Below, one piece after another: positions 1 to 64,000 of a DNA stretch of 64,000 bases. Each line of letters begins with the position of its first letter. The stretch's first letter is position 1. The stretch covers positions 928,001-992,000 of the forward strand of contig CAVRJM010000001.1 of the NCBI GenBank assembly GCA_963722075.1, given 5' to 3'. Made by a program: the position numbers and the translations under genes. Source of the stretch: Candidatus Babeliales bacterium. Its GTDB lineage: Bacteria > Babelota > Babeliae > Babelales > JANWKD01. The notes below the pieces were generated by a model. That model did not search any database. It had not been told where the DNA came from and worked only from the letters and a program-made list of their open reading frames with translations.

Positions 1-132
1 ACAGCAATTGCCATCTTCTTTAAAAGGGCTTGCAGATATTGCATCATATATTTTACAACAGATGAGAATTTAAAATTCTTGATTTCTACTTTCAATTACT
101 AATAGATTTTCCTTAATGTTTTTATAAGGAAA

Positions 133-1401
133 ATGTCTATGAAATATAATTATTCTCTTCTTGCTTTATTTGTATTTATTTTTTTTACGGCTCAATCACT
201 TTTTGCAGCAAATCCAACATTTTTTGTATTAGAAACACAATTAAACCGACTAGCTCAGGAATTAACTGCTTTACAAAACACCTTGATGCCTCAACAAAAA
301 TATACACAAACTGAAGCATTACTCAGTATTCCCGCAATTAAAAATCTGGTATATAAAAAATACCCTTATTTAAAAACAAAGCGCGGCAACAAATTTTTGA
401 AAAAAATTCTGCGCATTGAAAAAAAATACAAAGCAACTCATTATGTTTTTTATCATGCATTCACTAAAGCATGGATGGTTCCACAGGATCTTATGTATGA
501 ACTAACCAAAAAATTACGCCCGCTCACGTCCAAATTACCACTTTTTCGTTTCTTACGCTGGCAAGATTTTGAACGAATCACCGCTGCCGATTTTTTAATG
601 AAGGAAATTAGTTCTGAGGGGCTAATTAATGATAATGATCCTAAGCACCGCGCATCATTACTTTCAGTAAATTTAGCGCTTTTTGGCAACATAGATTTTG
701 AAGGAGAAAGTACTTTTCACTATTTCATGAATCCTACCAGCCATGCTACGGTAAGCCCAGAAATCATTAAAGGCATTCTTGCCATCTTTGATCTGCCATT
801 AACGCATCTTGATGAGATTCTTGAGCTTGATGAAAAATATTTATCTCCTGAAAAAAAGGCGGGCGGCAAACCAAAAGCTCAAATTTTATTACAGATCTTT
901 GTTCCTAAAAAATTAGTAGATGACGTAGGGTATCTTTCTTGGGTGCAAGGAATTCCGTATGAAAAAGAATTAGTTGCTATGGTGGATAATATGGCACGAA
1001 CATCGCTTGCACATCAACCTGGATTTCTAACCGGAACGCAACCTATTTTAAAACAGATAAAAGATCGCTTTAAAAACGATAAAGAAAAAGACCCATTATA
1101 TGCAAAAATTATGAAACATATAAAAAAAGGTAAATTTAGACTATCAACATTTTTACAAAAATATACCAATGAACCCGCTACTATTCCAGGTATTGCTAAT
1201 ATCCAAGCACGCTTATTATTTACTGACACACTGCTCTTGAACCCCAGCAGCAATATTCTTTTTTATACACATGACTATATTCCTAGGGCAGATAAAGAAA
1301 AATATAAAAAAGAACTTAATAGTATTGTACAATCCATTGTTTTAGAAAAATTAAGTAAAAATAAGCCTTCTCAACCAAAGAAGAATGCTCCAAGTAAGTA
1401 A
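133..1401 (+). CDS. Exported hypothetical protein with post-signal leucine-heptad segment; possible ADP-ribosyltransferase-like fold
   Basis: 422-aa ORF; signal peptide, then LETQLNRLAQELTALQNTL; YVFYHA and LLSVN motifs. Confidence 0.6.
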   Translation: MSMKYNYSLLALFVFIFFTAQSLFAANPTFFVLETQLNRLAQELTALQNTLMPQQKYTQTEALLSIPAIKNLVYKKYPYLKTKRGNKFLKKILRIEKKYKATHYVFYHAFTKAWMVPQDLMYELTKKLRPLTSKLPLFRFLRWQDFERITAADFLMKEISSEGLINDNDPKHRASLLSVNLALFGNIDFEGESTFHYFMNPTSHATVSPEIIKGILAIFDLPLTHLDEILELDEKYLSPEKKAGGKPKAQILLQIFVPKKLVDDVGYLSWVQGIPYEKELVAMVDNMARTSLAHQPGFLTGTQPILKQIKDRFKNDKEKDPLYAKIMKHIKKGKFRLSTFLQKYTNEPATIPGIANIQARLLFTDTLLLNPSSNILFYTHDYIPRADKEKYKKELNSIVQSIVLEKLSKNKPSQPKKNAPSK

Positions 1402-1476
1402 TTATGATGATTAAATAGTAAGTTTAGTTGGAGCTTTTTAAACATTATAAATTTATGCACAAAGCTTAAATGGTAT

Positions 1477-1618
1477 TGGATCACCACGTTCCGTCTACGT
1501 TAATCCAGCCGTCGCTCAAAAGCTATGGCGGAGTAAACAACTTCGCCGGACAGGCGCTTGCTACTATCAGAATCCGTCGTAGCCTTAACGAAGTCAAACG
1601 CCGCTCCTCGTGACGACA
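1477..1618. repeat. Nested palindromic intergenic repeat (REP/RPE-like composite)
   Basis: TGGATC...CTCGTGACGACA frame with internal GC-rich hairpins; homologous to 10919-11030. Confidence 0.8.
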
Positions 1619-1646
1619 TCCGTCGAAAAAACCTTTTCAGTAATTA

Positions 1647-1671
1647 AAGCGCAAGCAATGAACTTGCGCTT
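1647..1671. terminator. Hairpin, probable terminator between convergent genes
   Basis: AAGCGCAAG-caatgaa-CTTGCGCTT. Confidence 0.55.
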
Positions 1672-2251
1672 ATTTTTTTTCCATAACTTCATATTCAAAA
1701 TCAACAAACCCGTCATCTCTTCGCACTTCCTTAAATCCATGGCGTAAATATAATTTTATTGCTGCAGAATTGCTCGTACGGGTCGTTAAATCTATTTTAC
1801 TGCTACCACGTTTTATCAAATCTTGAACTGCATAATCTAATAATTTATCAGACCATCCTTTAGAGCGAAATTCAGGATTTACATAAATAAATCTAATATG
1901 CCCGTGATAAAACTTTTTTTGCATATAAATGACAAAACCGACCGGTTTATCATCTTCATAAGCAACTTTTATGGTAAAATTTCCTTTATGGCTGGGCCGT
2001 TTTGAGGATGCGCGGTTGGCAAGCATATACGCAACGTCATAATCGTTCCCCTCAATGAGCCAATACCAATCGCGTTGAAAGCTTTCTATAATAAAGGGCG
2101 TATCACGTATTTCAACAAAATCGATAATTCCTGATCGAGCGTGATAAAAATAGCGATATCCATAAAATCCGCCTACGGCAGCTCCAATAAGAATCGCGCC
2201 TATTATTATTTTTTTTATAATATTGTTTCTTTTTGACATAAAATAGCTCAA
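1670..2251 (-). CDS. GNAT family N-acetyltransferase with N-terminal membrane anchor
   Basis: YVNPEFRSKGWS and NSAAIKLYLRHGF motifs; hydrophobic N-terminus. Confidence 0.85.
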   Translation of the reverse strand: MSYFMSKRNNIIKKIIIGAILIGAAVGGFYGYRYFYHARSGIIDFVEIRDTPFIIESFQRDWYWLIEGNDYDVAYMLANRASSKRPSHKGNFTIKVAYEDDKPVGFVIYMQKKFYHGHIRFIYVNPEFRSKGWSDKLLDYAVQDLIKRGSSKIDLTTRTSNSAAIKLYLRHGFKEVRRDDGFVDFEYEVMEKK

Positions 2252-2348
2252 TTAATAATATTGATTTATTACAGTATTTAATCAAATTTTTTCTATTCTA
2301 CAATTATATACAAGTATATCAAAAAAATTATATTCGACGTAAGTTATT

Positions 2349-3110
2349 TTATTTTTTAAACCATGGGATAAGCATACTGGTATGTTTTTTATATTCTTGA
2401 TATTGTGCATTATGTTCAAATACACGCTCAAGCAGGGGAACCCCAGTAAAAAAGCGCAATAATATAGTAATAGTTACCGGTGCAATAATAGCAAGATATC
2501 CATACGGAACCGATAGCGCTATACAAAAAATGCCCCACCACATCGTAATTTCACCAAAATAATTGGGGTGGCGAGAATAGTACCATAAGCCTTCTTGCAT
2601 AATCTTCCCTTTGCTTTCTGACTTATGCAAAAAAAGATACAGTTGATAATCAGCAATTGATTCACAATAAAATCCGATCACCCATATTAAAAATCCTACT
2701 AAATCGAGCATATTCAACCAAGTAGCAACTGGACTGTTATTAACAGCAATAGAAGGTGTTGACATAATTAACAGCATTACCCCATTCATAATAAAAATCC
2801 ACCAAAAGCTAATCAATAATGCATACTTGCCCCATTGCTTTTGCCATTCAATAAAGCGCGGATCCGCTCCTTTTTTGTAGCGCATATATACATATACAAT
2901 TAAACGCGTAGCCCACAAAAAAATAAGCGTGGTAATAAGCAAAGATCGTGGCGTATGGAATCCATAATAATAGGTATAAAGCGTTACTAATAACACACCG
3001 CCGCCCCAGGTAAAATTACCAATACTATTATCTTTTTTAACTTGCACGGTAACGAACATGGTTGTTAAATAAACACTAATTAATATAATGCCGCCTATAA
3101 TTTCATTCAT
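2349..3110 (-). CDS. DUF1295 / steroid 5-alpha-reductase-like membrane protein
   Basis: GLWYYSRHPNYFGE, ESIADYQL motifs; start placed at MNEII (RBS AAGGA). Confidence 0.85.
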   Translation of the reverse strand: MNEIIGGIILISVYLTTMFVTVQVKKDNSIGNFTWGGGVLLVTLYTYYYGFHTPRSLLITTLIFLWATRLIVYVYMRYKKGADPRFIEWQKQWGKYALLISFWWIFIMNGVMLLIMSTPSIAVNNSPVATWLNMLDLVGFLIWVIGFYCESIADYQLYLFLHKSESKGKIMQEGLWYYSRHPNYFGEITMWWGIFCIALSVPYGYLAIIAPVTITILLRFFTGVPLLERVFEHNAQYQEYKKHTSMLIPWFKK

Positions 3111-3286
3111 AGTTATATCCTTTTTATTAATAGTAATAATCTTAGTTAGTATAATCATTCATATAGTTAAAAAAAAAGATACTTGCCAAATAATTATTGA
3201 CAGGAAATATTTAAAAAATGGTAATATGTAATAAGAAACGTATTAATGTAAATTAAATTTTATTTTTGATGATGCTCCGGCAAAGA

Positions 3287-3370
3287 TGTCATCCCGAGCG
3301 TAGCGTGGGGATCCATTAATAAAATGAAAATACCTCATTAATGGATTGCTTCGACGAGCTCGCAATGACA
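3287..3370. repeat. Paired TGTCAT-type palindromic repeats
   Basis: TGTCATCCCGAGCGTAGCGTGGGGATCCA ... TGGATTGCTTCGACGAGCTCGCAATGACA. Confidence 0.85.
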
Positions 3371-3467
3371 GCCTCAATTTTTTGCTGCTTATTCCTTGTC
3401 ATTCCGAATGCAATGTGGGGATTATGTTAATTCGGGAAAAATATTTAATTTATTAGAGGAAGATTAT

Positions 3468-4955
3468 ATGAAAAGATTTTTATTATTATTATTTTTTTTC
3501 TCATGTTATTTACAGGCGCAACTTAAAGATGAGTTAATGGCATTACAAAACAAACTTATCGAACTTAATTCAGCGCTCACCGCAGTAAAACCCGTTAAGC
3601 AAAAGACCCCTTTAGAACTAGTAACGGATATAGAACTTGGCTTACTTGCTGATTTTTCTAAATTAGTAAATGCTTCTAACCAATTTAAGTTAAAAAAAAG
3701 CTTCCCTACCATTAATAATTTAATTTCTGTAATTGCGCAAAATGATAAAGACAAGCAAAAACAAATAGCATTGGATGCTAATTCTACTTACCCTATTATG
3801 CATCGTGACGTGCTTACGCTCATCGATAATTTTTTAGATGATAAAAGAAAATTTGGTACCCCCATTGAAAAAAATCTGTATAAAAATATGGATCGTAATG
3901 CTTTAATTAATCGACTTCTTACCAAACGTCCACTTATGTTTATGACCGCGCAAGATCAATATCTTTTGCGCGATGGAATAACAGAAGGATACGGCGGCTT
4001 TGATGAAATTGGTAGACAAAATGAAAAATCACCCTTCATCCTTAAGGATTATATTTCTTATAGTGAAATGCAAATTGCTGCCTTATTAGGCGTGAGCGTT
4101 CCTACCTATTTTATTAATGATGGCGATCGCAGCAATAAAGGAATACCAGGAAAACCAGGAACTTATGAACCACATGGCATCTATGCAGGCCTGGTTGGCG
4201 CACGCTTTGAACGTCCGAATTTGATGGAATGGCAACAAATAATAATTACCCCTGAGCAAAATAGTGCTCAATATGGTTATGGATTAACAAATAAAACCCC
4301 ACTCGCACTAGGGCGATGGGAAAAACTATATGGTCTTAAATTTCCTACGTATCAAGAAGCAGTCAGTGATATATCAGGTCGATTTATTCCAATTAAGGAA
4401 GGCTTTTTTGATAAAGATGCTTATATAAAACGAATCGAATTAGTTATAGAACCATTTTTATTAGATGCCCAGAAGCGCGGCTCACAAGCCTATAAAAAAG
4501 TATATATCCGCGTTGTAGGATTAGGTTTAGGGGTATGGAAAATAATAGATGAGCAAGAACAATTTATGCTTGAAGCATATAGAAACATATTAAACCGACA
4601 TAATTTATCAGAAATTTCAGATATCGATTTCATATTTTTTAGCAAATATGCTTCTTTAGGAGGAATAACTGCTGAAACTGATAATGATATATATAAAAGC
4701 CCGTATAATTCGATAAGAATTCATTTTACCGAAAATAAGCCAGCAACGCCATTAAAAGGGCCTCATGCTGGCAAATTATTATATTGTAATTATGCATGGG
4801 ATGGCAATTCATATCCGGGCAATGAATATTGGGCTGGAATGTTAGCTGCTTCAGGAGATCCCGCAGCTGCTTGTTGTTCTACCATTCCTGAATTACAAAA
4901 TCCTGAAATCAACCATAATGTTTCAGCAATATATATGCGCACATACCCGCAATAA
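3468..4955 (+). CDS. Exported DUF4804/MavL-like macrodomain protein
   Basis: Start at MKRFLLL after GAGGAAG; KRPLMF, YISYSEM, GARFE, YAWDGNSYPGNEYW, SGDPAAACCS motifs. Confidence 0.7.
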   Translation: MKRFLLLLFFFSCYLQAQLKDELMALQNKLIELNSALTAVKPVKQKTPLELVTDIELGLLADFSKLVNASNQFKLKKSFPTINNLISVIAQNDKDKQKQIALDANSTYPIMHRDVLTLIDNFLDDKRKFGTPIEKNLYKNMDRNALINRLLTKRPLMFMTAQDQYLLRDGITEGYGGFDEIGRQNEKSPFILKDYISYSEMQIAALLGVSVPTYFINDGDRSNKGIPGKPGTYEPHGIYAGLVGARFERPNLMEWQQIIITPEQNSAQYGYGLTNKTPLALGRWEKLYGLKFPTYQEAVSDISGRFIPIKEGFFDKDAYIKRIELVIEPFLLDAQKRGSQAYKKVYIRVVGLGLGVWKIIDEQEQFMLEAYRNILNRHNLSEISDIDFIFFSKYASLGGITAETDNDIYKSPYNSIRIHFTENKPATPLKGPHAGKLLYCNYAWDGNSYPGNEYWAGMLAASGDPAAACCSTIPELQNPEINHNVSAIYMRTYPQ

Positions 4956-5047
4956 ACAGTAGAACTACCGTATATTTTCATTGATTTTCAGCCACTATAA
5001 TAGGTATACTATAATTATAGGAAAATCTTTCTAAATGGAGCGTTTTC

Positions 5048-6133
5048 ATGGGTGTATGTAATAACATTCAAAAAATATCTTTTTTATTCATATTTTTACT
5101 GCAATTTTCAACTATTTGGGCTATGCAAGAACCAACAACAAGCGTTAAGCCTCCTCCGACTCCCTTGCACTATCAACCGATTCCATTACGGTATCAACTA
5201 GCCTATTCCTTAGCAAAAGAGGTACTTAATAAGGAAAAACCAATTAGTTATCTTAGAAAGTTATCTCCTGATTTAATACAATTTACCTTCTTACTTATCA
5301 ATAGTAACTTAGACCTCGAGAAGGCATTCCAAAATGCAATCGAAAAACCAAAAATTTTTACTTATTATGATATAAAAAACTTACTTGATGCTGGTGCTAA
5401 TAAATATCTTAATACCAGTACATATCCATTAAAGAAAGCTATAGAATCAGACAATCATTGGTTATTTGATCTACTACTTAGTTATGGAGCACCAGTAAAT
5501 TTAAAAGACCAATATGGTAGAACTCCACTCATGCTTGCTGTTATTTGGGACCGGCCTGATTTTGTTAAAACGTTATTAGAAGCAGGTGCCGACCCTAACA
5601 TCTTAACCAATGCACATGTTTCACCACTTATAATTGCAGCAGAAAGGGGAGATCCTGAAATCGTCTCCTTATTATTAAAAAGTGATGCTGATGTTACTAT
5701 CATAGGTGGAGTAGGTCTACCAAAAAAAACAGCCTTATCAGAAGCAGTAAAATATAACAATGTTGCAATTGTTAATCTGTTGCTTCAATATAAGGCAGAT
5801 CCCAACCTGGAAATTCGTTCTACTTATAGTATTCCACTTATTCAGATTGCTGCTCAAAATGGATTTAACGATGTATTAGTCGCATTACTTAATGCTGGCG
5901 CTAATATTAATAGCTCAGAGCGAAATAATAATACAACAGCACTTATCCAAGCAGTACAAGCAAAAAAAATAGACACGGTACAATTATTACTTGAGTATGG
6001 TGCAGATAAAACACAACGTGATAAGGCCGGAAAAACTGCACTTGATTATGCATTTGCCAACCGTGATTCAGAGATTATTAAATTATTAGCACATAAAGAA
6101 TTAGCAGGTATGCCTGAATTAGTTGAAGGATAA
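5048..6133 (+). CDS. Exported ankyrin-repeat protein
   Basis: Signal peptide; GRTPLMLAV, GADPN, GKTALDYA repeats. Confidence 0.9.
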   Translation: MGVCNNIQKISFLFIFLLQFSTIWAMQEPTTSVKPPPTPLHYQPIPLRYQLAYSLAKEVLNKEKPISYLRKLSPDLIQFTFLLINSNLDLEKAFQNAIEKPKIFTYYDIKNLLDAGANKYLNTSTYPLKKAIESDNHWLFDLLLSYGAPVNLKDQYGRTPLMLAVIWDRPDFVKTLLEAGADPNILTNAHVSPLIIAAERGDPEIVSLLLKSDADVTIIGGVGLPKKTALSEAVKYNNVAIVNLLLQYKADPNLEIRSTYSIPLIQIAAQNGFNDVLVALLNAGANINSSERNNNTTALIQAVQAKKIDTVQLLLEYGADKTQRDKAGKTALDYAFANRDSEIIKLLAHKELAGMPELVEG

Positions 6134-6156
6134 TAAAATTATAAAGAGGTTAAGTA

Positions 6157-7254
6157 ATGGTATCAAATAACATGAGAAAAATATTTTTTCTATTACTACT
6201 TACCGCTTCTTTTTCTGTATCTGCAATGGAAAGTTCAGAAGCTAATAAAGAACCCGCAATAGCAACGCAGCGCAATCAATTAAAAAAAATAGCAATGCGC
6301 CGTAAAGCATATACTTTAGCTAAAGATATTTTAGACAATAAAAAATCTTATGATGATTTAAATACAGTGCCCCAAGAATTACATAATTATACAAAACTAT
6401 TAGTTGAAGCTCATTTAAATTTCGATAAAGCATTACAAAAAGCAATAAAGCATATTAATCGTTACTCTCGTGATGACATAAAAAATTTAATAGAAACGGG
6501 AGCTAATGAATATATTAAGACTAGTCCATATCCATTAATTTCTGCTATAGAATTAGGTATTTTAGGTAATTATTGGCTATTTGATCTTCTACTGGCCCAT
6601 GGAGCATCAGTAAATCTACAAGATAAAGATGGCAGAACTCCACTCTATCATGCTGTTTTATTACAACAACCATATTTTGTTAGAGCACTATTAAAGGCAG
6701 GAGCTGACCCTAATATCTTAAATAGACAAAATTTCTCACCATTAATAGTGGCATCAGGATTTGGAAATAGAAAAATAGCTTCCCTCTTATTAAAATATGG
6801 TGCCAAGGTAGCTATTAAGGGGGGAAATCAGAAACAAACAGCTTTATCGCAATCAGTACAAAATAATCGCGTTGCAGTCGTTAAATTATTGCTTGATTGC
6901 TGTGCAGATCCAAATGAAGAAATACCGTCTACTGATCCAACTTATACTATTCCGCTTATTCAAGTTGCTGCTCAATATGGATTTAACGATATAATAGTGG
7001 CATTACTTCAAGCAAATGCAAATATTAACCTATTAGGTCATGGAAATTATACTACAGCGCTCATACGAGCAGTACGAGCAAAAAAGATAGATACGGTAAA
7101 ATTATTACTTGAACGCCACGCCGATAAAACAATACGAAACAAAGTAGGAAAAACTGCGCTTGATTATGCAATTGACAACCGTGATCCAGAAATGATTAAT
7201 TTATTAGCATCAGCAGAATTAGCAAGTATGCCCGAATTAGTAGAAGCGCCTTAA
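6157..7254 (+). CDS. Exported ankyrin-repeat protein, tandem paralog of 5048-6133
   Basis: Same architecture with collinear similarity, e.g. IPLIQ(I/V)AAQ.GFND, GKTALDYA. Confidence 0.9.
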   Translation: MVSNNMRKIFFLLLLTASFSVSAMESSEANKEPAIATQRNQLKKIAMRRKAYTLAKDILDNKKSYDDLNTVPQELHNYTKLLVEAHLNFDKALQKAIKHINRYSRDDIKNLIETGANEYIKTSPYPLISAIELGILGNYWLFDLLLAHGASVNLQDKDGRTPLYHAVLLQQPYFVRALLKAGADPNILNRQNFSPLIVASGFGNRKIASLLLKYGAKVAIKGGNQKQTALSQSVQNNRVAVVKLLLDCCADPNEEIPSTDPTYTIPLIQVAAQYGFNDIIVALLQANANINLLGHGNYTTALIRAVRAKKIDTVKLLLERHADKTIRNKVGKTALDYAIDNRDPEMINLLASAELASMPELVEAP

Positions 7255-8000
7255 TTTTTATAAACAACATCGTATAATAACAATCCTTGTGCCGGAGCCG
7301 TATATAATTGCTGATGAGGATTCTTCTGCGCCAGAACATCACGCAAAAAAAATGGATCCATTTTTTTCTGTGTGATATAAAAACAAGCGCCAATAATACG
7401 CCGAATCATATAACGCAAAAAACTATTTCCGGTAACAACAACACGGTAGGCATTAAATTGCGGATTAAAATCAAGTTCAATATTCTTAATAGTTCGAACC
7501 GTGTTACTTTTATCATTTCCAGAGCAAAATGATCTAAAATCGTGAGTACCTACAAAAAGCTGTAACGCTTGTTTAAAAACAGCTTCATCAAAAAAATCCG
7601 TATAATAATAACCATAAGGTGCATGCCAAGGAACTGGTTGTTCTAAAAAGAAATGATACCAATAGGTTTTTTGCGATATTACAAAGCGCGGATGAAAAGA
7701 ATCGGGAACTTCCTCACATGAACGAATCACAATCGCACTTGGTAAGCTCCGTTGCAATGCCCATCGTAATTTTTGGGGTGATATAGCTATATCAGTACTT
7801 AAGCAGGCAACTTGGCCATAAGCATGTACACCAGCATCGGTACGTGAAGCTGCCGTTAATTTTATTGATTTATTAAAGACACGGGCAAATGTTTTTTCAA
7901 TAACATTTGCCACTGATTTTGTCTGTTGTTGCGCTTGCCACCCAGCATAATGAGTGCCATCATACGCAACTACTAATTTATATTTCTTATTTGCGGACAT
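7251..8000 (-). CDS. truA: tRNA pseudouridine(38-40) synthase
   Basis: YDGTHYAGWQ, SRTDAGVHA, FLRYMIRRI motifs. Confidence 0.95.
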   Translation of the reverse strand: MSANKKYKLVVAYDGTHYAGWQAQQQTKSVANVIEKTFARVFNKSIKLTAASRTDAGVHAYGQVACLSTDIAISPQKLRWALQRSLPSAIVIRSCEEVPDSFHPRFVISQKTYWYHFFLEQPVPWHAPYGYYYTDFFDEAVFKQALQLFVGTHDFRSFCSGNDKSNTVRTIKNIELDFNPQFNAYRVVVTGNSFLRYMIRRIIGACFYITQKKMDPFFLRDVLAQKNPHQQLYTAPAQGLLLYDVVYKN

Positions 8001-9783
8001 TTGCTTTAAGAATTTTTTTTCTTAAACGAACGGAGTTCGGCGTAACTTCAATAAGTTCATCAGGCATAATCCATTCCATGCATGCTTCCAGTTCCATAAC
8101 TTTTGGCGGTGTTAATTTAATCATATCATCAGAACCTGAAGCACGCATATTGGTTAACTTTTTTTGTTTACACGGATTTACATCCATATCGCCTTCACGG
8201 CTATTTTCACCAATAATCATTCCTTCATAAATATTTTCACCAGGCCCGATAAAAAGTGTTCCCCGTGATTGTAAATTATCAAGCGCAAAGCCAGTAGAAG
8301 ATCCATTTTCCATAGAAACTAAAGCACCTTTACTACGTGTTGGGATATCCCCCTTATATGGCTGGTATCCTAAGAAGGTAAAGTTGGCAAGCCCGGTACC
8401 ACGTGTATCGGTTAAAAATTGGCTTCTAAATCCAAGTAACCCACGTGAGGGGACTTCAAATTCAAGCCGCATTCTACCATTTTCATAATGATGAATATTT
8501 TTCATTTCAGCTTTTTTCTTACCAAGTTTTTCCATAATAACACCTTGGTGTTCTTCCTGAATATCTACAACCAAATATTCAATGGGTTCACATTTAACCC
8601 CATTAATGGTTTTATAAATAACTTCAGGAGCAGAAAGCTGTAGTTCAAATCCTTCACGGCGCATATTTTCTACTAAAATACCTAAGTGCAATTGCCCACG
8701 GCCAGACACTTTAAACTTTTCAGGAGATTCAGTTGGGTCAACACGCAATGCTACGTTTGTTTTTAATTCTTTTTCTAAACGATCTTTTATTTGACGTGAT
8801 GTTAATAATTTACCGTCACGCCCACTAAATGGCGAATCGTTAACTGAGAAATATATTGAAAGGGTTGGTTCATCAATTGCTACATATGGATACGGATCTG
8901 GTTTACCAACTTCGCAAATCGTAGTACCTATGGTAACTGGTTCAGTAAAACCGGTCATGGCAATAATATCACCAAATTCTACTTTTGGCGTTTCAATTTT
9001 TTGTAATCCTTGGAAGGTATATAATTTAGTTACTTTCATTGGCTTGCTGATCACGTCATCTTTACAACAAATAAATTGTTGCCCATTCTCAAGCGATCCG
9101 CTAAACACTCTTCCAATAGCAATAGAACCAAGAAAATCTGAATGATCTAAACTGGTCACTAAAATTTGTAAATGATCTTTTTTAGATTCAGGAGCAGGAA
9201 TTGTATCAATAATCGCCTTAAATAATGGCGTCATATCCCCTGACATTTGATTTGGGTTATCGTTAGCAAACCCTAATTTTGAAGAACCATATAAAATAGG
9301 AAATTCTAACTGATTCTCATTTTGCGCTAAATCAAGAAACAAATCATGAATGAGAGATTCTGTTTTAGCAATTTCAGCATCTTTTCGATCAATTTTATTA
9401 ATTAAAACGATGGGTTTTAAATTAAGCTCTAATGCTTTTTTGAGTACAAATCGAGTTCCTGGTAATACCCCTTCAGCAGCATCTACTAATAATAAGAAGC
9501 CTTCTACCATCTGTAAGGTACGCTCAACTTCTCCCCCAAAATCACTATGCCCTGGGGTATCCACAATATTAATCGTATAATCACCATAGGTAATACCAGT
9601 ATTCTTTGCCAAAATGGTAATACCGCGTTCTTTTTCTAAATCATTAGAATCCATAATGCGGTCAGTAGCATCATTTACCAAAGTCCCCGATTGGCGCAAT
9701 AACTTATCAACCAAGGTGGTTTTACCATGGTCAACATGGGCAATAATAGCAATATTACGAACGTGATTTCTTATTTTCATCAT
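7987..9783 (-). CDS. typA: Translational GTPase TypA/BipA
   Basis: [36 protein letters not shown]. Confidence 0.97.
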
Positions 9784-9876
9784 TAAAATACCTATGTAAG
9801 GTTAATTATCTCTATTTATTTCTAATTGTAAAGATTTTTTAGGAAAAGTCTAGCTTTTATTTAAAAACAGTTTTAT

Positions 9877-9976
9877 GGGGGATTACTCAGGTATTTAGCG
9901 CAGTATTTGGCAGTTCTTACTGCAAGCCCAGGCCCTCAAAGCAGTTTTGGCCCAGATCTAACCCGGGCCTTTATTT
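9877..9976. other. GC-rich structured intergenic segment (terminator and/or cis-regulatory RNA)
   Basis: Hairpins GGCCCAG/CCGGGCC and GCAGTA/TACTGC in an AT-rich background. Confidence 0.4.
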
Positions 9977-10270
9977 TTAATATTGTGGTGCGCAATACGG
10001 TATTAATGCCATAACGCGTGCTTTTTTAATCATATGAGCAACAATACGTTGATGCCGATTGCAAGCCCCAGAAATGCGAGCTGGTAAAATTTTACCACGC
10101 TCCGTTAAAAAGTTTCTTAAAAGCGTAACATTTTTATAATCGATCAAGGCTACTTGGTCTTTATTTGCACAAAAACGACATTGTTTTGCTACCGACATAG
10201 CACTTTTACGGCGGCTTTTTTTCTTAAGTAAACGAGAGCTAACTTTTAATTTAGAAATTTTTTTTGACAT
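9977..10270 (-). CDS. rpsR: 30S ribosomal protein S18 (zinc-motif form)
   Basis: CRFC, IDYKN, ERGKILPARISG, ARVMALIPY. Confidence 0.96.
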   Translation of the reverse strand: MSKKISKLKVSSRLLKKKSRRKSAMSVAKQCRFCANKDQVALIDYKNVTLLRNFLTERGKILPARISGACNRHQRIVAHMIKKARVMALIPYCAPQY

Positions 10271-10278
10271 AGTAACCC

Positions 10279-10773
10279 CTATTGCTCGTCTTGAGTGGTT
10301 TCAGTTTCACTGTGCATATCTTCTTTTAATAATGGCTCTATAGCCCTTTTTGATTCAGATGACGAAGTCTTAATAAGACCTTCCATCTTATTCTCGCGCA
10401 AGAATGAATCTACATCGCGACTCGGGGTATCTTCTAATGATTCTGGTTTTTGATAGCTGAGGGATTGATTTGGTTCTAAACTGGTTATCATGCTACGCAT
10501 GACGATGTCAGCCTTTTTAAAAGAAAAAAGAAAGTTGAGATCGTGCAAAAGCTCAGCGCATTGCTCATCATCAACTTCAAAACGGATCAAAAAGTAGACG
10601 CCATATTCATTTTTTCTTATTGGGTAAGCAAGTCGATACTTTCCCCACCGCTCAAAAGAGATCACTGATCCTTTTGCTTTTTTAATCGACTGTTCAATAT
10701 TTCTTTCAAGAGAAGCAGTCTCATCCTTGGTAATTTCAGGTATCGCAAGGAGTAACGTTTCGTAACGTACCAT
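10279..10773 (-). CDS. rpsF: 30S ribosomal protein S6 with C-terminal extension
   Basis: MVRYET, WGKYRLAYPIRK; adjacent to rpsR. Confidence 0.93.
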   Translation of the reverse strand: MVRYETLLLAIPEITKDETASLERNIEQSIKKAKGSVISFERWGKYRLAYPIRKNEYGVYFLIRFEVDDEQCAELLHDLNFLFSFKKADIVMRSMITSLEPNQSLSYQKPESLEDTPSRDVDSFLRENKMEGLIKTSSSESKRAIEPLLKEDMHSETETTQDEQ

Positions 10774-10918
10774 TAATGTGCCCTTTATTAAAATAACTAA
10801 CTGGAAATGTTTACAAAAAACATTATAAAACAACTGTTTTATTTAGCTCATCTAGAGCATTACAACAAGTATAACAAAAAGATTACAAAAGACTAGGTTC
10901 TTTTGACTTTATTTTATA

Positions 10919-11066
10919 ACTGGATCATTACGTTCCGTCTCCGTTAAAACTCCGCCGGACACGCGCTTTGCTATTAAGGAATCCGGCGTAGCCTTGGCGA
11001 AGTCGGACGCAAACTCCTCATGATGACAAACGAATGTCATCCTGAGCACCAGCGTAAGGATCCAGT
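10919..11066. repeat. Nested palindromic intergenic repeat
   Basis: ACTGGATC...TGATGACA then TGTCATCCTGAGC...GGATCCAGT. Confidence 0.85.
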
Positions 11067-11092
11067 AAAATATTTATTCCTTTTTACTATTT

Positions 11093-11767
11093 TTATGCAA
11101 AACGTTGGTGGCGTTGAATAACGCGACCAATAATACGGAAGTGGTCTTTACCACGAACTAATGCTATTGGTGGATTCTTATGATTCACTGCTTCTAACAC
11201 AATAAAATCTTCAGTATAGGTAATTTGCATGATCGCTTTGGTAGGTGCATCATTGCCATATTCTACTGCAGCAATGTCACCTGAACGAGTCCATACTTCA
11301 GGAGAAATAATAAGAACATCACCCTTAATAAAGGTAGGCGCCATTAAGTTGTTATCAATAGCTAAGCCAAACATTGCGCTATCAGTGGTATTTAAAATAG
11401 GAATAAATTCATCTTTATGGCCGCTAGTAATTTGCATTAACTGGTTGTTATAGGGAGAAGGATTAGAAGGCACTTCGCCAACAACGGGGATAATTTGTAC
11501 TTTTAATTCAACTTCTGATTTTTCTGGCAAGCTTACATTGCTATCAATATTGTCAGTACGCTTACGGCGCTGTGCAAAAAGATCAATAGGGCTAATTTCA
11601 AAAGCGTTAGCAAGTTTTCTTAAGGAATCTTCATTCCAACGGCGGGTTCCGTTTTTAATGTGGGTAAGGTAACTTTCAGACATCCCTGTTTTTTCAGCAA
11701 GGATCTTAGTGGTCCACCCTTTTTCTCGTAATAACTCTTTTACCCGTAATTCAGTCATCGAAGACAT
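11093..11767 (-). CDS. XRE-family HTH repressor with S24-like (LexA/CI) C-terminal domain
   Basis: LAEKTGMSESYLTHIKNG HTH; IPVVGEV, GDVLII, RIIGRVI. Confidence 0.85.
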   Translation of the reverse strand: MSSMTELRVKELLREKGWTTKILAEKTGMSESYLTHIKNGTRRWNEDSLRKLANAFEISPIDLFAQRRKRTDNIDSNVSLPEKSEVELKVQIIPVVGEVPSNPSPYNNQLMQITSGHKDEFIPILNTTDSAMFGLAIDNNLMAPTFIKGDVLIISPEVWTRSGDIAAVEYGNDAPTKAIMQITYTEDFIVLEAVNHKNPPIALVRGKDHFRIIGRVIQRHQRFA

Positions 11768-12035
11768 AAATAAACTCCTCTATAATTTTGATAGAAATGT
11801 GATAGTATGGTTACTTCTATATATTTATTTCTAATTGTACTCTATGGATTGTTTTTGTCAAATGGAAACATGGAAACCAATTTTTAGACTAAAACCTGAC
11901 ATCTGCCCGGGCTTTTACCCCTCCCCATACCTGTAACACTCTATAAAAACAGACTTTGTCGTTATTTACAAAAGAAATTAATCAGCTATAATTATACAAT
12001 ATAAGTTTCAATTGTTAAATTTGGGGGGAAGATAA

Positions 12036-13004
12036 ATGAAAAAACTAGCTGGTTTAGCCTTATTCTTTTTACTTTGTATTTCAGGCTGCTCACTATTTGG
12101 CATGAACGGCTTTAAAAATCGGTTTAAAAACTGCTCATGGAAAACAGCAGCATTCGGCGCTTTTGCCGGAACCTGTACCGCTCTACATTATGGCTTAAGC
12201 CTGTTTCCTAGCTATAAAATTTATACTATTAATAAGCATTTTTTTTCAACAGAAAATAGACCCGATGCTCCTGATGTAAGCCCCGTAATTGAACAATTTG
12301 TACGGCAACAGCTCAAAAAACCCACTTCAAAAAAAATTCTAATAAAATCTGGCAACCAATATGCAGCAAAAAGCTCATTGGATACAGGAACGATGTATCT
12401 TGAAGATACGGCACTTCTTGAAGAAGTTTTAGCGACTCCCCAAGAAGAAAGACCTAATAAATATATATGTTGGCAACGCCGTGACGGTACTCAACTTCAT
12501 AAATCATATAATGAGTACTTAAAACAAGTAGCCGCTATTATTCAGCATGAAGAAACCCATATTGTTAAACATCATTATTTTCAGCTTCATGTTGCTTTTG
12601 GTGCAATCCCATTCTTGCTAGAACTTGCTCATTATGGATTAAAAAAGAAGTTTCCGGTATTAGGAAGATATTCTATTAACAATGTATTAAAAATACCAAC
12701 GGGTGCATTAAAAGGATATATAAATGGATTAATATTTTTTGCCCTCAGTCGTTATCATGAACAACAATCGGATGATGGCATTGAAGATAATATACAGCTC
12801 TTACAAGCGGATATTGAATATCAAGAAGAACTACCTTCTTGGCGCCGACTTAAACATACACCGTGGTATCGCAATTTTCACACGCATCCTGCCGATAAAC
12901 TTAGAATTGCACGGCTGCGGCAACGCCTTCAAGTATTAGAAGATACTGGTGATGAGAGATATTGCCAGGATCCACTCCAAAAAAAAGAATCAGAAATCAA
13001 GTAA
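12036..13004 (+). CDS. Exported M48-like zinc metallopeptidase
   Basis: Signal peptide; HEETH, EQQSD and HTHP..LR motifs. Confidence 0.65.
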   Translation: MKKLAGLALFFLLCISGCSLFGMNGFKNRFKNCSWKTAAFGAFAGTCTALHYGLSLFPSYKIYTINKHFFSTENRPDAPDVSPVIEQFVRQQLKKPTSKKILIKSGNQYAAKSSLDTGTMYLEDTALLEEVLATPQEERPNKYICWQRRDGTQLHKSYNEYLKQVAAIIQHEETHIVKHHYFQLHVAFGAIPFLLELAHYGLKKKFPVLGRYSINNVLKIPTGALKGYINGLIFFALSRYHEQQSDDGIEDNIQLLQADIEYQEELPSWRRLKHTPWYRNFHTHPADKLRIARLRQRLQVLEDTGDERYCQDPLQKKESEIK

Positions 13005-13020
13005 GAAAAAGAGGTTCATT

Positions 13021-13284
13021 ATGAAAAAATTATCACTTTATTTTTTAACTTTTTTATGTCTTATATTTGCCACTAAGCTTTGTCCTATGAACGCCTTTAA
13101 AAATCGGTTTAAACTCTGCTCATGGAAAACAGCAGCATTCGGCGCTTTTGCCGGAACCTGTACCGCTGTACATTATGGCTTATCTTATGTTCCAGCGATG
13201 GCGCATATTGTCGGAACAGCAATTTTTGCCACAAATTTATTTACTGAAAAATGCACCGCATCAACTGCCTCTTCAAAAGGATAG
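13021..13284 (+). pseudogene. Truncated paralog of 12036-13004 (N-terminus only)
   Basis: About 95-bp near-identical copy (FKNRFK.CSWKTAAFGAFAGTCTA.HYGLS); runs into the convergent gene. Confidence 0.75.
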
Positions 13285-13739
13285 TGAGTGTGAATATATT
13301 GTTGTATCGTGGTTCTTATCTGCGTAAAGTAATCAACCATATATTCTTTAAACTCTTTTGCCAGACTCTTATCAGTTGCCCATAATTTTTTATGTACCGC
13401 ATTACAACGTTCAATTAAAGGCTTCAAGAATATTCTTTCAAGGGTAAATAATTGACGATATGAAAAATCTTCAACGTTCCATTCCAACTGATCTGTTATC
13501 ATAATAAGATATTCAAATAATTCTTCTGAAGGGTTTTTTTCAAATTCTACCAAAGCAATAAAAACGGCTTCGATCTGGTTTTGAAGTTGCTCAAATTTTT
13601 TTGAACTTATTGGCTTTAATTGATTTTGTAAATTTTTGAGCTTTTCCTGTAATTGAGAAAGTGATTGTTCAAGGGCCTGGCTTTTAAGAAGATTCGCAAA
13701 GAATAATACTGCAATAATGGTCATTAATAGCTTCTTCAT
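13185..13739 (-). CDS. Exported helical protein with post-signal leucine-heptad segment
   Basis: Signal peptide, then LEQSLSQLQEKLKNLQNQL; RBS AAGGA. Confidence 0.7.
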   Translation of the reverse strand: MKKLLMTIIAVLFFANLLKSQALEQSLSQLQEKLKNLQNQLKPISSKKFEQLQNQIEAVFIALVEFEKNPSEELFEYLIMITDQLEWNVEDFSYRQLFTLERIFLKPLIERCNAVHKKLWATDKSLAKEFKEYMVDYFTQIRTTIQQYIHTHYPFEEAVDAVHFSVNKFVAKIAVPTICAIAGT

Positions 13740-13915
13740 TTACTTTCCTTTAAATTTTACTAAGTAGAACTTGTGCTCAAATGAGTATAAATTTGCAACG
13801 ACGGGTTTTCTTATTTTGACACTTTGAGACACGTTATAACCCATCTACGAAAATTAAACAATTTTTATATCTATGCTATAGTAATACATACTGTTTTCAT
13901 AAAAAAAGAATATAT

Positions 13916-14644
13916 ATGGCTACTCACGCATATAAAACGCGCTTTAATAAGAATTATTTTGAAGAAAAAGTATGGAGTGAGAATAAGCTGCTTTGCGGCA
14001 TTGATGAGGTAGGCCGCGGGTGCTTAGCCGGACCGGTGATAGTAGCTGCTGTAGTTCTTTTTCCCCATAAAATCAGTCGTCATCTACGTGATTCAAAAAT
14101 AATGACCCCCGAAGAGCGCCAAAAAGCGTATCACTGGATTATTAAAAATAGTTGGCATAGCATTGCCTTGGTACATCATCGTATCATTGATACCCATAAT
14201 ATTTATTATGCAACGCTCTTAGCAATGAAGCGTGCCTATATGCAGTTAGCCGCTCATATTGCGCAAAAACCGAGTACCATTATCATTGATGCCATGCCAT
14301 TGAGACTAGAAAATAGTATATATACTGATACAGAGATTTTTTATTTTCCGTTTGGCGAGCGCAAATCGAGTTCTATTGCAGCTGCTTCGATTGTAGCAAA
14401 AGTTACGCGTGATCGCTTAATTGCCACTCAATTTGATGCTATAATTCCTGGATATCAGTTGAAAAATCATAAAGGGTATTCTACGCCTCCCCATAAAAAA
14501 TTGGTACGTAGCTTAGGGCCATCAATTATACATAGAACTAATTTTGTAAAAAAGGTACTTTCTTATCCTGATGAATCCAACCAAATTAGTTTGTTCAATG
14601 AAAATGAACCCATGAACCCTTCCGTTGATGAGAGGGAATTATGA
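13916..14644 (+). CDS. rnhB: Ribonuclease HII
   Basis: GIDEVGRGCLAGPV, DSK, IAAASIVAKVTRD, HKGY. Confidence 0.95.
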   Translation: MATHAYKTRFNKNYFEEKVWSENKLLCGIDEVGRGCLAGPVIVAAVVLFPHKISRHLRDSKIMTPEERQKAYHWIIKNSWHSIALVHHRIIDTHNIYYATLLAMKRAYMQLAAHIAQKPSTIIIDAMPLRLENSIYTDTEIFYFPFGERKSSSIAAASIVAKVTRDRLIATQFDAIIPGYQLKNHKGYSTPPHKKLVRSLGPSIIHRTNFVKKVLSYPDESNQISLFNENEPMNPSVDEREL

Positions 14645-15231
14645 AAAAACAGTTTGCAGAAGTTATAGAAAGTTCATTATCAGGCTGGCTTGCACAAAGC
14701 TGGCATTGGAATCAATTTCCGGTATTTGGTTCACTAGTTACTATTGAAAGCAATAATCGTACGCTCTTTGGCATTGTACATCAAATTCAGACCGGTTCCT
14801 TGGATCCTATTAGGTATCCGGTAACCTATCAAAAAACAGAAGAAGAATTGCTCCGTGATCAACCACAAATTTTTGAATTTTTAAAAACAACCTTTTCTTG
14901 CTTAACGGTTGGATATAAATATCAAGGAACTATTTACTACCAATTAGCTCCTGAACCGCCCAAGATTCATGCATTTGTTACCTCAGCTACCGCTGATTGT
15001 ATTCAAGAATTTTTTTCTAATGAACAGTATTTATCAATACTTTTTGGCTTATCAAATCAGATTTTTAATCTTGACGAATTGTTACTAGCTATTCTGAGTA
15101 ATCTACATACCCATCAATTAATAGACAGCGTTAACAAGCAGCAATTTGTGCAGCAGCTTTCACTACTTATTGGCAATGATTACCGCCGCCTAAAGCTATT
15201 TTTACAACGAATCCAGCCCCTTTTGACTTAA
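14641..15231 (+). CDS. HAS-barrel-like domain protein
   Basis: FAEVIES, PVFGSLV, PPKIHAFV pattern; ATGA overlap with rnhB. Confidence 0.55.
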   Translation: MKKQFAEVIESSLSGWLAQSWHWNQFPVFGSLVTIESNNRTLFGIVHQIQTGSLDPIRYPVTYQKTEEELLRDQPQIFEFLKTTFSCLTVGYKYQGTIYYQLAPEPPKIHAFVTSATADCIQEFFSNEQYLSILFGLSNQIFNLDELLLAILSNLHTHQLIDSVNKQQFVQQLSLLIGNDYRRLKLFLQRIQPLLT

Positions 15232-15288
15232 AGGCTATAGTATATTATTATAATATTTACTATTATTAATAATCAACGAAAGGGTCAT

Positions 15289-15807
15289 ATGAATTATAAA
15301 CTATTGATGTTAGCTATCTTTTCTTTTTTGGGCTTTTCAAACAATAATTGCATGAATGTTGCGAAATTGGGTGAAGTAAAGATTCTTGGCCAAACAATTG
15401 AAGACTTTATGTCTCCTTATATTAGACGCAATCTCAGCGACAACACTAATTATACCGGATCAATTAAAATCAATCCAAATCCTAATAAAGGCATTACTGA
15501 AAAAATGGCCAAAGAAATAGAGGTTGCTTTAAAAAAATTACGGTTTACCCATAAGCCAGAGCATTTTAGACATTTTTTTGATGCACAAAACTTACCCAAA
15601 TTCTTAAAGGCACTTATACCGGTTATAGAAGAATTTAAAATTAAACAACGATCAACAAATAACAGCTGGTGTTCAAAACTTCATAATGCATTCTCATCAA
15701 AAAAAGCAGTGTTTTGTTATGGCGCGGCAACGCTCGGTGCAGCAATAGCGCTTAATAATAAATTTGGCCTCATGAATTATTTACCGTTTTTTAAAAGTCA
15801 GAGATAA
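15289..15807 (+). CDS. Exported hypothetical protein with C-terminal hydrophobic anchor
   Basis: Signal peptide; C-terminal AVFCYGAATLGAAIAL. Confidence 0.65.
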   Translation: MNYKLLMLAIFSFLGFSNNNCMNVAKLGEVKILGQTIEDFMSPYIRRNLSDNTNYTGSIKINPNPNKGITEKMAKEIEVALKKLRFTHKPEHFRHFFDAQNLPKFLKALIPVIEEFKIKQRSTNNSWCSKLHNAFSSKKAVFCYGAATLGAAIALNNKFGLMNYLPFFKSQR

Positions 15808-15832
15808 TTTATTAAATAATAATTGAATAAGT

Positions 15833-15860
15833 AAAAGGCTCGCATTTATGCGGGCCTTTT
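15833..15860 (+). terminator. Rho-independent terminator
   Basis: AAAAGGCTCGCAT-tt-ATGCGGGCCTTTT. Confidence 0.75.
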
Positions 15861-16001
15861 CTATTTGCTGCTGCTTTTGTTATAGAAAAATCATGTTCTA
15901 ACAAAATTATTTATCTTATTTAAAAAAATCAATTATACTGCAGTTAAATACATATTAATTTCTAGAAATCATTTTCATTGGTGAAAGGTAAAGGTATACA
16001 T

Positions 16002-16655
16002 ATGAAATTAATCATTATTACCGCTTTCTTTTTATCCATTTTTGCGTATACCTCTATAATATCTATGGAGAAACCTACGCGGGTAGCAATTCCTAAACTT
16101 CGCTTAGAATGTATTTCACAGAAAAAAAAGAAACCAAAAAAAATTGATAGCCCTATTTCTTTTAAACAGTCGGATTATTTAAATCCAGAATCTATTGAAT
16201 ATTCCCTTCCAGAACATGTTCATTATTTACATGAAGAAACATGGCCAACTAAATTGATTGCGTATTTATTTTCTAAAGTAAGCCGCTCTTATGCAAACAA
16301 TAAGGAACAGTGGGATTTTTCACCAGTAGTGGCTGCCATAGTAGTTGAAAAAGAGAACGTACAAAAACTATTAGATACTTCTATTGAGGACCATAAATTT
16401 TTACAGCCAATCATTAACGTTACCAATTTAAAGCCGCTTCCTTTTATACCTTCGGATGAAAAAGTGATTTATTTAAATAATGAAAATGAATATAGCAACC
16501 TTATTAAGTCAATTTTTTCCAGAAGTTATCGCTATATTTATGATGGCCATGAGTATTGGGATTTGCGTCCTTCACTTTATGCATTTAAAAAACAGAAACA
16601 AAAATGGGAACAGCTTTTTCAGGTTGCTGAAGAGCAAAAACAACAAAAAAATTAA
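16002..16655 (+). CDS. Exported hypothetical protein with internal duplication
   Basis: Signal peptide; LIAYLFSK..QWDFSP versus LIKSIFSR..YWDLRP. Confidence 0.65.
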   Translation: MKLIIITAFFLSIFAYTSIISMEKPTRVAIPKLRLECISQKKKKPKKIDSPISFKQSDYLNPESIEYSLPEHVHYLHEETWPTKLIAYLFSKVSRSYANNKEQWDFSPVVAAIVVEKENVQKLLDTSIEDHKFLQPIINVTNLKPLPFIPSDEKVIYLNNENEYSNLIKSIFSRSYRYIYDGHEYWDLRPSLYAFKKQKQKWEQLFQVAEEQKQQKN

Positions 16656-16694
16656 AACGAGTAGTAAAAACTAAAAAAAAGAAAAAAAAGAAAT

Positions 16695-17507
16695 ATGAAT
16701 AAAATTTATTTACTTTTTTTAATTGTCGGTATTAATTTTACCACTTATTGCATGCAAAAAAACAAACCGGAAAATTACTATAAGCAATTCCGCCTGTCAA
16801 ATTTTTTTAAAAAATTTTGGTCTCCTACTGACCAAATGGAAATAAAAACAAGTCCACATGATAAAGATTTGGCACTAAAAGTCCAACGATTATTAGATCT
16901 CATTTTTATTCGTGTCCCTATAGTTAAAAAACGCGAAGCCGGTAAAACTAAAAAGCTTATAACCGATGGTGAAAGATCTTCACAGATTTTTATTTATGAT
17001 TCGATAATTGTAAAGATTGCGGAAATTTTTGACTTAACAATTCCTCCATCAGAACAAAAATTATTGGCATCTACTAATGGTTCATCTACTCCGGAATCAT
17101 CTCAAATAACTTCTGCAGAAAATAATATCGGCCTGAGAATATATAATAATTTATGGGAACTGGTAAAAGAACAAAAAGGTGATTTTACTTATCAAGAAGT
17201 AACCCTCACACAAAACAATCGAGAATATAAACATGCACATAAAAAACTTATTAAAGCAGTTTTGCAACAATATACGTTTAACCCAGATACATTTGAAATA
17301 GAAGCTACATTAGGATTTGACCATTTAAAAGCCGCCGCTCCATGGGCTTTTGAAGCCCATAAGCGAGAAATTAAGCAACGCATTAAAGCCAAAAAGCGGG
17401 TGTCTTGGTATAATTCTAAGCCAGCCTGGTGCATTTATAGCATCACTGGCACTCTCGGAGCCGTATATCTTTGGAACCTTGTTAAACAGAAATGGCAGCA
17501 TAGTTGA
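16695..17507 (+). CDS. Exported hypothetical protein with C-terminal hydrophobic anchor
   Basis: Signal peptide; C-terminal WCIYSITGTLGAVYLW. Confidence 0.65.
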   Translation: MNKIYLLFLIVGINFTTYCMQKNKPENYYKQFRLSNFFKKFWSPTDQMEIKTSPHDKDLALKVQRLLDLIFIRVPIVKKREAGKTKKLITDGERSSQIFIYDSIIVKIAEIFDLTIPPSEQKLLASTNGSSTPESSQITSAENNIGLRIYNNLWELVKEQKGDFTYQEVTLTQNNREYKHAHKKLIKAVLQQYTFNPDTFEIEATLGFDHLKAAAPWAFEAHKREIKQRIKAKKRVSWYNSKPAWCIYSITGTLGAVYLWNLVKQKWQHS

Positions 17508-17573
17508 GCCATTTTTACAATAAATCCATAATGAGCTATATTAGTTCTTAGATAGGCTTGATATTAATTAAAT

Positions 17574-17710
17574 CCGGTAGTGCCACGTGCATCCGAAAAC
17601 TTAATGCGACAGCATTAATGTTGAAGTGGTGCATATGAGCACGAGAGAGCGGTCCAGCAGCATGCTGGTGTCGTTTTAGTTAAGGTATTTTGGACAAGCA
17701 AAATACCTTA
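17574..17710 (+). ncRNA. Candidate structured non-coding RNA with terminator-like hairpin
   Basis: Nested stems plus TAAGGTATTTT/AAAATACCTTA inverted repeat; no ORF. Confidence 0.35.
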
Positions 17711-17740
17711 CTTGTACAAAAAAGATGTCAATTTTATTAA

Positions 17741-17829
17741 TGGATCCAGCCTTCGTTAAAACTTCGGCGGACACGTTCCCACGCCTTGTCCGGCATAGCT
17801 TTAGCGACGACGGAAAGCTCGGAATGACA
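17741..17829. repeat. Nested palindromic repeat directly upstream of ftsY
   Basis: TGGATCC[AGCCTTCG...GGACAC]..CCCACG[...]GCTCGGAATGACA; reverse-complement homolog at 59651-59711. Confidence 0.85.
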
Positions 17830-17833
17830 AAAA

Positions 17834-18727
17834 ATGTTCAATTTTATAAAAAATAAATTATCTACTATTTACGCAACCTTTAGCAGCAAAGTACATACCC
17901 TTTTCCAGCAATCCACCATTGATGCACAAACACTAAAAGAACTAGAAATGCTTCTTATCACTGCTGATACGGGGGTTAAAACAACTAAGAAAATCTTAGA
18001 GCATTTACAAGAAAAGCTTAATCAAGACCTTATTAAAAAAGGCAATGATTTAAAAGCAGCATTAGAAACACAATTAATTCAACTGATTGATGCACAAAAT
18101 CCCATCCAAAATCAAACGGTATTTTTACTCGTAGGCATTAATGGCAGCGGTAAAACAACGGCAGCGGGTAAATTGGCTCATTTATTTAAAAACCAGCATA
18201 AAAAAGTAATGCTGGCTGCAGGGGATACCTTTAGAGCGGGTGCTGCTGATCAATTAGCGCAGTGGGCAACGCGTACTGAATGCACGCTGGTACGCGGTAA
18301 AGAAAAGCAAGATCCTGCTTCAGTAATTTTTAATGCATGCCAAGCATTCAAAGATAACGCCTACGATGTATTAATTATCGATACTGCTGGCCGCTTACAA
18401 ACCAAAATAAATTTAATGAAAGAACTTGAAAAAATTAAGCGCACCATCGAACGTCAATTACCAGAACATACAATATGTACCGTATTAACTATTGATACCA
18501 TGCTTGGGCAAAATTCATTTGAACAAGCAAAACTCTTTCATGAAAGCACCGCAATAGATGGCCTTATTTTAACTAAAATGGATGGTACGGCCAAAGGCGG
18601 TATAGTATTTGCTATCAACCAAGAATTACATATTCCGGTTGCTTTTATAAGCTATGGCGAACAAACGGAACAGCTTAAGTTTTTCAATGCTCATGAATAT
18701 GTGCAGCAATTATTAACCCCTTCTTAA
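17834..18727 (+). CDS. ftsY: Signal recognition particle receptor FtsY
   Basis: GINGSGKTT, DTFRAGA, DTAGRLQ, TKMDGTAKGG. Confidence 0.96.
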   Translation: MFNFIKNKLSTIYATFSSKVHTLFQQSTIDAQTLKELEMLLITADTGVKTTKKILEHLQEKLNQDLIKKGNDLKAALETQLIQLIDAQNPIQNQTVFLLVGINGSGKTTAAGKLAHLFKNQHKKVMLAAGDTFRAGAADQLAQWATRTECTLVRGKEKQDPASVIFNACQAFKDNAYDVLIIDTAGRLQTKINLMKELEKIKRTIERQLPEHTICTVLTIDTMLGQNSFEQAKLFHESTAIDGLILTKMDGTAKGGIVFAINQELHIPVAFISYGEQTEQLKFFNAHEYVQQLLTPS

Positions 18728-18836
18728 TTCCTTGCCCAAAACCAATATATTGACTCATTGATTGCTAATTTTTTAAAGTTTTCTTTATCAGGCAATTACA
18801 ATTTAATCTATTTAAGTAATGATGAAGTTTGTTAAT

Positions 18837-19505
18837 ATGGTAAAAAAAATTATTATAGCCAGTTCGCTTTTGGTAATAACGCAATCAACCACTTCTTTGG
18901 AGCAAACGTTGCAACAACTCAAAACAAATTTATCTTCGCTTAATTTTCATCTGCATAAACCGCCGCAAGCATGCTCTTCATCACTTTCTGCCATTGAATG
19001 GGATATACATTTAGAAAAGGCCGCTCAACAAGGAATTATCGCCCAGAAGTCATCAATAGATCGTTTATTTGATGCCATTGACGATCAGATCATACAATTT
19101 AAAAAAGCGATAACTCATTTTAAGCAATCACTTGAAAAATTTAATGGTGATATAGCAAACAAATCAAATGAACAGCTGGAAGCTGAATTTAAACAGATAA
19201 TAAAAACATATAAATCAATTAATAATGATGAATTAACTACCTTATTATTTACGTTAAAAGATAATAAAGATCCTTATACAATTACCGATAAAAAGTATGC
19301 CCAAAAGCTTTTACGTAAAATTAAAAGAATAAAAAAAGAATTAAAAAATTATATGGAAGCGCAAAAAAAAGCTGCCTTCTATAATGATGAACAACTTAGA
19401 AAAAAATATAATACATTGATCAAAAATGAAATTCAAAGCTTTAAAAATTTTAAAGCATTTATAGAAAAATTTAGAAAAAAGTGGCAAATGAATATTCTAT
19501 TCTAA
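18837..19505 (+). CDS. Exported helical protein with post-signal leucine-heptad segment
   Basis: Signal peptide, then LEQTLQQLKTNLSSLNFHL; start uncertain (18819-18837). Confidence 0.65.
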   Translation: MVKKIIIASSLLVITQSTTSLEQTLQQLKTNLSSLNFHLHKPPQACSSSLSAIEWDIHLEKAAQQGIIAQKSSIDRLFDAIDDQIIQFKKAITHFKQSLEKFNGDIANKSNEQLEAEFKQIIKTYKSINNDELTTLLFTLKDNKDPYTITDKKYAQKLLRKIKRIKKELKNYMEAQKKAAFYNDEQLRKKYNTLIKNEIQSFKNFKAFIEKFRKKWQMNILF

Positions 19506-19520
19506 TAAGAAGGAGTTGGT

Positions 19521-20081
19521 GTGAAAAAATATCTATTATTATCGCTTTTTGCTTCCATGTTGACGACGTTACGAGCTGGTGAATTAAGTGATGAGTTGAT
19601 GCAATTAAAAGCAAAATTGGATGATTTGCAAAATAGTTTTGGCGGAATTGGTAGAGCTAAAAAACAATTAGATCCAATAATAAATGCATTGAATGTAGCC
19701 ATTTCAAATTTGTCTGATTCATATAGAGGTGAATTTAATAATGCACTCATTTGGTTCCTAGCAGACCCTGAATCCATTAACGATTTTCGTAAAACGTATT
19801 ATTCATTTGAGGAAAAAATAGCTGAAGTAATACCACCCCTTAAATCTTTAAATAATTTTCAAGGACCTAAGAATAGTATACTTGATAAAGATTTGGTAAA
19901 GGACACTCTTAAACCGTTAATTGAAATTATGGAAGTTACAAAACAAAGGTTAGAAGCTATAGGAGGGATGCCCACAGAAATTTTAAACAAGTTCACTGGC
20001 GCTAACTATAAAGTAGTTCAAGACTTAGTTCGAAAAATAACTTCAGCATGGGGAATTAAAGTTGAAGTTCAAACAAAATAA
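19521..20081 (+). CDS. Exported helical protein with post-signal leucine-heptad segment
   Basis: GTG start after AAGGAG; signal peptide, then LSDELMQLKAKLDDLQNSF. Confidence 0.7.
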   Translation: MKKYLLLSLFASMLTTLRAGELSDELMQLKAKLDDLQNSFGGIGRAKKQLDPIINALNVAISNLSDSYRGEFNNALIWFLADPESINDFRKTYYSFEEKIAEVIPPLKSLNNFQGPKNSILDKDLVKDTLKPLIEIMEVTKQRLEAIGGMPTEILNKFTGANYKVVQDLVRKITSAWGIKVEVQTK

Positions 20082-20088
20082 TTACAAT

Positions 20089-20115
20089 GAAGGAGCGCTT
20101 TTTAAGAGCTCCTTC
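20089..20115 (+). terminator. Probable terminator hairpin
   Basis: GAAGGAGC...GCTCCTTC. Confidence 0.6.
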
Positions 20116-20182
20116 GTTTCCTTGATTTACTTTCTTATTATTTCATAACCTTTGAAAATAAGTACTTTCAAGGGAGATTACC

Positions 20183-20782
20183 ATGAAAAAAAATCTGTTT
20201 ATTATCGGTTTGCTCACACCTATAAAAATGATAGCAGTAGCACCACTAACACAACTCCCCTTTGCGCAACCTGCACCAAAACAAATTACTGCTCAAGAAA
20301 TTGACGCATTTAACAAACAAGAATTTAAAAAAAGTTTCGATCTTGCAGCTCAAGAAGTAAAACTACTGCGTACCCAGTTGCATCAATTTACCAAAGCACT
20401 TGATGCCTACAGTAATAAATCGGTAAAATATCAACAAAATTATCAAAACCTCGTACCAGTAATTAATAGCATGGAAAAGATACGGCAAAAGCCATTTATC
20501 ATAGAAGTTACCAAGTTATTACAATATAAATTAGCAGCCTCAAAGGAAATGATACAAACTGCTGATGGATTAATTAGCAATGTTATTACGTTAATACAGC
20601 ATATTCAAGCGATGGTTGAAAAAACGGTGAAAATTGCATGGAGAGATACCGATTATAGTAATCTGCCAGCCACCTATAAAGATAAAAATATGGCTGATAT
20701 TTTCCAAAAAGAAATTGTAGATAAATTCCCTTTTAAAGTAAAAAAAATAATACGTGCTCACACCAATTGGCAAAGATTATAA
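20183..20782 (+). CDS. Hypothetical protein, probably exported
   Basis: RBS AGGGAG; MKK plus hydrophobic N-terminus. Confidence 0.65.
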   Translation: MKKNLFIIGLLTPIKMIAVAPLTQLPFAQPAPKQITAQEIDAFNKQEFKKSFDLAAQEVKLLRTQLHQFTKALDAYSNKSVKYQQNYQNLVPVINSMEKIRQKPFIIEVTKLLQYKLAASKEMIQTADGLISNVITLIQHIQAMVEKTVKIAWRDTDYSNLPATYKDKNMADIFQKEIVDKFPFKVKKIIRAHTNWQRL

Positions 20783-20798
20783 GGATTTTTTATTAAAA

Positions 20799-21515
20799 TT
20801 ATCGATGAGCGCCTACAAAAGCATTAATCAAGGGATATGCTTCTCTATTATTATTAAAATCCCATGAAGTGGCCGTTTCTATAATTGATCCTGCTTTCAT
20901 CAAATAAATCGTACACCGTAAATGAGTAATTAATGCCGTATCATGAGATGCAATAATCATTGAAATTCCTTGATCAGCAAGCTGTTGTAAGGTATGGGCT
21001 ACAAAATGAGTAAGTAATGGATCAAGTGCTGAGGTCGGTTCATCAGCACAGAGCACTTTAGGATTCATGGCAAGAGCGCGCGCGAGTGCAAGCCGTTGTC
21101 GCTGTCCTCCTGAAAGCCGTGAAACCGGTAATGCCGCTTTAGTGTCTAAATCAAATTGCTTTAACAGCTTACGGGCTATTTCTTGTGCCTCTTTTTTACT
21201 TTTTTTTAATACCACTTCCAAAGCAAGGGTAATATTTTCTTGCACACTCAAATGGTCAAACAAATTAAATTGCTGAAAAACCATTCCCACCATATGATTG
21301 CGCATTATTTCTGCTGCATCAACCACCACACCATCAAAAAGAATTTCCCCTGAATCAGCCATTTCTAAATTAGTTAAAATACGCAATAAGGTTGATTTGC
21401 CTACCCCAGATTCACCTAATAAAAGCGCAATTTCTCCTTTTGGAACGGTCACATTAATCTGATTTAAGATAACCAAATTATGGAATTTTTTAGTAAGATT
21501 TTTAATGATGAGCAT
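20799..21515 (-). CDS. Polar amino acid ABC transporter ATP-binding protein
   Basis: GESGVGKST, LSGGQRQR, DEPTSALDP. Confidence 0.93.
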   Translation of the reverse strand: MLIIKNLTKKFHNLVILNQINVTVPKGEIALLLGESGVGKSTLLRILTNLEMADSGEILFDGVVVDAAEIMRNHMVGMVFQQFNLFDHLSVQENITLALEVVLKKSKKEAQEIARKLLKQFDLDTKAALPVSRLSGGQRQRLALARALAMNPKVLCADEPTSALDPLLTHFVAHTLQQLADQGISMIIASHDTALITHLRCTIYLMKAGSIIETATSWDFNNNREAYPLINAFVGAHR

Positions 21516-22167
21516 TGATGTTCATCTTTCGTTCAATTATAGAGGCTATTACCGAAATTCCCGTCGTTAAACATAAATAAATTGCCGCTATAGCACAATA
21601 AATAGGGATTACCGCATAGGTTCTGCTAATAATAATAGTTCCTTCTTTAAACAGTTCAACAACACCGATAGTTGAAGCTAAACTTGAGTCTTTTATAAGC
21701 GTAATAAATTCATTTAATAAGGCAGGAATAACCAATCGAATTGCTTGTGGAAAAACAATATAGCGCATGATTTGAAAATGAGTAAACCCTAGCACCTGTG
21801 CTGCTTCTTTTTGCCCTGCAGGGACGGACATAATACCGGATCTAACAATTTGGCTAATATAAGCAGTACTATTTAAGCCGATTGCTATTACTGCGGTGGT
21901 AAACAATGACAATTCAATACCAATATGCGGCAGTAAATAATAAAAAAATGGTATCTGAATAAGCATGGGCGTCCCTCGAAAGAGCGTCACATACAAAGTA
22001 ACTAAGGAACGTACCACTGCATTATGACTACAATGAATAAATCCTAGAATAGTACCACCCACAAAGCCAAAAAGGCTTGAAAAAAATGCTATTTTTAGTG
22101 TAACCAACGTACCACGCAATAGATAGGGAAGAGCTTGCTGTATAACTTCCATCATGAAATATCCCAT
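21502..22167 (-). CDS. Polar amino acid ABC transporter permease
   Basis: FRGTPMLIQ, GQKEAA, LIKDSSLAS. Confidence 0.93.
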   Translation of the reverse strand: MGYFMMEVIQQALPYLLRGTLVTLKIAFFSSLFGFVGGTILGFIHCSHNAVVRSLVTLYVTLFRGTPMLIQIPFFYYLLPHIGIELSLFTTAVIAIGLNSTAYISQIVRSGIMSVPAGQKEAAQVLGFTHFQIMRYIVFPQAIRLVIPALLNEFITLIKDSSLASTIGVVELFKEGTIIISRTYAVIPIYCAIAAIYLCLTTGISVIASIIERKMNINAHH

Positions 22168-22925
22168 TTCTTTTTAAGCTGATCCACAAAACCTTCTTGC
22201 TGTAATTGCGTAAGTACCGTTTCTATTTGTTCAGCTAATACTGGGTGTAGCTTGCTAATAGCAAATACTGTTTGTTCATTGGTTTCAGGAATAGTAAAGA
22301 GAGAAAAATCATCTTTATTATATTGTTTAAAGAATGGTTTTATATTATTAGCAGCAACCACAAATGCATCTGCTCGCTTGCTCATTAATGATAAGAACGC
22401 ATCGGAAACCGTTGGTAGTCGTTTTAAATCAATATCAGGTACCGTGCTCATATACCGCTCGGCACTAAATCCTTCATTAACCAATACTACTTTATTTTTT
22501 AAATCAGCAAGTGAATGTATTGGATTTTTTGCTAAGGTCACTACTACTAAAGGGTCCGTTTCTAAATATGGCTTAGTAAAAAGTACCAATTGAGCGCGCT
22601 CTGGCGTTGGGCTAATACCCGCAGCAATTACCGCAATAGAACCATTTTGCAATTGCGGTATTAACGTAGTAAACGGCATATCCTTTAATACCATACGCTT
22701 ACCTAACCGCCGTACGATTTCTTGAATAAGATCAATATCAAATCCCACAATTTGATCATTATGTATATATTCAAATGGGGGGAATTCTGCCGCGGTGCCA
22801 ACAATAATGGTAGATTCATCAATAGATTTTTTTATACACTCTTTCCTAGAAAAAAATCTATAGCCAGCAATAAGAAGCAATAGCGCTGCTGCACCTATGA
22901 GCAATGATTTTTGAGACTGTTTCAT
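22152..22925 (-). CDS. Amino acid ABC transporter substrate-binding protein
   Basis: FPPFEY, GFDIDL, TPER motifs. Confidence 0.92.
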   Translation of the reverse strand: MKQSQKSLLIGAAALLLLIAGYRFFSRKECIKKSIDESTIIVGTAAEFPPFEYIHNDQIVGFDIDLIQEIVRRLGKRMVLKDMPFTTLIPQLQNGSIAVIAAGISPTPERAQLVLFTKPYLETDPLVVVTLAKNPIHSLADLKNKVVLVNEGFSAERYMSTVPDIDLKRLPTVSDAFLSLMSKRADAFVVAANNIKPFFKQYNKDDFSLFTIPETNEQTVFAISKLHPVLAEQIETVLTQLQQEGFVDQLKKKWDIS

Positions 22926-23199
22926 CGTATATTCCTTATTTCATATATATTTATAACTGAATTTACCAAGTTGTTTTCATTGCTTGTGATAACATTGAAG
23001 AAGGAGGCGTCGCAACGACGGTTTTTAACCTATAATGTTATTCATACTTAGAGTAAAAAGTTTATTTAAAAAACTCAATTAACTATACTGCCGAGTATAT
23101 CATAAAATATATAAAAATCCGGCTTTCTCTTGATTCTCAATTTTACAAAAAACAACTTCTTTTTTAGAATAATCAAAATTATACCAAAAAAGGAGTATT

Positions 23200-24729
23200 A
23201 TGCCTGCAATTCTTAAATCATACTTTTTAAATGATTATACGTGGCAAAAATTAACTATCTTAGTAATAACGGCTTTTATGGTGCGTGCGCTTACCTTTAC
23301 TAGTTATGTACAATATGAAGAACGCTATCGACAAGCTGATACCAACGATTATCATTTTTCTGCCGTTGGATTAAAGGCAGGTACAGGCATGCACCGCGTC
23401 GATAATTTACAGCCAATTTTCTGGCGCACACCAGGCTATCCTTTATATCTCAGTTTATTTTACAAATGGTATGATATTAGAACAGCAGATTTCTCTGCCC
23501 TTAAAGAGCCACTTAAGGCAAGTATCTGGGTACAAATTATACTCTGCTCCTTCATTCCTTTATTACTATTTTTTTTAATGCGTTTACTCACCGGATCATT
23601 GCTTATTTCATGGATTTCTGCATGGATCGGCGTATTCCATCTTGGCTTTGTACTGGCAAGCTGCTATGTCTTATCAGATGCAATTGCACAACTTTTTTTT
23701 ATTAGTTTTTTATATTGTTTTTATCAAATAGTTACTTTATGGTTTGAACCTGATACTCATCAACTAAATTACTACCAATGGGCATTCTGGTTAGTGACCG
23801 CTGCGCTCATGCTTGGGCTTTATACCTGGATACGCCCCAATGGTCAATTTATAGTGGTGCTCAGTATGATGTTGTTGCTTTTAACGAAAGGCAATTGGCA
23901 ACTTAAATTAAAAAAGATAGCGCTTTTTGGACTTTGTTTTTTTGCGGTGATTGGTGGTTGGTATATACGAAATTATAATTTAACCAATCACTGGTTTTTT
24001 TGCCCAATGTCGGGCCCCTATCTACAATCATTTTCTGCACCAAAAATTATGCGGGCTGTCACCAAAAAACCCCTTGAAGAATGCTTGCGAACACTCCTTA
24101 TGATGGTATCGGCACGTATACAAGAAGAAACCATGCGCCTTGCTAAAGAAGCACCACACTTAAAAGTAAGCAAAGAATTGCTTTGCAAACCCATTGCCAT
24201 GACATGGATTATAAATTATCCCTGGTATTTTGCCTATGATTGGATAAAAGAAGTATTAAAAGCTACTTTTGATTTATATTCTAGCCAATTAGTTGCAATG
24301 ATCAATAAAACGCATACGTATGATCCTCTTGAAGAATTTCTCACCCAAAAACTAGCCTTGTGTTTATATGCACAACCAATGTCACGCTTGATGCGCTTTA
24401 TTTGTTGGTCAGAATTTATTTTTTCATTATGGCTATGGATTGGCTTACTGGCTGGGTTTTTCTTATTTGTTTTACAACCGTACATACAAAAAAACTCTTC
24501 TACCACAACACGTTCCATGCAGGCATTATGGATTAAAATTGGATTTATTATCGGTGGCATGCTTATTATGACCGGTGGCTTTGGTTATGCACGGTTACGC
24601 CTACCCATTGATCCATTACTTTGGCTTCTTGCACTCACCTGGTGGTGTTATATAATGAATAAGGCACTGCATTACTTTAAACTAGTTATGTATAGTTCAG
24701 TATCAACTCCCGTTACCCATAATTCGTAA
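23200..24729 (+). CDS. Polytopic membrane protein, GT-C (family 39-like) glycosyltransferase
   Basis: D..DY, RTPGYPLYL, IRPNG, WYIRNY, RLRLP motifs; many TM segments. Confidence 0.7.
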   Translation: MPAILKSYFLNDYTWQKLTILVITAFMVRALTFTSYVQYEERYRQADTNDYHFSAVGLKAGTGMHRVDNLQPIFWRTPGYPLYLSLFYKWYDIRTADFSALKEPLKASIWVQIILCSFIPLLLFFLMRLLTGSLLISWISAWIGVFHLGFVLASCYVLSDAIAQLFFISFLYCFYQIVTLWFEPDTHQLNYYQWAFWLVTAALMLGLYTWIRPNGQFIVVLSMMLLLLTKGNWQLKLKKIALFGLCFFAVIGGWYIRNYNLTNHWFFCPMSGPYLQSFSAPKIMRAVTKKPLEECLRTLLMMVSARIQEETMRLAKEAPHLKVSKELLCKPIAMTWIINYPWYFAYDWIKEVLKATFDLYSSQLVAMINKTHTYDPLEEFLTQKLALCLYAQPMSRLMRFICWSEFIFSLWLWIGLLAGFFLFVLQPYIQKNSSTTTRSMQALWIKIGFIIGGMLIMTGGFGYARLRLPIDPLLWLLALTWWCYIMNKALHYFKLVMYSSVSTPVTHNS

Positions 24730-24733
24730 ATCT

Positions 24734-25282
24734 ATGAAACGTTTATATGCACCCTGGAGAACTCGTTATACGCAACATGTTTCAAGCAATAAAGAAGAAG
24801 TGACCGACGAAGCTCATTGTGTATTTTGCACGCAATTTAACGAGCATAATGATACTAACCATTTCATTTTACGGCGATTTGCAAATACCATTGTTATGCT
24901 AAATCTATATCCTTATAATGCTGGTCATCTTCTTATTTTGCCAGTGGAGCATCAAGCACAACTTTGCCAGCTGACACCATTGGTTCGAAACGAGCTTATG
25001 GAGGTAATTAGTATAAGTATGAATATACTCTCTACCACATTGAAAGCGCAGGGAATTAATATGGGACTTAATATAGGAAAAGCAGCCGGAGCAGGAATTC
25101 CTTCACATATCCATTTTCATCTTATTCCACGCTGGTTTGGTGACACTAATTTTTTCCCCTTGATTGCTAATACTAAACAAATCTCAACTGATTTGCAGGA
25201 AATATATAAACAATTACTACCTCATTTTCAAGAAATTGATGAAAATATGCTTAATAAAAAGGATAGCTATGAAAAAAAATAA
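24734..25282 (+). CDS. HIT family hydrolase (Ap4A/FHIT-like)
   Basis: LYAPWR, CVFC, NLYPYNAGH, HIHFHLIPRW.GD. Confidence 0.9.
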   Translation: MKRLYAPWRTRYTQHVSSNKEEVTDEAHCVFCTQFNEHNDTNHFILRRFANTIVMLNLYPYNAGHLLILPVEHQAQLCQLTPLVRNELMEVISISMNILSTTLKAQGINMGLNIGKAAGAGIPSHIHFHLIPRWFGDTNFFPLIANTKQISTDLQEIYKQLLPHFQEIDENMLNKKDSYEKK

Positions 25283-25484
25283 TACAGAGCAATTGTATGG
25301 CCTTATTTTAATTGGTATCGGCATATTTTTACTGATTTTAGTAGGTGGACCGATGCTTTTATCACTAGGTGCCATACTTATTGGCTTTTATCTTATTAAT
25401 TATGGATTATTATTAACCGGCAATCCTTCATTACCGACCGTTTTTCAACGGTTTATTACTGAGATTAGAAATCGTTTTTTTTGA
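25269..25484 (+). CDS. Small membrane protein
   Basis: Two hydrophobic segments; RBS AAGGA. Confidence 0.6.
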   Translation: MKKNNTEQLYGLILIGIGIFLLILVGGPMLLSLGAILIGFYLINYGLLLTGNPSLPTVFQRFITEIRNRFF

Positions 25485-25611
25485 TAGATAATAAGGAATC
25501 TTATCCATCTTGGTTAAAACTTCGACGTGACCGCCATCCTCATCCCGCCTTAGCCGCTATAGCATTATGAATCCGCAATGCACTCGGGTGATGACACTGC
25601 GGAAACAAAAA

Positions 25612-25928
25612 AACGTCGTTGCGAGCCTGTCGAAGCAATCCAGGTTAAAAAAAATTAATTTCTATACCACTATTAAAAATTTTATTGAAAAAAATATAAC
25701 GTATAAAACAACCACTAAGAAAAGGGGAAGCAATATGTCGCTACAACAAACGATAAAAATAATAGTTTTTGTTTTACCATGCATTTTGTTTGCGATGGAT
25801 AATCAATCATCTTCAAATGAGTTCATGTATTGAGTAAGTTAATAGATCAGAATTATAGAAAGAAAATTTTCCTTCAGTTGAAATCATAAATTGACCCTGG
25901 ATTGCTTCGACAAGCTCGCAACGACGTT
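25612..25928. repeat. 33-bp inverted repeat pair enclosing a gene remnant
   Basis: 25612-25644 and 25896-25928 are reverse complements with one mismatch. Confidence 0.85.
25735..25888 (+). pseudogene. Remnant of an exported-protein gene
   Basis: RBS AGGGGA; MSLQQTIKIIVFVLPCILFA-MD, then early stop at 25833. Confidence 0.45.
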
Positions 25929-26034
25929 CTTTGTTTTCCCTATCATCATCACGAGCGTATCCAACTTCACTAAAGCTATGTCCGGATTGTGGTAATAGCG
26001 AGCGTATGTCCAGGCAAAGTTGTTTACTCCGATT

Positions 26035-26065
26035 TGTCATCCCGAGCTTGCGTGGGGATCCATTA
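26035..26065. repeat. TGTCAT-type palindromic repeat
   Basis: TGTCATCCCGAGCTTGCGTGGGGATCCA. Confidence 0.8.
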
Positions 26066-26248
26066 ATTAATAATATCCTATGTATTAGCGACGACTAAAT
26101 TAACCTAGACGGATGAGGATCTATTAATTAATATCTACTTTATTACATGCCATTCATTCTATTGCCATTACCTTAAATATTTATTTATATTTAATGTAAA
26201 TTTGAAAATAATTAAATTACTTATAAATACGAAATTAAAAGGAATATC

Positions 26249-27001
26249 ATGGAAACTAAGAAATTTTCAACGGTAGAATCCATAAAATTTGGTTTTTACA
26301 CGGTTATAGAAAACGTTCTATTTTTTCTTGCCTTATGGCTTATTTGTTTTGGCGTTCTTTTTGCAGGGTTATTTCTTGCCACCTTTATTTCCTACTTTCC
26401 CTTTTTAAATACTATTTTTGCATTCTTACGCGAAAACAATTCAACGGTGATGAATTATTTAGCGGTTCCTCATAATTACTTACAGCTTGATATTCGAACC
26501 TCAAGTGCTCTTCTATTTAGCACCTTATTCTTTGGATTACTACTCAAGCTACTTTATCGCTATTTATCACTGGGGATTATTCGCATAGCACTTGATTTTT
26601 ATGATTACCAAACAAGTAGTTTAAGACAACTTTTTTCGGGAATGCCCTACCTTTTTAAAGCTTTTATTGCCGGCATTTTATACAATATGATGGTGACTAT
26701 TGGCATGGTTTTCTTTATTATTCCAGGAATCTATTTTTTAATTAAGTATGGTTTCTACGAACAATTAATTGTTGATAAAAATGTTGGCATCTTTGAATCA
26801 TTTAGACAAAGCGCTGAAATTACTCAAGGTTCCAAATGGCATATATTCGGGCTTCTTTTTATTTTTTGGTGTATTAATATTACCGCTTGCTTTTTTTGTT
26901 GCTTGGGGTTATTGGTAACCTACCCAGCATTAGTTCTTGCACAAATATATGTATATAGAAAACTCAGTGCAGTTCCTATGGTGCCCCAAAAAACAAATTA
27001 A
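26249..27001 (+). CDS. Integral membrane protein (YciC/DUF975-like)
   Basis: FIIPGIY, ESFRQSAEITQG.KW, several TM segments. Confidence 0.7.
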   Translation: METKKFSTVESIKFGFYTVIENVLFFLALWLICFGVLFAGLFLATFISYFPFLNTIFAFLRENNSTVMNYLAVPHNYLQLDIRTSSALLFSTLFFGLLLKLLYRYLSLGIIRIALDFYDYQTSSLRQLFSGMPYLFKAFIAGILYNMMVTIGMVFFIIPGIYFLIKYGFYEQLIVDKNVGIFESFRQSAEITQGSKWHIFGLLFIFWCINITACFFCCLGLLVTYPALVLAQIYVYRKLSAVPMVPQKTN

Positions 27002-27393
27002 CAACAGATATTTTCAATGCAATGATCACATGCTTTAATGGTTTCATCGCAGAGGCGTTTTATTTTTTGCAATGCCAATTGGCATGATTCTTTTGAGGTA
27101 TCGCACACTAATGAGCAGCGCTCACATACATTAGAACATTCTTCACATTTTCTAATGCATGCTTGTGTAGCTTCAATACAGTTTTTATTAGTACATTCTT
27201 TTAAATGAATGCGACCAGCACGCATACATGCTTGAGTAGTATCTATAACTTCCTTATAATAATGTGCTGTCTTTTCAGGTTGTATGGTTACTTTTTTCTC
27301 CTGCATCCCTTTAGTTAATTTATCACATAACTCGATACATGCTTGGCAGGCAACGATACATTCATTACAAGCAGTAACTACCTTTTTTTCCAT
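26998..27393 (-). CDS. Cys-rich four-helix bundle protein (copper storage Csp/DUF326-like)
   Basis: About 20 Cys in CxxC/CxxxC spacing over 131 aa; no signal peptide. Confidence 0.65.
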   Translation of the reverse strand: MEKKVVTACNECIVACQACIELCDKLTKGMQEKKVTIQPEKTAHYYKEVIDTTQACMRAGRIHLKECTNKNCIEATQACIRKCEECSNVCERCSLVCDTSKESCQLALQKIKRLCDETIKACDHCIENICC

Positions 27394-27409
27394 AACAAGC
27401 TTCCTTTTT

Positions 27410-29230
27410 TTAGATTTTCCGTTTAAATTTTTTTTCTAATTCGTAATCAGTTACGAGCCACGTGGTGGGGCGGCCATGGGGGCACGTAAATCTATTTTGC
27501 GTTTTATATAAATCAATTAATAATTGATTTATTTGTTGATCAGTTAAAATATCGCCTGCTTTTACCGCCGCTTTACATGCCATTTGCGCTTGTAACTTTT
27601 TATTAACTAACATTAAAAACTGATCCCGCTCAAGGGTTGCATACTCAATCAATATATCAATAATTTCTCGTATAAAATCTCGCCACGAAATAGATTTTAA
27701 ATGAACCGGAACTGCCGTAACTATAATCTGCTGTGGGCCAGATTGTTCAAACCTAATACCATATTCATACACTATAATACTGTTATCCATCAAGAGTTGT
27801 ATTTCATCTGCAGGTAATGAAATCGTTTCAGGAAATAATAAATTGACTGATGAAAGATTATCAAAACGCTGCGCAAACTGTTCAAACAAAATACGTTCAT
27901 GCGCTGCGTGTTGATCCACAAAAACAAGTCCTTCATCAGTATCGAGCATAATATAGGTTTTCTTATAAACACCAATGACATTATATTGTTCAGCACCCAG
28001 TGATTCTTGACCAGTTATAATTGGTTGCTCCATTTGTTTTTGCGCGTCAAAAACAGAGGATCGGTTACTAATGTGATTATCAGCAATAGGCTTTTGAGTT
28101 TGATCAAATGATTCTTTTTCCGGCATGGTTGCAAAAAAAAAGGGCTCTTTTTGATACGGTAATGGCGGCAACGAAGGCATTGAGGTGATTTCTTCTTGAA
28201 TAAACGGTTGAAAAGTCGGTTTTTCTTTGGTGGGAATTATACGTTCTTGCAAGCAGGTTTTTACGGTATTAGTAATGGCATCTTCTATTCTTTTTGGCTG
28301 CACAAATGCAACTTCTTCTTTGCGCGGATGAATATTAACATCAAACTGATCGGACGGCAATGATAAAAGAATAATGCCAACCGGATAGCGTCCCTGAGGC
28401 AGCACGTTCAAATATCCTTTTAGCAATGCGTGGCTTAATGAATAGTTTTTTATCCAGCGATTATTAATAAAGAAAAAAATATGAGCGCGATTATATCTAA
28501 AATAATGTTGCCCGGAAATAATGCCTTGAAGTGTTAACCCATGTTGCTGTGTTAACGGTATCGTGATTAATGCATCTGGAGGGGTATGATCCCATAGCTG
28601 TGTTACTCGATTAGCGATGGAATGTACACTGGGGCAATTAGAAACTAATTTACCTTCAGAAAATAGTTGAAAATGAATAGCCGGATAGGCAAAACAAAAC
28701 GTTTGAAATAGTTGAACCAATAACCGCCATTCAGTTTCAGGCTTTTTTAAAAATTTTTTTCGTACCGGAACATTAAAAAAGAGCTCTTGAACTGCTATAT
28801 CGGTACCTGGGTTACAAAACACTTCTTCCGTTTTTATCACCAATCCTTCATTAAAAAGCACTCGGGTACCGCTGGTGCTTTCAGCTTCTTTGGTGACTAA
28901 GGTTATTTTACTAACCGCGACAATACTATATAATGCTTCACCTCTAAAACCAAAAGTAGCAAGTTGTTGTAATTGATCAAAAGAACTAATTTTACTCGTG
29001 GCATGCCGTTCAAAACACATTAGTGCATCCGCGGATGACATTCCTGAACCATTATCAACCACACGAATTAATTGATGTCCTGCTTGTTCAATATAAACAG
29101 TTATAATGGTTGCTTGCGCATCAATCGCATTTTCAATCAACTCTTTTAACACATCTACTGGACGCTCAACAACCTGGCCAGCAGCAATTTTTTGTATTTC
29201 CGAAAGCGAAAGCTGTTTAATTTTTTGCAT
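27410..29230 (-). CDS. mutL: DNA mismatch repair protein MutL
   Basis: IAAGQVVERP, GFRGEAL, DQHAAHER, CPHGRP. Confidence 0.97.
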   Translation of the reverse strand: MQKIKQLSLSEIQKIAAGQVVERPVDVLKELIENAIDAQATIITVYIEQAGHQLIRVVDNGSGMSSADALMCFERHATSKISSFDQLQQLATFGFRGEALYSIVAVSKITLVTKEAESTSGTRVLFNEGLVIKTEEVFCNPGTDIAVQELFFNVPVRKKFLKKPETEWRLLVQLFQTFCFAYPAIHFQLFSEGKLVSNCPSVHSIANRVTQLWDHTPPDALITIPLTQQHGLTLQGIISGQHYFRYNRAHIFFFINNRWIKNYSLSHALLKGYLNVLPQGRYPVGIILLSLPSDQFDVNIHPRKEEVAFVQPKRIEDAITNTVKTCLQERIIPTKEKPTFQPFIQEEITSMPSLPPLPYQKEPFFFATMPEKESFDQTQKPIADNHISNRSSVFDAQKQMEQPIITGQESLGAEQYNVIGVYKKTYIMLDTDEGLVFVDQHAAHERILFEQFAQRFDNLSSVNLLFPETISLPADEIQLLMDNSIIVYEYGIRFEQSGPQQIIVTAVPVHLKSISWRDFIREIIDILIEYATLERDQFLMLVNKKLQAQMACKAAVKAGDILTDQQINQLLIDLYKTQNRFTCPHGRPTTWLVTDYELEKKFKRKI

Positions 29231-29240
29231 ATAATAATAA

Positions 29241-29777
29241 TTAGCTAATGATGTTACCTATACTAGTAAACTGTATCAATTTTTTTTCATCTTTGGAAAT
29301 GGAAGACGGTAATAATTCTATAAGATTCATCGCTTGAAACAAATTTGTTTTTTCCAATGTTTGTATGCAATCGAGTAACAATTCGATCTCGTTAATCTCT
29401 CCTTTTAATTCTATAGCTTTTGCATCAATCGTTATTGATGAAAATCGCATACTGGCAGGTATACTGTTAGCTAATGCTATTAAATATGCACTATAATCTT
29501 GTTTATGAGAGAATGCGGTAACTTTTTTTCGTCGTTTTTTATTTTTTTTGAGCTGCTTTTTAATATTCTTATTTTCTTCATGCACCACATTAGTAACCTG
29601 CTCTGTTAAGCACTGAGCCTCATTACGTACCTTATACCAAGATAGTAATTGAACCGCCGTCATTATCGATAATAGCATAATAAGGGCACCAATAAGCACG
29701 CTGCTGCACCAAATCCAGTTACGCCATTTTTTATATTCATGAGGCGGTAAAGCTGAGATTAAATTACTGGAGTTCAT
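29241..29777 (-). CDS. PilN-like protein
   Basis: NLI.. motif, single TM, coiled coil, IP..MRFSSI..IELKG. Confidence 0.6.
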   Translation of the reverse strand: MNSSNLISALPPHEYKKWRNWIWCSSVLIGALIMLLSIMTAVQLLSWYKVRNEAQCLTEQVTNVVHEENKNIKKQLKKNKKRRKKVTAFSHKQDYSAYLIALANSIPASMRFSSITIDAKAIELKGEINEIELLLDCIQTLEKTNLFQAMNLIELLPSSISKDEKKLIQFTSIGNIIS

Positions 29778-30513
29778 GATGAGTTCCTAATAAAAACAAG
29801 CCTGCACTTGCCAGTATTAATTCCTTCTCTTTAGAAAAAAGTTGGCTAAAATGTGCATTTGATTCAAATAAGGCATCACTACCATAGGCATTGCATAAAG
29901 TATTACAATAGCTTGCTAATTCCTGCACCGTTTTAATTTGTTTTATGTGCTGATCTGCTAAAGGTTGATTTAAAAAAGAAAGCATATATAAAAGAGCACG
30001 ATTTTTTGAGGTGATGGTACAACAATGAAAAGGAACTTTAAGCGCTAATAATTGATATTGAAAAAGAATTTCTCGCCGTAACCCAAACAGATAAAAAAAA
30101 TGTTTTTGTTCTTGATAATTAGCATATAACGGCGCATAATTCCATATCACTTTTTGAGCAATGGCAGGATCATGCGGTGGCTCATCAGCAGTATGCCACC
30201 GGCAATCTTCCCAAATATGATTTTCTGCAAAGGCAAGGGAGACATATGGATTTTTTAATTTATGCGCTTGTAGAAAATCACTAATAATTTCTGATAAATG
30301 AGTAAGATTAAAAATTATTGATTGATTAATCTGATTAAGCCCAAGCGATTTTACTGCCCATGCTTTTGGGATAAAGACATTTGAAGCTTTGCCAAGCCAC
30401 ATGATTAATAATGATGAATTGCCGATTATAATCGTTACATAATTATCGCGCCACCACACGGTATGATCTCTCCTTTTTATTTTACTATAGCGATTATAAT
30501 GTAACTTTTTCAA
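29764..30513 (-). CDS. Hypothetical protein, possibly divergent PilM-like
   Basis: Position upstream of pilN-like gene; C-terminal ASAGLFL reminiscent of PilM. Confidence 0.4.
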   Translation of the reverse strand: MKKLHYNRYSKIKRRDHTVWWRDNYVTIIIGNSSLLIMWLGKASNVFIPKAWAVKSLGLNQINQSIIFNLTHLSEIISDFLQAHKLKNPYVSLAFAENHIWEDCRWHTADEPPHDPAIAQKVIWNYAPLYANYQEQKHFFYLFGLRREILFQYQLLALKVPFHCCTITSKNRALLYMLSFLNQPLADQHIKQIKTVQELASYCNTLCNAYGSDALFESNAHFSQLFSKEKELILASAGLFLLGTHHELQ

Positions 30514-30539
30514 TAATTAATGCTGTCAGTTTTTTATTC

Positions 30540-30577
30540 ACTGGACCCTCACGTCGCTTACGCTCCTCAGGACGACG
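30540..30577. repeat. Palindromic repeat overlapping the prmC 3' end
   Basis: CTGGACCCTCACGTCGCTTACGCTCCTCAGGACGACG. Confidence 0.7.
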
Positions 30578-31442
30578 TTCCGTCGTAACCCACTGCCACG
30601 CGATCCTGTCCATTATAATCCTTAAGAATCTCACTACTCCTAAAATAACGTTTCATGAAATCCTTCACTGCTGCCCCTTGATTATGATCAATCTCTATAT
30701 ATAATTGACCAATCTGATGCTCACCAAAATCATCATTTTTATATAAAAATAATGGCGCTTGCTTAATAATTTCTTCAATAAGTGCTAAACCCTCTTTTTG
30801 TGCCACCAATGCATTTTTATCTTCCCATTCTTTAACCATCGGATCAAGCTGCTGCCAATCAGCTTCATTAATATATGGCGGATTAGCAACAATAAGATCT
30901 GCTTTTTGCCCTGCTAATGCTGCAAAAAGATCAGATTGCAAAAAAGTAACATTTGGTATTTTGAGTTTATTTTTATTTTCTTGCGCAACGCTCAATGCGT
31001 GATCAGCAATATCCGTACCAATCACTACAGCCGCTGGAAATGCTTTTGCTAACGCAAGTGCAATAGCTCCTGAACCAGTACATAGATCAAAAATCGTAAT
31101 TTTCTTATCAGCTAATGATTGCATTTTCTTAATAAGATTTGAAACCCACTCTTCTGTTTCTGGGCGCGGAATAAGCACGGGCGGCTCAATAGCAATGGTG
31201 ATATTTATAAACGGTACTGACCCTATTAAGTATTGTAAGGGCATTTTTTGATGTACATGTTGATTAATCCATTCTTGTAGAAAATCAGCCGCTTTTGGCG
31301 ATGGTTCAGAAAACGTGATTAATTCAGCTTCTTTTTTACCCGTTATCGCCTCTAACATCCACCAAATTATCTGCTCCCGCTGCACCTCTTCGTTATACAG
31401 CGGTGTTAATTGGCGAGCCATTTTTTTAACAAATGCAATCAT
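30567..31442 (-). CDS. prmC: Release factor glutamine methyltransferase
   Basis: PLQYLIG, VLIPRPETE, DLCTGSGAI, NPPY. Confidence 0.95.
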   Translation of the reverse strand: MIAFVKKMARQLTPLYNEEVQREQIIWWMLEAITGKKEAELITFSEPSPKAADFLQEWINQHVHQKMPLQYLIGSVPFINITIAIEPPVLIPRPETEEWVSNLIKKMQSLADKKITIFDLCTGSGAIALALAKAFPAAVVIGTDIADHALSVAQENKNKLKIPNVTFLQSDLFAALAGQKADLIVANPPYINEADWQQLDPMVKEWEDKNALVAQKEGLALIEEIIKQAPLFLYKNDDFGEHQIGQLYIEIDHNQGAAVKDFMKRYFRSSEILKDYNGQDRVAVGYDGTSS

Positions 31443-31550
31443 TTTTTAATCCTAGGTAATTACAAACTACAGCTAACTAATGCAATTATTGCATAACATA
31501 CCGTTATAAAGGTATATTTTTAATAAATAAGTAAAAAAAGGATAACTATT

Positions 31551-33101
31551 ATGAATCAAATAAAAATAGTAATGGTGCTAGTAATGAGCATATGGTGTTA
31601 TCACAATAGTAATGCCATGAATGAACCCCTCGTTCCACTCATGGAACAATTAAAAGGTAAATTAAATGAATTGGGAAATGTACTTACCGGGCGCGGACCA
31701 ATACCATCAGTTACTATTCCTACAACAACTACACCAACGCCATCAATTGAACAGGTGCCATTTACTGAACAAAATACAATAGTGAAAGGGTATATAGATA
31801 AATTAATATTTAAGGATGCCGCATATAATTTGAAGAATAACATTGATCAAATTTATAACTATATAAAAAAGATCGTTCCATTTTCTTTTGATGACTTTTT
31901 AAATGTAGAAGATAATTATGTTGATAATTTATACATTATTATTTCTTTAGAATTAGCTTCCTATAGCGCTGAAGAAAAACAAGCACTCTACAATTTAATT
32001 TTCTATTGGACTTCATTTATAGATTCTCAACAAACAGCAATCAAAAATCTTATTAAAAATAAAAATAATATAAATAAATATGAAAAAATACGAGCAGCTC
32101 AAAAAGCTTTAGAGGAACAAATTTTTATAGTAGTAAAACCAACCCATGGCGCCGGCCCATCTCGCCCTGTCACGCAACAAACAACACATGATCTTATTTT
32201 TCCGTCAGCGTATTTGGTTAATAATGAAAATTATGCACAGTATGTACCTGCAGAAGTCCCTATAAAAATAGGTAATAATCGCCTCCAACAAGTACTCACT
32301 ATAAGTCAATTTTTAACGCCTGATAATTTATTTATCACTACTAATCCACAAGTAATTATAGATCTAATAGGTTTAAGAATGAAAAAATACATTGATTTCC
32401 TTCTTAAATTTAATGCCGATTTGCCCCCACAAAATCCGAATATCGAAGACATTGTTATTGGCGGAGGTGCTGCTCCTAGTTGCGCGTACCAAGCATTAAG
32501 GAATTGTGCAATTCTAATTGAAGCATTTGATGCACGCTCTAATAATGAATATGATCAAAAAATTTCTCAATTTTATAATTTAAAAAATCTTAACTCTTTG
32601 TTTGGTAAACCAGAAAGTAATAAATTAGTAGGAAACCCACAAGAAAATGGTAAATGGAGAGAATTTATTATTAACCGAAGAATTTCTCAACATGCTGATA
32701 CAGATAATGGCGATTGGTTATTTGCCCCTGAAATGAAAGTATTAATAAATAACTTATTGAAACGGTTTATAAATACCATTGTGGTACTCGAAGATATGGA
32801 TGATTTGAAAAGTAGTGATTCTTATGAAAGACTTAAAAAAGAATTAACTCAGCCTAATAAAATTGGTGGATTTATTCTTTTTCATCCTTCTCCGGATAAT
32901 CCTAATGGCCATTGGTTTGCATTAGTAGTTACTACTAATGCTCAAGGCAGAAAAACATTTACTATTGCAGATTCTACCAACACCCCACGCTACCCAAAGG
33001 AAGACGATCAATTCACAAAAAATGAATTCACTAACAAACTTTTAGATTATATTATTACTGATTTTAACAGAGAAGTTTTTAGGAGAGTTACGTGGTTGTA
33101 A
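31551..33101 (+). CDS. Exported protein with leucine-heptad segment and C-terminal cysteine-protease-like domain
   Basis: Signal peptide; SCAYQALRN...GHWFALVV...IADS. Confidence 0.6.
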   Translation: MNQIKIVMVLVMSIWCYHNSNAMNEPLVPLMEQLKGKLNELGNVLTGRGPIPSVTIPTTTTPTPSIEQVPFTEQNTIVKGYIDKLIFKDAAYNLKNNIDQIYNYIKKIVPFSFDDFLNVEDNYVDNLYIIISLELASYSAEEKQALYNLIFYWTSFIDSQQTAIKNLIKNKNNINKYEKIRAAQKALEEQIFIVVKPTHGAGPSRPVTQQTTHDLIFPSAYLVNNENYAQYVPAEVPIKIGNNRLQQVLTISQFLTPDNLFITTNPQVIIDLIGLRMKKYIDFLLKFNADLPPQNPNIEDIVIGGGAAPSCAYQALRNCAILIEAFDARSNNEYDQKISQFYNLKNLNSLFGKPESNKLVGNPQENGKWREFIINRRISQHADTDNGDWLFAPEMKVLINNLLKRFINTIVVLEDMDDLKSSDSYERLKKELTQPNKIGGFILFHPSPDNPNGHWFALVVTTNAQGRKTFTIADSTNTPRYPKEDDQFTKNEFTNKLLDYIITDFNREVFRRVTWL

Positions 33102-33188
33102 GTTATCCGACCTGCTCTTATACCTTTATCTCTTTTTGACAAATATGAATTAAAATTATAAACTATTTCTTATTAAGAAGAGAGAAAT

Positions 33189-34091
33189 ATGTTTTTAATT
33201 GTTTTTTTATATGCCCTTCTGGCAGGCACATTCACTTTAGGCAAAATGATTCTTGCCTATACGCAACCCATTTTTGTGGTAGGTATGCGCATGTCAATTT
33301 CAGGGGCCATATTACTCCTTTATCATTTTGTAACCAATCGCACCCAATTACGCATTCAAAAACAGCATATAGTACCATTCATAAAAGCAACTATTTTTAC
33401 GATTTATATCCCCTATTTATTGCGCTATTGGGGATTAGTGTATTTAACCCCAAGCAAAGCATGCTTAATATACCATTGCGGTCCTTTTTTAAGTTATTTT
33501 TTCTCGTATATTTTTTATAATGAAGCAGCGCGCTTTAAAAAAATTACTGGATTATGTATTGGATTTGTAGGTCTTTTACCACTCATTATTACTTCTGCAT
33601 CAGCGGCCACACAACAGCATGGTTTATATTTCTTGCCAGAACTGGCTATTTTGATTGCTGTTTCTTGTATGAGTTATGGATGGCTCATTATTCATCAACT
33701 CATTAATCAAGAACAATATCCGCCAAGCATGACCAACGGCATTATTATGTTTGCTGGCGGCATTTGTGCATTGCTTACTTCATTTATTTTTGAAGATCCA
33801 CAGCTTTATATTACTGAATTTATGCCTTTTGCTACATTGCTCGCACTTATCATCATTGTCAGTAATTTAATTTGCCATAATTTATATGGGGCATTACTGC
33901 GTAGCTATACACCCACTATGCTTTCATTCACCAGCTTTTTATCACCGGTTTTTACCGCATTATATGGATGGCTGTTTATGAATGAAGTAATACCATGGTA
34001 TTTTTATTTATCTTCGTTAATTATTTTTAGTGGATTATTTTTATTTTATAGCGATGAGTTACGACAACAACAAGTAAGCAGGGCAGCTTAA
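33189..34091 (+). CDS. DMT/EamA family transporter
   Basis: About 10 TM segments with EamA duplication pattern. Confidence 0.85.
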   Translation: MFLIVFLYALLAGTFTLGKMILAYTQPIFVVGMRMSISGAILLLYHFVTNRTQLRIQKQHIVPFIKATIFTIYIPYLLRYWGLVYLTPSKACLIYHCGPFLSYFFSYIFYNEAARFKKITGLCIGFVGLLPLIITSASAATQQHGLYFLPELAILIAVSCMSYGWLIIHQLINQEQYPPSMTNGIIMFAGGICALLTSFIFEDPQLYITEFMPFATLLALIIIVSNLICHNLYGALLRSYTPTMLSFTSFLSPVFTALYGWLFMNEVIPWYFYLSSLIIFSGLFLFYSDELRQQQVSRAA

Positions 34092-36017
34092 TTATTGTCC
34101 AAAACCTCCACCGCCACCACTAACAGTTGTTTTACCCTTCATAGCATTACGCCGATTTTTAATTGCATTGAATAGATTGTCCGTAAAGGTATCTTGTTGT
34201 TTTGGTGTTCGCCCTTGGTCTTGTTTAACTTCTTTAAGCGTTCTCCCTGCCCTAATAGAATCAAGTAACGCCTGCCATTTAGGATCAGCTACTTGTTGCG
34301 GGGTTGTTGGGATATTTTTCTTTTCCATTTGAGGCTGTTCTGCAACAATATTTCCTACTGGTTGTAGTAATGCTTCCTGATTTTCGTTTTGGACTGCTAA
34401 CAACTGCTCACGTCGATCACCTAATGCGATTAACCGCCTTGCATCTTCACGCAATACATCATCAGATAGGTCTTTTTCCTGAGTACTGTTATCAATAGCG
34501 TTATAAAGCACGGATGCTTGATTACCCAATTGCGCAGCGCCCTCCACTGCTATTAAAGAAGGATCTGCCGCATAAATAGAACGAATGGCTTCATCAAAAT
34601 CTGTTAACACTGAATCAAACATTTCTGCTGTTTTAACAGGGTCATCAATTTGCTCTTCAATACTAGTAATGTTTGATTCTACCGTATTAGGAATCTGTAC
34701 AATAGAAGCATCAATCCTATGAGCACTTTTATTAGCTTCAGCTATTTTTTGATACTCAGATATGTTTTCTATTGCCCTTCTTCCATTTTCTAATGCGGTA
34801 CGCAAATGGATATCCCATGCTTGCGCTTGTTCAATAGCATTATTACTTCTCTGAAAGAGCTCTATCATATTATTTGTCTCTTCGGGGCTTAAGCTTTCTT
34901 GTATTGCAAGTTTTAGTCCCTGATTTCCAAAATTATCTGCAAACATTTGATAGGTTGAACGTACTAAACTTGCAACATATGCTTGCTCATCTGGCACCAT
35001 TTGTTCAAAATCAGTAAGAGCCAATTGCTCTAATGTAGTTTGAAAATTTTCATATGCTGATGATTGTAAAGCCGCCATTGGGTCTTTTCTAATGTCGGCT
35101 AAAATTGAATCCCGCTGGCTTTTAAAACTATCATACATATACGGAACATCAAAAAAAGTTTTAATGAATTCTCGTGAATATGTCTCCTCTTCTGGCGTTT
35201 GTAATAATTGGTGCAATTCCGCCGGCTTCAATAATTTACCCAGGACATCGTTTATCTCGTTCACCAAAGCATTATTTTCTTGTTTGTTAAGTTCTAATCT
35301 ATCAAGCAAATAGAGCAAATCAACAACTGCTCTTTTTATATCTTTACGAATTGCAGCAACGTCGGTAGTCTTTTTTACTTCCGATAATAAATTTAATGAG
35401 TCTAAGTCAACCCTAACTCGCTCTATAGCCACTGGCATTTCTTGAGCTAATGATTGTTTTTGCCGAGCTGCGTTTAATGGATCTCCGCCCAATTTTCCAT
35501 AGATATCTATTAGGTCTGATCGTAGGGTATTTGCATCACCAATCCCCCATTTAATCAGTAACTTTTTACCCCATTCTTGAAATTTTAGATTTACTCGATC
35601 CAAAAATGATACTTTTGGTCGCCCACCAGCACCGGTAAAAAGACTTTGCACTTCTGCTTCTTGTTTTTGCAATGCAGCAATATCAGCACTTAGTCCATTT
35701 ATCGTTTTAGCATCTGATTTCACATCATTAGAAGCTTGTGGATCACTCTCAATCTTGCTTAATAAATCCTTTATTGTTTGCTCATTACGCTCACCAACCG
35801 GTTTATCAAGCTCCTTATCTAATTCATTTTTTGCATCTTCACCTTCAGGTGATAACCTTTCATCTTGCAGTCTTTGACGTAATTGTGTTTCTGCCGTTGA
35901 ACGTTCAGTTTGTTTACTGGTTATTTCTCTTTCTATCGCTTGTTCAGGACCCTCTCCAGCATAGGTATTCCAACAAAATGAAAAGAGAATTATTAAAAGA
36001 ATGGTATTGAGCTTCAT
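34092..36017 (-). CDS. Exported helical protein with C-terminal WH2-like motif
   Basis: Signal peptide; ALLDSIRAGRTLKEV followed by LFNAIKNRRNAM. Confidence 0.7.
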   Translation of the reverse strand: MKLNTILLIILFSFCWNTYAGEGPEQAIEREITSKQTERSTAETQLRQRLQDERLSPEGEDAKNELDKELDKPVGERNEQTIKDLLSKIESDPQASNDVKSDAKTINGLSADIAALQKQEAEVQSLFTGAGGRPKVSFLDRVNLKFQEWGKKLLIKWGIGDANTLRSDLIDIYGKLGGDPLNAARQKQSLAQEMPVAIERVRVDLDSLNLLSEVKKTTDVAAIRKDIKRAVVDLLYLLDRLELNKQENNALVNEINDVLGKLLKPAELHQLLQTPEEETYSREFIKTFFDVPYMYDSFKSQRDSILADIRKDPMAALQSSAYENFQTTLEQLALTDFEQMVPDEQAYVASLVRSTYQMFADNFGNQGLKLAIQESLSPEETNNMIELFQRSNNAIEQAQAWDIHLRTALENGRRAIENISEYQKIAEANKSAHRIDASIVQIPNTVESNITSIEEQIDDPVKTAEMFDSVLTDFDEAIRSIYAADPSLIAVEGAAQLGNQASVLYNAIDNSTQEKDLSDDVLREDARRLIALGDRREQLLAVQNENQEALLQPVGNIVAEQPQMEKKNIPTTPQQVADPKWQALLDSIRAGRTLKEVKQDQGRTPKQQDTFTDNLFNAIKNRRNAMKGKTTVSGGGGGFGQ

Positions 36018-36099
36018 TATTTACCTCATTTCAAACCGTAATTCAATATACTTATTTTACTATTATTTTAATATTAATAGAATATAAATTGCAATGGTT

Positions 36100-37550
36100 T
36101 GTTAGTGCAAAGTGATAAATTCCTCTTATAGCGCAAAGTAAAAAGTTCCGGTTTTTAGGGTAAACTTAATCTTGAAGAAAAAAAGAATAAACCCTAAAAA
36201 TACACCGGAACTTATATGGAATATATTACCATGAATAAGAAAGAACGAGAACAGGCAAAAGTGTTTGCTCAGGTTAAAGAAGGAAAGCTGACAAAGGCAG
36301 AGGCAGCGGAACGCCTGAGGTTTACCAGGCGCTGGGTAAGGGAAAAATATACAAGATACTGCCAGTTAGATGACTTTGGCTTAGTACATGGCAATAGAGG
36401 AAAGGCAAGCCCGAATAGGTGGGATCAAGAGGAGAGGCAACTGTTAATAACCTTGTTGGAAGGCGATTGGCAAGGCTTTGGACCAACCTTTGCAGCTGAA
36501 AAGCTTAATGAGTTACATGGGATACAGGTAAGCCGAGAAGTTGTTAGAAAGGCTATGATCGAAGAGGGTTTATGGCATTCCAGAAAACGAAGTGGTAAAC
36601 ATCGTAAACGACGAGAAAGAAAACTAATGTTTGGCATGATGATTCAGCTTGATGGGTCACCACATGACTGGTTTGAAGGTCGTGCTCCAGAATGTACGCT
36701 ACTTGTTTTCATTGACGATGCTACCAGCCGTATTCTTTGGCTTGAATTTGCTCCATCTGAATCAGTATTTGCTTTAATGGCGGCAACTAAAAATTACATT
36801 GAGAAATATGGAATTCCTCAAACTTTTTACGTAGACCATGGATCTGTTTTTCATGTTAATTTGAATAATAAAGATGATATTAAAAAGACTCAATGGGAGC
36901 GTGCTTGCGAATCTATAGACATTGAGATTGAACATGCCCATAGCCCTCAGGCAAAAGGACGTGTTGAACGATGCAATCAAACCATGCAAGATCGCCTTAT
37001 TAAAGAGATGAGGCTTGCTGGCATATCATCAATAACTGCTGCAAATAATTATCTAAGAGCGAGTAACTTTATCACCAAGCATAATGCTGCATTCCAAGTC
37101 CCTCCAACTCAACAAGGCAATGCACATGCTGATGCTCAATCTTATGACTTAGCCGATGTATTCAGCATGCAAGAGACTCGCATTCTTATGAACGATTTTA
37201 CTATTACTTACCACAATCGCATTTTTCAATTGACTCCGCATCAGAAAACAATTCTACGCCCAAAGGATATTATTGTTGTTAAGGTGCATTTAGATGGAGA
37301 AATTAAACTGTGGATTAGAAAAACAGCGCTTGCTTTTAGTGAAATTTATCAACGAGTAACCCCACAAGTTCAGGAGAAAAAAATAGTAGATTACAAACCA
37401 AGAAAGCCTTCACAGAGCAGTCAACGTTGGGTAAGCGGTTTACCCCCTCGCGAGAGTAGGGTGAAGCCGGCTGCGCCGGCCGTGGAGGCGCTTTAATGAG
37501 AGGAACTTTTTACTTTGCAAAATAGTGGAATTTTTCACGTTGCTTTGACA
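36100..37550 (+). mobile_element. Insertion sequence, IS1202/ISNCY-like, 1451 bp
   Basis: TGT...ACA ends; imperfect IRs with two internal repeats each; 17-bp direct repeat TATAAATTGCAATGGTT at 36083-36099 and 37551-37567. Confidence 0.92.
36216..37496 (+). CDS. DDE (rve-type) transposase
   Basis: HTH; QLDGSPHDW, FIDDATS, YVDHGS, PQAKGRVER. Confidence 0.95.
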   Translation: MEYITMNKKEREQAKVFAQVKEGKLTKAEAAERLRFTRRWVREKYTRYCQLDDFGLVHGNRGKASPNRWDQEERQLLITLLEGDWQGFGPTFAAEKLNELHGIQVSREVVRKAMIEEGLWHSRKRSGKHRKRRERKLMFGMMIQLDGSPHDWFEGRAPECTLLVFIDDATSRILWLEFAPSESVFALMAATKNYIEKYGIPQTFYVDHGSVFHVNLNNKDDIKKTQWERACESIDIEIEHAHSPQAKGRVERCNQTMQDRLIKEMRLAGISSITAANNYLRASNFITKHNAAFQVPPTQQGNAHADAQSYDLADVFSMQETRILMNDFTITYHNRIFQLTPHQKTILRPKDIIVVKVHLDGEIKLWIRKTALAFSEIYQRVTPQVQEKKIVDYKPRKPSQSSQRWVSGLPPRESRVKPAAPAVEAL

Positions 37551-37582
37551 TATAAATTGCAATGGTTATACAAATAAAAAAA

Positions 37583-37627
37583 AGGGTAAAAATACTTAAA
37601 AATTAATGTTTTAAGTATTTTTACCCT
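37583..37627. terminator. AT-rich inverted repeat, probable terminator
   Basis: AGGGTAAAAATACTTAAAA/TTTTAAGTATTTTTACCCT. Confidence 0.6.
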
Positions 37628-37666
37628 AAAATTAAGAAGCTAGGATGGGATATACCTATTGAAAAA

Positions 37667-38590
37667 TTACTTCTTTAAAATATTTTCTAGACACATTCTC
37701 ATAAGCCATATCGAACCTGTTTGTATAGCTATAGTTAATGGATTTCGTTGTGCATTATCATTTTTTGACAATACAATATCTGGGTGAGCCAATAATAAAG
37801 CAACAATAGCAGAATGCCCCTTCATTGAAGCATGATTAAGAGCAGTAGAACCAAATTCATCATAACGGTTGACCTGAACGTCATTTCGTTTGAGTATCAA
37901 TTCTACGGCTTCTTTATTGCCATCGGCTGCAGCAAACATAAGCGGCGTATATCCCCATCTATCAACCGCATTTATATTTAGACCAGGTTCTTCTAACAAA
38001 GTTTTTAGACTCTCATTATCTTGTTTGTTTAATGCAACAAAAACCAAATTAAAATCATATTTTTTAAGTTCCTCAAAAGGCGTGTTCAACGCTATACCAG
38101 TTATTTTATTATTACAAACAAAATCTTTATAAGCATCCTTATGTTTAATATCCACCTGCACCCCACGAGCCAAACTTATCAAAGAAAGTATTGATTTTAT
38201 ATCACTTGGAATAGCGTTTTTTTGGCAAGCAGGTTGGCTGGCTACCGTTACGGCAGAAAAAAACCGTAAGCTAGGAACCGAACTTTTTTCTAAAAAACCT
38301 TCCATTTCTTCAGCTAATTCTTTATTAGATTTCATTACATTAGATCCATTTACTAACTGATTTTTTTCAGTTAAATACGCTAAATCATCAACTAAAGGCG
38401 GCATAGCCGCTTTTTGATACGCATCACACCTACACATGCCATTCCCACACTGATGCACCGGTTTTTGATAACCGTATTGCTCCCATAATTGGCTATCAGG
38501 TTCTAATGACCATAATTCCATACCATTGGCATAAGAAGAAAATCCTAATAAGAAAATAAAGTATAAATACAAAAACATAGAAATGCTCAC
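37667..38590 (-). CDS. Exported ankyrin-repeat protein with SOCS/BC-box-like motif
   Basis: Signal peptide; VPSLRFFS...IPSDI; GYTPLMFAA, GSTALNHAS. Confidence 0.85.
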   Translation of the reverse strand: MSISMFLYLYFIFLLGFSSYANGMELWSLEPDSQLWEQYGYQKPVHQCGNGMCRCDAYQKAAMPPLVDDLAYLTEKNQLVNGSNVMKSNKELAEEMEGFLEKSSVPSLRFFSAVTVASQPACQKNAIPSDIKSILSLISLARGVQVDIKHKDAYKDFVCNNKITGIALNTPFEELKKYDFNLVFVALNKQDNESLKTLLEEPGLNINAVDRWGYTPLMFAAADGNKEAVELILKRNDVQVNRYDEFGSTALNHASMKGHSAIVALLLAHPDIVLSKNDNAQRNPLTIAIQTGSIWLMRMCLENILKK

Positions 38591-38679
38591 TTAATATTTT
38601 AAAAAAATTATAATTGTAACAAAATAATTATAACAAACTAAGGTAATAACGCAACCAAAGCCATTTTTAACATAAATCG

Positions 38680-39588
38680 CTATATGGAATTAAAAAACTC
38701 GGAAACCCGTTTTATATATTCTTGGGGATATTTTTTATAGATACGGGCATGAATAGCATGGTCAACAATCCATAGTTTTTTATGACCAGAAACTGCATCA
38801 TGTAAGGCATGTGCTGCCGCAACATCAGCCATTGCATCATGATTAGAATGAATAATAAATATAGGTGTTTTTAAACGTTGCCCACAAGCAATGCTATTAA
38901 CATCAGACATACGACAGCTACACATATAACTAAAGATAGAATTACATACATGAATAAAGGGCATTAAAGGAAGTCCTGTTTTTTCGGGAAATATTTTAGC
39001 AATTTGCTCATCTAATTGCTTAAAAGCCGAATCAACTACAATTCCTTTAAATTCATTCTGCTCAGCAGCAGCGGCTAATAATGAAACAGCACCCATAGAA
39101 ACGCCGATACCAAAAATGGGTAATTGACGCGTTTTTTCATGCGTTTTTAAATAATTAAATGCCGCAAGCACATCATCTTTTTCATAGAAACCAATGGTAG
39201 TATAATGGCCTTGGCTCTCACCATGGGCACGATAATCAAAGATTAAAATATTATCATCAGGAAATAGCCGTATAAGATTAAAAAGCCGTTCTTTACCGCG
39301 CGAATACCCATGGCACAATAATAGATTACGCTGCGCCTGAGGACGAAGAAATAGTAATCCAGCTAAATTAATACCATCTTTGGCAGTAAAGGAAATGGGC
39401 TGACCACCATGTTCTGATCGTAATAATTCATTAAATTTTTGTGTTTGAATAATCCATGCTTCTTTATGAATACGGCGATAAATAAACTGTTTAACCACCG
39501 AATACGATATATAAAAAATAAGAGAAAAGCTTACTAATAATGTAAAAATAAGCGCTATAATTATTCTTTTAAATCCGTATTTTATCAT
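38680..39588 (-). CDS. Alpha/beta hydrolase with N-terminal TM
   Basis: CHGY, DYRAHGES, GVSMG nucleophile elbow, D and H triad candidates. Confidence 0.9.
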   Translation of the reverse strand: MIKYGFKRIIIALIFTLLVSFSLIFYISYSVVKQFIYRRIHKEAWIIQTQKFNELLRSEHGGQPISFTAKDGINLAGLLFLRPQAQRNLLLCHGYSRGKERLFNLIRLFPDDNILIFDYRAHGESQGHYTTIGFYEKDDVLAAFNYLKTHEKTRQLPIFGIGVSMGAVSLLAAAAEQNEFKGIVVDSAFKQLDEQIAKIFPEKTGLPLMPFIHVCNSIFSYMCSCRMSDVNSIACGQRLKTPIFIIHSNHDAMADVAAAHALHDAVSGHKKLWIVDHAIHARIYKKYPQEYIKRVSEFFNSI

Positions 39589-39597
39589 AGATTATCG

Positions 39598-39939
39598 CTA
39601 CAAATTAAATAATTTTTTACCAGCTAAAAAATGAAAATGAAGATGGAAAATAATTTGCCCTGCAGCAGCTCCATTATTAATTACTACATTAAAAGCATCT
39701 GCTTGTGCAATTGTTTTTGATAGATGTTGCATCTGGCTAAAAAGATTATTAATTAACGGTAAATCCTGTGGATCTATAGATTGGATATCAGCAATATGTT
39801 TCTTTGGCATAACTAAATAATGAATGGGGGCTTTTGGATGAACATCCTTTATTACCAAACAGTGCTCATCTTCAGCAATTATTTGCGCCGGCAGCTCTCC
39901 GGCAATAATTTTACAAAATATACAAGATTTTGATTCCAT
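39598..39939 (-). CDS. HIT (HINT-like) protein
   Basis: CIFCKI, PKAPIH, GQIIFHLHFH. Confidence 0.93.
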   Translation of the reverse strand: MESKSCIFCKIIAGELPAQIIAEDEHCLVIKDVHPKAPIHYLVMPKKHIADIQSIDPQDLPLINNLFSQMQHLSKTIAQADAFNVVINNGAAAGQIIFHLHFHFLAGKKLFNL

Positions 39940-39965
39940 ATTAATTACTCTTTCCTACTAATTTC

Positions 39966-40536
39966 TTATCTACGAGAACGCAACCACCATCCTAAACATC
40001 CAGTAATTGTTGCCGTTCCCAACGCAAAAAGATATGGATGCCTATTAAACCATGACATCCTATTAAATCGATAATCGTCATATTCAGTAGTATCTATTGA
40101 AACTGACCAAAAAATCCCCCTTGTTGCTTTTCCAAATTTTTAATTTGGGTGCAATTTTTAAAAAGAAATCCAATTTTTTTCTATCGGCACGGCTAAAAAC
40201 GTGATCAAAATCGCTTCCTGTAATAGATCTTCGCAATTGAAAATAACGCAAAGGATGTGTTTTACCATCCCAGCCTATTTCATAATCACGGCCGTCCATA
40301 CGAATATGGTCTATCTCTTGATCACCATAGCCATTTTTAATAGCATTAATAGCCTCTACAAATACATTAAATTCATTATCTTTTCGTGCATTATTAATTA
40401 GATATTGCCAGGTATTTTCGTGCTTTCTTTGTGGATCGGTAAATAAAGAATCTTCTGTCGAAGAATCTTCGTTTCTTTGAGAAGCATAACTACTAAAACT
40501 AGCAAATAATAATAAGCTCATAATTATTTTCTTCAT
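39966..40536 (-). CDS. Exported hypothetical protein; frame-0 stop at 40084, shifted frame continues to a membrane anchor ending at 39966
   Basis: Signal peptide; G5-A-T6 tract at 40109-40120; shifted frame reads SWFNRHPYLFALGTATITGCLGWWLRSRR. Confidence 0.55.
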
Positions 40537-40620
40537 AATTTCCTTACTATTATAAAATTAACATATAAGATATTTGCCTATTATTATACTATTAGGCGCA
40601 AATGGGAACAAGGGGGAAAG

Positions 40621-40654
40621 GACTGGCCTGCCCGGCATTTCTGAAGGAAATGAC
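40621..40654 (-). repeat. tRNA 3'-linked palindromic element
   Basis: GTCATTTCCTTCAGAAATGCCGGGCAGGCCAGT directly after CCA; same element after tRNA-Ser(GCT). Confidence 0.85.
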
Positions 40655-40741
40655 TGGTGCCGGGAGTCGGACTCGAACCGACATGGTGTTGCCACCGCGG
40701 GATTTTGAGTCCCGTGCGTCTGCCAATTTCGCCATCCCGGC
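40655..40741 (-). tRNA. tRNA-Leu(CAA)
   Basis: Cloverleaf; anticodon arm GGGA-CTCAAAA-TCCC; long variable arm; GGTTCGAGTCC; CCA. Confidence 0.96.
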
Positions 40742-40871
40742 GTATAGAATTTTCAAAAAACGGATATACAAATAGTATAGGAAAAGCTAAAAATCGTCAA
40801 TTTATCAAATAATTGACTTCCTAATTTTTAACCTAATATCCTTTAACACTAATAATTTAAGGGAGAATCGT

Positions 40872-41177
40872 ATGACCAATTTTGTAGATATTTTTAAAAG
40901 AACCGCAATAGCAATAAGTTTAACTATATTATTGCCCTTCTTAGTGTATAAAGGATTTGATTTGGTATATGAGCATCCTCACTATCCGCTCCATATTGAA
41001 GGACAAAGTAGAGAAGAATATCAAAAGCTTCATCAAGAATGGCGTGCTCAAAGGGATCGCTATGAAACGTATTATTTTGTCACCTGCTTTATTATTGGCA
41101 CCACGTTAATCGCGTTGTACAATTTGTATCGTTGCTTATTATTTTTATTCTTCTTATCGTTGCCGGCTATTATTTAG
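40872..41177 (+). CDS. Small membrane protein, possibly truncated
   Basis: RBS GGGAG; hydrophobic segments. Confidence 0.55.
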   Translation: MTNFVDIFKRTAIAISLTILLPFLVYKGFDLVYEHPHYPLHIEGQSREEYQKLHQEWRAQRDRYETYYFVTCFIIGTTLIALYNLYRCLLFLFFLSLPAII

Positions 41178-41212
41178 CTACCAACGGAAGAAGAATAGAT
41201 AGATAGTTATAA

Positions 41213-41479
41213 TTAAAATAAGTCAGAATGAGTTCCAGTACGAGAAAGAATTATTTCTGTTTTCGTTTTTCGATAAATCAAAAGCCAATCAGGTTCTATA
41301 TGGCATTCACAATAATCTTTAAAAATTCCTTTTAGCTTATGGTTTTTATTTTTAATGGGTAACGGCTTCTGATGAATTAACAAATCAACAATGTTTAAAA
41401 GTTTTTGCAGATCTTTACCTCGTTTTTTTACTTTTTCTAAGTCTTTTTCAAATCGAGATTCATAGATTAATTTTAGCAC
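41213..41479 (-). CDS. yafQ: YafQ-family mRNA interferase toxin
   Basis: FEKDL, HKLKG, ECHIEPDWLLIY, RTGTHSDLF. Confidence 0.92.
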   Translation of the reverse strand: MLKLIYESRFEKDLEKVKKRGKDLQKLLNIVDLLIHQKPLPIKNKNHKLKGIFKDYCECHIEPDWLLIYRKTKTEIILSRTGTHSDLF

Positions 41480-41740
41480 TTAAATTCCCAATTTTTTAGA
41501 AAATTCCTCTAGACTTATCTCAGTCAGATTTTTCCTCTTTTCAATGTTTTTAAGAGATTTAATAGTCTCTTTATTGGGGATATGCTCGCTCTTAAGACAT
41601 TCATCATAAGCTTCTAAAGCTTCCATAATAACTTCTCGCATGCTTTTTCCCAAAATCGCCGCCCTGCTTTTAAGCTTTCTATGCTGTTCTTTAGGGATCT
41701 CTATGATAATTCGTGAAATATTATTGCGTGGAACACTCAT
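41480..41740 (-). CDS. Antitoxin (ribbon-helix-helix, DinJ/RelB-like tail)
   Basis: Directly upstream of toxin; RIIIEIP..LKSRAA; IPNKETIKSL. Confidence 0.8.
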   Translation of the reverse strand: MSVPRNNISRIIIEIPKEQHRKLKSRAAILGKSMREVIMEALEAYDECLKSEHIPNKETIKSLKNIEKRKNLTEISLEEFSKKLGI

Positions 41741-41910
41741 TCATTTATCCTTTATTTAATATTTATATAAATATATATTACAATAAATATATAAATATTG
41801 CAATGTTTTAATAAATTTTATATCATTGAAAATGATCAAAACTAGGTCAAATAACCTAAGGTCTATACTCCCCAAACAGACTTGGGAAATGAAATAAAGT
41901 ATTATGAATT

Positions 41911-42067
41911 ATGGAAAAAATTATTAAAAATAGTATTCGAGAGCAATTTCTTAAAAAAACAAATCAAGAATATGAGTTATTAAAAAAAGATCCTAAAGCT
42001 TATGCTGACTATCTTCAAGAAATTTGAAGAATGGGATATTGCTTTATTAGATGGTCTAAATCAGTAG
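41911..42067 (+). pseudogene. Frameshifted antitoxin-like remnant
   Basis: EQFLKKTNQEYELLKKDPKAYADYLQE / FEEWDIALLDGL across a 1-nt frameshift. Confidence 0.5.
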
Positions 42068-42072
42068 TTTCT

Positions 42073-43272
42073 TTAACTAATTACTGAAGACAAATTAAAC
42101 AATGGAACATACAAGGCAAAAACAAGCGATGTTATTAATAACCCCAAAATAATCATTAAAAGCGGTTGTAATAACGTAGCTAATGTTGTCAAAGTACGAT
42201 TAATCTGCTCTTTATATAACTGTGCTATCTGCTCAAAAACAAATGGCATACATGCCGATTCATGCCCTACTGCCAATAATGCAACTACTTGATCAGGAAA
42301 AAGGCTCTTTTCATTTTTGATAGCAGTTGCAAAAGATGCTCCTTCCAAAATAGCACATTGAACGCGCGCCATAGCCGCTCTTAAATAATAATTGCTGATC
42401 GATTGCTGTGCTATTTCTAACGCAGTAACCAAATGTATGCCTCTTTTAGTTAATAATGCTAAGGACTGAAAATAATAAACGAAAGTGATATGGTGCGTAA
42501 TCGTTTTTAAAATTGGAATAGTTACCATGCCCCATTCTATTGCACGAAGCATTACTTTGCTCCGTTTAAGTACATAACTAATACCGGTTATTATTATTGC
42601 CGCAAGAATACTATAGATCGGGAACCATATGGTTCTTACAAAATCACTGAGTAAAAAAATGAAAGCGGTGCTGGTGGAACATGATTGATTACACGAAGAA
42701 AAGAGCGCATTAAAGCGCGGTACAATAACAACTATGATAATAGTGGCAATAAGAACAAAAAATACAAATGTAATAAATGGCATTAATAGTATTGATCGAA
42801 TTTTTTTCTTAAAATTAAGAAATAATTCTTGGTAAGTACATAATTCTTCTAAAGCCGGCACCATCGTTCCTGATTCCTGCCCCGCTTGAACAATAACAAT
42901 ACTTAATTCATCAAAAACTAAGGGATAATTACGTAACGCATGTGCAAGCGTAATACCATTTTGAATATCGGTTAATACATCTTGAATAATAGCCTTAAAA
43001 TAGTTCTTTTTTATTTGGTGCATAATAAGCAGTAACGCTTGATCTAAATAAATACCCGCAGCTAGTAATAATCGTAATTGTCTAAAAAAGGTAATTTTCT
43101 CAGCTAATGAAATTGTATGAATTAATGGAAATGGCTTTTTTATTGCATAGCGCAGCAACGCAATCTGCTCTTGAAATAATAACGAGGAAAGCTCTTCATG
43201 GGAATGTGCTACAAACACGCCCGAGCGTGTTTTACCCATTATATCTATGCCATACCATTTATATTGCGGCAC
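42073..43272 (-). CDS. pilC: Type IV pilus / T2SS platform protein (PilC/GspF family)
   Basis: FFRQL..LL.AGI, AGQESGT, LQPLLMIILG, ALYVPLF. Confidence 0.88.
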   Translation of the reverse strand: MPQYKWYGIDIMGKTRSGVFVAHSHEELSSLLFQEQIALLRYAIKKPFPLIHTISLAEKITFFRQLRLLLAAGIYLDQALLLIMHQIKKNYFKAIIQDVLTDIQNGITLAHALRNYPLVFDELSIVIVQAGQESGTMVPALEELCTYQELFLNFKKKIRSILLMPFITFVFFVLIATIIIVVIVPRFNALFSSCNQSCSTSTAFIFLLSDFVRTIWFPIYSILAAIIITGISYVLKRSKVMLRAIEWGMVTIPILKTITHHITFVYYFQSLALLTKRGIHLVTALEIAQQSISNYYLRAAMARVQCAILEGASFATAIKNEKSLFPDQVVALLAVGHESACMPFVFEQIAQLYKEQINRTLTTLATLLQPLLMIILGLLITSLVFALYVPLFNLSSVIS

Positions 43273-43403
43273 CGCAAACTCCTTTTATTTAATACAAATT
43301 GGTGTACTTATATCGTAATAATGCAAAAGTAATATTGTGAAGATTTAGCTTATTACGGTGCATAATAGACTATTATAGAGCTCTTTTTGGAAACAATTGT
43401 ATA

Positions 43404-43488
43404 ACTGGATTCCTACGTCACTACACTTCACTTCGTTCCTCAGAATGACATGGTTACTGTCATCTTGAGCGCAGCGTAAAGATCCAGT
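43404..43488. repeat. Paired palindromic repeats
   Basis: ACTGGATTCC...CAGAATGACA and TGTCATCTTGAGC...GATCCAGT. Confidence 0.8.
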
Positions 43489-43509
43489 AATTTAATTACT
43501 TCCTTTAAA

Positions 43510-43866
43510 TTATCCCTTCGACCGTGGATGGGGAATAATAGCAGTAACAACTATAGATTCTTTTTGATCACCGTAATACCAAAAAATGCGATAAGCATGC
43601 GGCGTATGTTGCTCCACATATGCTTCAAACAGCTTTTGGCCATCAGGCCCCTTAGTCCCATGGTATTCATGAGTATTTAATGAAGGATGACGCAAATTTT
43701 CCTGCATAAAATGCAATGCTTTGATAACATCTTTTAATACACGAGCTTGAGAATGATCACGATTCAACTCCTCAAGTTCTTTTAAGGCATCTTCAGTGAA
43801 AATAACTTTCAACAAATTTTTTGTCCCCGTAACCCCATTTGTGTTCCCATACACCCTTAAAATCAT
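43510..43866 (-). CDS. RelE-like toxin-fold protein (orphan)
   Basis: VIFTEDALKEL, HPSLNTH, YRIFW, IIPHP; start uncertain. Confidence 0.55.
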   Translation of the reverse strand: MILRVYGNTNGVTGTKNLLKVIFTEDALKELEELNRDHSQARVLKDVIKALHFMQENLRHPSLNTHEYHGTKGPDGQKLFEAYVEQHTPHAYRIFWYYGDQKESIVVTAIIPHPRSKG

Positions 43867-43898
43867 AATAAAGCATCACTGAATGCCTTTTCAATATC

Positions 43899-44195
43899 CT
43901 AGAAAATAATCTTTTGTTGAACTGCTTTTTCTAAGCCAATTCTTTCTAAAAACTGCTCATAGGTAAGTGGCGTATCAATTTTTATTTTTTTAGTGCGGCC
44001 CGTTGCGCCCGCAATAAGCGAAATACTACGAATGGGGATTTTTAATGAATCGGCAATAAATTCAAGTAATTCCATATTAGCACGGCCCTTTTCGGGCGCA
44101 TTTTTAAGATAGCATTTGAGCCGACCGGATTTATCCAGTAGCCAGCAACGGCGGCCACTACTAGGTGTCACTTTAACCTCTATGATAAGAGCCAT
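43899..44195 (-). CDS. DUF167 (YggU-like) protein
   Basis: VKVTP, APEKGRAN.EL, GATGRTK. Confidence 0.88.
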   Translation of the reverse strand: MALIIEVKVTPSSGRRCWLLDKSGRLKCYLKNAPEKGRANMELLEFIADSLKIPIRSISLIAGATGRTKKIKIDTPLTYEQFLERIGLEKAVQQKIIF

Positions 44196-44307
44196 AGTAA
44201 TATACCCTTTCTATTAGCAAGCTAGTAATATTTATTGGTAATAATATTTAAGAATACTTGCATAAATTAGCAAATATTTTATCCTGATTTATATTTTCTT
44301 TGCTTAA

Positions 44308-44398
44308 GGAGAGATGGCTGAGCGGTCTAAAGCGCTTGCCTGCTAAGCAAGAGCTCCAGAAATGGGGCACGAGGGTTCGAATCCCTCTCTCTCCGCCA
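44308..44398 (+). tRNA. tRNA-Ser(GCT)
   Basis: Anticodon arm CTTGC-CTGCTAA-GCAAG; long variable arm; CCA. Confidence 0.96.
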
Positions 44399-44513
44399 GT
44401 CATTTCCTTCAGAAATGCCTGGCAGGCCAGTTAAGGTCAATTGATAAAGAAGATTGCCCGTGCGCCGTAACTTTAGTGAAGGAGCATCCGGCATAGCTGT
44501 AAGCGACGACGGA
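44399..44513 (+). repeat. tRNA 3'-linked composite element
   Basis: Palindrome shared with tRNA-Leu/Arg; 36-bp block shared with tRNA-Ser(TGA); further GC-rich hairpins. Confidence 0.8.
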
Positions 44514-44577
44514 CTAATTTATTCTCCTATCGGTTTGAAATTGATGCAAAGACTAGACATTTTAATTGAAATAATAC

Positions 44578-44654
44578 GCGCCTATAGCTCAATTGGATAG
44601 AGCGTCAGACTACGGATCTGAAGGTTTAAGGTTCGACTCCTTATAGGCGCACCA
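44578..44654 (+). tRNA. tRNA-Arg(ACG)
   Basis: Anticodon arm TCAGA-CTACGGA-TCTGA; GGTTCGACTCC; CCA. Confidence 0.96.
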
Positions 44655-44765
44655 GGCATTTCTGAGGGAAATGACTGGCAAGCCAGCTACGCCATAGCGC
44701 ATAAAGCGGCGGACTTGTCCCGCCGAAGCTTGCCAAGTTGGAAGGCATGGATAAGCGTAAGCGGA
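44655..44765 (+). repeat. tRNA 3'-linked element with inverted core, plus further hairpins
   Basis: GGCATTTCTGAGGGAAATGAC-TGGCAAGCCA. Confidence 0.8.
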
Positions 44766-44817
44766 TTGAAATTATAACGTAATTTGTTATAAATTATATA
44801 AACACTGAAATTTATAC

Positions 44818-44909
44818 GGAGAGATGGCAGAGCGGTCGAATGCGGCGGTCTTGAAAACCGTTATCCCGAGAGATCGGGATCGTGGGTTCGAATCCCACTC
44901 TCTCCTCCA
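44818..44909 (+). tRNA. tRNA-Ser(TGA)
   Basis: Anticodon arm GCGGT-CTTGAAA-ACCGT; long variable arm; CCA. Confidence 0.96.
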
Positions 44910-45055
44910 ATCTTCGCCTGCATGAGAATAACTTCGAAGGCAAATTAGGCTACGATTGGCTAACCGCCAGTTAAGGTCAATTGATAAAGAAGATTGTCCG
45001 TCGTAGCTCAGGCGTGCTTCAGCAATATCCCATCGCAAGCGAAGACTGGACAGCC
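44910..45055 (+). repeat. tRNA 3'-linked composite element
   Basis: CCAATC...GATTGG hairpin, then GCCAGTTAAGGTCAATTGATAAAGAAGATTG block. Confidence 0.75.
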
Positions 45056-45393
45056 TGGCATGCCAATTCTTTTAAGGAAATATTTCCCCCCAAAACCCCT
45101 TTGTATCCAAAAAAAACTCTTAAAATACAAATTAAAAAGCCATTTTAATCCATACTTTCTATTTTTTATGGTAAAAAAGGGTCTAAACATACATTTTTTT
45201 GCCATTGTTCTGCCGTTATTTTGCCAATAAAAACTCGTTATTTCAGTTTTAGCGATATTTTGTATATAAAATACTATTTTATGGCTTTTTAACTGGAATT
45301 ATCAACAAATTTCTATTTGACAATTTATAAAATCTATACTATATTTTAATTACTGTTAATACATATTTTATGGATAAAAATAGAGGTTATTTC

Positions 45394-47595
45394 ATGAAGT
45401 TAGTTAAAAAATTATTACTTGCCGCTTTCGCGCTTCCCTTATTAAACGCACAAGGTATGGAACCTGATTCAGTTGATATCGATTCCAGCACAATAGCGTT
45501 ATTTAAAACCAATGATAAGCAAAATGTTGCTATAGAGTTTAAATATATTGCTCATCAATCTAAAACACTGGTAAATCAGATTAAAGCTGCTGGTACGCTG
45601 AATGAAGCAACTGAAATCCCTTGCTCAAAAGAAACATTTATAATACTTCAAGCCGCATTGCAAGAAGCTTATATCCATAATTGTATTAATGATGAGTTTT
45701 TTGAAAGTCTTACATCTTTAAATCCAGAGCAACTTATTAATATAGCTAATGCTGCCAGTTGGGCTGATTTCCAATCACTTATAAAAACCGTAATAGAAAT
45801 AATTGGGCAGCGTTGCTTAAAGCATGAGAGTTACTTACCGCACGAGATATTAGAATCTTATCATTCATTAGGGTTAAATGATGTTTTAACAGAATTGATA
45901 AGAAATCTGCTTGATAAAAAAACATCTCAGAATGAACCAGCAGAAAATGAAGCTCAAGTAACATTAGTTGCCAATGATGGCAAAGAATTTAAAATATTAA
46001 AATCAATAGCCAGCCATTTCAAGACAATTCAACATATTATGGGCGATTATGATAATGAGACTGAAGCAATTCCTTTGCCTAATGTGGCTTCAGAAACATT
46101 ACAAACATTAATTTCCATAGCTAAGAACATAAACCAAGAAAATCCCGAACCAATAAGCATTATGGAAGGATTAATACCACAAGATACTCAAAAAATTATC
46201 GATCTTTTTACTGCTGCTGATTATTTAGGCAGTGAATATATATGCAATGGCCTTATTTCCATTATTGAAAAAAAATTGAATGATTCTGAATTACTTAATG
46301 ATTATGATAAAATTGCTTGGCTCTTACAAAACAGCACTCCATCCCTTATTCAGAAATTAGACCTCACTACTTTTTTTACTTCACTAATTCCTGATCAAAT
46401 TACCGCAACTACATTGACTGGCCATAGTTACTTTATTGCTTCAGTAGCTTTTAGCCCGAATAATAAATTACTTGCAACGGGATCTGATCAAACTATTAAA
46501 ATATGGGATGTTGTTGATGGCTCTTGCATAAAAACCTTAAAGGGCCGTAATCTTATTGATCTTATAGCATTTAGCCCTAACGGACAGATACTTGCTACTG
46601 GTTCGACTTGGAAAAAAATCGTTCAACTATGGAATGTTGTTAGTGGTTCTTGCCTACACACCTTAACTGTGCATGATGATTCTGATCTTAGTTGTTTTGC
46701 CTTTAGCCCAGATGGTACTCTCCTTGCAACTGATTCCGATGATAACATTAAACTATGGAATGTTATTGATGGTTCAAGCTTATTTACTTTAACCGATGTT
46801 TGTTTACACATCAGTTGTCTTGCTTTTAGCCCCGATGGCAATCTTCTTGTAACGAGCTCTGATAAAAAGATTAAATTATGGAATGTTGTTGATGGCTCTT
46901 GCATAAACACCTTAAAGGGCCATAAGAAAGATATTAAAAATCTTGCATTTAGTCCAAATGGTAAGATACTTGCCTCTATTTCAAGAGATAAAGTTATTAA
47001 ATTATGGGATGCTACTTCATTTGACTGCTTGCATACATTAGTTAGTCCTCCTACTAACAATAATACTCAAAGGTATATCTGCCGTGACCATATAGTTTTT
47101 AGTCCAGATGGTAATCTTCTGGCAACTGTTGTGGCTGGAGATTCAATGCTTAACATATGGGACGTGCATAAGGGCTCTCATCTATATACATTAACCGGCC
47201 ATACTCATCTCATAAGCGGGTTAACCTTTAGCCATAATGGTAATAAAATTATTACTGCATCTTGGGATAAAACAGTTAAATTATGGGACATTAAAACCGG
47301 TGTTTGTTTAAAGACCTTAACAGAGCATACCCAAGAAGTTCGATGCCTTACTCTAAGTCCTAATGGCCACCTACTTGCTACTGGTTCCAAAGATAATACT
47401 ATTAAATTATGGCGTCTTTTTGATGAAGAACTTTTAAATTTATCTTGTGAACAACTCTTATTATTAAAATTTTATTATGAAGCTCATAAACATACTATTC
47501 CTTTTGAATGTTCTGACCAACCCTACTTAAAAGAACTACATGATAGTTATCCATCCTCAATTCGTATATGGATTAATAAATTAACTAAGAAATGA
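45394..47595 (+). CDS. Exported Skp1/BTB-like x2 + WD40 repeat protein
   Basis: Start at MKLVKK after AGAGG; TLVANDGKEF, IPLPNV, LFTAADYL; AFSPxG...IKLWD repeats. Confidence 0.85.
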   Translation: MKLVKKLLLAAFALPLLNAQGMEPDSVDIDSSTIALFKTNDKQNVAIEFKYIAHQSKTLVNQIKAAGTLNEATEIPCSKETFIILQAALQEAYIHNCINDEFFESLTSLNPEQLINIANAASWADFQSLIKTVIEIIGQRCLKHESYLPHEILESYHSLGLNDVLTELIRNLLDKKTSQNEPAENEAQVTLVANDGKEFKILKSIASHFKTIQHIMGDYDNETEAIPLPNVASETLQTLISIAKNINQENPEPISIMEGLIPQDTQKIIDLFTAADYLGSEYICNGLISIIEKKLNDSELLNDYDKIAWLLQNSTPSLIQKLDLTTFFTSLIPDQITATTLTGHSYFIASVAFSPNNKLLATGSDQTIKIWDVVDGSCIKTLKGRNLIDLIAFSPNGQILATGSTWKKIVQLWNVVSGSCLHTLTVHDDSDLSCFAFSPDGTLLATDSDDNIKLWNVIDGSSLFTLTDVCLHISCLAFSPDGNLLVTSSDKKIKLWNVVDGSCINTLKGHKKDIKNLAFSPNGKILASISRDKVIKLWDATSFDCLHTLVSPPTNNNTQRYICRDHIVFSPDGNLLATVVAGDSMLNIWDVHKGSHLYTLTGHTHLISGLTFSHNGNKIITASWDKTVKLWDIKTGVCLKTLTEHTQEVRCLTLSPNGHLLATGSKDNTIKLWRLFDEELLNLSCEQLLLLKFYYEAHKHTIPFECSDQPYLKELHDSYPSSIRIWINKLTKK

Positions 47596-47616
47596 AGAGA
47601 ATAATGGAGTTATAAA

Positions 47617-49773
47617 ATGAAATTAATTAAAAAATTATTATTCCTCATGTGTGCACTTACTATAGCACAGAGCTATGGTATGAAGCGTAAAGCATCAGAA
47701 ATAGGATCTACATCAAAAACTAGTAATAAAAAAATAGAATATGATTCTGAAGTTATTGTTACATTTAAAACTACTGATGATCAATCTATACCGGTAAAAT
47801 TACACTATATTTCTGAGTATTCTAGAACATTATATGATATGTTTATAGATGCAAACGATTCAAATGAACCTATTCCAGTACCATTTTCATCAGAACCATT
47901 CACTTTTATCAGTGTTGCATTAGAAACAGCTTCCCACGGATCTTTTGATGCAAAGTTTGATGAAAAACTTGAATCGTTGAGCATATCTCAACTTATTGAT
48001 ATTGCTAATGCTGCTTCTTGGACCGATTTCCAACTTCTTATAGAATCAGTAGTAAAAGCACTTACTAATCGCTGCTTAAAAAATCCTTGTGCTCAAATAT
48101 TACGCAAATATAAAAAAAAAGATTTAGCTGATGCGCTACTTACTATAATTACTACTAACCTTATTGTTTTAGCCACTAATGATGGTAAAACATTTACCAT
48201 TTCATGCGATGAAATAACCGATTTTAAAGTTATTCAAAAAATGTTTAATGATCTTGAAAACAATAGTGAACCAATTCCACTACCTAATATTTCTTCCCCC
48301 ATATTAGAAGTACTTTTATATTGCAACAAGCATACAAGTAATTCGCAATCCATTATGAAGGAACTAATGGCTTATGATTTGAAACCTCTCTTTGACCTTT
48401 TTAATGCTGCTGATTATTTAGATCATGAAAAACTAGTCCATTTATTTGCCAGTATTATCGGTAAAAAGTTAAGTGATCCTGCATCATTACATGATTATGA
48501 GGACGTTGCTTGGGTTTTACAAAATAGCTCACCGTTACTTATTGAAAACCTACATAACGCATCATTCTTTAATTCATTACTTCAGCTGGTCTGTATACCA
48601 GATAAAATTAGTGAAACTACCCTGACAAATGACGGAGAATATTTCCAAATTGCTTTTGGTCCTGGTGATCAAACGCTTATAGCGAATGGTCACAGAAATG
48701 TTACGGTATGGGATACCAATTCTAATACCTGGATAAATACATTACCTAGGTTAAACAACGATTATCATTCCCAAGTGATCTTGTGCCCTAGTGCACAAAT
48801 CGCTGCTATTACTGGCCCCAGTGTTATTAAACTATATGATGTTATTACTAATAACTGTATCCTCACCTTAACAAACACTCCCGCTTGGGTTAAATATTTT
48901 GACTTTAGTCCTGATGGGAAAACCTTTGCTTTTTCTGACGACTATACTACCCAACTATGGAGTACACATACCGGTGAACATCTCCATACTTTAAGTTCTA
49001 CTGATTCAAATCATTTTTTTGCCTTTAGCCCTGATGGAAAAATCATTGCTAATTGTACTAAGAAAGCTATCAAATTATGGAATGTTACGACTGGAAGCTG
49101 TATCCATACTTTAGAAATTTCAGATAAATATATTGATCTTATTGTCGATTTAAAATTTAGTCCAGATGGGCAAACTTTAGCTACTTCCTCTTGGGATACC
49201 ACTACTAAATTATGGAATGTCATTACTGGAGAATGTATCTATACATTGCAAGGCCATAGTGGGGGAATCGAGGATATTGCCTTCAGTCCTAATGGCCAAA
49301 TCCTTGCTACTAGTTCTGTTGATCAAACTATTAAATTATGGGATGTTACTACTGGTGAATGTCTTCAAACGTTAAATATATTCAAAAAAGCGAATCGTAT
49401 TACCTTTAGCCCTGACAGTTGCATACTTGCTAGTTCTTCAAATAACATTATTCAATTATGGGATACTATTACTGGTAACTATATTCACACGATAAGCACA
49501 CATACTCAAACAATTCAATCTCTTGCCTTTAGTTCTAACAACCACATACTCGCTAGCGCATCAAATAGTACCATTAAATTACATCCTATCAGAGATCAAG
49601 AATTGTTAAATACGTATTGTAGTCTACCGCTAGAACAATTATTATTGCTTGCTTTCTGCCATAATGCTCATAGCCACCATATACCTTTTAATTTCTCTCA
49701 GCATGCATATTTAAATGAAATTTATGAAAGTTGCCCGGACACTGTTCGAACACGGATCCCGGATTTAAAATAG
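47617..49773 (+). CDS. Exported Skp1/BTB-like x2 + WD40 repeat protein
   Basis: LATNDGKTF, EPIPLPNI, LFNAADYL; WD40 repeats. Confidence 0.85.
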   Translation: MKLIKKLLFLMCALTIAQSYGMKRKASEIGSTSKTSNKKIEYDSEVIVTFKTTDDQSIPVKLHYISEYSRTLYDMFIDANDSNEPIPVPFSSEPFTFISVALETASHGSFDAKFDEKLESLSISQLIDIANAASWTDFQLLIESVVKALTNRCLKNPCAQILRKYKKKDLADALLTIITTNLIVLATNDGKTFTISCDEITDFKVIQKMFNDLENNSEPIPLPNISSPILEVLLYCNKHTSNSQSIMKELMAYDLKPLFDLFNAADYLDHEKLVHLFASIIGKKLSDPASLHDYEDVAWVLQNSSPLLIENLHNASFFNSLLQLVCIPDKISETTLTNDGEYFQIAFGPGDQTLIANGHRNVTVWDTNSNTWINTLPRLNNDYHSQVILCPSAQIAAITGPSVIKLYDVITNNCILTLTNTPAWVKYFDFSPDGKTFAFSDDYTTQLWSTHTGEHLHTLSSTDSNHFFAFSPDGKIIANCTKKAIKLWNVTTGSCIHTLEISDKYIDLIVDLKFSPDGQTLATSSWDTTTKLWNVITGECIYTLQGHSGGIEDIAFSPNGQILATSSVDQTIKLWDVTTGECLQTLNIFKKANRITFSPDSCILASSSNNIIQLWDTITGNYIHTISTHTQTIQSLAFSSNNHILASASNSTIKLHPIRDQELLNTYCSLPLEQLLLLAFCHNAHSHHIPFNFSQHAYLNEIYESCPDTVRTRIPDLK

Positions 49774-49782
49774 AGGTTTTAA

Positions 49783-52461
49783 ATGAAATTAATTAAAAAA
49801 TTATTACTCCTCATATGTGCGCTTACTATAGCAAATGGCTATGGCATGAAGCGTAAAGCATCAGAAATAGGATCTACATCAAAAACTAGTAATAAAAAAA
49901 TAGAATATGATTCCGAAGTTATTGTTAGATTTAAAACTACTGATGATCAACCGGTATCGGTAAAATTATATTATATTTCTAAGTATTCTAAAACATTATA
50001 TGATATGTATATAGATGCTGACGATTCAAATGAACCTATTCCCGTACCATTTTCATCAGAACCATTCACTTTTATCGCTGATGCGTTTCAAAGGGTTATT
50101 AACTCAAACTTATTTGAAAATAAACTTTATGAAAAAATTCAAGAGTTAACCATAGATCAATGCATTAACCTTGCAAATGCCGCTTGCTGGGCTGATTTTC
50201 AACTACTTATTGAAGCTATAGTAGAAATTATTACTCATCGTTGCTTATATAGCGAAAATCTTTCACCACAAGAAGTGTTAGATGAATATCAAAAACGGGA
50301 ATTAAATGATGCTTTACTCTTATTAATCAAAAATAAATTAAATCCCATTGAAAAACCATCTTTTACCATTACTTTCAAAACTGATGACGATCAACTAATT
50401 GAGGTGAATTCTATTTATTTCGTTGGTCAAGCCGACACGTTGCTTCAATTATTTAGACAACGGGGTGGGCAACCAGTTGCCATTCCATTTTCAATGGAAA
50501 CTTTTACTTTCATCATAGAAGCACTGCAACATAGCTATAGTACACAATCATTTGATGGCGAATTTTGTAAAAAATGGGAATTATTAACTCACAACCAATT
50601 GATCACTATTGCTAATGCCGCTCACTGCTATAATATTGAATCATTATTACAAAAAATAATAACAATAATAACGCATCGATGTTTAACTAGTGATGAATGC
50701 TTACACCCCCAGCTTGCATTGCAATCATATTATGAAAATGGCTTAGCTTCTGAGCTAATCCCATTAATCCAAAATGAACTTAATACAATCATCTCATCTG
50801 AAGAAAACACCATTGTTTTAATTACCAACGATCATCAAGAAATCGCTATTTGCCCATCTCAAGCACGTTCTTTTAAAACAATTCAAAATACAATAGATTC
50901 TTATGAAAATACAAATGAACCTATTTTTCTGCCCAATATTTCTCAAAACATATTGATGCTTCTTCTTCAAGCGCTCAAAAATATTACATATCAACACATA
51001 AATTCTTCAGTAGTCATAGAAGGTCTTGCAAATCAAACTGTTGAAACACTTATCGCTCTTTTTAATGCTGCAGATTATTTAGGAAGTGATTACGTATGCA
51101 AAGCACTTATGGCTACTATTGAAAAAAAATTGGATGAGCCTAGTTTTTTAGATAATTATGATAGTATCGCCTGGTTGTTACAAAGTAATTTTGATTTTTT
51201 TAATGAAACATTACAGAGCGGTTCATTTTTTTATTCATTATTACAACTAGTAGCTAAACCCCAAACAAACACACCAGCCAATATAATAAATCATGGTACA
51301 ACAATAAAAGGTATGAAATTTAGCCCAGATGGCCAACTTCTTGCAACTCTTACTGACAAAACCGTAACTATTTACAATTCTCATGATGGTTCAATTCTAG
51401 ATACATTAGAAGGTTTTTCTCTGGAGTACCCATCTTTATTATTTAGTCCCAATGGGCAATTTATTGTGGTACATGATAAAGGACCTTATGGAACTAGACT
51501 TATTATTAAAATATATGATGTTATCAATAAATCTTGTGTATACACATTACAATGCAAGAGCAATGTTAGAAATACCGTTTTCAGTCCTGATAGCCAAAAT
51601 CTTATTATATATTATTCTCATGGCACTATTGAATTAGTTAATATCATTAATAAATCTTATGATACTGTCGAAACTAACAACAAAAAATTTATGTGCACCG
51701 CATTTAGCCCCGATGCAACTATTTTTGCTATGACTTCAGATAATTTCATACAATTGTGGGATATTTATGAGTACCGTTATTTACCAATTTCAACTGGGCA
51801 TAAGGAACGAGTTAAGCATTTAGCATTTAGTCCTGATGGAAAATTCCTAGTAACAATCTTTATCGGTAACGATATCAAAATTTGGGATGTTTCTGATGGT
51901 TCTTGCTTACGTACAATAACCCATAATAATAGTTATATTAACCATGTTGTCTTTAGTCCCGATGGGGAATTTTTTGCTACATGCGCTGACAATGGCACTA
52001 TTACCTTATGGACCAATAATGGTGACCGGGTAAAAACATTGCTTGCTCATGATCAGCCAGTTTCATTCATTGCATTTAGTCCTTATGGGCAAATTCTTGT
52101 CTCTCAATCTGCTAAAACCGCTAAAATATGGGATATTAATAATGGATCTGGCATTTCAGAATATCATATCAGTGAAAAAGCTTTTATTAATTTTTTAGCC
52201 TTAAGTCCTGACGACCAACAACTCGCTATCAATTCTTCCGATGGAACCACTGCGTTATATCCCCTTTATGATCATGATCTGGCAACATCGTTTATGGCGT
52301 TACCTTTTGAACAATTGCTACTACTCAAACTATGTTATAATGCTTATAGGTATACTATTCCATTCAATTTTTCTGGCCATCCGTATTTAAAAGAAGTGTA
52401 TGATAGTTGTCCTGATATCGTCCAAACATGGATTAATAAATTAATACCACCACAAAAATAG
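49783..52461 (+). CDS. Exported Skp1/BTB-like x3 + WD40 repeat protein
   Basis: Three FKTxD/LITND-initiated domains; LFNAADYL; WD40 repeats. Confidence 0.85.
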   Translation: MKLIKKLLLLICALTIANGYGMKRKASEIGSTSKTSNKKIEYDSEVIVRFKTTDDQPVSVKLYYISKYSKTLYDMYIDADDSNEPIPVPFSSEPFTFIADAFQRVINSNLFENKLYEKIQELTIDQCINLANAACWADFQLLIEAIVEIITHRCLYSENLSPQEVLDEYQKRELNDALLLLIKNKLNPIEKPSFTITFKTDDDQLIEVNSIYFVGQADTLLQLFRQRGGQPVAIPFSMETFTFIIEALQHSYSTQSFDGEFCKKWELLTHNQLITIANAAHCYNIESLLQKIITIITHRCLTSDECLHPQLALQSYYENGLASELIPLIQNELNTIISSEENTIVLITNDHQEIAICPSQARSFKTIQNTIDSYENTNEPIFLPNISQNILMLLLQALKNITYQHINSSVVIEGLANQTVETLIALFNAADYLGSDYVCKALMATIEKKLDEPSFLDNYDSIAWLLQSNFDFFNETLQSGSFFYSLLQLVAKPQTNTPANIINHGTTIKGMKFSPDGQLLATLTDKTVTIYNSHDGSILDTLEGFSLEYPSLLFSPNGQFIVVHDKGPYGTRLIIKIYDVINKSCVYTLQCKSNVRNTVFSPDSQNLIIYYSHGTIELVNIINKSYDTVETNNKKFMCTAFSPDATIFAMTSDNFIQLWDIYEYRYLPISTGHKERVKHLAFSPDGKFLVTIFIGNDIKIWDVSDGSCLRTITHNNSYINHVVFSPDGEFFATCADNGTITLWTNNGDRVKTLLAHDQPVSFIAFSPYGQILVSQSAKTAKIWDINNGSGISEYHISEKAFINFLALSPDDQQLAINSSDGTTALYPLYDHDLATSFMALPFEQLLLLKLCYNAYRYTIPFNFSGHPYLKEVYDSCPDIVQTWINKLIPPQK

Positions 52462-52471
52462 AGGTTATAAA

Positions 52472-54682
52472 ATGAAATTAATTAAAAAAATACTAGTACT
52501 TGCTTGCGTACTTCCGTTGTTCAGTACTTATTGTATGGAAAACTCGACCGTTCTATGCAAAACGAGCGATGAGAAGTATGTTCGCCTTCCCGTAGAATAT
52601 CTTAATAAATCACGAACCTTCTATAATGATTTTATTGAAGCAAGCAAAAAAACAGATAAACAATCAATTCCAACGATTAACGTATTTTGCTCTAAAGAAA
52701 CATTCATATTGCTCATGGAAGCGCTTAAGATAGCTTATCTAAAGGATTCTTTAGATAAATCATTTTGTGAAAAGCTTTCAGCATTAACTACTCCTACTCA
52801 AGGGCTTATTGATCTTGCCAACGCCGCCTGCTACGCCGATTTCCAACTGCTTATAGCAACAATGATAGAAATCATAGGTCAGCGATGCTTGGATCATGAA
52901 TCTTATTTACCAGATGAAATGTTACAATCTTATAAAAAAATGGGCTTAACGGATGAATTTGTTGCATTAGTTATCCGCTATTTAAACTCGCCTGCACTTA
53001 ATAGATCATCGATGGAAACAGAACCACAAACTATTACCATTTTTACCAACGATGATGAAACATTCACTATTCCTATAGCAATAGCAGCTCATTTTAAAAT
53101 TATTCAAAATATTCACCCCTTTAATGAAGAGTTAACAAGACCAATTGAATTACCAAATATTAATTCAACGGAATTAGAAAAGCTTCTTCATCTTCTTAAC
53201 AAGCTTCTGCAATCTGATGAAGAACAATCGGATCTTATTAATGAATTACTATCTTATGATATTAAGGATGTTATTACTCTTTTTAACGCGGCAGATTATT
53301 TAAATAGCGATACATTATGTGAATTGTTACTCAGTGTTATCGAGCAAAAATTAAAAAATCCTGAACTTTTATATGATAATGACACCATTGCATGGATACT
53401 ACAAAATCAGCAAAATAGAACCATACTTATTAACCATCTGATTCAAACGCCTTTTATTAAGGGATTACTCAATTTTATTTGCAAATCAGATAAAATTGAA
53501 CCTGTTGCGCTCAGAGGATATAGCGGCCCTTACCGTATTGCTTTTAGTCCTGATGAAAAAATCCTTGCTACTACTACTTCTCGTACAATAGTACTTTGGG
53601 ATACCGCCACGGTTAAAGCCCTGCGTACCCTAGATATGGGTAGAACTTTTAGTCTTGCCTTTAGCCCAGATGGGAAATTTCTTGCTACCGGTTCAGATGG
53701 CAAAAATGCTATTAAATTATGGAATCCTCATACTGGCGACTGCATCCATACCTTCCAAAAAGCGAATGGTCATTTCACGCGTCTTACCTTCAGCCCTAAT
53801 GGGAAAATACTTGCCTCTGTTTGCGCTTCTGATTCCTTTCAGCTTTGGAACACAAGTACATTTCGTTGCCTTTATAAGGCAACCAATATTAACCGAATTC
53901 CTGGTGTAGCTTTTAGCCCTGATGGAAAATTTTTAGCCGCCTGTTCTGAAAATATTCTTAAAATATGGGATACAAATACTTTTGACTGTATTTATACTCT
54001 TGATGAGCATACTGCGCAAATTAATCGTTTTGCATTTAGTCCACAGGGCCATTTTGTTGCTACCTGTTCTGACGATACCACTATTAAACTGTGGGATGTT
54101 GATACCGGTAGATGTGTACGAACTTTTAATGATACCGATAAAGTTACCTGTTTAACCTTTAGCCCCGATGAGAAAATACTTGTCACCGCCTCTTCTGATC
54201 ATTATCGTAAACTCTGGGATGTACATACTGGCAAATGCTTAAAAGCAACTTACGGTCCTCAATTTTGCGTTCTTGCCTTTAGTCCACATGGCCTATTTCT
54301 TGCAGGTTCATCCAAGGATAGTGTTAGTTTATGGGATACGAGTACTAATTACTCATTAATTCATAATGATAGCCATAGAGAAGTAGATGCCCTCCGGTTT
54401 AGCCCTAATGGTCAATTTCTTGCTACTGCATCTTTTGGTGAGGTCTTTTTACGAAGAATGGTTGATACGGCAAAAATAGAAGAATATAAATATTTACCAC
54501 CAGAACAATTGTTGTTACTTGCCTTTTGCTATAATGCGTTTGCAAACAAAATTACTTTTGATTTCTCTTGGCACCCCTATTTAAACGAGGTATATAATAA
54601 CTGTTCTTCTGCAGTACGTGATCTGATTACCCAAAAGTTAATGCCAACTGGTTACCAACCAAGCTCATGCTTACTTAGTTAA
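52472..54682 (+). CDS. Exported Skp1/BTB-like x2 + WD40 repeat protein
   Basis: IFTNDDETF, PIELPNI, LFNAADYL; WD40 repeats. Confidence 0.85.
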   Translation: MKLIKKILVLACVLPLFSTYCMENSTVLCKTSDEKYVRLPVEYLNKSRTFYNDFIEASKKTDKQSIPTINVFCSKETFILLMEALKIAYLKDSLDKSFCEKLSALTTPTQGLIDLANAACYADFQLLIATMIEIIGQRCLDHESYLPDEMLQSYKKMGLTDEFVALVIRYLNSPALNRSSMETEPQTITIFTNDDETFTIPIAIAAHFKIIQNIHPFNEELTRPIELPNINSTELEKLLHLLNKLLQSDEEQSDLINELLSYDIKDVITLFNAADYLNSDTLCELLLSVIEQKLKNPELLYDNDTIAWILQNQQNRTILINHLIQTPFIKGLLNFICKSDKIEPVALRGYSGPYRIAFSPDEKILATTTSRTIVLWDTATVKALRTLDMGRTFSLAFSPDGKFLATGSDGKNAIKLWNPHTGDCIHTFQKANGHFTRLTFSPNGKILASVCASDSFQLWNTSTFRCLYKATNINRIPGVAFSPDGKFLAACSENILKIWDTNTFDCIYTLDEHTAQINRFAFSPQGHFVATCSDDTTIKLWDVDTGRCVRTFNDTDKVTCLTFSPDEKILVTASSDHYRKLWDVHTGKCLKATYGPQFCVLAFSPHGLFLAGSSKDSVSLWDTSTNYSLIHNDSHREVDALRFSPNGQFLATASFGEVFLRRMVDTAKIEEYKYLPPEQLLLLAFCYNAFANKITFDFSWHPYLNEVYNNCSSAVRDLITQKLMPTGYQPSSCLLS

Positions 54683-54803
54683 AACACTGTCCAAATTATT
54701 TCTAATTGAAAAAATAGCTAGTTAAAATTATAATTAGCTATTTTTTCAAAAAAATAGTATTATTAATTAAAATAATGATCCAGTCAATAAATGGGGGATT
54801 TAT

Positions 54804-56366
54804 ATGACCATGGTACGTTGGTTAAAATTAATCACTATTCTTATCAGTATAACTGCTGCATTTTTCTTTATTAACAAAAACGCTCATATACTTATTCATA
54901 CAGGATATGAATTATACTTCAAATTAATGCATCCTATCCCAAAAAAATCCCTTTGCCCTTATCAAGCTACCAATAAACGATTTGGCTTTAACTCGGTAAC
55001 CTCTGCTACTCCTTTACAAGAATTAAAACACACCGGATCATTACCAAGCTGGCTCAAAGGAACCTTCTTAGCAACAGTACCCGCTCAATTTGAATTAGGA
55101 AATACTAAAGCCGCTTATTCCTTTAGTGGCCTTGCTATGCTACAAGGGTTTTATTTTGATGGCAATGGTATTAAATTTCAAAACTCATTCTTAGATAGTA
55201 TTTATTACCGCCGTTGCACAAAAAACGGCAAATTTGATAGCAACATGACCAATCAAAAAAAAAGCTTTTTTTCACGGTTAGCAAACAGTTTTAGCACTCC
55301 CGATCCTTATGACAATGGCAACATTGCTATAGGATATATGAATGGTAATGCAATCGCCTTAACAGAAACAACATTGGGTGTTATTGTTGATTCCAACACC
55401 TTACATACAAGAGCATCATTTGATCTTAATGAGCAGCTGGAAGGGCATCTTACCACTGCTCAATTTCAGTATGATCCTGAAACTAAATCGTGGTATAATT
55501 ATATGACAAACTTTGCACAACAAAGCACTTATCAGATTTATAAAATTACCGCTGATAACAAAACAGTATTAATTAGTTCCATACCGGTTAAAACGCCATC
55601 ATACATGCGCAGCTTTGCCATGAGCAAAGATTATATCGTGTTGATTGAGATTCCTTTTGTAGTTAATCCCATGGATTTATTATTTAATGGAGGGCCATTT
55701 TTAACTGCATTACAATGGAAACCTGAGCTGGGAACTCGTTTTATTGTAATTAATAAACATACGGGTGAGCAACACCAACCATTGGTTACCACTCAACCAT
55801 TTTTCACGATTAATATTATCAATACCACTCAAGAAAATAATACCCTTACCATAGATGCTATTACCTATGAAAATGCTGACTTAATAAACCATATCAGTAT
55901 GGAAGCATTGCAGAGTAATGATCCGCATGAATTTGAACCAGGATATACTACCCGTTTCACACTCAATCTAGAAAATAAAGAAGCATCACATCAGCGCATT
56001 CCTTCTGCAGCCATTGAATTCCCTACTATAAATGCACAATACAACATGAAGCCATATACATTCTTATACGGACTTACTGCTGATCACCCACACCAATTTC
56101 CTGCACAGCTTATTAAAATAAACATAAGCAATGGAACTTCAACTAAATGGCAACAAGAACAGTGCTTTGCCAGCCAGCCGGTGTTTGTACCAAATCCTAC
56201 CGGAACTAATGAAGATGACGGTGTTATTCTTTCTGTTGTTTTTGATAGTATTGCACATCAATCATTTTTACTGCTATTGGATGCGCATAATTTTACGGAG
56301 CTTGCACGCGCACCGCTGCCATGCGCTATTCCATTGGGACTTTCAGGTACGTTTATTAAAGAATAA
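54804..56366 (+). CDS. Carotenoid oxygenase (RPE65/CCD) family protein with N-terminal TM; iron ligands appear substituted
   Basis: GSLPSWLKGT, DNGN, EFPTIN, PVFVPNP...EDDGVILS. Confidence 0.85.
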   Translation: MTMVRWLKLITILISITAAFFFINKNAHILIHTGYELYFKLMHPIPKKSLCPYQATNKRFGFNSVTSATPLQELKHTGSLPSWLKGTFLATVPAQFELGNTKAAYSFSGLAMLQGFYFDGNGIKFQNSFLDSIYYRRCTKNGKFDSNMTNQKKSFFSRLANSFSTPDPYDNGNIAIGYMNGNAIALTETTLGVIVDSNTLHTRASFDLNEQLEGHLTTAQFQYDPETKSWYNYMTNFAQQSTYQIYKITADNKTVLISSIPVKTPSYMRSFAMSKDYIVLIEIPFVVNPMDLLFNGGPFLTALQWKPELGTRFIVINKHTGEQHQPLVTTQPFFTINIINTTQENNTLTIDAITYENADLINHISMEALQSNDPHEFEPGYTTRFTLNLENKEASHQRIPSAAIEFPTINAQYNMKPYTFLYGLTADHPHQFPAQLIKINISNGTSTKWQQEQCFASQPVFVPNPTGTNEDDGVILSVVFDSIAHQSFLLLLDAHNFTELARAPLPCAIPLGLSGTFIKE

Positions 56367-56389
56367 AAATAGGATTTTTTATTTATCAA

Positions 56390-56544
56390 TGGATCCCCAC
56401 GTTCCTCGGGATGACATATGGTTTTTATCTTTTAATTTGATCTTCACGGCCTAACGGCCTCGGGATGACAAAAAATAAGATATTTTGTTTACATTATTCC
56501 AAACGGTAATATTGTCATCCTGAGCGTCAGCGTAAGGATCCAGT
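56390..56544. repeat. Cluster of three palindromic repeats
   Basis: TGGATCCCCACG..CTCGGGATGACA-like twice; TGTCATCCTGAGC..GGATCCAGT. Confidence 0.85.
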
Positions 56545-56610
56545 AAATAAAAACATTCCTTTTTCTTTTATTTTTTTTCCATACTTCAAAAGAAAGTATG
56601 AGGAAAAAAG

Positions 56611-57909
56611 ATGCAGATAAACAATAAATCGGCTATGCCGATTCAGCAAGTATATTGGTATATCAATAAGCCATTAAATCCGCCACTTAAAGAAAATATC
56701 ACCGTTGATGTTCTTATTATTGGCGGTGGCATGGCCGGATTAAGTGCCGCCCAAGCATTTCATGAAAAAGGGTTGCGCGTTGCGCTCATAGAAAAAAATT
56801 TTTGTGGCGCTGGAGCAAGCGGCAAAAGTTCAGGATTTATTACTCCCGATTCAGAATTTGCACTCCATAATTTAATTGATTTTTATGGAAATGAGGTTGG
56901 CAAACGCCTTTGGGAATTTTCTTCTAACGGCGTAGCACTCATAGAAAAGAATATACACCAACATAAGATTTCATGTGATTATCAAAAACAAAATACGCTG
57001 GTTATTGCTTCAAGCCATCATGCTTTTAACTCATCAATTAAAGCAGAATATCAGGCACGCAAACAATTTAATTACGCTGCAACTCTTTATGAAAAAGATC
57101 GGGTGCCTTCAATTCTAGGATCATCAAGCTATTATGGCGCTATTGAATATCCTGACACGTTTGGCATACATGCATACGCCTATTGCCAAGAAATGAAAAC
57201 GATTTTAACAAATGCGGGTGTTTTACTATACGAAGATACGCCGCTTACGAGCTTTACTACAAACGGTGCGCAAACGCCACATGCCACGATTACTGCTGAT
57301 AAAGTAATTGTTTGTATTGATCGCTTTATTAATGATTATGCAAAATTGCTTTCTCAAGTATACCATGTACAAACGTTTTTAATGATGAGTGAACCCGTAT
57401 CAGATCAGGTAATTAATGCGTTATTTCCAGCACGCAAATTTATGGTATGGGATACCAATCTTATTTATAATTATTTTCGCTGCACCGGGGATAATCGATT
57501 AATGCTGGGGGGCGCACGGCTTTTATCAACGTATGCTCCACGTGAACATTATCATAATAAAAAAATAATTAAAAAATTATCTTCTTATTTCAAAAAAAGC
57601 TTCCCGCAAGTTGATATTCAATTTAATTATATATGGCCAGGCCTTATTGGGATAACCAAAGATATTATGCCTATTGCCGGACCGGATAAACAACATCCTC
57701 ACATTTATTATATTAGCGGGGCCGCCGGGCTACCATGGGCTGCAGCCTTGGGCGTCTATAGTGCACAGCATATACTAGAAAACCGTACTGATTTAGATGT
57801 CGTGTTTTCTCCTGAACGCCATTTTGCACTCGGCAGTTGCGCACAAAAATTATTAGGAACACCGCTTACATTTGCTTTATGTAATTTTATGCGCACCAGA
57901 TCACTATAA
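56611..57909 (+). CDS. FAD-dependent oxidoreductase (DAO/PuuB-like)
   Basis: IIGGGMAGLS, GASGKSSG, WPG..G.T.D.MP.AG. Confidence 0.88.
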   Translation: MQINNKSAMPIQQVYWYINKPLNPPLKENITVDVLIIGGGMAGLSAAQAFHEKGLRVALIEKNFCGAGASGKSSGFITPDSEFALHNLIDFYGNEVGKRLWEFSSNGVALIEKNIHQHKISCDYQKQNTLVIASSHHAFNSSIKAEYQARKQFNYAATLYEKDRVPSILGSSSYYGAIEYPDTFGIHAYAYCQEMKTILTNAGVLLYEDTPLTSFTTNGAQTPHATITADKVIVCIDRFINDYAKLLSQVYHVQTFLMMSEPVSDQVINALFPARKFMVWDTNLIYNYFRCTGDNRLMLGGARLLSTYAPREHYHNKKIIKKLSSYFKKSFPQVDIQFNYIWPGLIGITKDIMPIAGPDKQHPHIYYISGAAGLPWAAALGVYSAQHILENRTDLDVVFSPERHFALGSCAQKLLGTPLTFALCNFMRTRSL

Positions 57910-57914
57910 AAATT

Positions 57915-58727
57915 TTAATTTGGAAAATCGCGAATAACATCTACATCAACCGCTCCACCACCAATTTGTAATGCACGTGCTTTTACCCTTCTACGGTCCC
58001 ACATCCGTGCATGGTAAATAATAAAATCAAGGATAGTTTTTCCTATTGCCGGCTTACCACCCGCATAGGTAGTCCGTTGTAATTCCTTCATCAACGGATA
58101 ATTAACTATCGCGTTACGTAGCTGTTCATTCTCATCTGAGAAAGATTTTGGTATGAGAGAATAAGAAGTTTTGGGTTGTGGTATAGCACGTAATTTATCT
58201 CCTGCCCCATGAATACGTTTGGCTGCTCTATAAATTTTTTTAAGAAATTTACGTATAGGCTGTGTTGTACTAAGAGGAGCATCTGAAGTATTATAAGCAG
58301 CCATAGCTTTAATAGTATTGTATAATGGTGGTATATGGTCATCTATTATTTCTAATATTTCAAGTATTCTTATTAATATTCTCGTAATTATCCGTTGGTC
58401 GCTGGCTTCACCCTTGACATAATCTGGTAAATAATCGGAATTAAGAATTAATCTGGTCACCGCGTCTTCAATTAAAGCAAATTCTGCGCAACCTTTATGA
58501 AATAAATCATTTAATGCTTCAGGGGTTACTTGTTTATCACATATTTTCAATGATATGATAGGTTTTTCTGGTTGTACTGATACCGGAATCGTGGGAGGAA
58601 TGCCTGGCGTTAAATAATTATGTAACGTAGTAAGACGATTTTTTAAATCACCTAATTCTGTTTCTAAGGAACAATGTGCAATTTGAAAACCGACCAAAAC
58701 AATTACTGAAGCAATATATTTATTCAT
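57915..58727 (-). CDS. Exported hypothetical protein with post-signal leucine-heptad segment
   Basis: Signal peptide, then LETELGDLKNRLTTLHNYL and Pro-rich linker. Confidence 0.7.
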   Translation of the reverse strand: MNKYIASVIVLVGFQIAHCSLETELGDLKNRLTTLHNYLTPGIPPTIPVSVQPEKPIISLKICDKQVTPEALNDLFHKGCAEFALIEDAVTRLILNSDYLPDYVKGEASDQRIITRILIRILEILEIIDDHIPPLYNTIKAMAAYNTSDAPLSTTQPIRKFLKKIYRAAKRIHGAGDKLRAIPQPKTSYSLIPKSFSDENEQLRNAIVNYPLMKELQRTTYAGGKPAIGKTILDFIIYHARMWDRRRVKARALQIGGGAVDVDVIRDFPN

Positions 58728-59426
58728 TTATTCATTACCTCTTCTGCCAAAAAGTCTAAGCAACATTAAGAACAAGTTAATAAAATCAAGATACAAGGTA
58801 AGGGCACCTAAAACCGCCACTTTATTTTCCATTTCACCTTGATCAATTAAAAATTCACTCATTTTCTTTATTTTTTGAACGTCATATGCCGTTAACAACG
58901 TAAAGATGACAATTCCTACTAAAGTGATTATGTAATCAAAGGTTCCATTTCTCAAGAAAATATTAACAACCATACCAATAATCAATCCAAAGAGTGCCAT
59001 AATTAAATATTTACCAACATTGGTTAAATCTGTTTTGGTAAAATAGCCATATAAGGCCATGCACAGAAACATTCCTGCCGTTACAAAAAAGGCGGTATAA
59101 ATAGTGCCAATATGGTAAACTAAAAAGATTGTTGAAAAGGTGACACCCATTAAAATGGCATAAAGAATTAATAATAATATTGCCGTAGCAAAATTTAATT
59201 TTAAAATTGCTGCTGATAATACAACAACAATCACCAATTGAAGAATAAAAAGAAAAAAGAGCAACCAGGGGCTGGTTACCAATTTTTGCACCAGTGCTGG
59301 TTGACTAACTACATAAAAAGCAGTTGCAGCAGTAATCAGCAACGCACCAGCCATAAAGGCATACACTTTATATAATAAATTTTTAGCTACGGAATTAACC
59401 GTACGAGAGTTATCAGAATTAACCAT
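58728..59426 (-). CDS. Bax inhibitor-1/YccA family membrane protein
   Basis: TAYDVQKIK, GALTLYLDFINLF. Confidence 0.92.
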   Translation of the reverse strand: MVNSDNSRTVNSVAKNLLYKVYAFMAGALLITAATAFYVVSQPALVQKLVTSPWLLFFLFILQLVIVVVLSAAILKLNFATAILLLILYAILMGVTFSTIFLVYHIGTIYTAFFVTAGMFLCMALYGYFTKTDLTNVGKYLIMALFGLIIGMVVNIFLRNGTFDYIITLVGIVIFTLLTAYDVQKIKKMSEFLIDQGEMENKVAVLGALTLYLDFINLFLMLLRLFGRRGNE

Positions 59427-59617
59427 TTTTTCCCTTCTTATATGAAATCCCTAATTTTTATATTTAAGATAATAAAATCCATTTTATCGGTGCAATGGTT
59501 TTAACTTGAACTTTACAGCACAAGTTTAGTAAATATAAGAATAACTGACGGTAACCTAGATTCTGTTGAGTTTTGGAAATAACTTTAAAATTTAAAGTTA
59601 TATGCTTGGAAAAAAGC

Positions 59618-59762
59618 CGTCGTCACGAGCCGAAGGCGTGGTGATCAAGGCTATGCCGGACAAGGGCGTGGGGACTGTGTCCGCCGTAGCTTGTAGCGAA
59701 GGCTGGATCCAGGCTAAAATTTTCAAGGGAACCTGGATTGCTTCGACAAGCTCGCAACGACA
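59618..59762. repeat. Nested palindromic repeat cluster
   Basis: Reverse-complement homolog of 17741-17800, plus CCTGGATTGCTTCGACAAGCTCGCAACGAC. Confidence 0.85.
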
Positions 59763-59844
59763 AATTGTTGTTTTCGTCGTCATTACGAGCACAGACTGTG
59801 CATCTAGATTTTTTATAATTTATTATTTATATAAGGAGTAAATA

Positions 59845-60543
59845 ATGTGGTATGAGAGAATAATAAAAGTAACTCTAGTAATCAGCAGCTTTTTGCTGTT
59901 TACTCAATTTAGTTCACAAACTTCAGTTGATGGCAAAGAGAAGCCTTCCCTTAATGTATATGGATTACTAACTGATACCAGTAATCATAGTTATCGAGTA
60001 GAAAATGTTACCATTGCTGGTCGGTTCAGTGATATAGCCGTTTATCAAAAACCAATAAGTCCTGATTTAAATCCTGATATTAATACTACCAAATTGGATC
60101 TTTGTGAAATCAGTGAAATAAGAATAGAAGCACCAAAAGTAGTTCAATTTAACAAACGAGATTATATAGAAATTACCGTCATCTCTAATGACACTCGAAA
60201 AACGCAAAATCGATATATTATTGAAAAATTAAAAAAGCTTTTTTGCGATGAAGTAAATGAAGCAGGTCCTATAGAAAAAGAATTGTCGTTTCTGGCGGTA
60301 CAACGATTGCAAATTCAAGGGTGCAAAAAACAAGAAGAAGAATCGCGGGTATATAAATTACAACCACAGTCAATTGATCAAAAGACGATTGATTATACCA
60401 TAACCAAAACAGAAGCATTAATTAAAGAACTGCAAGAAAAAGCTGATCAATTACCTAATGATGCCAATGATGGTTCATTAAAATCACAAATGCTTCAGCT
60501 TTTGACTGAGTTACAAGCTACCTTTAAAAAGTGGTTTGCATAG
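59845..60543 (+). CDS. Hypothetical exported or membrane-anchored protein
   Basis: RBS AAGGAG; hydrophobic N-terminus. Confidence 0.65.
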   Translation: MWYERIIKVTLVISSFLLFTQFSSQTSVDGKEKPSLNVYGLLTDTSNHSYRVENVTIAGRFSDIAVYQKPISPDLNPDINTTKLDLCEISEIRIEAPKVVQFNKRDYIEITVISNDTRKTQNRYIIEKLKKLFCDEVNEAGPIEKELSFLAVQRLQIQGCKKQEEESRVYKLQPQSIDQKTIDYTITKTEALIKELQEKADQLPNDANDGSLKSQMLQLLTELQATFKKWFA

Positions 60544-60585
60544 GGTGAATGATTAGTCGTATAATGGAAAAAGGAAAATTTAATT

Positions 60586-60716
60586 ACTGGATCCTTACGC
60601 TATGCTCAGGATGACATTTAGAAAATTTATATTTATACTTGATCATTTTAATTTATTATAAGTGAGATTGTTATTCACTGGTCATCCTGAGGAACAAAGT
60701 GACGCAAGGATCCAGT
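60586..60716. repeat. Inverted pair of palindromic repeats
   Basis: ACTGGATCCTT..CTCAGGATGAC ... GTCATCCTGAG..AAGGATCCAGT. Confidence 0.85.
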
Positions 60717-60739
60717 TATAAAAATAAAAGGAAAATACC

Positions 60740-61060
60740 ATGGCTATTGATATAACAAAAGAAAATTTCGAAAAAGAAATCGAAAAATCAACCTTACCCG
60801 TAGTACTTGATGTATATGCCACCTGGTGTGGACCCTGCCTTCAAATGAAACCTATTTTTGAAGAATTGTCGCAAGAATACGGCAATAAATATAAATTTGC
60901 ACAATTAAACGTTGATGAAGGACGCGAATTAGCAATAAATTATGGTGTTACCTCAATTCCTACTTTTATCTTCATTAAAAATAAAGAAATTGTAGGTAAA
61001 GAAATGGGCTATATGAGTAAAGACCAGCTTTTAAAAAAAATAACTGAATATCTCAAATAA
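60740..61060 (+). CDS. trxA: Thioredoxin
   Basis: WCGPC, SIPT. Confidence 0.95.
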   Translation: MAIDITKENFEKEIEKSTLPVVLDVYATWCGPCLQMKPIFEELSQEYGNKYKFAQLNVDEGRELAINYGVTSIPTFIFIKNKEIVGKEMGYMSKDQLLKKITEYLK

Positions 61061-61583
61061 GCTTTACAATATCATAGGCAAATTCAGCTGCGTAGGTGGG
61101 GCCTTGAGCGGTAACTACTCTTCCATCAGTAACAACACCTGTTGTGTTATCATAAATTACACCGTGCTGATCATAAATCGCTTTTAGCTTGTTATCACCA
61201 TCCCATCCCGTAGCTGTTTTGCTTACTAATGCGCCAGCTTTTGCCAAAATACGTGTTGCTATACAAATAGCTGCCACTACTTTTTCTGCCATCACTGCTT
61301 GCTGAATAAATCGATAGCTTGCATCGGTATCTAATGCTTCTAATGCTCCCGGACCTCCAATAAGAATAACTGCTTCAAATTGCAATGGATCACTATGAGC
61401 TATATCAGCATCCACCGAAGCTGATGATTTATCATGAGCAATGGCAGTTCCTTTCTTATTACTGATGGTAACTACCTGAAATCCCGCCTCTTGGATTATC
61501 TCTTTTGTAATGGCGTATTCAACTTGCTGGTACCCATTATGCGCTATTACTATCGCTACTTTTTTTGCCATTTTTTTTGCCAT
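61053..61583 (-). CDS. DJ-1/PfpI family protein
   Basis: E in QQVEY, IGGPGA, AAICIA, VTAQGP. Confidence 0.9.
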   Translation of the reverse strand: MAKKMAKKVAIVIAHNGYQQVEYAITKEIIQEAGFQVVTISNKKGTAIAHDKSSASVDADIAHSDPLQFEAVILIGGPGALEALDTDASYRFIQQAVMAEKVVAAICIATRILAKAGALVSKTATGWDGDNKLKAIYDQHGVIYDNTTGVVTDGRVVTAQGPTYAAEFAYDIVKLI

Positions 61584-61675
61584 AATCGCTTCCTTTTATG
61601 TGCCAAACGTTATTTACAAAGATTAATATCTCATTTAAACTCTGCAGGTATAATTATAACTAAGGAACAATAAGC

Positions 61676-61969
61676 ATGGTAAAAAAGATTTTTTTACTCA
61701 TATTACTTATTAATTCATTTGTACCTTTTACCTACACTCAAGAAGAAACTATAGCTGAATTAATAAGTTCAAATAAAGAAAATAATGAAACTGCTCCCTA
61801 TGATCATCTTGATTACTTAGCAGACCACGAACCTGTTGAAGTAGTAAAACCACATCCGCTTCCCCATTGGTTAAAATCTTTTTTATTTGGCGCATTCATA
61901 CGTTTTTTTAATACGGTTGAATTTTTTAAAAAAAGCTGGAAAAAAATACAGTTAAATTATAAAAAATAA
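61676..61969 (+). CDS. Small exported hypothetical protein
   Basis: Signal-like N-terminus; RBS AAGGA; overlaps rsmE start. Confidence 0.55.
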   Translation: MVKKIFLLILLINSFVPFTYTQEETIAELISSNKENNETAPYDHLDYLADHEPVEVVKPHPLPHWLKSFLFGAFIRFFNTVEFFKKSWKKIQLNYKK

Positions 61970-62730
61970 TGGAATCATCATCAAAACATCTGTTTGCTCT
62001 TTTTTATCAGGCTTCTATAGATTGGCATTCAATAAGCCCTCTCAGTACAGTAACTATAACTGATGAATCGATTGTTCACCGAGCGTACCATGTTTTGCGC
62101 CTTGGGCCAGATGATCAAATTATTCTTTTTAATAAGCAGTATCATTTTTTACTAACGCTTATCACTCTTTCAAAAAAAGAAATAAAGGCGACCATCACGC
62201 AAGCAAATAAAAATACCGTATATCAACCAAGTATTACGGTTGCTTTACCGCTCTTAAAACGAGATGCACTCACCTATGCACTTGATGGATTAACTCAACT
62301 TGGCATTAATACCATACAATTGATTACAACGCAAAAGAGCCAAAGCCAATTTTCCCAGCAAAAAGATATGCAACGACTCTACAAAATTATCTATGCTGCT
62401 GCTGAGCAATCAAAAAATTTTTCATTTCCTGAGCTTATAAAACCAGTACCATTATCTGATTTTATTACCGATTATAATACGCAAAAAAAACGTATTATCT
62501 TTGGTGATCCCGCTGGCTTACCAGCACATGAAGTAATAAGCTCACTGCAACAAAATAATACAACTCCCATAACTATTATTATGGGACCAGAAGGAGACTT
62601 AACCGTAAATGAAAAAAGCTTATTAAAACAGCATTCGGTTATGTATATGGCATTAACCCCTACCATTTTACGAGCAGAACAAGCGATTTGCTTAGCAAGT
62701 GGTATGGTACGCGCGCTCATGCAACCATAG
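61969..62730 (+). CDS. rsmE: 16S rRNA m3U1498 methyltransferase
   Basis: HVLRL, AAAEQS, MGPEGDL, ILRAEQA. Confidence 0.92.
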   Translation: MESSSKHLFALFYQASIDWHSISPLSTVTITDESIVHRAYHVLRLGPDDQIILFNKQYHFLLTLITLSKKEIKATITQANKNTVYQPSITVALPLLKRDALTYALDGLTQLGINTIQLITTQKSQSQFSQQKDMQRLYKIIYAAAEQSKNFSFPELIKPVPLSDFITDYNTQKKRIIFGDPAGLPAHEVISSLQQNNTTPITIIMGPEGDLTVNEKSLLKQHSVMYMALTPTILRAEQAICLASGMVRALMQP

Positions 62731-63718
62731 AAAAATTATCAATCAGTTTTTTATCTTGATACATTTGTATATCAAGTGCAGGAAAATAACTATCTTTATA
62801 CGTTAACAACTGTTCATTTGGTTTTATAACAAGCCTGCTATCACCAAGTGAGATAACAACAGATCGAGCGCCAATTCGTTGCAATAGACCGCCATTTTTT
62901 TCTAGATGATAACGAAGCAGCCCATATTTTCTTAATAATACTGGATCGCTTTGCCCCTGCCAAAGAACCAAGTAAATACGTTTCACCTGAGCAAGCTTGC
63001 ATAATTGTGCACAATACTCAAAAGCAAGGATGCTTGGCTTTGTTATTATTAAATGATCAATAGTCGTTGATCCAAAATATTGAGTAAGCTCTCTTAGTAA
63101 GGTGTATTCAATCCAATTTTTTATAGTACCTCTAAGAGTAATTGCCGGATTAATAACGACCAATTGCTTATTATGTTGTAGCGCAATAATATCGCCTTTG
63201 CCACAAGGAATTTTTGTTACCCGCAATGAGTAAATTGGAAACAGCTTTAAAACCATTATTATAAACATTAGCGCCACCAGCAAACAAATGATTCTATATA
63301 ATCGTGATAATGGCTTTAGGTGTAAAATCAAAAATCCCAATGCTGCAATACTTATAAGAACAAACAATGGCGGTTTTGCAAACCCTATAAGCCAACCCCG
63401 CGTTGCATATGTCATAAAGAACTGCCACCACTCTGCAAAATAGCTTAAACAACTGATTACAAAATCATTAGGCACATTGCAAAGCTCCAAGAAAAAAATT
63501 GCACAACAAAGTAATAAAAAAATCGATAAAAATGGTGCAAATACTATATTCCCAATACAAGCCATGAGCGATATGGGCAATCCCCACGCAATTAAAATTG
63601 GAAACGATAAAAATAATAAAAAAAGCTGTAATTCAATGCCTTGAGCAATCCGATTACCAATACGATAGCAAACGGATAATAGTTTTGTATGTATCATAGT
63701 AGTTAAAAAATTGTTCAT
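62717..63718 (-). CDS. ComEC-like C-terminal portion (TM region plus degenerate metallo-beta-lactamase-like domain)
   Basis: PI...ISL...GNI.F.P TM pattern; IPCGKGD; IDHLIITKP. Confidence 0.55.
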   Translation of the reverse strand: MNNFLTTMIHTKLLSVCYRIGNRIAQGIELQLFLLFLSFPILIAWGLPISLMACIGNIVFAPFLSIFLLLCCAIFFLELCNVPNDFVISCLSYFAEWWQFFMTYATRGWLIGFAKPPLFVLISIAALGFLILHLKPLSRLYRIICLLVALMFIIMVLKLFPIYSLRVTKIPCGKGDIIALQHNKQLVVINPAITLRGTIKNWIEYTLLRELTQYFGSTTIDHLIITKPSILAFEYCAQLCKLAQVKRIYLVLWQGQSDPVLLRKYGLLRYHLEKNGGLLQRIGARSVVISLGDSRLVIKPNEQLLTYKDSYFPALDIQMYQDKKLIDNFSMVA

Positions 63719-64000
63719 GTTATTATATTAATAATAACAATAATCAAAATTTTAACTACAAAAATTGACAAGAGATATTTTTACTAGAGCTATACCATTA
63801 TCGTTCAATGCATCAAAAAAAGTGCTTCAAAAAATTCTCTATTAGTAGGATTTGATAATTTTAATGGATGATTAAAATAAGAATTAACGGGGTATTTTTC
63901 AAGCGAAAATCCATATACATTTTCGGTTTTTAACCATAACCAATCTTTTTTTAAGCTAATACAGCTTGTTATTGTTGGTATCGCTAATTCTAAAAATACT

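Follow-up and report, generated by a model that had tools for sequence, protein, structure and literature searches.

A portable leucine-heptad tag at the ends of unrelated, effector-like exported proteins in a Babeliales bacterium

Seven tagged genes in one genomic window

We analysed a stretch of 64,000 nucleotides (the window) from a Babeliales genome, called G000 here, in which seven genes encode proteins that share a 19-residue leucine-rich tag (Table 1). Re-translation of the seven open reading frames (ORFs) returned the same seven 19-mers at the same positions as in the original prediction. Each tag was preceded by a signal-peptide-like N-terminus, as judged by a crude hydrophobicity test and by inspection, and the seven proteins were the only strong profile matches among 70 crude ORFs of the window, 30 of which were signal-peptide-like. 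The proposed common leucine register was found in all seven tags, with Met or Phe at two core positions in two of them. Table 1 also lists genes of the type IV-filament set and its surroundings.

Table 1. Tagged genes, tags and type IV-filament-related genes in the window
Feature	Position	Strand	Remark
Signal peptide, tag and 370-aa cargo without assigned family	133..1401	+	
Tag 1 LETQLNRLAQELTALQNTL	229..285	+	Translation
Signal peptide, tag, linker and MavL-like domain	3468..4955	+	Pfam, predicted model
Tag 2 LKDELMALQNKLIELNSAL	3522..3578	+	Translation
Signal peptide, tag and helical cargo	13185..13739	-	
Tag 3 LEQSLSQLQEKLKNLQNQL	13617..13673	-	Translation
Signal peptide, tag and helical cargo	18837..19505	+	Tagged gene 19521+ directly next
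Tag 4 LEQTLQQLKTNLSSLNFHL	18897..18953	+	Translation
Signal peptide (GTG start at 19521), tag and helical cargo	19521..20081	+	
Tag 5 LSDELMQLKAKLDDLQNSF	19584..19640	+	Translation
PilN-like gene, context of the second type IV-filament set	29241..29777	-	Weak Pfam match, E = 2e-4
Signal peptide, tag, Pro/Thr linker and cargo with Cys, His and Asp motifs	31551..33101	+	
Tag 6 LVPLMEQLKGKLNELGNVL	31629..31685	+	Translation
Second pilC/gspF platform gene (pilC2)	42073..43272	-	Not directly followed by a tagged gene in G000
DUF167 gene, directly upstream of pilC2	43899..44195	-	
Signal peptide, tag, Pro linker and cargo without assigned family	57915..58727	-	
Tag 7 LETELGDLKNRLTTLHNYL	58611..58667	-	Translation

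The seven cargos were not homologous, as had been proposed: BLAST among them found no similarity at E ≤ 1e-3. Their functional labels fared unevenly, since the MavL-like assignment was recovered (Pfam PF16062, E = 1.7e-115) while the "Cys-protease-like" and "ART-like" calls had no match in Pfam, the PDB or the Atlas. The Cys, His and Asp motifs of the 31551+ cargo, read by eye, are suggestive of a permuted Ulp1-like protease, a family described in PMC4378268; searches of the same three databases returned no match for this reading. In the predicted model of the 3468+ protein, the tag forms a helix (residues 2 to 22, pLDDT 75 to 84), followed by a low-confidence linker (residues 23 to 30) and then a folded domain. 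Neither the tag nor the 133+ cargo had a usable match in the ESM Atlas. A resemblance by eye between the 133+ cargo and an untagged protein of genome G020 was discarded, as BLAST gave it no support (best E = 0.17).

Position, sequence and spread of the tag

Across G000, with signal peptides called by the crude hydrophobicity test, we counted 38 tagged signal-peptide proteins, 26 with the tag at the mature N-terminus and 12 with the tag at or near the C-terminus. The predicted N-terminal position thus describes 26 of the 38 tags and had missed the 12 C-terminal ones. Position was evaluated with a profile built solely from other genomes; of its 38 matches in G000, 31 lay at a terminus of a protein with a signal peptide (odds ratio = 42, P value = 1e-25), and the same profile placed 9 of 17 matches in G020 at such termini (odds ratio = 11). 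A strict pattern matched 21 of 1578 crude G000 ORFs, the 7 seeds included, whereas in 50 shuffled proteomes it matched 1.78 proteins (maximum 6), with terminal matches numbering 0.52 (maximum 3). The profile scan also showed the motif to be no commoner at random or cytoplasmic sites, being rare in cytoplasmic proteins and in protein interiors. A ClpB and a release factor, both named by eye, were dropped from the set because their coiled coils were taken to be coincidental; the counting thresholds excluded C1:525636 and weaker candidates, and L225, a partial match, was left out of the composition and length counts.

The core positions of the tag were Leu in 89 to 100% of cases, with aromatics at 0 to 6% per position class. 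Tags were found in 21 of 261 Babelota genomes, in heptad register and typically 19, 22 to 26 or 33 residues long, and length followed lineage (19 in f1 and f17, 19 to 22 in f11, 22 to 26 in G134, and 26 to 33 in G033, G141 and G158). We identified no tag-positive strain among cultured isolates. Among fourteen 33-mers the hydrophobic period was 102.5 degrees, the heptad value, a result that is partly circular because a heptad rule delimited the tags. Like-charged e and g flanks disfavour self-pairing of coiled coils; in f12 these positions were 50% Lys/Arg and 4% Asp/Glu, which argues against self-pairing there, while in f11 and f17 they were near neutral and compatible with self-association. 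A prediction of a three-copy tag complex scored 0.26, below a mark of 0.42, and speaks neither for nor against such an assembly. The short Pro-containing linker was borne out, with Pro within 12 residues after 24 of 26 N-terminal tags versus 212 of 504 control windows (Pro fraction 0.195 versus 0.047).

The tag matched no described domain: Pfam had nothing at cut-off over it, the best NCBIfam match across 38 signal-peptide-plus-tag segments had E = 0.0028, and the best PDB match had E = 0.035. We found no description of it in the literature, and a word-indexed profile search returned 10 matches without informative names.

The cargos behind the tag were unrelated to one another (USP, RING, J-domain, macro, Nudix, NADAR and MavL-like). 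Several of these domains are likely to have ubiquitin or ADP-ribose of the host as their target, and G000 is likely a protist parasite. WH2-like and polyproline stretches were also seen by eye in cargos. The tag could change ends on one type of cargo: macro proteins carry it C-terminally in G000 (L011, whose single-sequence fold had a mean pLDDT of 34) and N-terminally in G003 (L074) and G020 (L080), and another G000 macro protein (L036) lacks it. USP homologues, those of f17 and f11 included, kept a C-terminal tag in 8 of 9 cases behind a linker of very variable length. TypA identity to G000 was 65 to 67% in tag-rich f12 and 72 to 76% in tag-poor f2, f3 and f5, so that f12 is the more distant. 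Together, the position, BLAST and family searches indicate that the tag is a portable, undescribed and non-random module and that the proteins bearing it are unrelated to one another, exported and effector-like.

A general second-step export signal it cannot be. The tag is absent from about 94% of the exported proteins of G000 (of about 630 signal-peptide proteins, 38 are tagged), the untagged ones including ankyrin and WD40 proteins, and it is present in 4 and missing in 116 of 120 MavL-like homologues. Most exported proteins being untagged, and type II secretion system (T2SS) genes occurring also in genomes with few or zero tags, we rejected a general role. No second recurrent C-terminal tag was found among 629 exported proteins.

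Candidate partners and competing explanations

The G000 assembly is 99% complete and contains two secretins and T2SS genes, and we found no markers of a T3SS, a T4SS or a contractile system. Type IV-filament machinery (the T2SS and a second pilA/pilB/pilC2/pilN/secretin set) was the only secretion machinery found; the T2SS has been reported as the secretion system found in this lineage (PMC4378268, PMC4776705). Of 19 tag-positive genomes, 5 have a tagged gene immediately behind pilC2 (G020, G037 and G126 from sequence, G032 and G120 from coordinates alone), and the cargos at this site in f11 and f17 are not homologous; the other tagged genes are dispersed. This adjacency is missing in 14 of the 19, G000 among them, pilC2 also occurs in 21 of 33 genomes without tags, and in G001 the exported genes behind pilC2 are untagged, so the site may simply be an insertion hot spot.

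Searches for a partner returned no clear candidate. A subtractive search covering 76% of G020 revealed no evident dedicated machine among 57 genes common to G000 and G020 and weak or absent in tag-poor G001; many of these 57 were listed because the G001 assembly lacks a ribosomal-protein cluster. In three proteomes, a screen for a conserved acidic all-Leu heptad partner gave 4, 1 and 0 windows, none of them a common partner. The outer-membrane barrel candidates of G000 also occur in G001, and exported AAA ATPases are found in both genomes alike, which gives no link to a PTEX-like translocon.

Our preferred reading, to which we assign a probability of roughly 45%, is that the tag, a portable leucine helix, docks by coiled-coil formation on one bacterial partner common to the tagged proteins and thereby loads a subset of host-directed effectors onto an export or surface-display route. 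After Sec export and cleavage, the tag would be a free N- or C-terminal end in the periplasm and would pack apart from the cargo fold; the separate tag helix and low-confidence linker in the 3468+ model are consistent with such docking. The partner would be encoded by the bacterium itself, because all tags within one genome change length together; lineage-specific length could also follow differing hosts. Type IV-filament machinery, either the T2SS or the second set, would be its most likely location, and the tag may confer priority loading or tether effectors on the cell surface, a site that would suit deubiquitinases, ADP-ribose erasers and actin nucleators. That the tag is specifically a linear, portable signal for the second type IV-filament machine, recognised by coiled-coil pairing from either end, is a doubtful refinement.

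Empty partner searches would also be expected if the tags zipped together, so that effectors oligomerise or form mixed particles in the manner of microcompartment encapsulation peptides, a reading that we consider unlikely. Coiled coils with all-Leu cores tend to be three-stranded, a parallel bundle would bring together Glu at position 4 with Lys at position 9 of the f1 tags, and the closest PDB look-alikes, none better than E = 0.035, are coiled coils of both natural and designed origin. Mutual pairing would likewise give a genome-uniform length. However, f12 has Lys on both flanks, 2.5 heptads are short for a stable bundle, and random mixing of 38 unrelated enzymes has no evident use.

Less likely still is a membrane anchor, in which an amphipathic helix with interface Lys would bind an anionic membrane, be it the outer membrane, a vesicle, the vacuole or an organelle of the host, and keep the effector there. 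The pattern of a class A amphipathic helix is a hydrophobic face flanked by Lys/Arg with a neutral-to-acidic back, and in f1 and f12 the Leu stripe is indeed flanked by Lys/Arg, with a neutral to acidic back face. No partner gene would be required, and outer membrane vesicles have been reported for Chromulinavorax (PMC6561590). However, the narrow hydrophobic face spans 2 of 7 positions, consists almost solely of Leu and is nearly without aromatics, and the period of the 33-residue tags contrasts with the 98 to 100 degrees of bilayer-lying helices.

About equally improbable is that the released tag binds a conserved helix-binding groove of a eukaryotic protein (for example an MIT domain, an exportin or a vacuolar translocon of the kind that serves the Plasmodium PEXEL) and so places or imports the effector. 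The predicted action of the cargos on eukaryotic substrates (UCH, RING, DnaJ, macro and NADAR) suits this idea, the patchy distribution among genomes could track host or niche, and 15 of 94 tags contain a loosely defined LxxR/KLxxLK/R core. Yet the ESCRT-III MIM1 pattern, (D/E)xxLxxRLxxL(K/R), in its strict form matched 0 of 94 tags, and in-register growth from 19 to 33 residues would not be expected of a ligand for a fixed host groove.

A selfish DNA insertion resembling the in-frame mobile repeats known as Rickettsia palindromic elements, or chance heptads picked by eye, is very improbable: a near-perfect tag does lie after phoH in a short frame that is broken by stops (G000 C1:343435-343500) and the identical-codon rate is slightly above expectation (0.418 versus 0.382), but the tags form no hairpin (mean z = 0.13, 35 tags), their Leu codons match genome usage, conservation is at the residue level, and all 21 strict matches are terminal, against the 0.52 of the shuffled proteomes.

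Relation to known systems and significance

Dockerins are duplicated Ca-binding domains of about 70 residues that bind cohesins in cellulosomes, and like them the tag can occupy either terminus of varied secreted proteins, from whose body a Pro/Thr linker separates it; 40 scanned proteins gave no Pfam match to dockerin, and the cohesin family PF00963 had 0 matches in G000. Encapsulation peptides are amphipathic helices of 15 to 20 residues, found at either terminus of unrelated enzymes and in some homologues only (PMC4594438). The tag shares the short amphipathic helix, the choice of either terminus, the variable linker and the optional presence among homologues, but its cargos have signal-peptide-like N-termini by the crude test, whereas microcompartment cargos are cytoplasmic and enter a shell, and it is a strict Leu heptad reaching 33 residues. 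The shell family PF00936 had 0 matches in G000, and the control matched in 2 of 14.

The export signals of TcpF and CofJ lie at the mature N-terminus and bind a pilus-tip pilin, and their genes stand in the pilus operon (PMC10120004), a location to which the pilC2-adjacent tagged genes may be compared. Of the 38 tags, 26 are placed in this way, after a signal peptide and with a probably flexible link to the body of the protein, and 12 are C-terminal. In contrast to TcpF and CofJ, where one substrate per system carries a disordered, extended, N-terminal signal with a critical aromatic, the tag occurs on 38 cargos at either end and is predicted to be a helical heptad with few aromatics. T2SS signals have been described as composite and structural (PMC7949064); a linear, portable tag would be another principle.

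Babelota are common obligate protist parasites in which at least 40% of proteins have signal peptides (PMC6561590, PMC4378268). In such genomes the tag flags, from sequence alone, a likely host-directed class of effectors that falls mostly outside known families, and it offers a short synthetic bait for tracing their route to the host. If the partner belongs to the type IV-filament machinery, substrate choice of the T2SS type becomes testable with a 19-residue peptide. If the tag does address the second machine, this would account for the second gspD of Babelota and would be the first sequence-readable address for a multi-substrate machine of the T2SS family, one serving dozens of effectors.

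Reality and position of the tag

The original prediction held that seven exported proteins of the window share a leucine-heptad tag, and all seven reading frames and 19-residue segments were as quoted, each with a signal-peptide-like start, then LxxxLxxLxxxLxxLxxxL and usually a proline-rich linker. The cargos, claimed to be unrelated, showed no mutual BLAST match. In the source genome (G000; 1.47 Mb, 99% complete), the strict pattern occurred in 21 of 1,578 open reading frames, 17 times after a signal peptide and 4 times at a C terminus; frames and signal peptides were called by crude custom scripts, and denominators are therefore approximate. A profile detected 26 N-terminal and 12 C-terminal members, and all 38 looked exported on inspection; the proposed restriction to mature N termini thus describes the first group but not the second. 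As a guard against circularity, we also scored this genome with a profile made from other genomes only, which found 22 post-signal windows, 9 C-terminal windows of signal-peptide proteins, and 7 windows elsewhere (terminal enrichment, odds ratio = 42, P value = 1e-25). With 31 of 38 matches terminal on signal-peptide proteins, the tag was not scattered over random positions or cytoplasmic proteins. Three of the other seven are terminal tags on proteins missed by the crude signal test, and two lie 35 to 43 residues from a C terminus; the last pair, identified by eye as ClpB and a release factor, are coiled coils of cytoplasmic proteins. The tag is real.

Composition, distribution, and cargo

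Across 94 tags, core positions were 89 to 100% leucine, and each genome had a typical tag length that differed by lineage: 19 residues in families f1 and f17, 19 to 22 in f11, 22 to 26 in genome G134, and 26 to 33 in G033, G141, and G158. The hydrophobic period of the fourteen 33-residue tags peaked at 102.5 degrees, a partly circular measure. Flanking positions in f12 were half lysine or arginine and 4% acidic, in f1, helix positions 2 and 4 carry acidic residues and positions 9 and 11 basic ones, and the f11 and f17 tags are near neutral. The leucine-only cores, growth by heptads, and concerted change point to the tag pairing as a coiled coil with something evolving alongside the genome.

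Scanning Babelota proteomes, as the original prediction had proposed, showed the tag to be recurrent: a signal-plus-tag profile (E ≤ 1e-4) matched at least 21 of 261 Babelota genomes. Since no more than 27 candidates were scored in any genome, family counts are lower bounds: at least 2 of 4 genomes in f1 (besides G000), 6 of 10 in f11, 7 of 35 in f12, 1 of 41 in f3, and 1 of 16 in f13, with 2 of 2 in f17, 1 of 1 in f21, and 0 of 80 in f19 among the candidates scored. Reading 60 loci, which leave out the single matches of f3, f13, and f21, gave true tags in 30/30 and 29/30. G001, of the same genus as G000 and 93% complete, had no match above threshold; its homologues of the Nudix, NADAR, and USP proteins still carry faded helices. 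Both contigs of that assembly are without the large ribosomal-protein cluster, which makes absence calls there unsafe. When 1.84 billion proteins were searched exhaustively with HMMER, 64 matched: 39 had a signal and tag (18 in G000 and 21 elsewhere), and the other 25 were repeat proteins, TPR_10 for the most part.

The tag moves between proteins and ends. On macro-domain proteins it is C-terminal in G000 (L011), N-terminal in G003 and G020, and absent from the paralogue L036. Among 120 MavL-like homologues (names including four Babeliales/Dependentiae, one Verrucomicrobia, and one ostracod assembly), 4 carry a clear tag, about 5 a faded one (by eye), and 78 further a signal peptide without a tag. 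An AlphaFold2 model of the MavL-like protein (54 sequences) predicted a tag helix (pLDDT 75 to 84), followed by a linker of low confidence and a MavL-like domain modelled with confidence. The C-terminal tag is kept in 8 of 9 USP homologues, and since this pairing recurs in f1, f11, and f17, it is old.

Pfam families were found on 9 of 38 tagged G000 proteins (MavL-like, NUDIX, NADAR, Exo_endo_phos, Macro, DnaJ, RING, and two UCH) and on 9 of 48 in relatives (PPDK_N, ankyrin, metallophosphoesterase, UCH, DnaJ, and IQ). Where a domain starts immediately behind the signal peptide (UCH, DnaJ, and NUDIX), the tag is C-terminal. By eye, several tagged proteins show WH2-like and polyproline stretches. 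The substrates that ubiquitin hydrolases and RING domains require are eukaryotic, and such cargos are therefore likely host-directed effectors. In f12, PPDK_N lies on tagged exported proteins of 1,500 to 1,990 residues (L061, L081, and L219), for which a glucan-dikinase-like role is our guess.

Features in the window and in Babelota genomes (C1, contig of G000; L, numbered loci)
Feature	Location	Strand	Remarks
DUF167-pilC2 pair	window 42073-44195	-	part of a second type IV-filament gene set, additional to T2SS; G001 has the same order
pilN-like gene and upstream neighbour	window 29241-30402	-	part of same set; order likewise kept in G001
Four tandem exported WD40 proteins	window 45370-54682		untagged; Pfam checked for first; N-terminal domain Skp1/BTB-like by eye
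Transposase-like gene	window 36216-37496		weak rve and HTH_32 matches
Conserved exported protein adjoining secD	C1:623548-625080; L047:16349-18091		long low-complexity linker, 200-residue helical domain, no Pfam match; one helix similar to tag 7
Signal-peptide-bearing MutS-like ATPases (MutS_V, MutS_III)	C1:746637, 707445, 173030; L186:7721-9943		three G000 copies
Orphan near-consensus tag without cargo	C1:343387-343503		end of 38-codon frame; two in-frame stops; ATG overlaps phoH stop
Four clustered tagged genes	C1:1075639-1082832		duplicated segments nearly identical; one gene apparently broken into two frames
MCE/MlaD-like protein	C1:1188560-1190245		long helical stalk, barrel-like C terminus (by eye); follows gspK in pseudopilin operon of G000, G001, G020

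Secretion machinery

G000, G001, and G020 have in common a GspC with a PDZ domain, two secretins, pseudopilins, and two pilC/gspF genes; two secretins have been reported for TM6 (PMC4776705), and this trait, along with the named MavL-like homologues, underlies the placing of G000 in Babeliales. A search of G000 for FHIPEP, VirB4, sheath, BMC, and cohesin families found none of them. The search for co-occurring machinery came out negative: no gene tracked the tag when G000 and the fetched 76% of G020 were compared with tag-poor G001, or among G000 exported proteins. Of the 19 tag-positive genomes in which pilC2, the second pilC/gspF gene, was located, 5 have a tagged gene directly after it and in the same orientation (read in G020, G037, and G126; from coordinates in G032 and G120), with cargo unrelated between f11 and f17. 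Two pilC/gspF genes were present in 8 of 8 tag-positive genomes tested, yet also in 21 of 33 others. Because related genomes are not independent and G001 has untagged exported genes at this site, the adjacency is only suggestive of a link to type IV-filament machinery.

Proposed role of the tag

In our preferred reading, to which we give a probability of about 0.45, a tagged effector would leave via Sec and then meet a bacterial partner, on which the tag would dock as a coiled coil; docking would pick out some of the effectors to be loaded or displayed at the surface. Assembly of the tags with one another is an unlikely alternative, and a membrane anchor or a ligand of a host protein, equal to each other, are each a little less likely again. 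A DNA element or chance is highly improbable: identical codons (0.418 versus 0.382 expected) and the lack of any hairpin found in G000 tag DNA place the constraint at the protein level, and shuffled proteomes gave on average 1.78 strict matches (0.52 terminal) against the 21 found, all terminal. The effector-class export signal first proposed survives as a portable tag on unrelated exported proteins but was rejected as a general export signal, because it is present on only 38 of the roughly 630 exported proteins.

In construction the tag resembles a microcompartment encapsulation peptide (PMC4594438), and it could function in the manner of the TcpF export signal (PMC10120004), but it lacks some defining features of both, as it does of dockerins and MIM1. 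For the T2SS, a composite signal has been described (PMC7949064). No description of the tag was found in the Babelota/Dependentiae or T2SS literature, mainly open texts without supplements, or in the available portions of PMC6561590, PMC4378268, PMC4776705, PMC12644861, and PMC12172432; the tables of families and coiled coils in PMC4378268 may be relevant here. As far as searched, the tag is thus undescribed, as first supposed, and we judge it to be a new form of portable terminal docking peptide.
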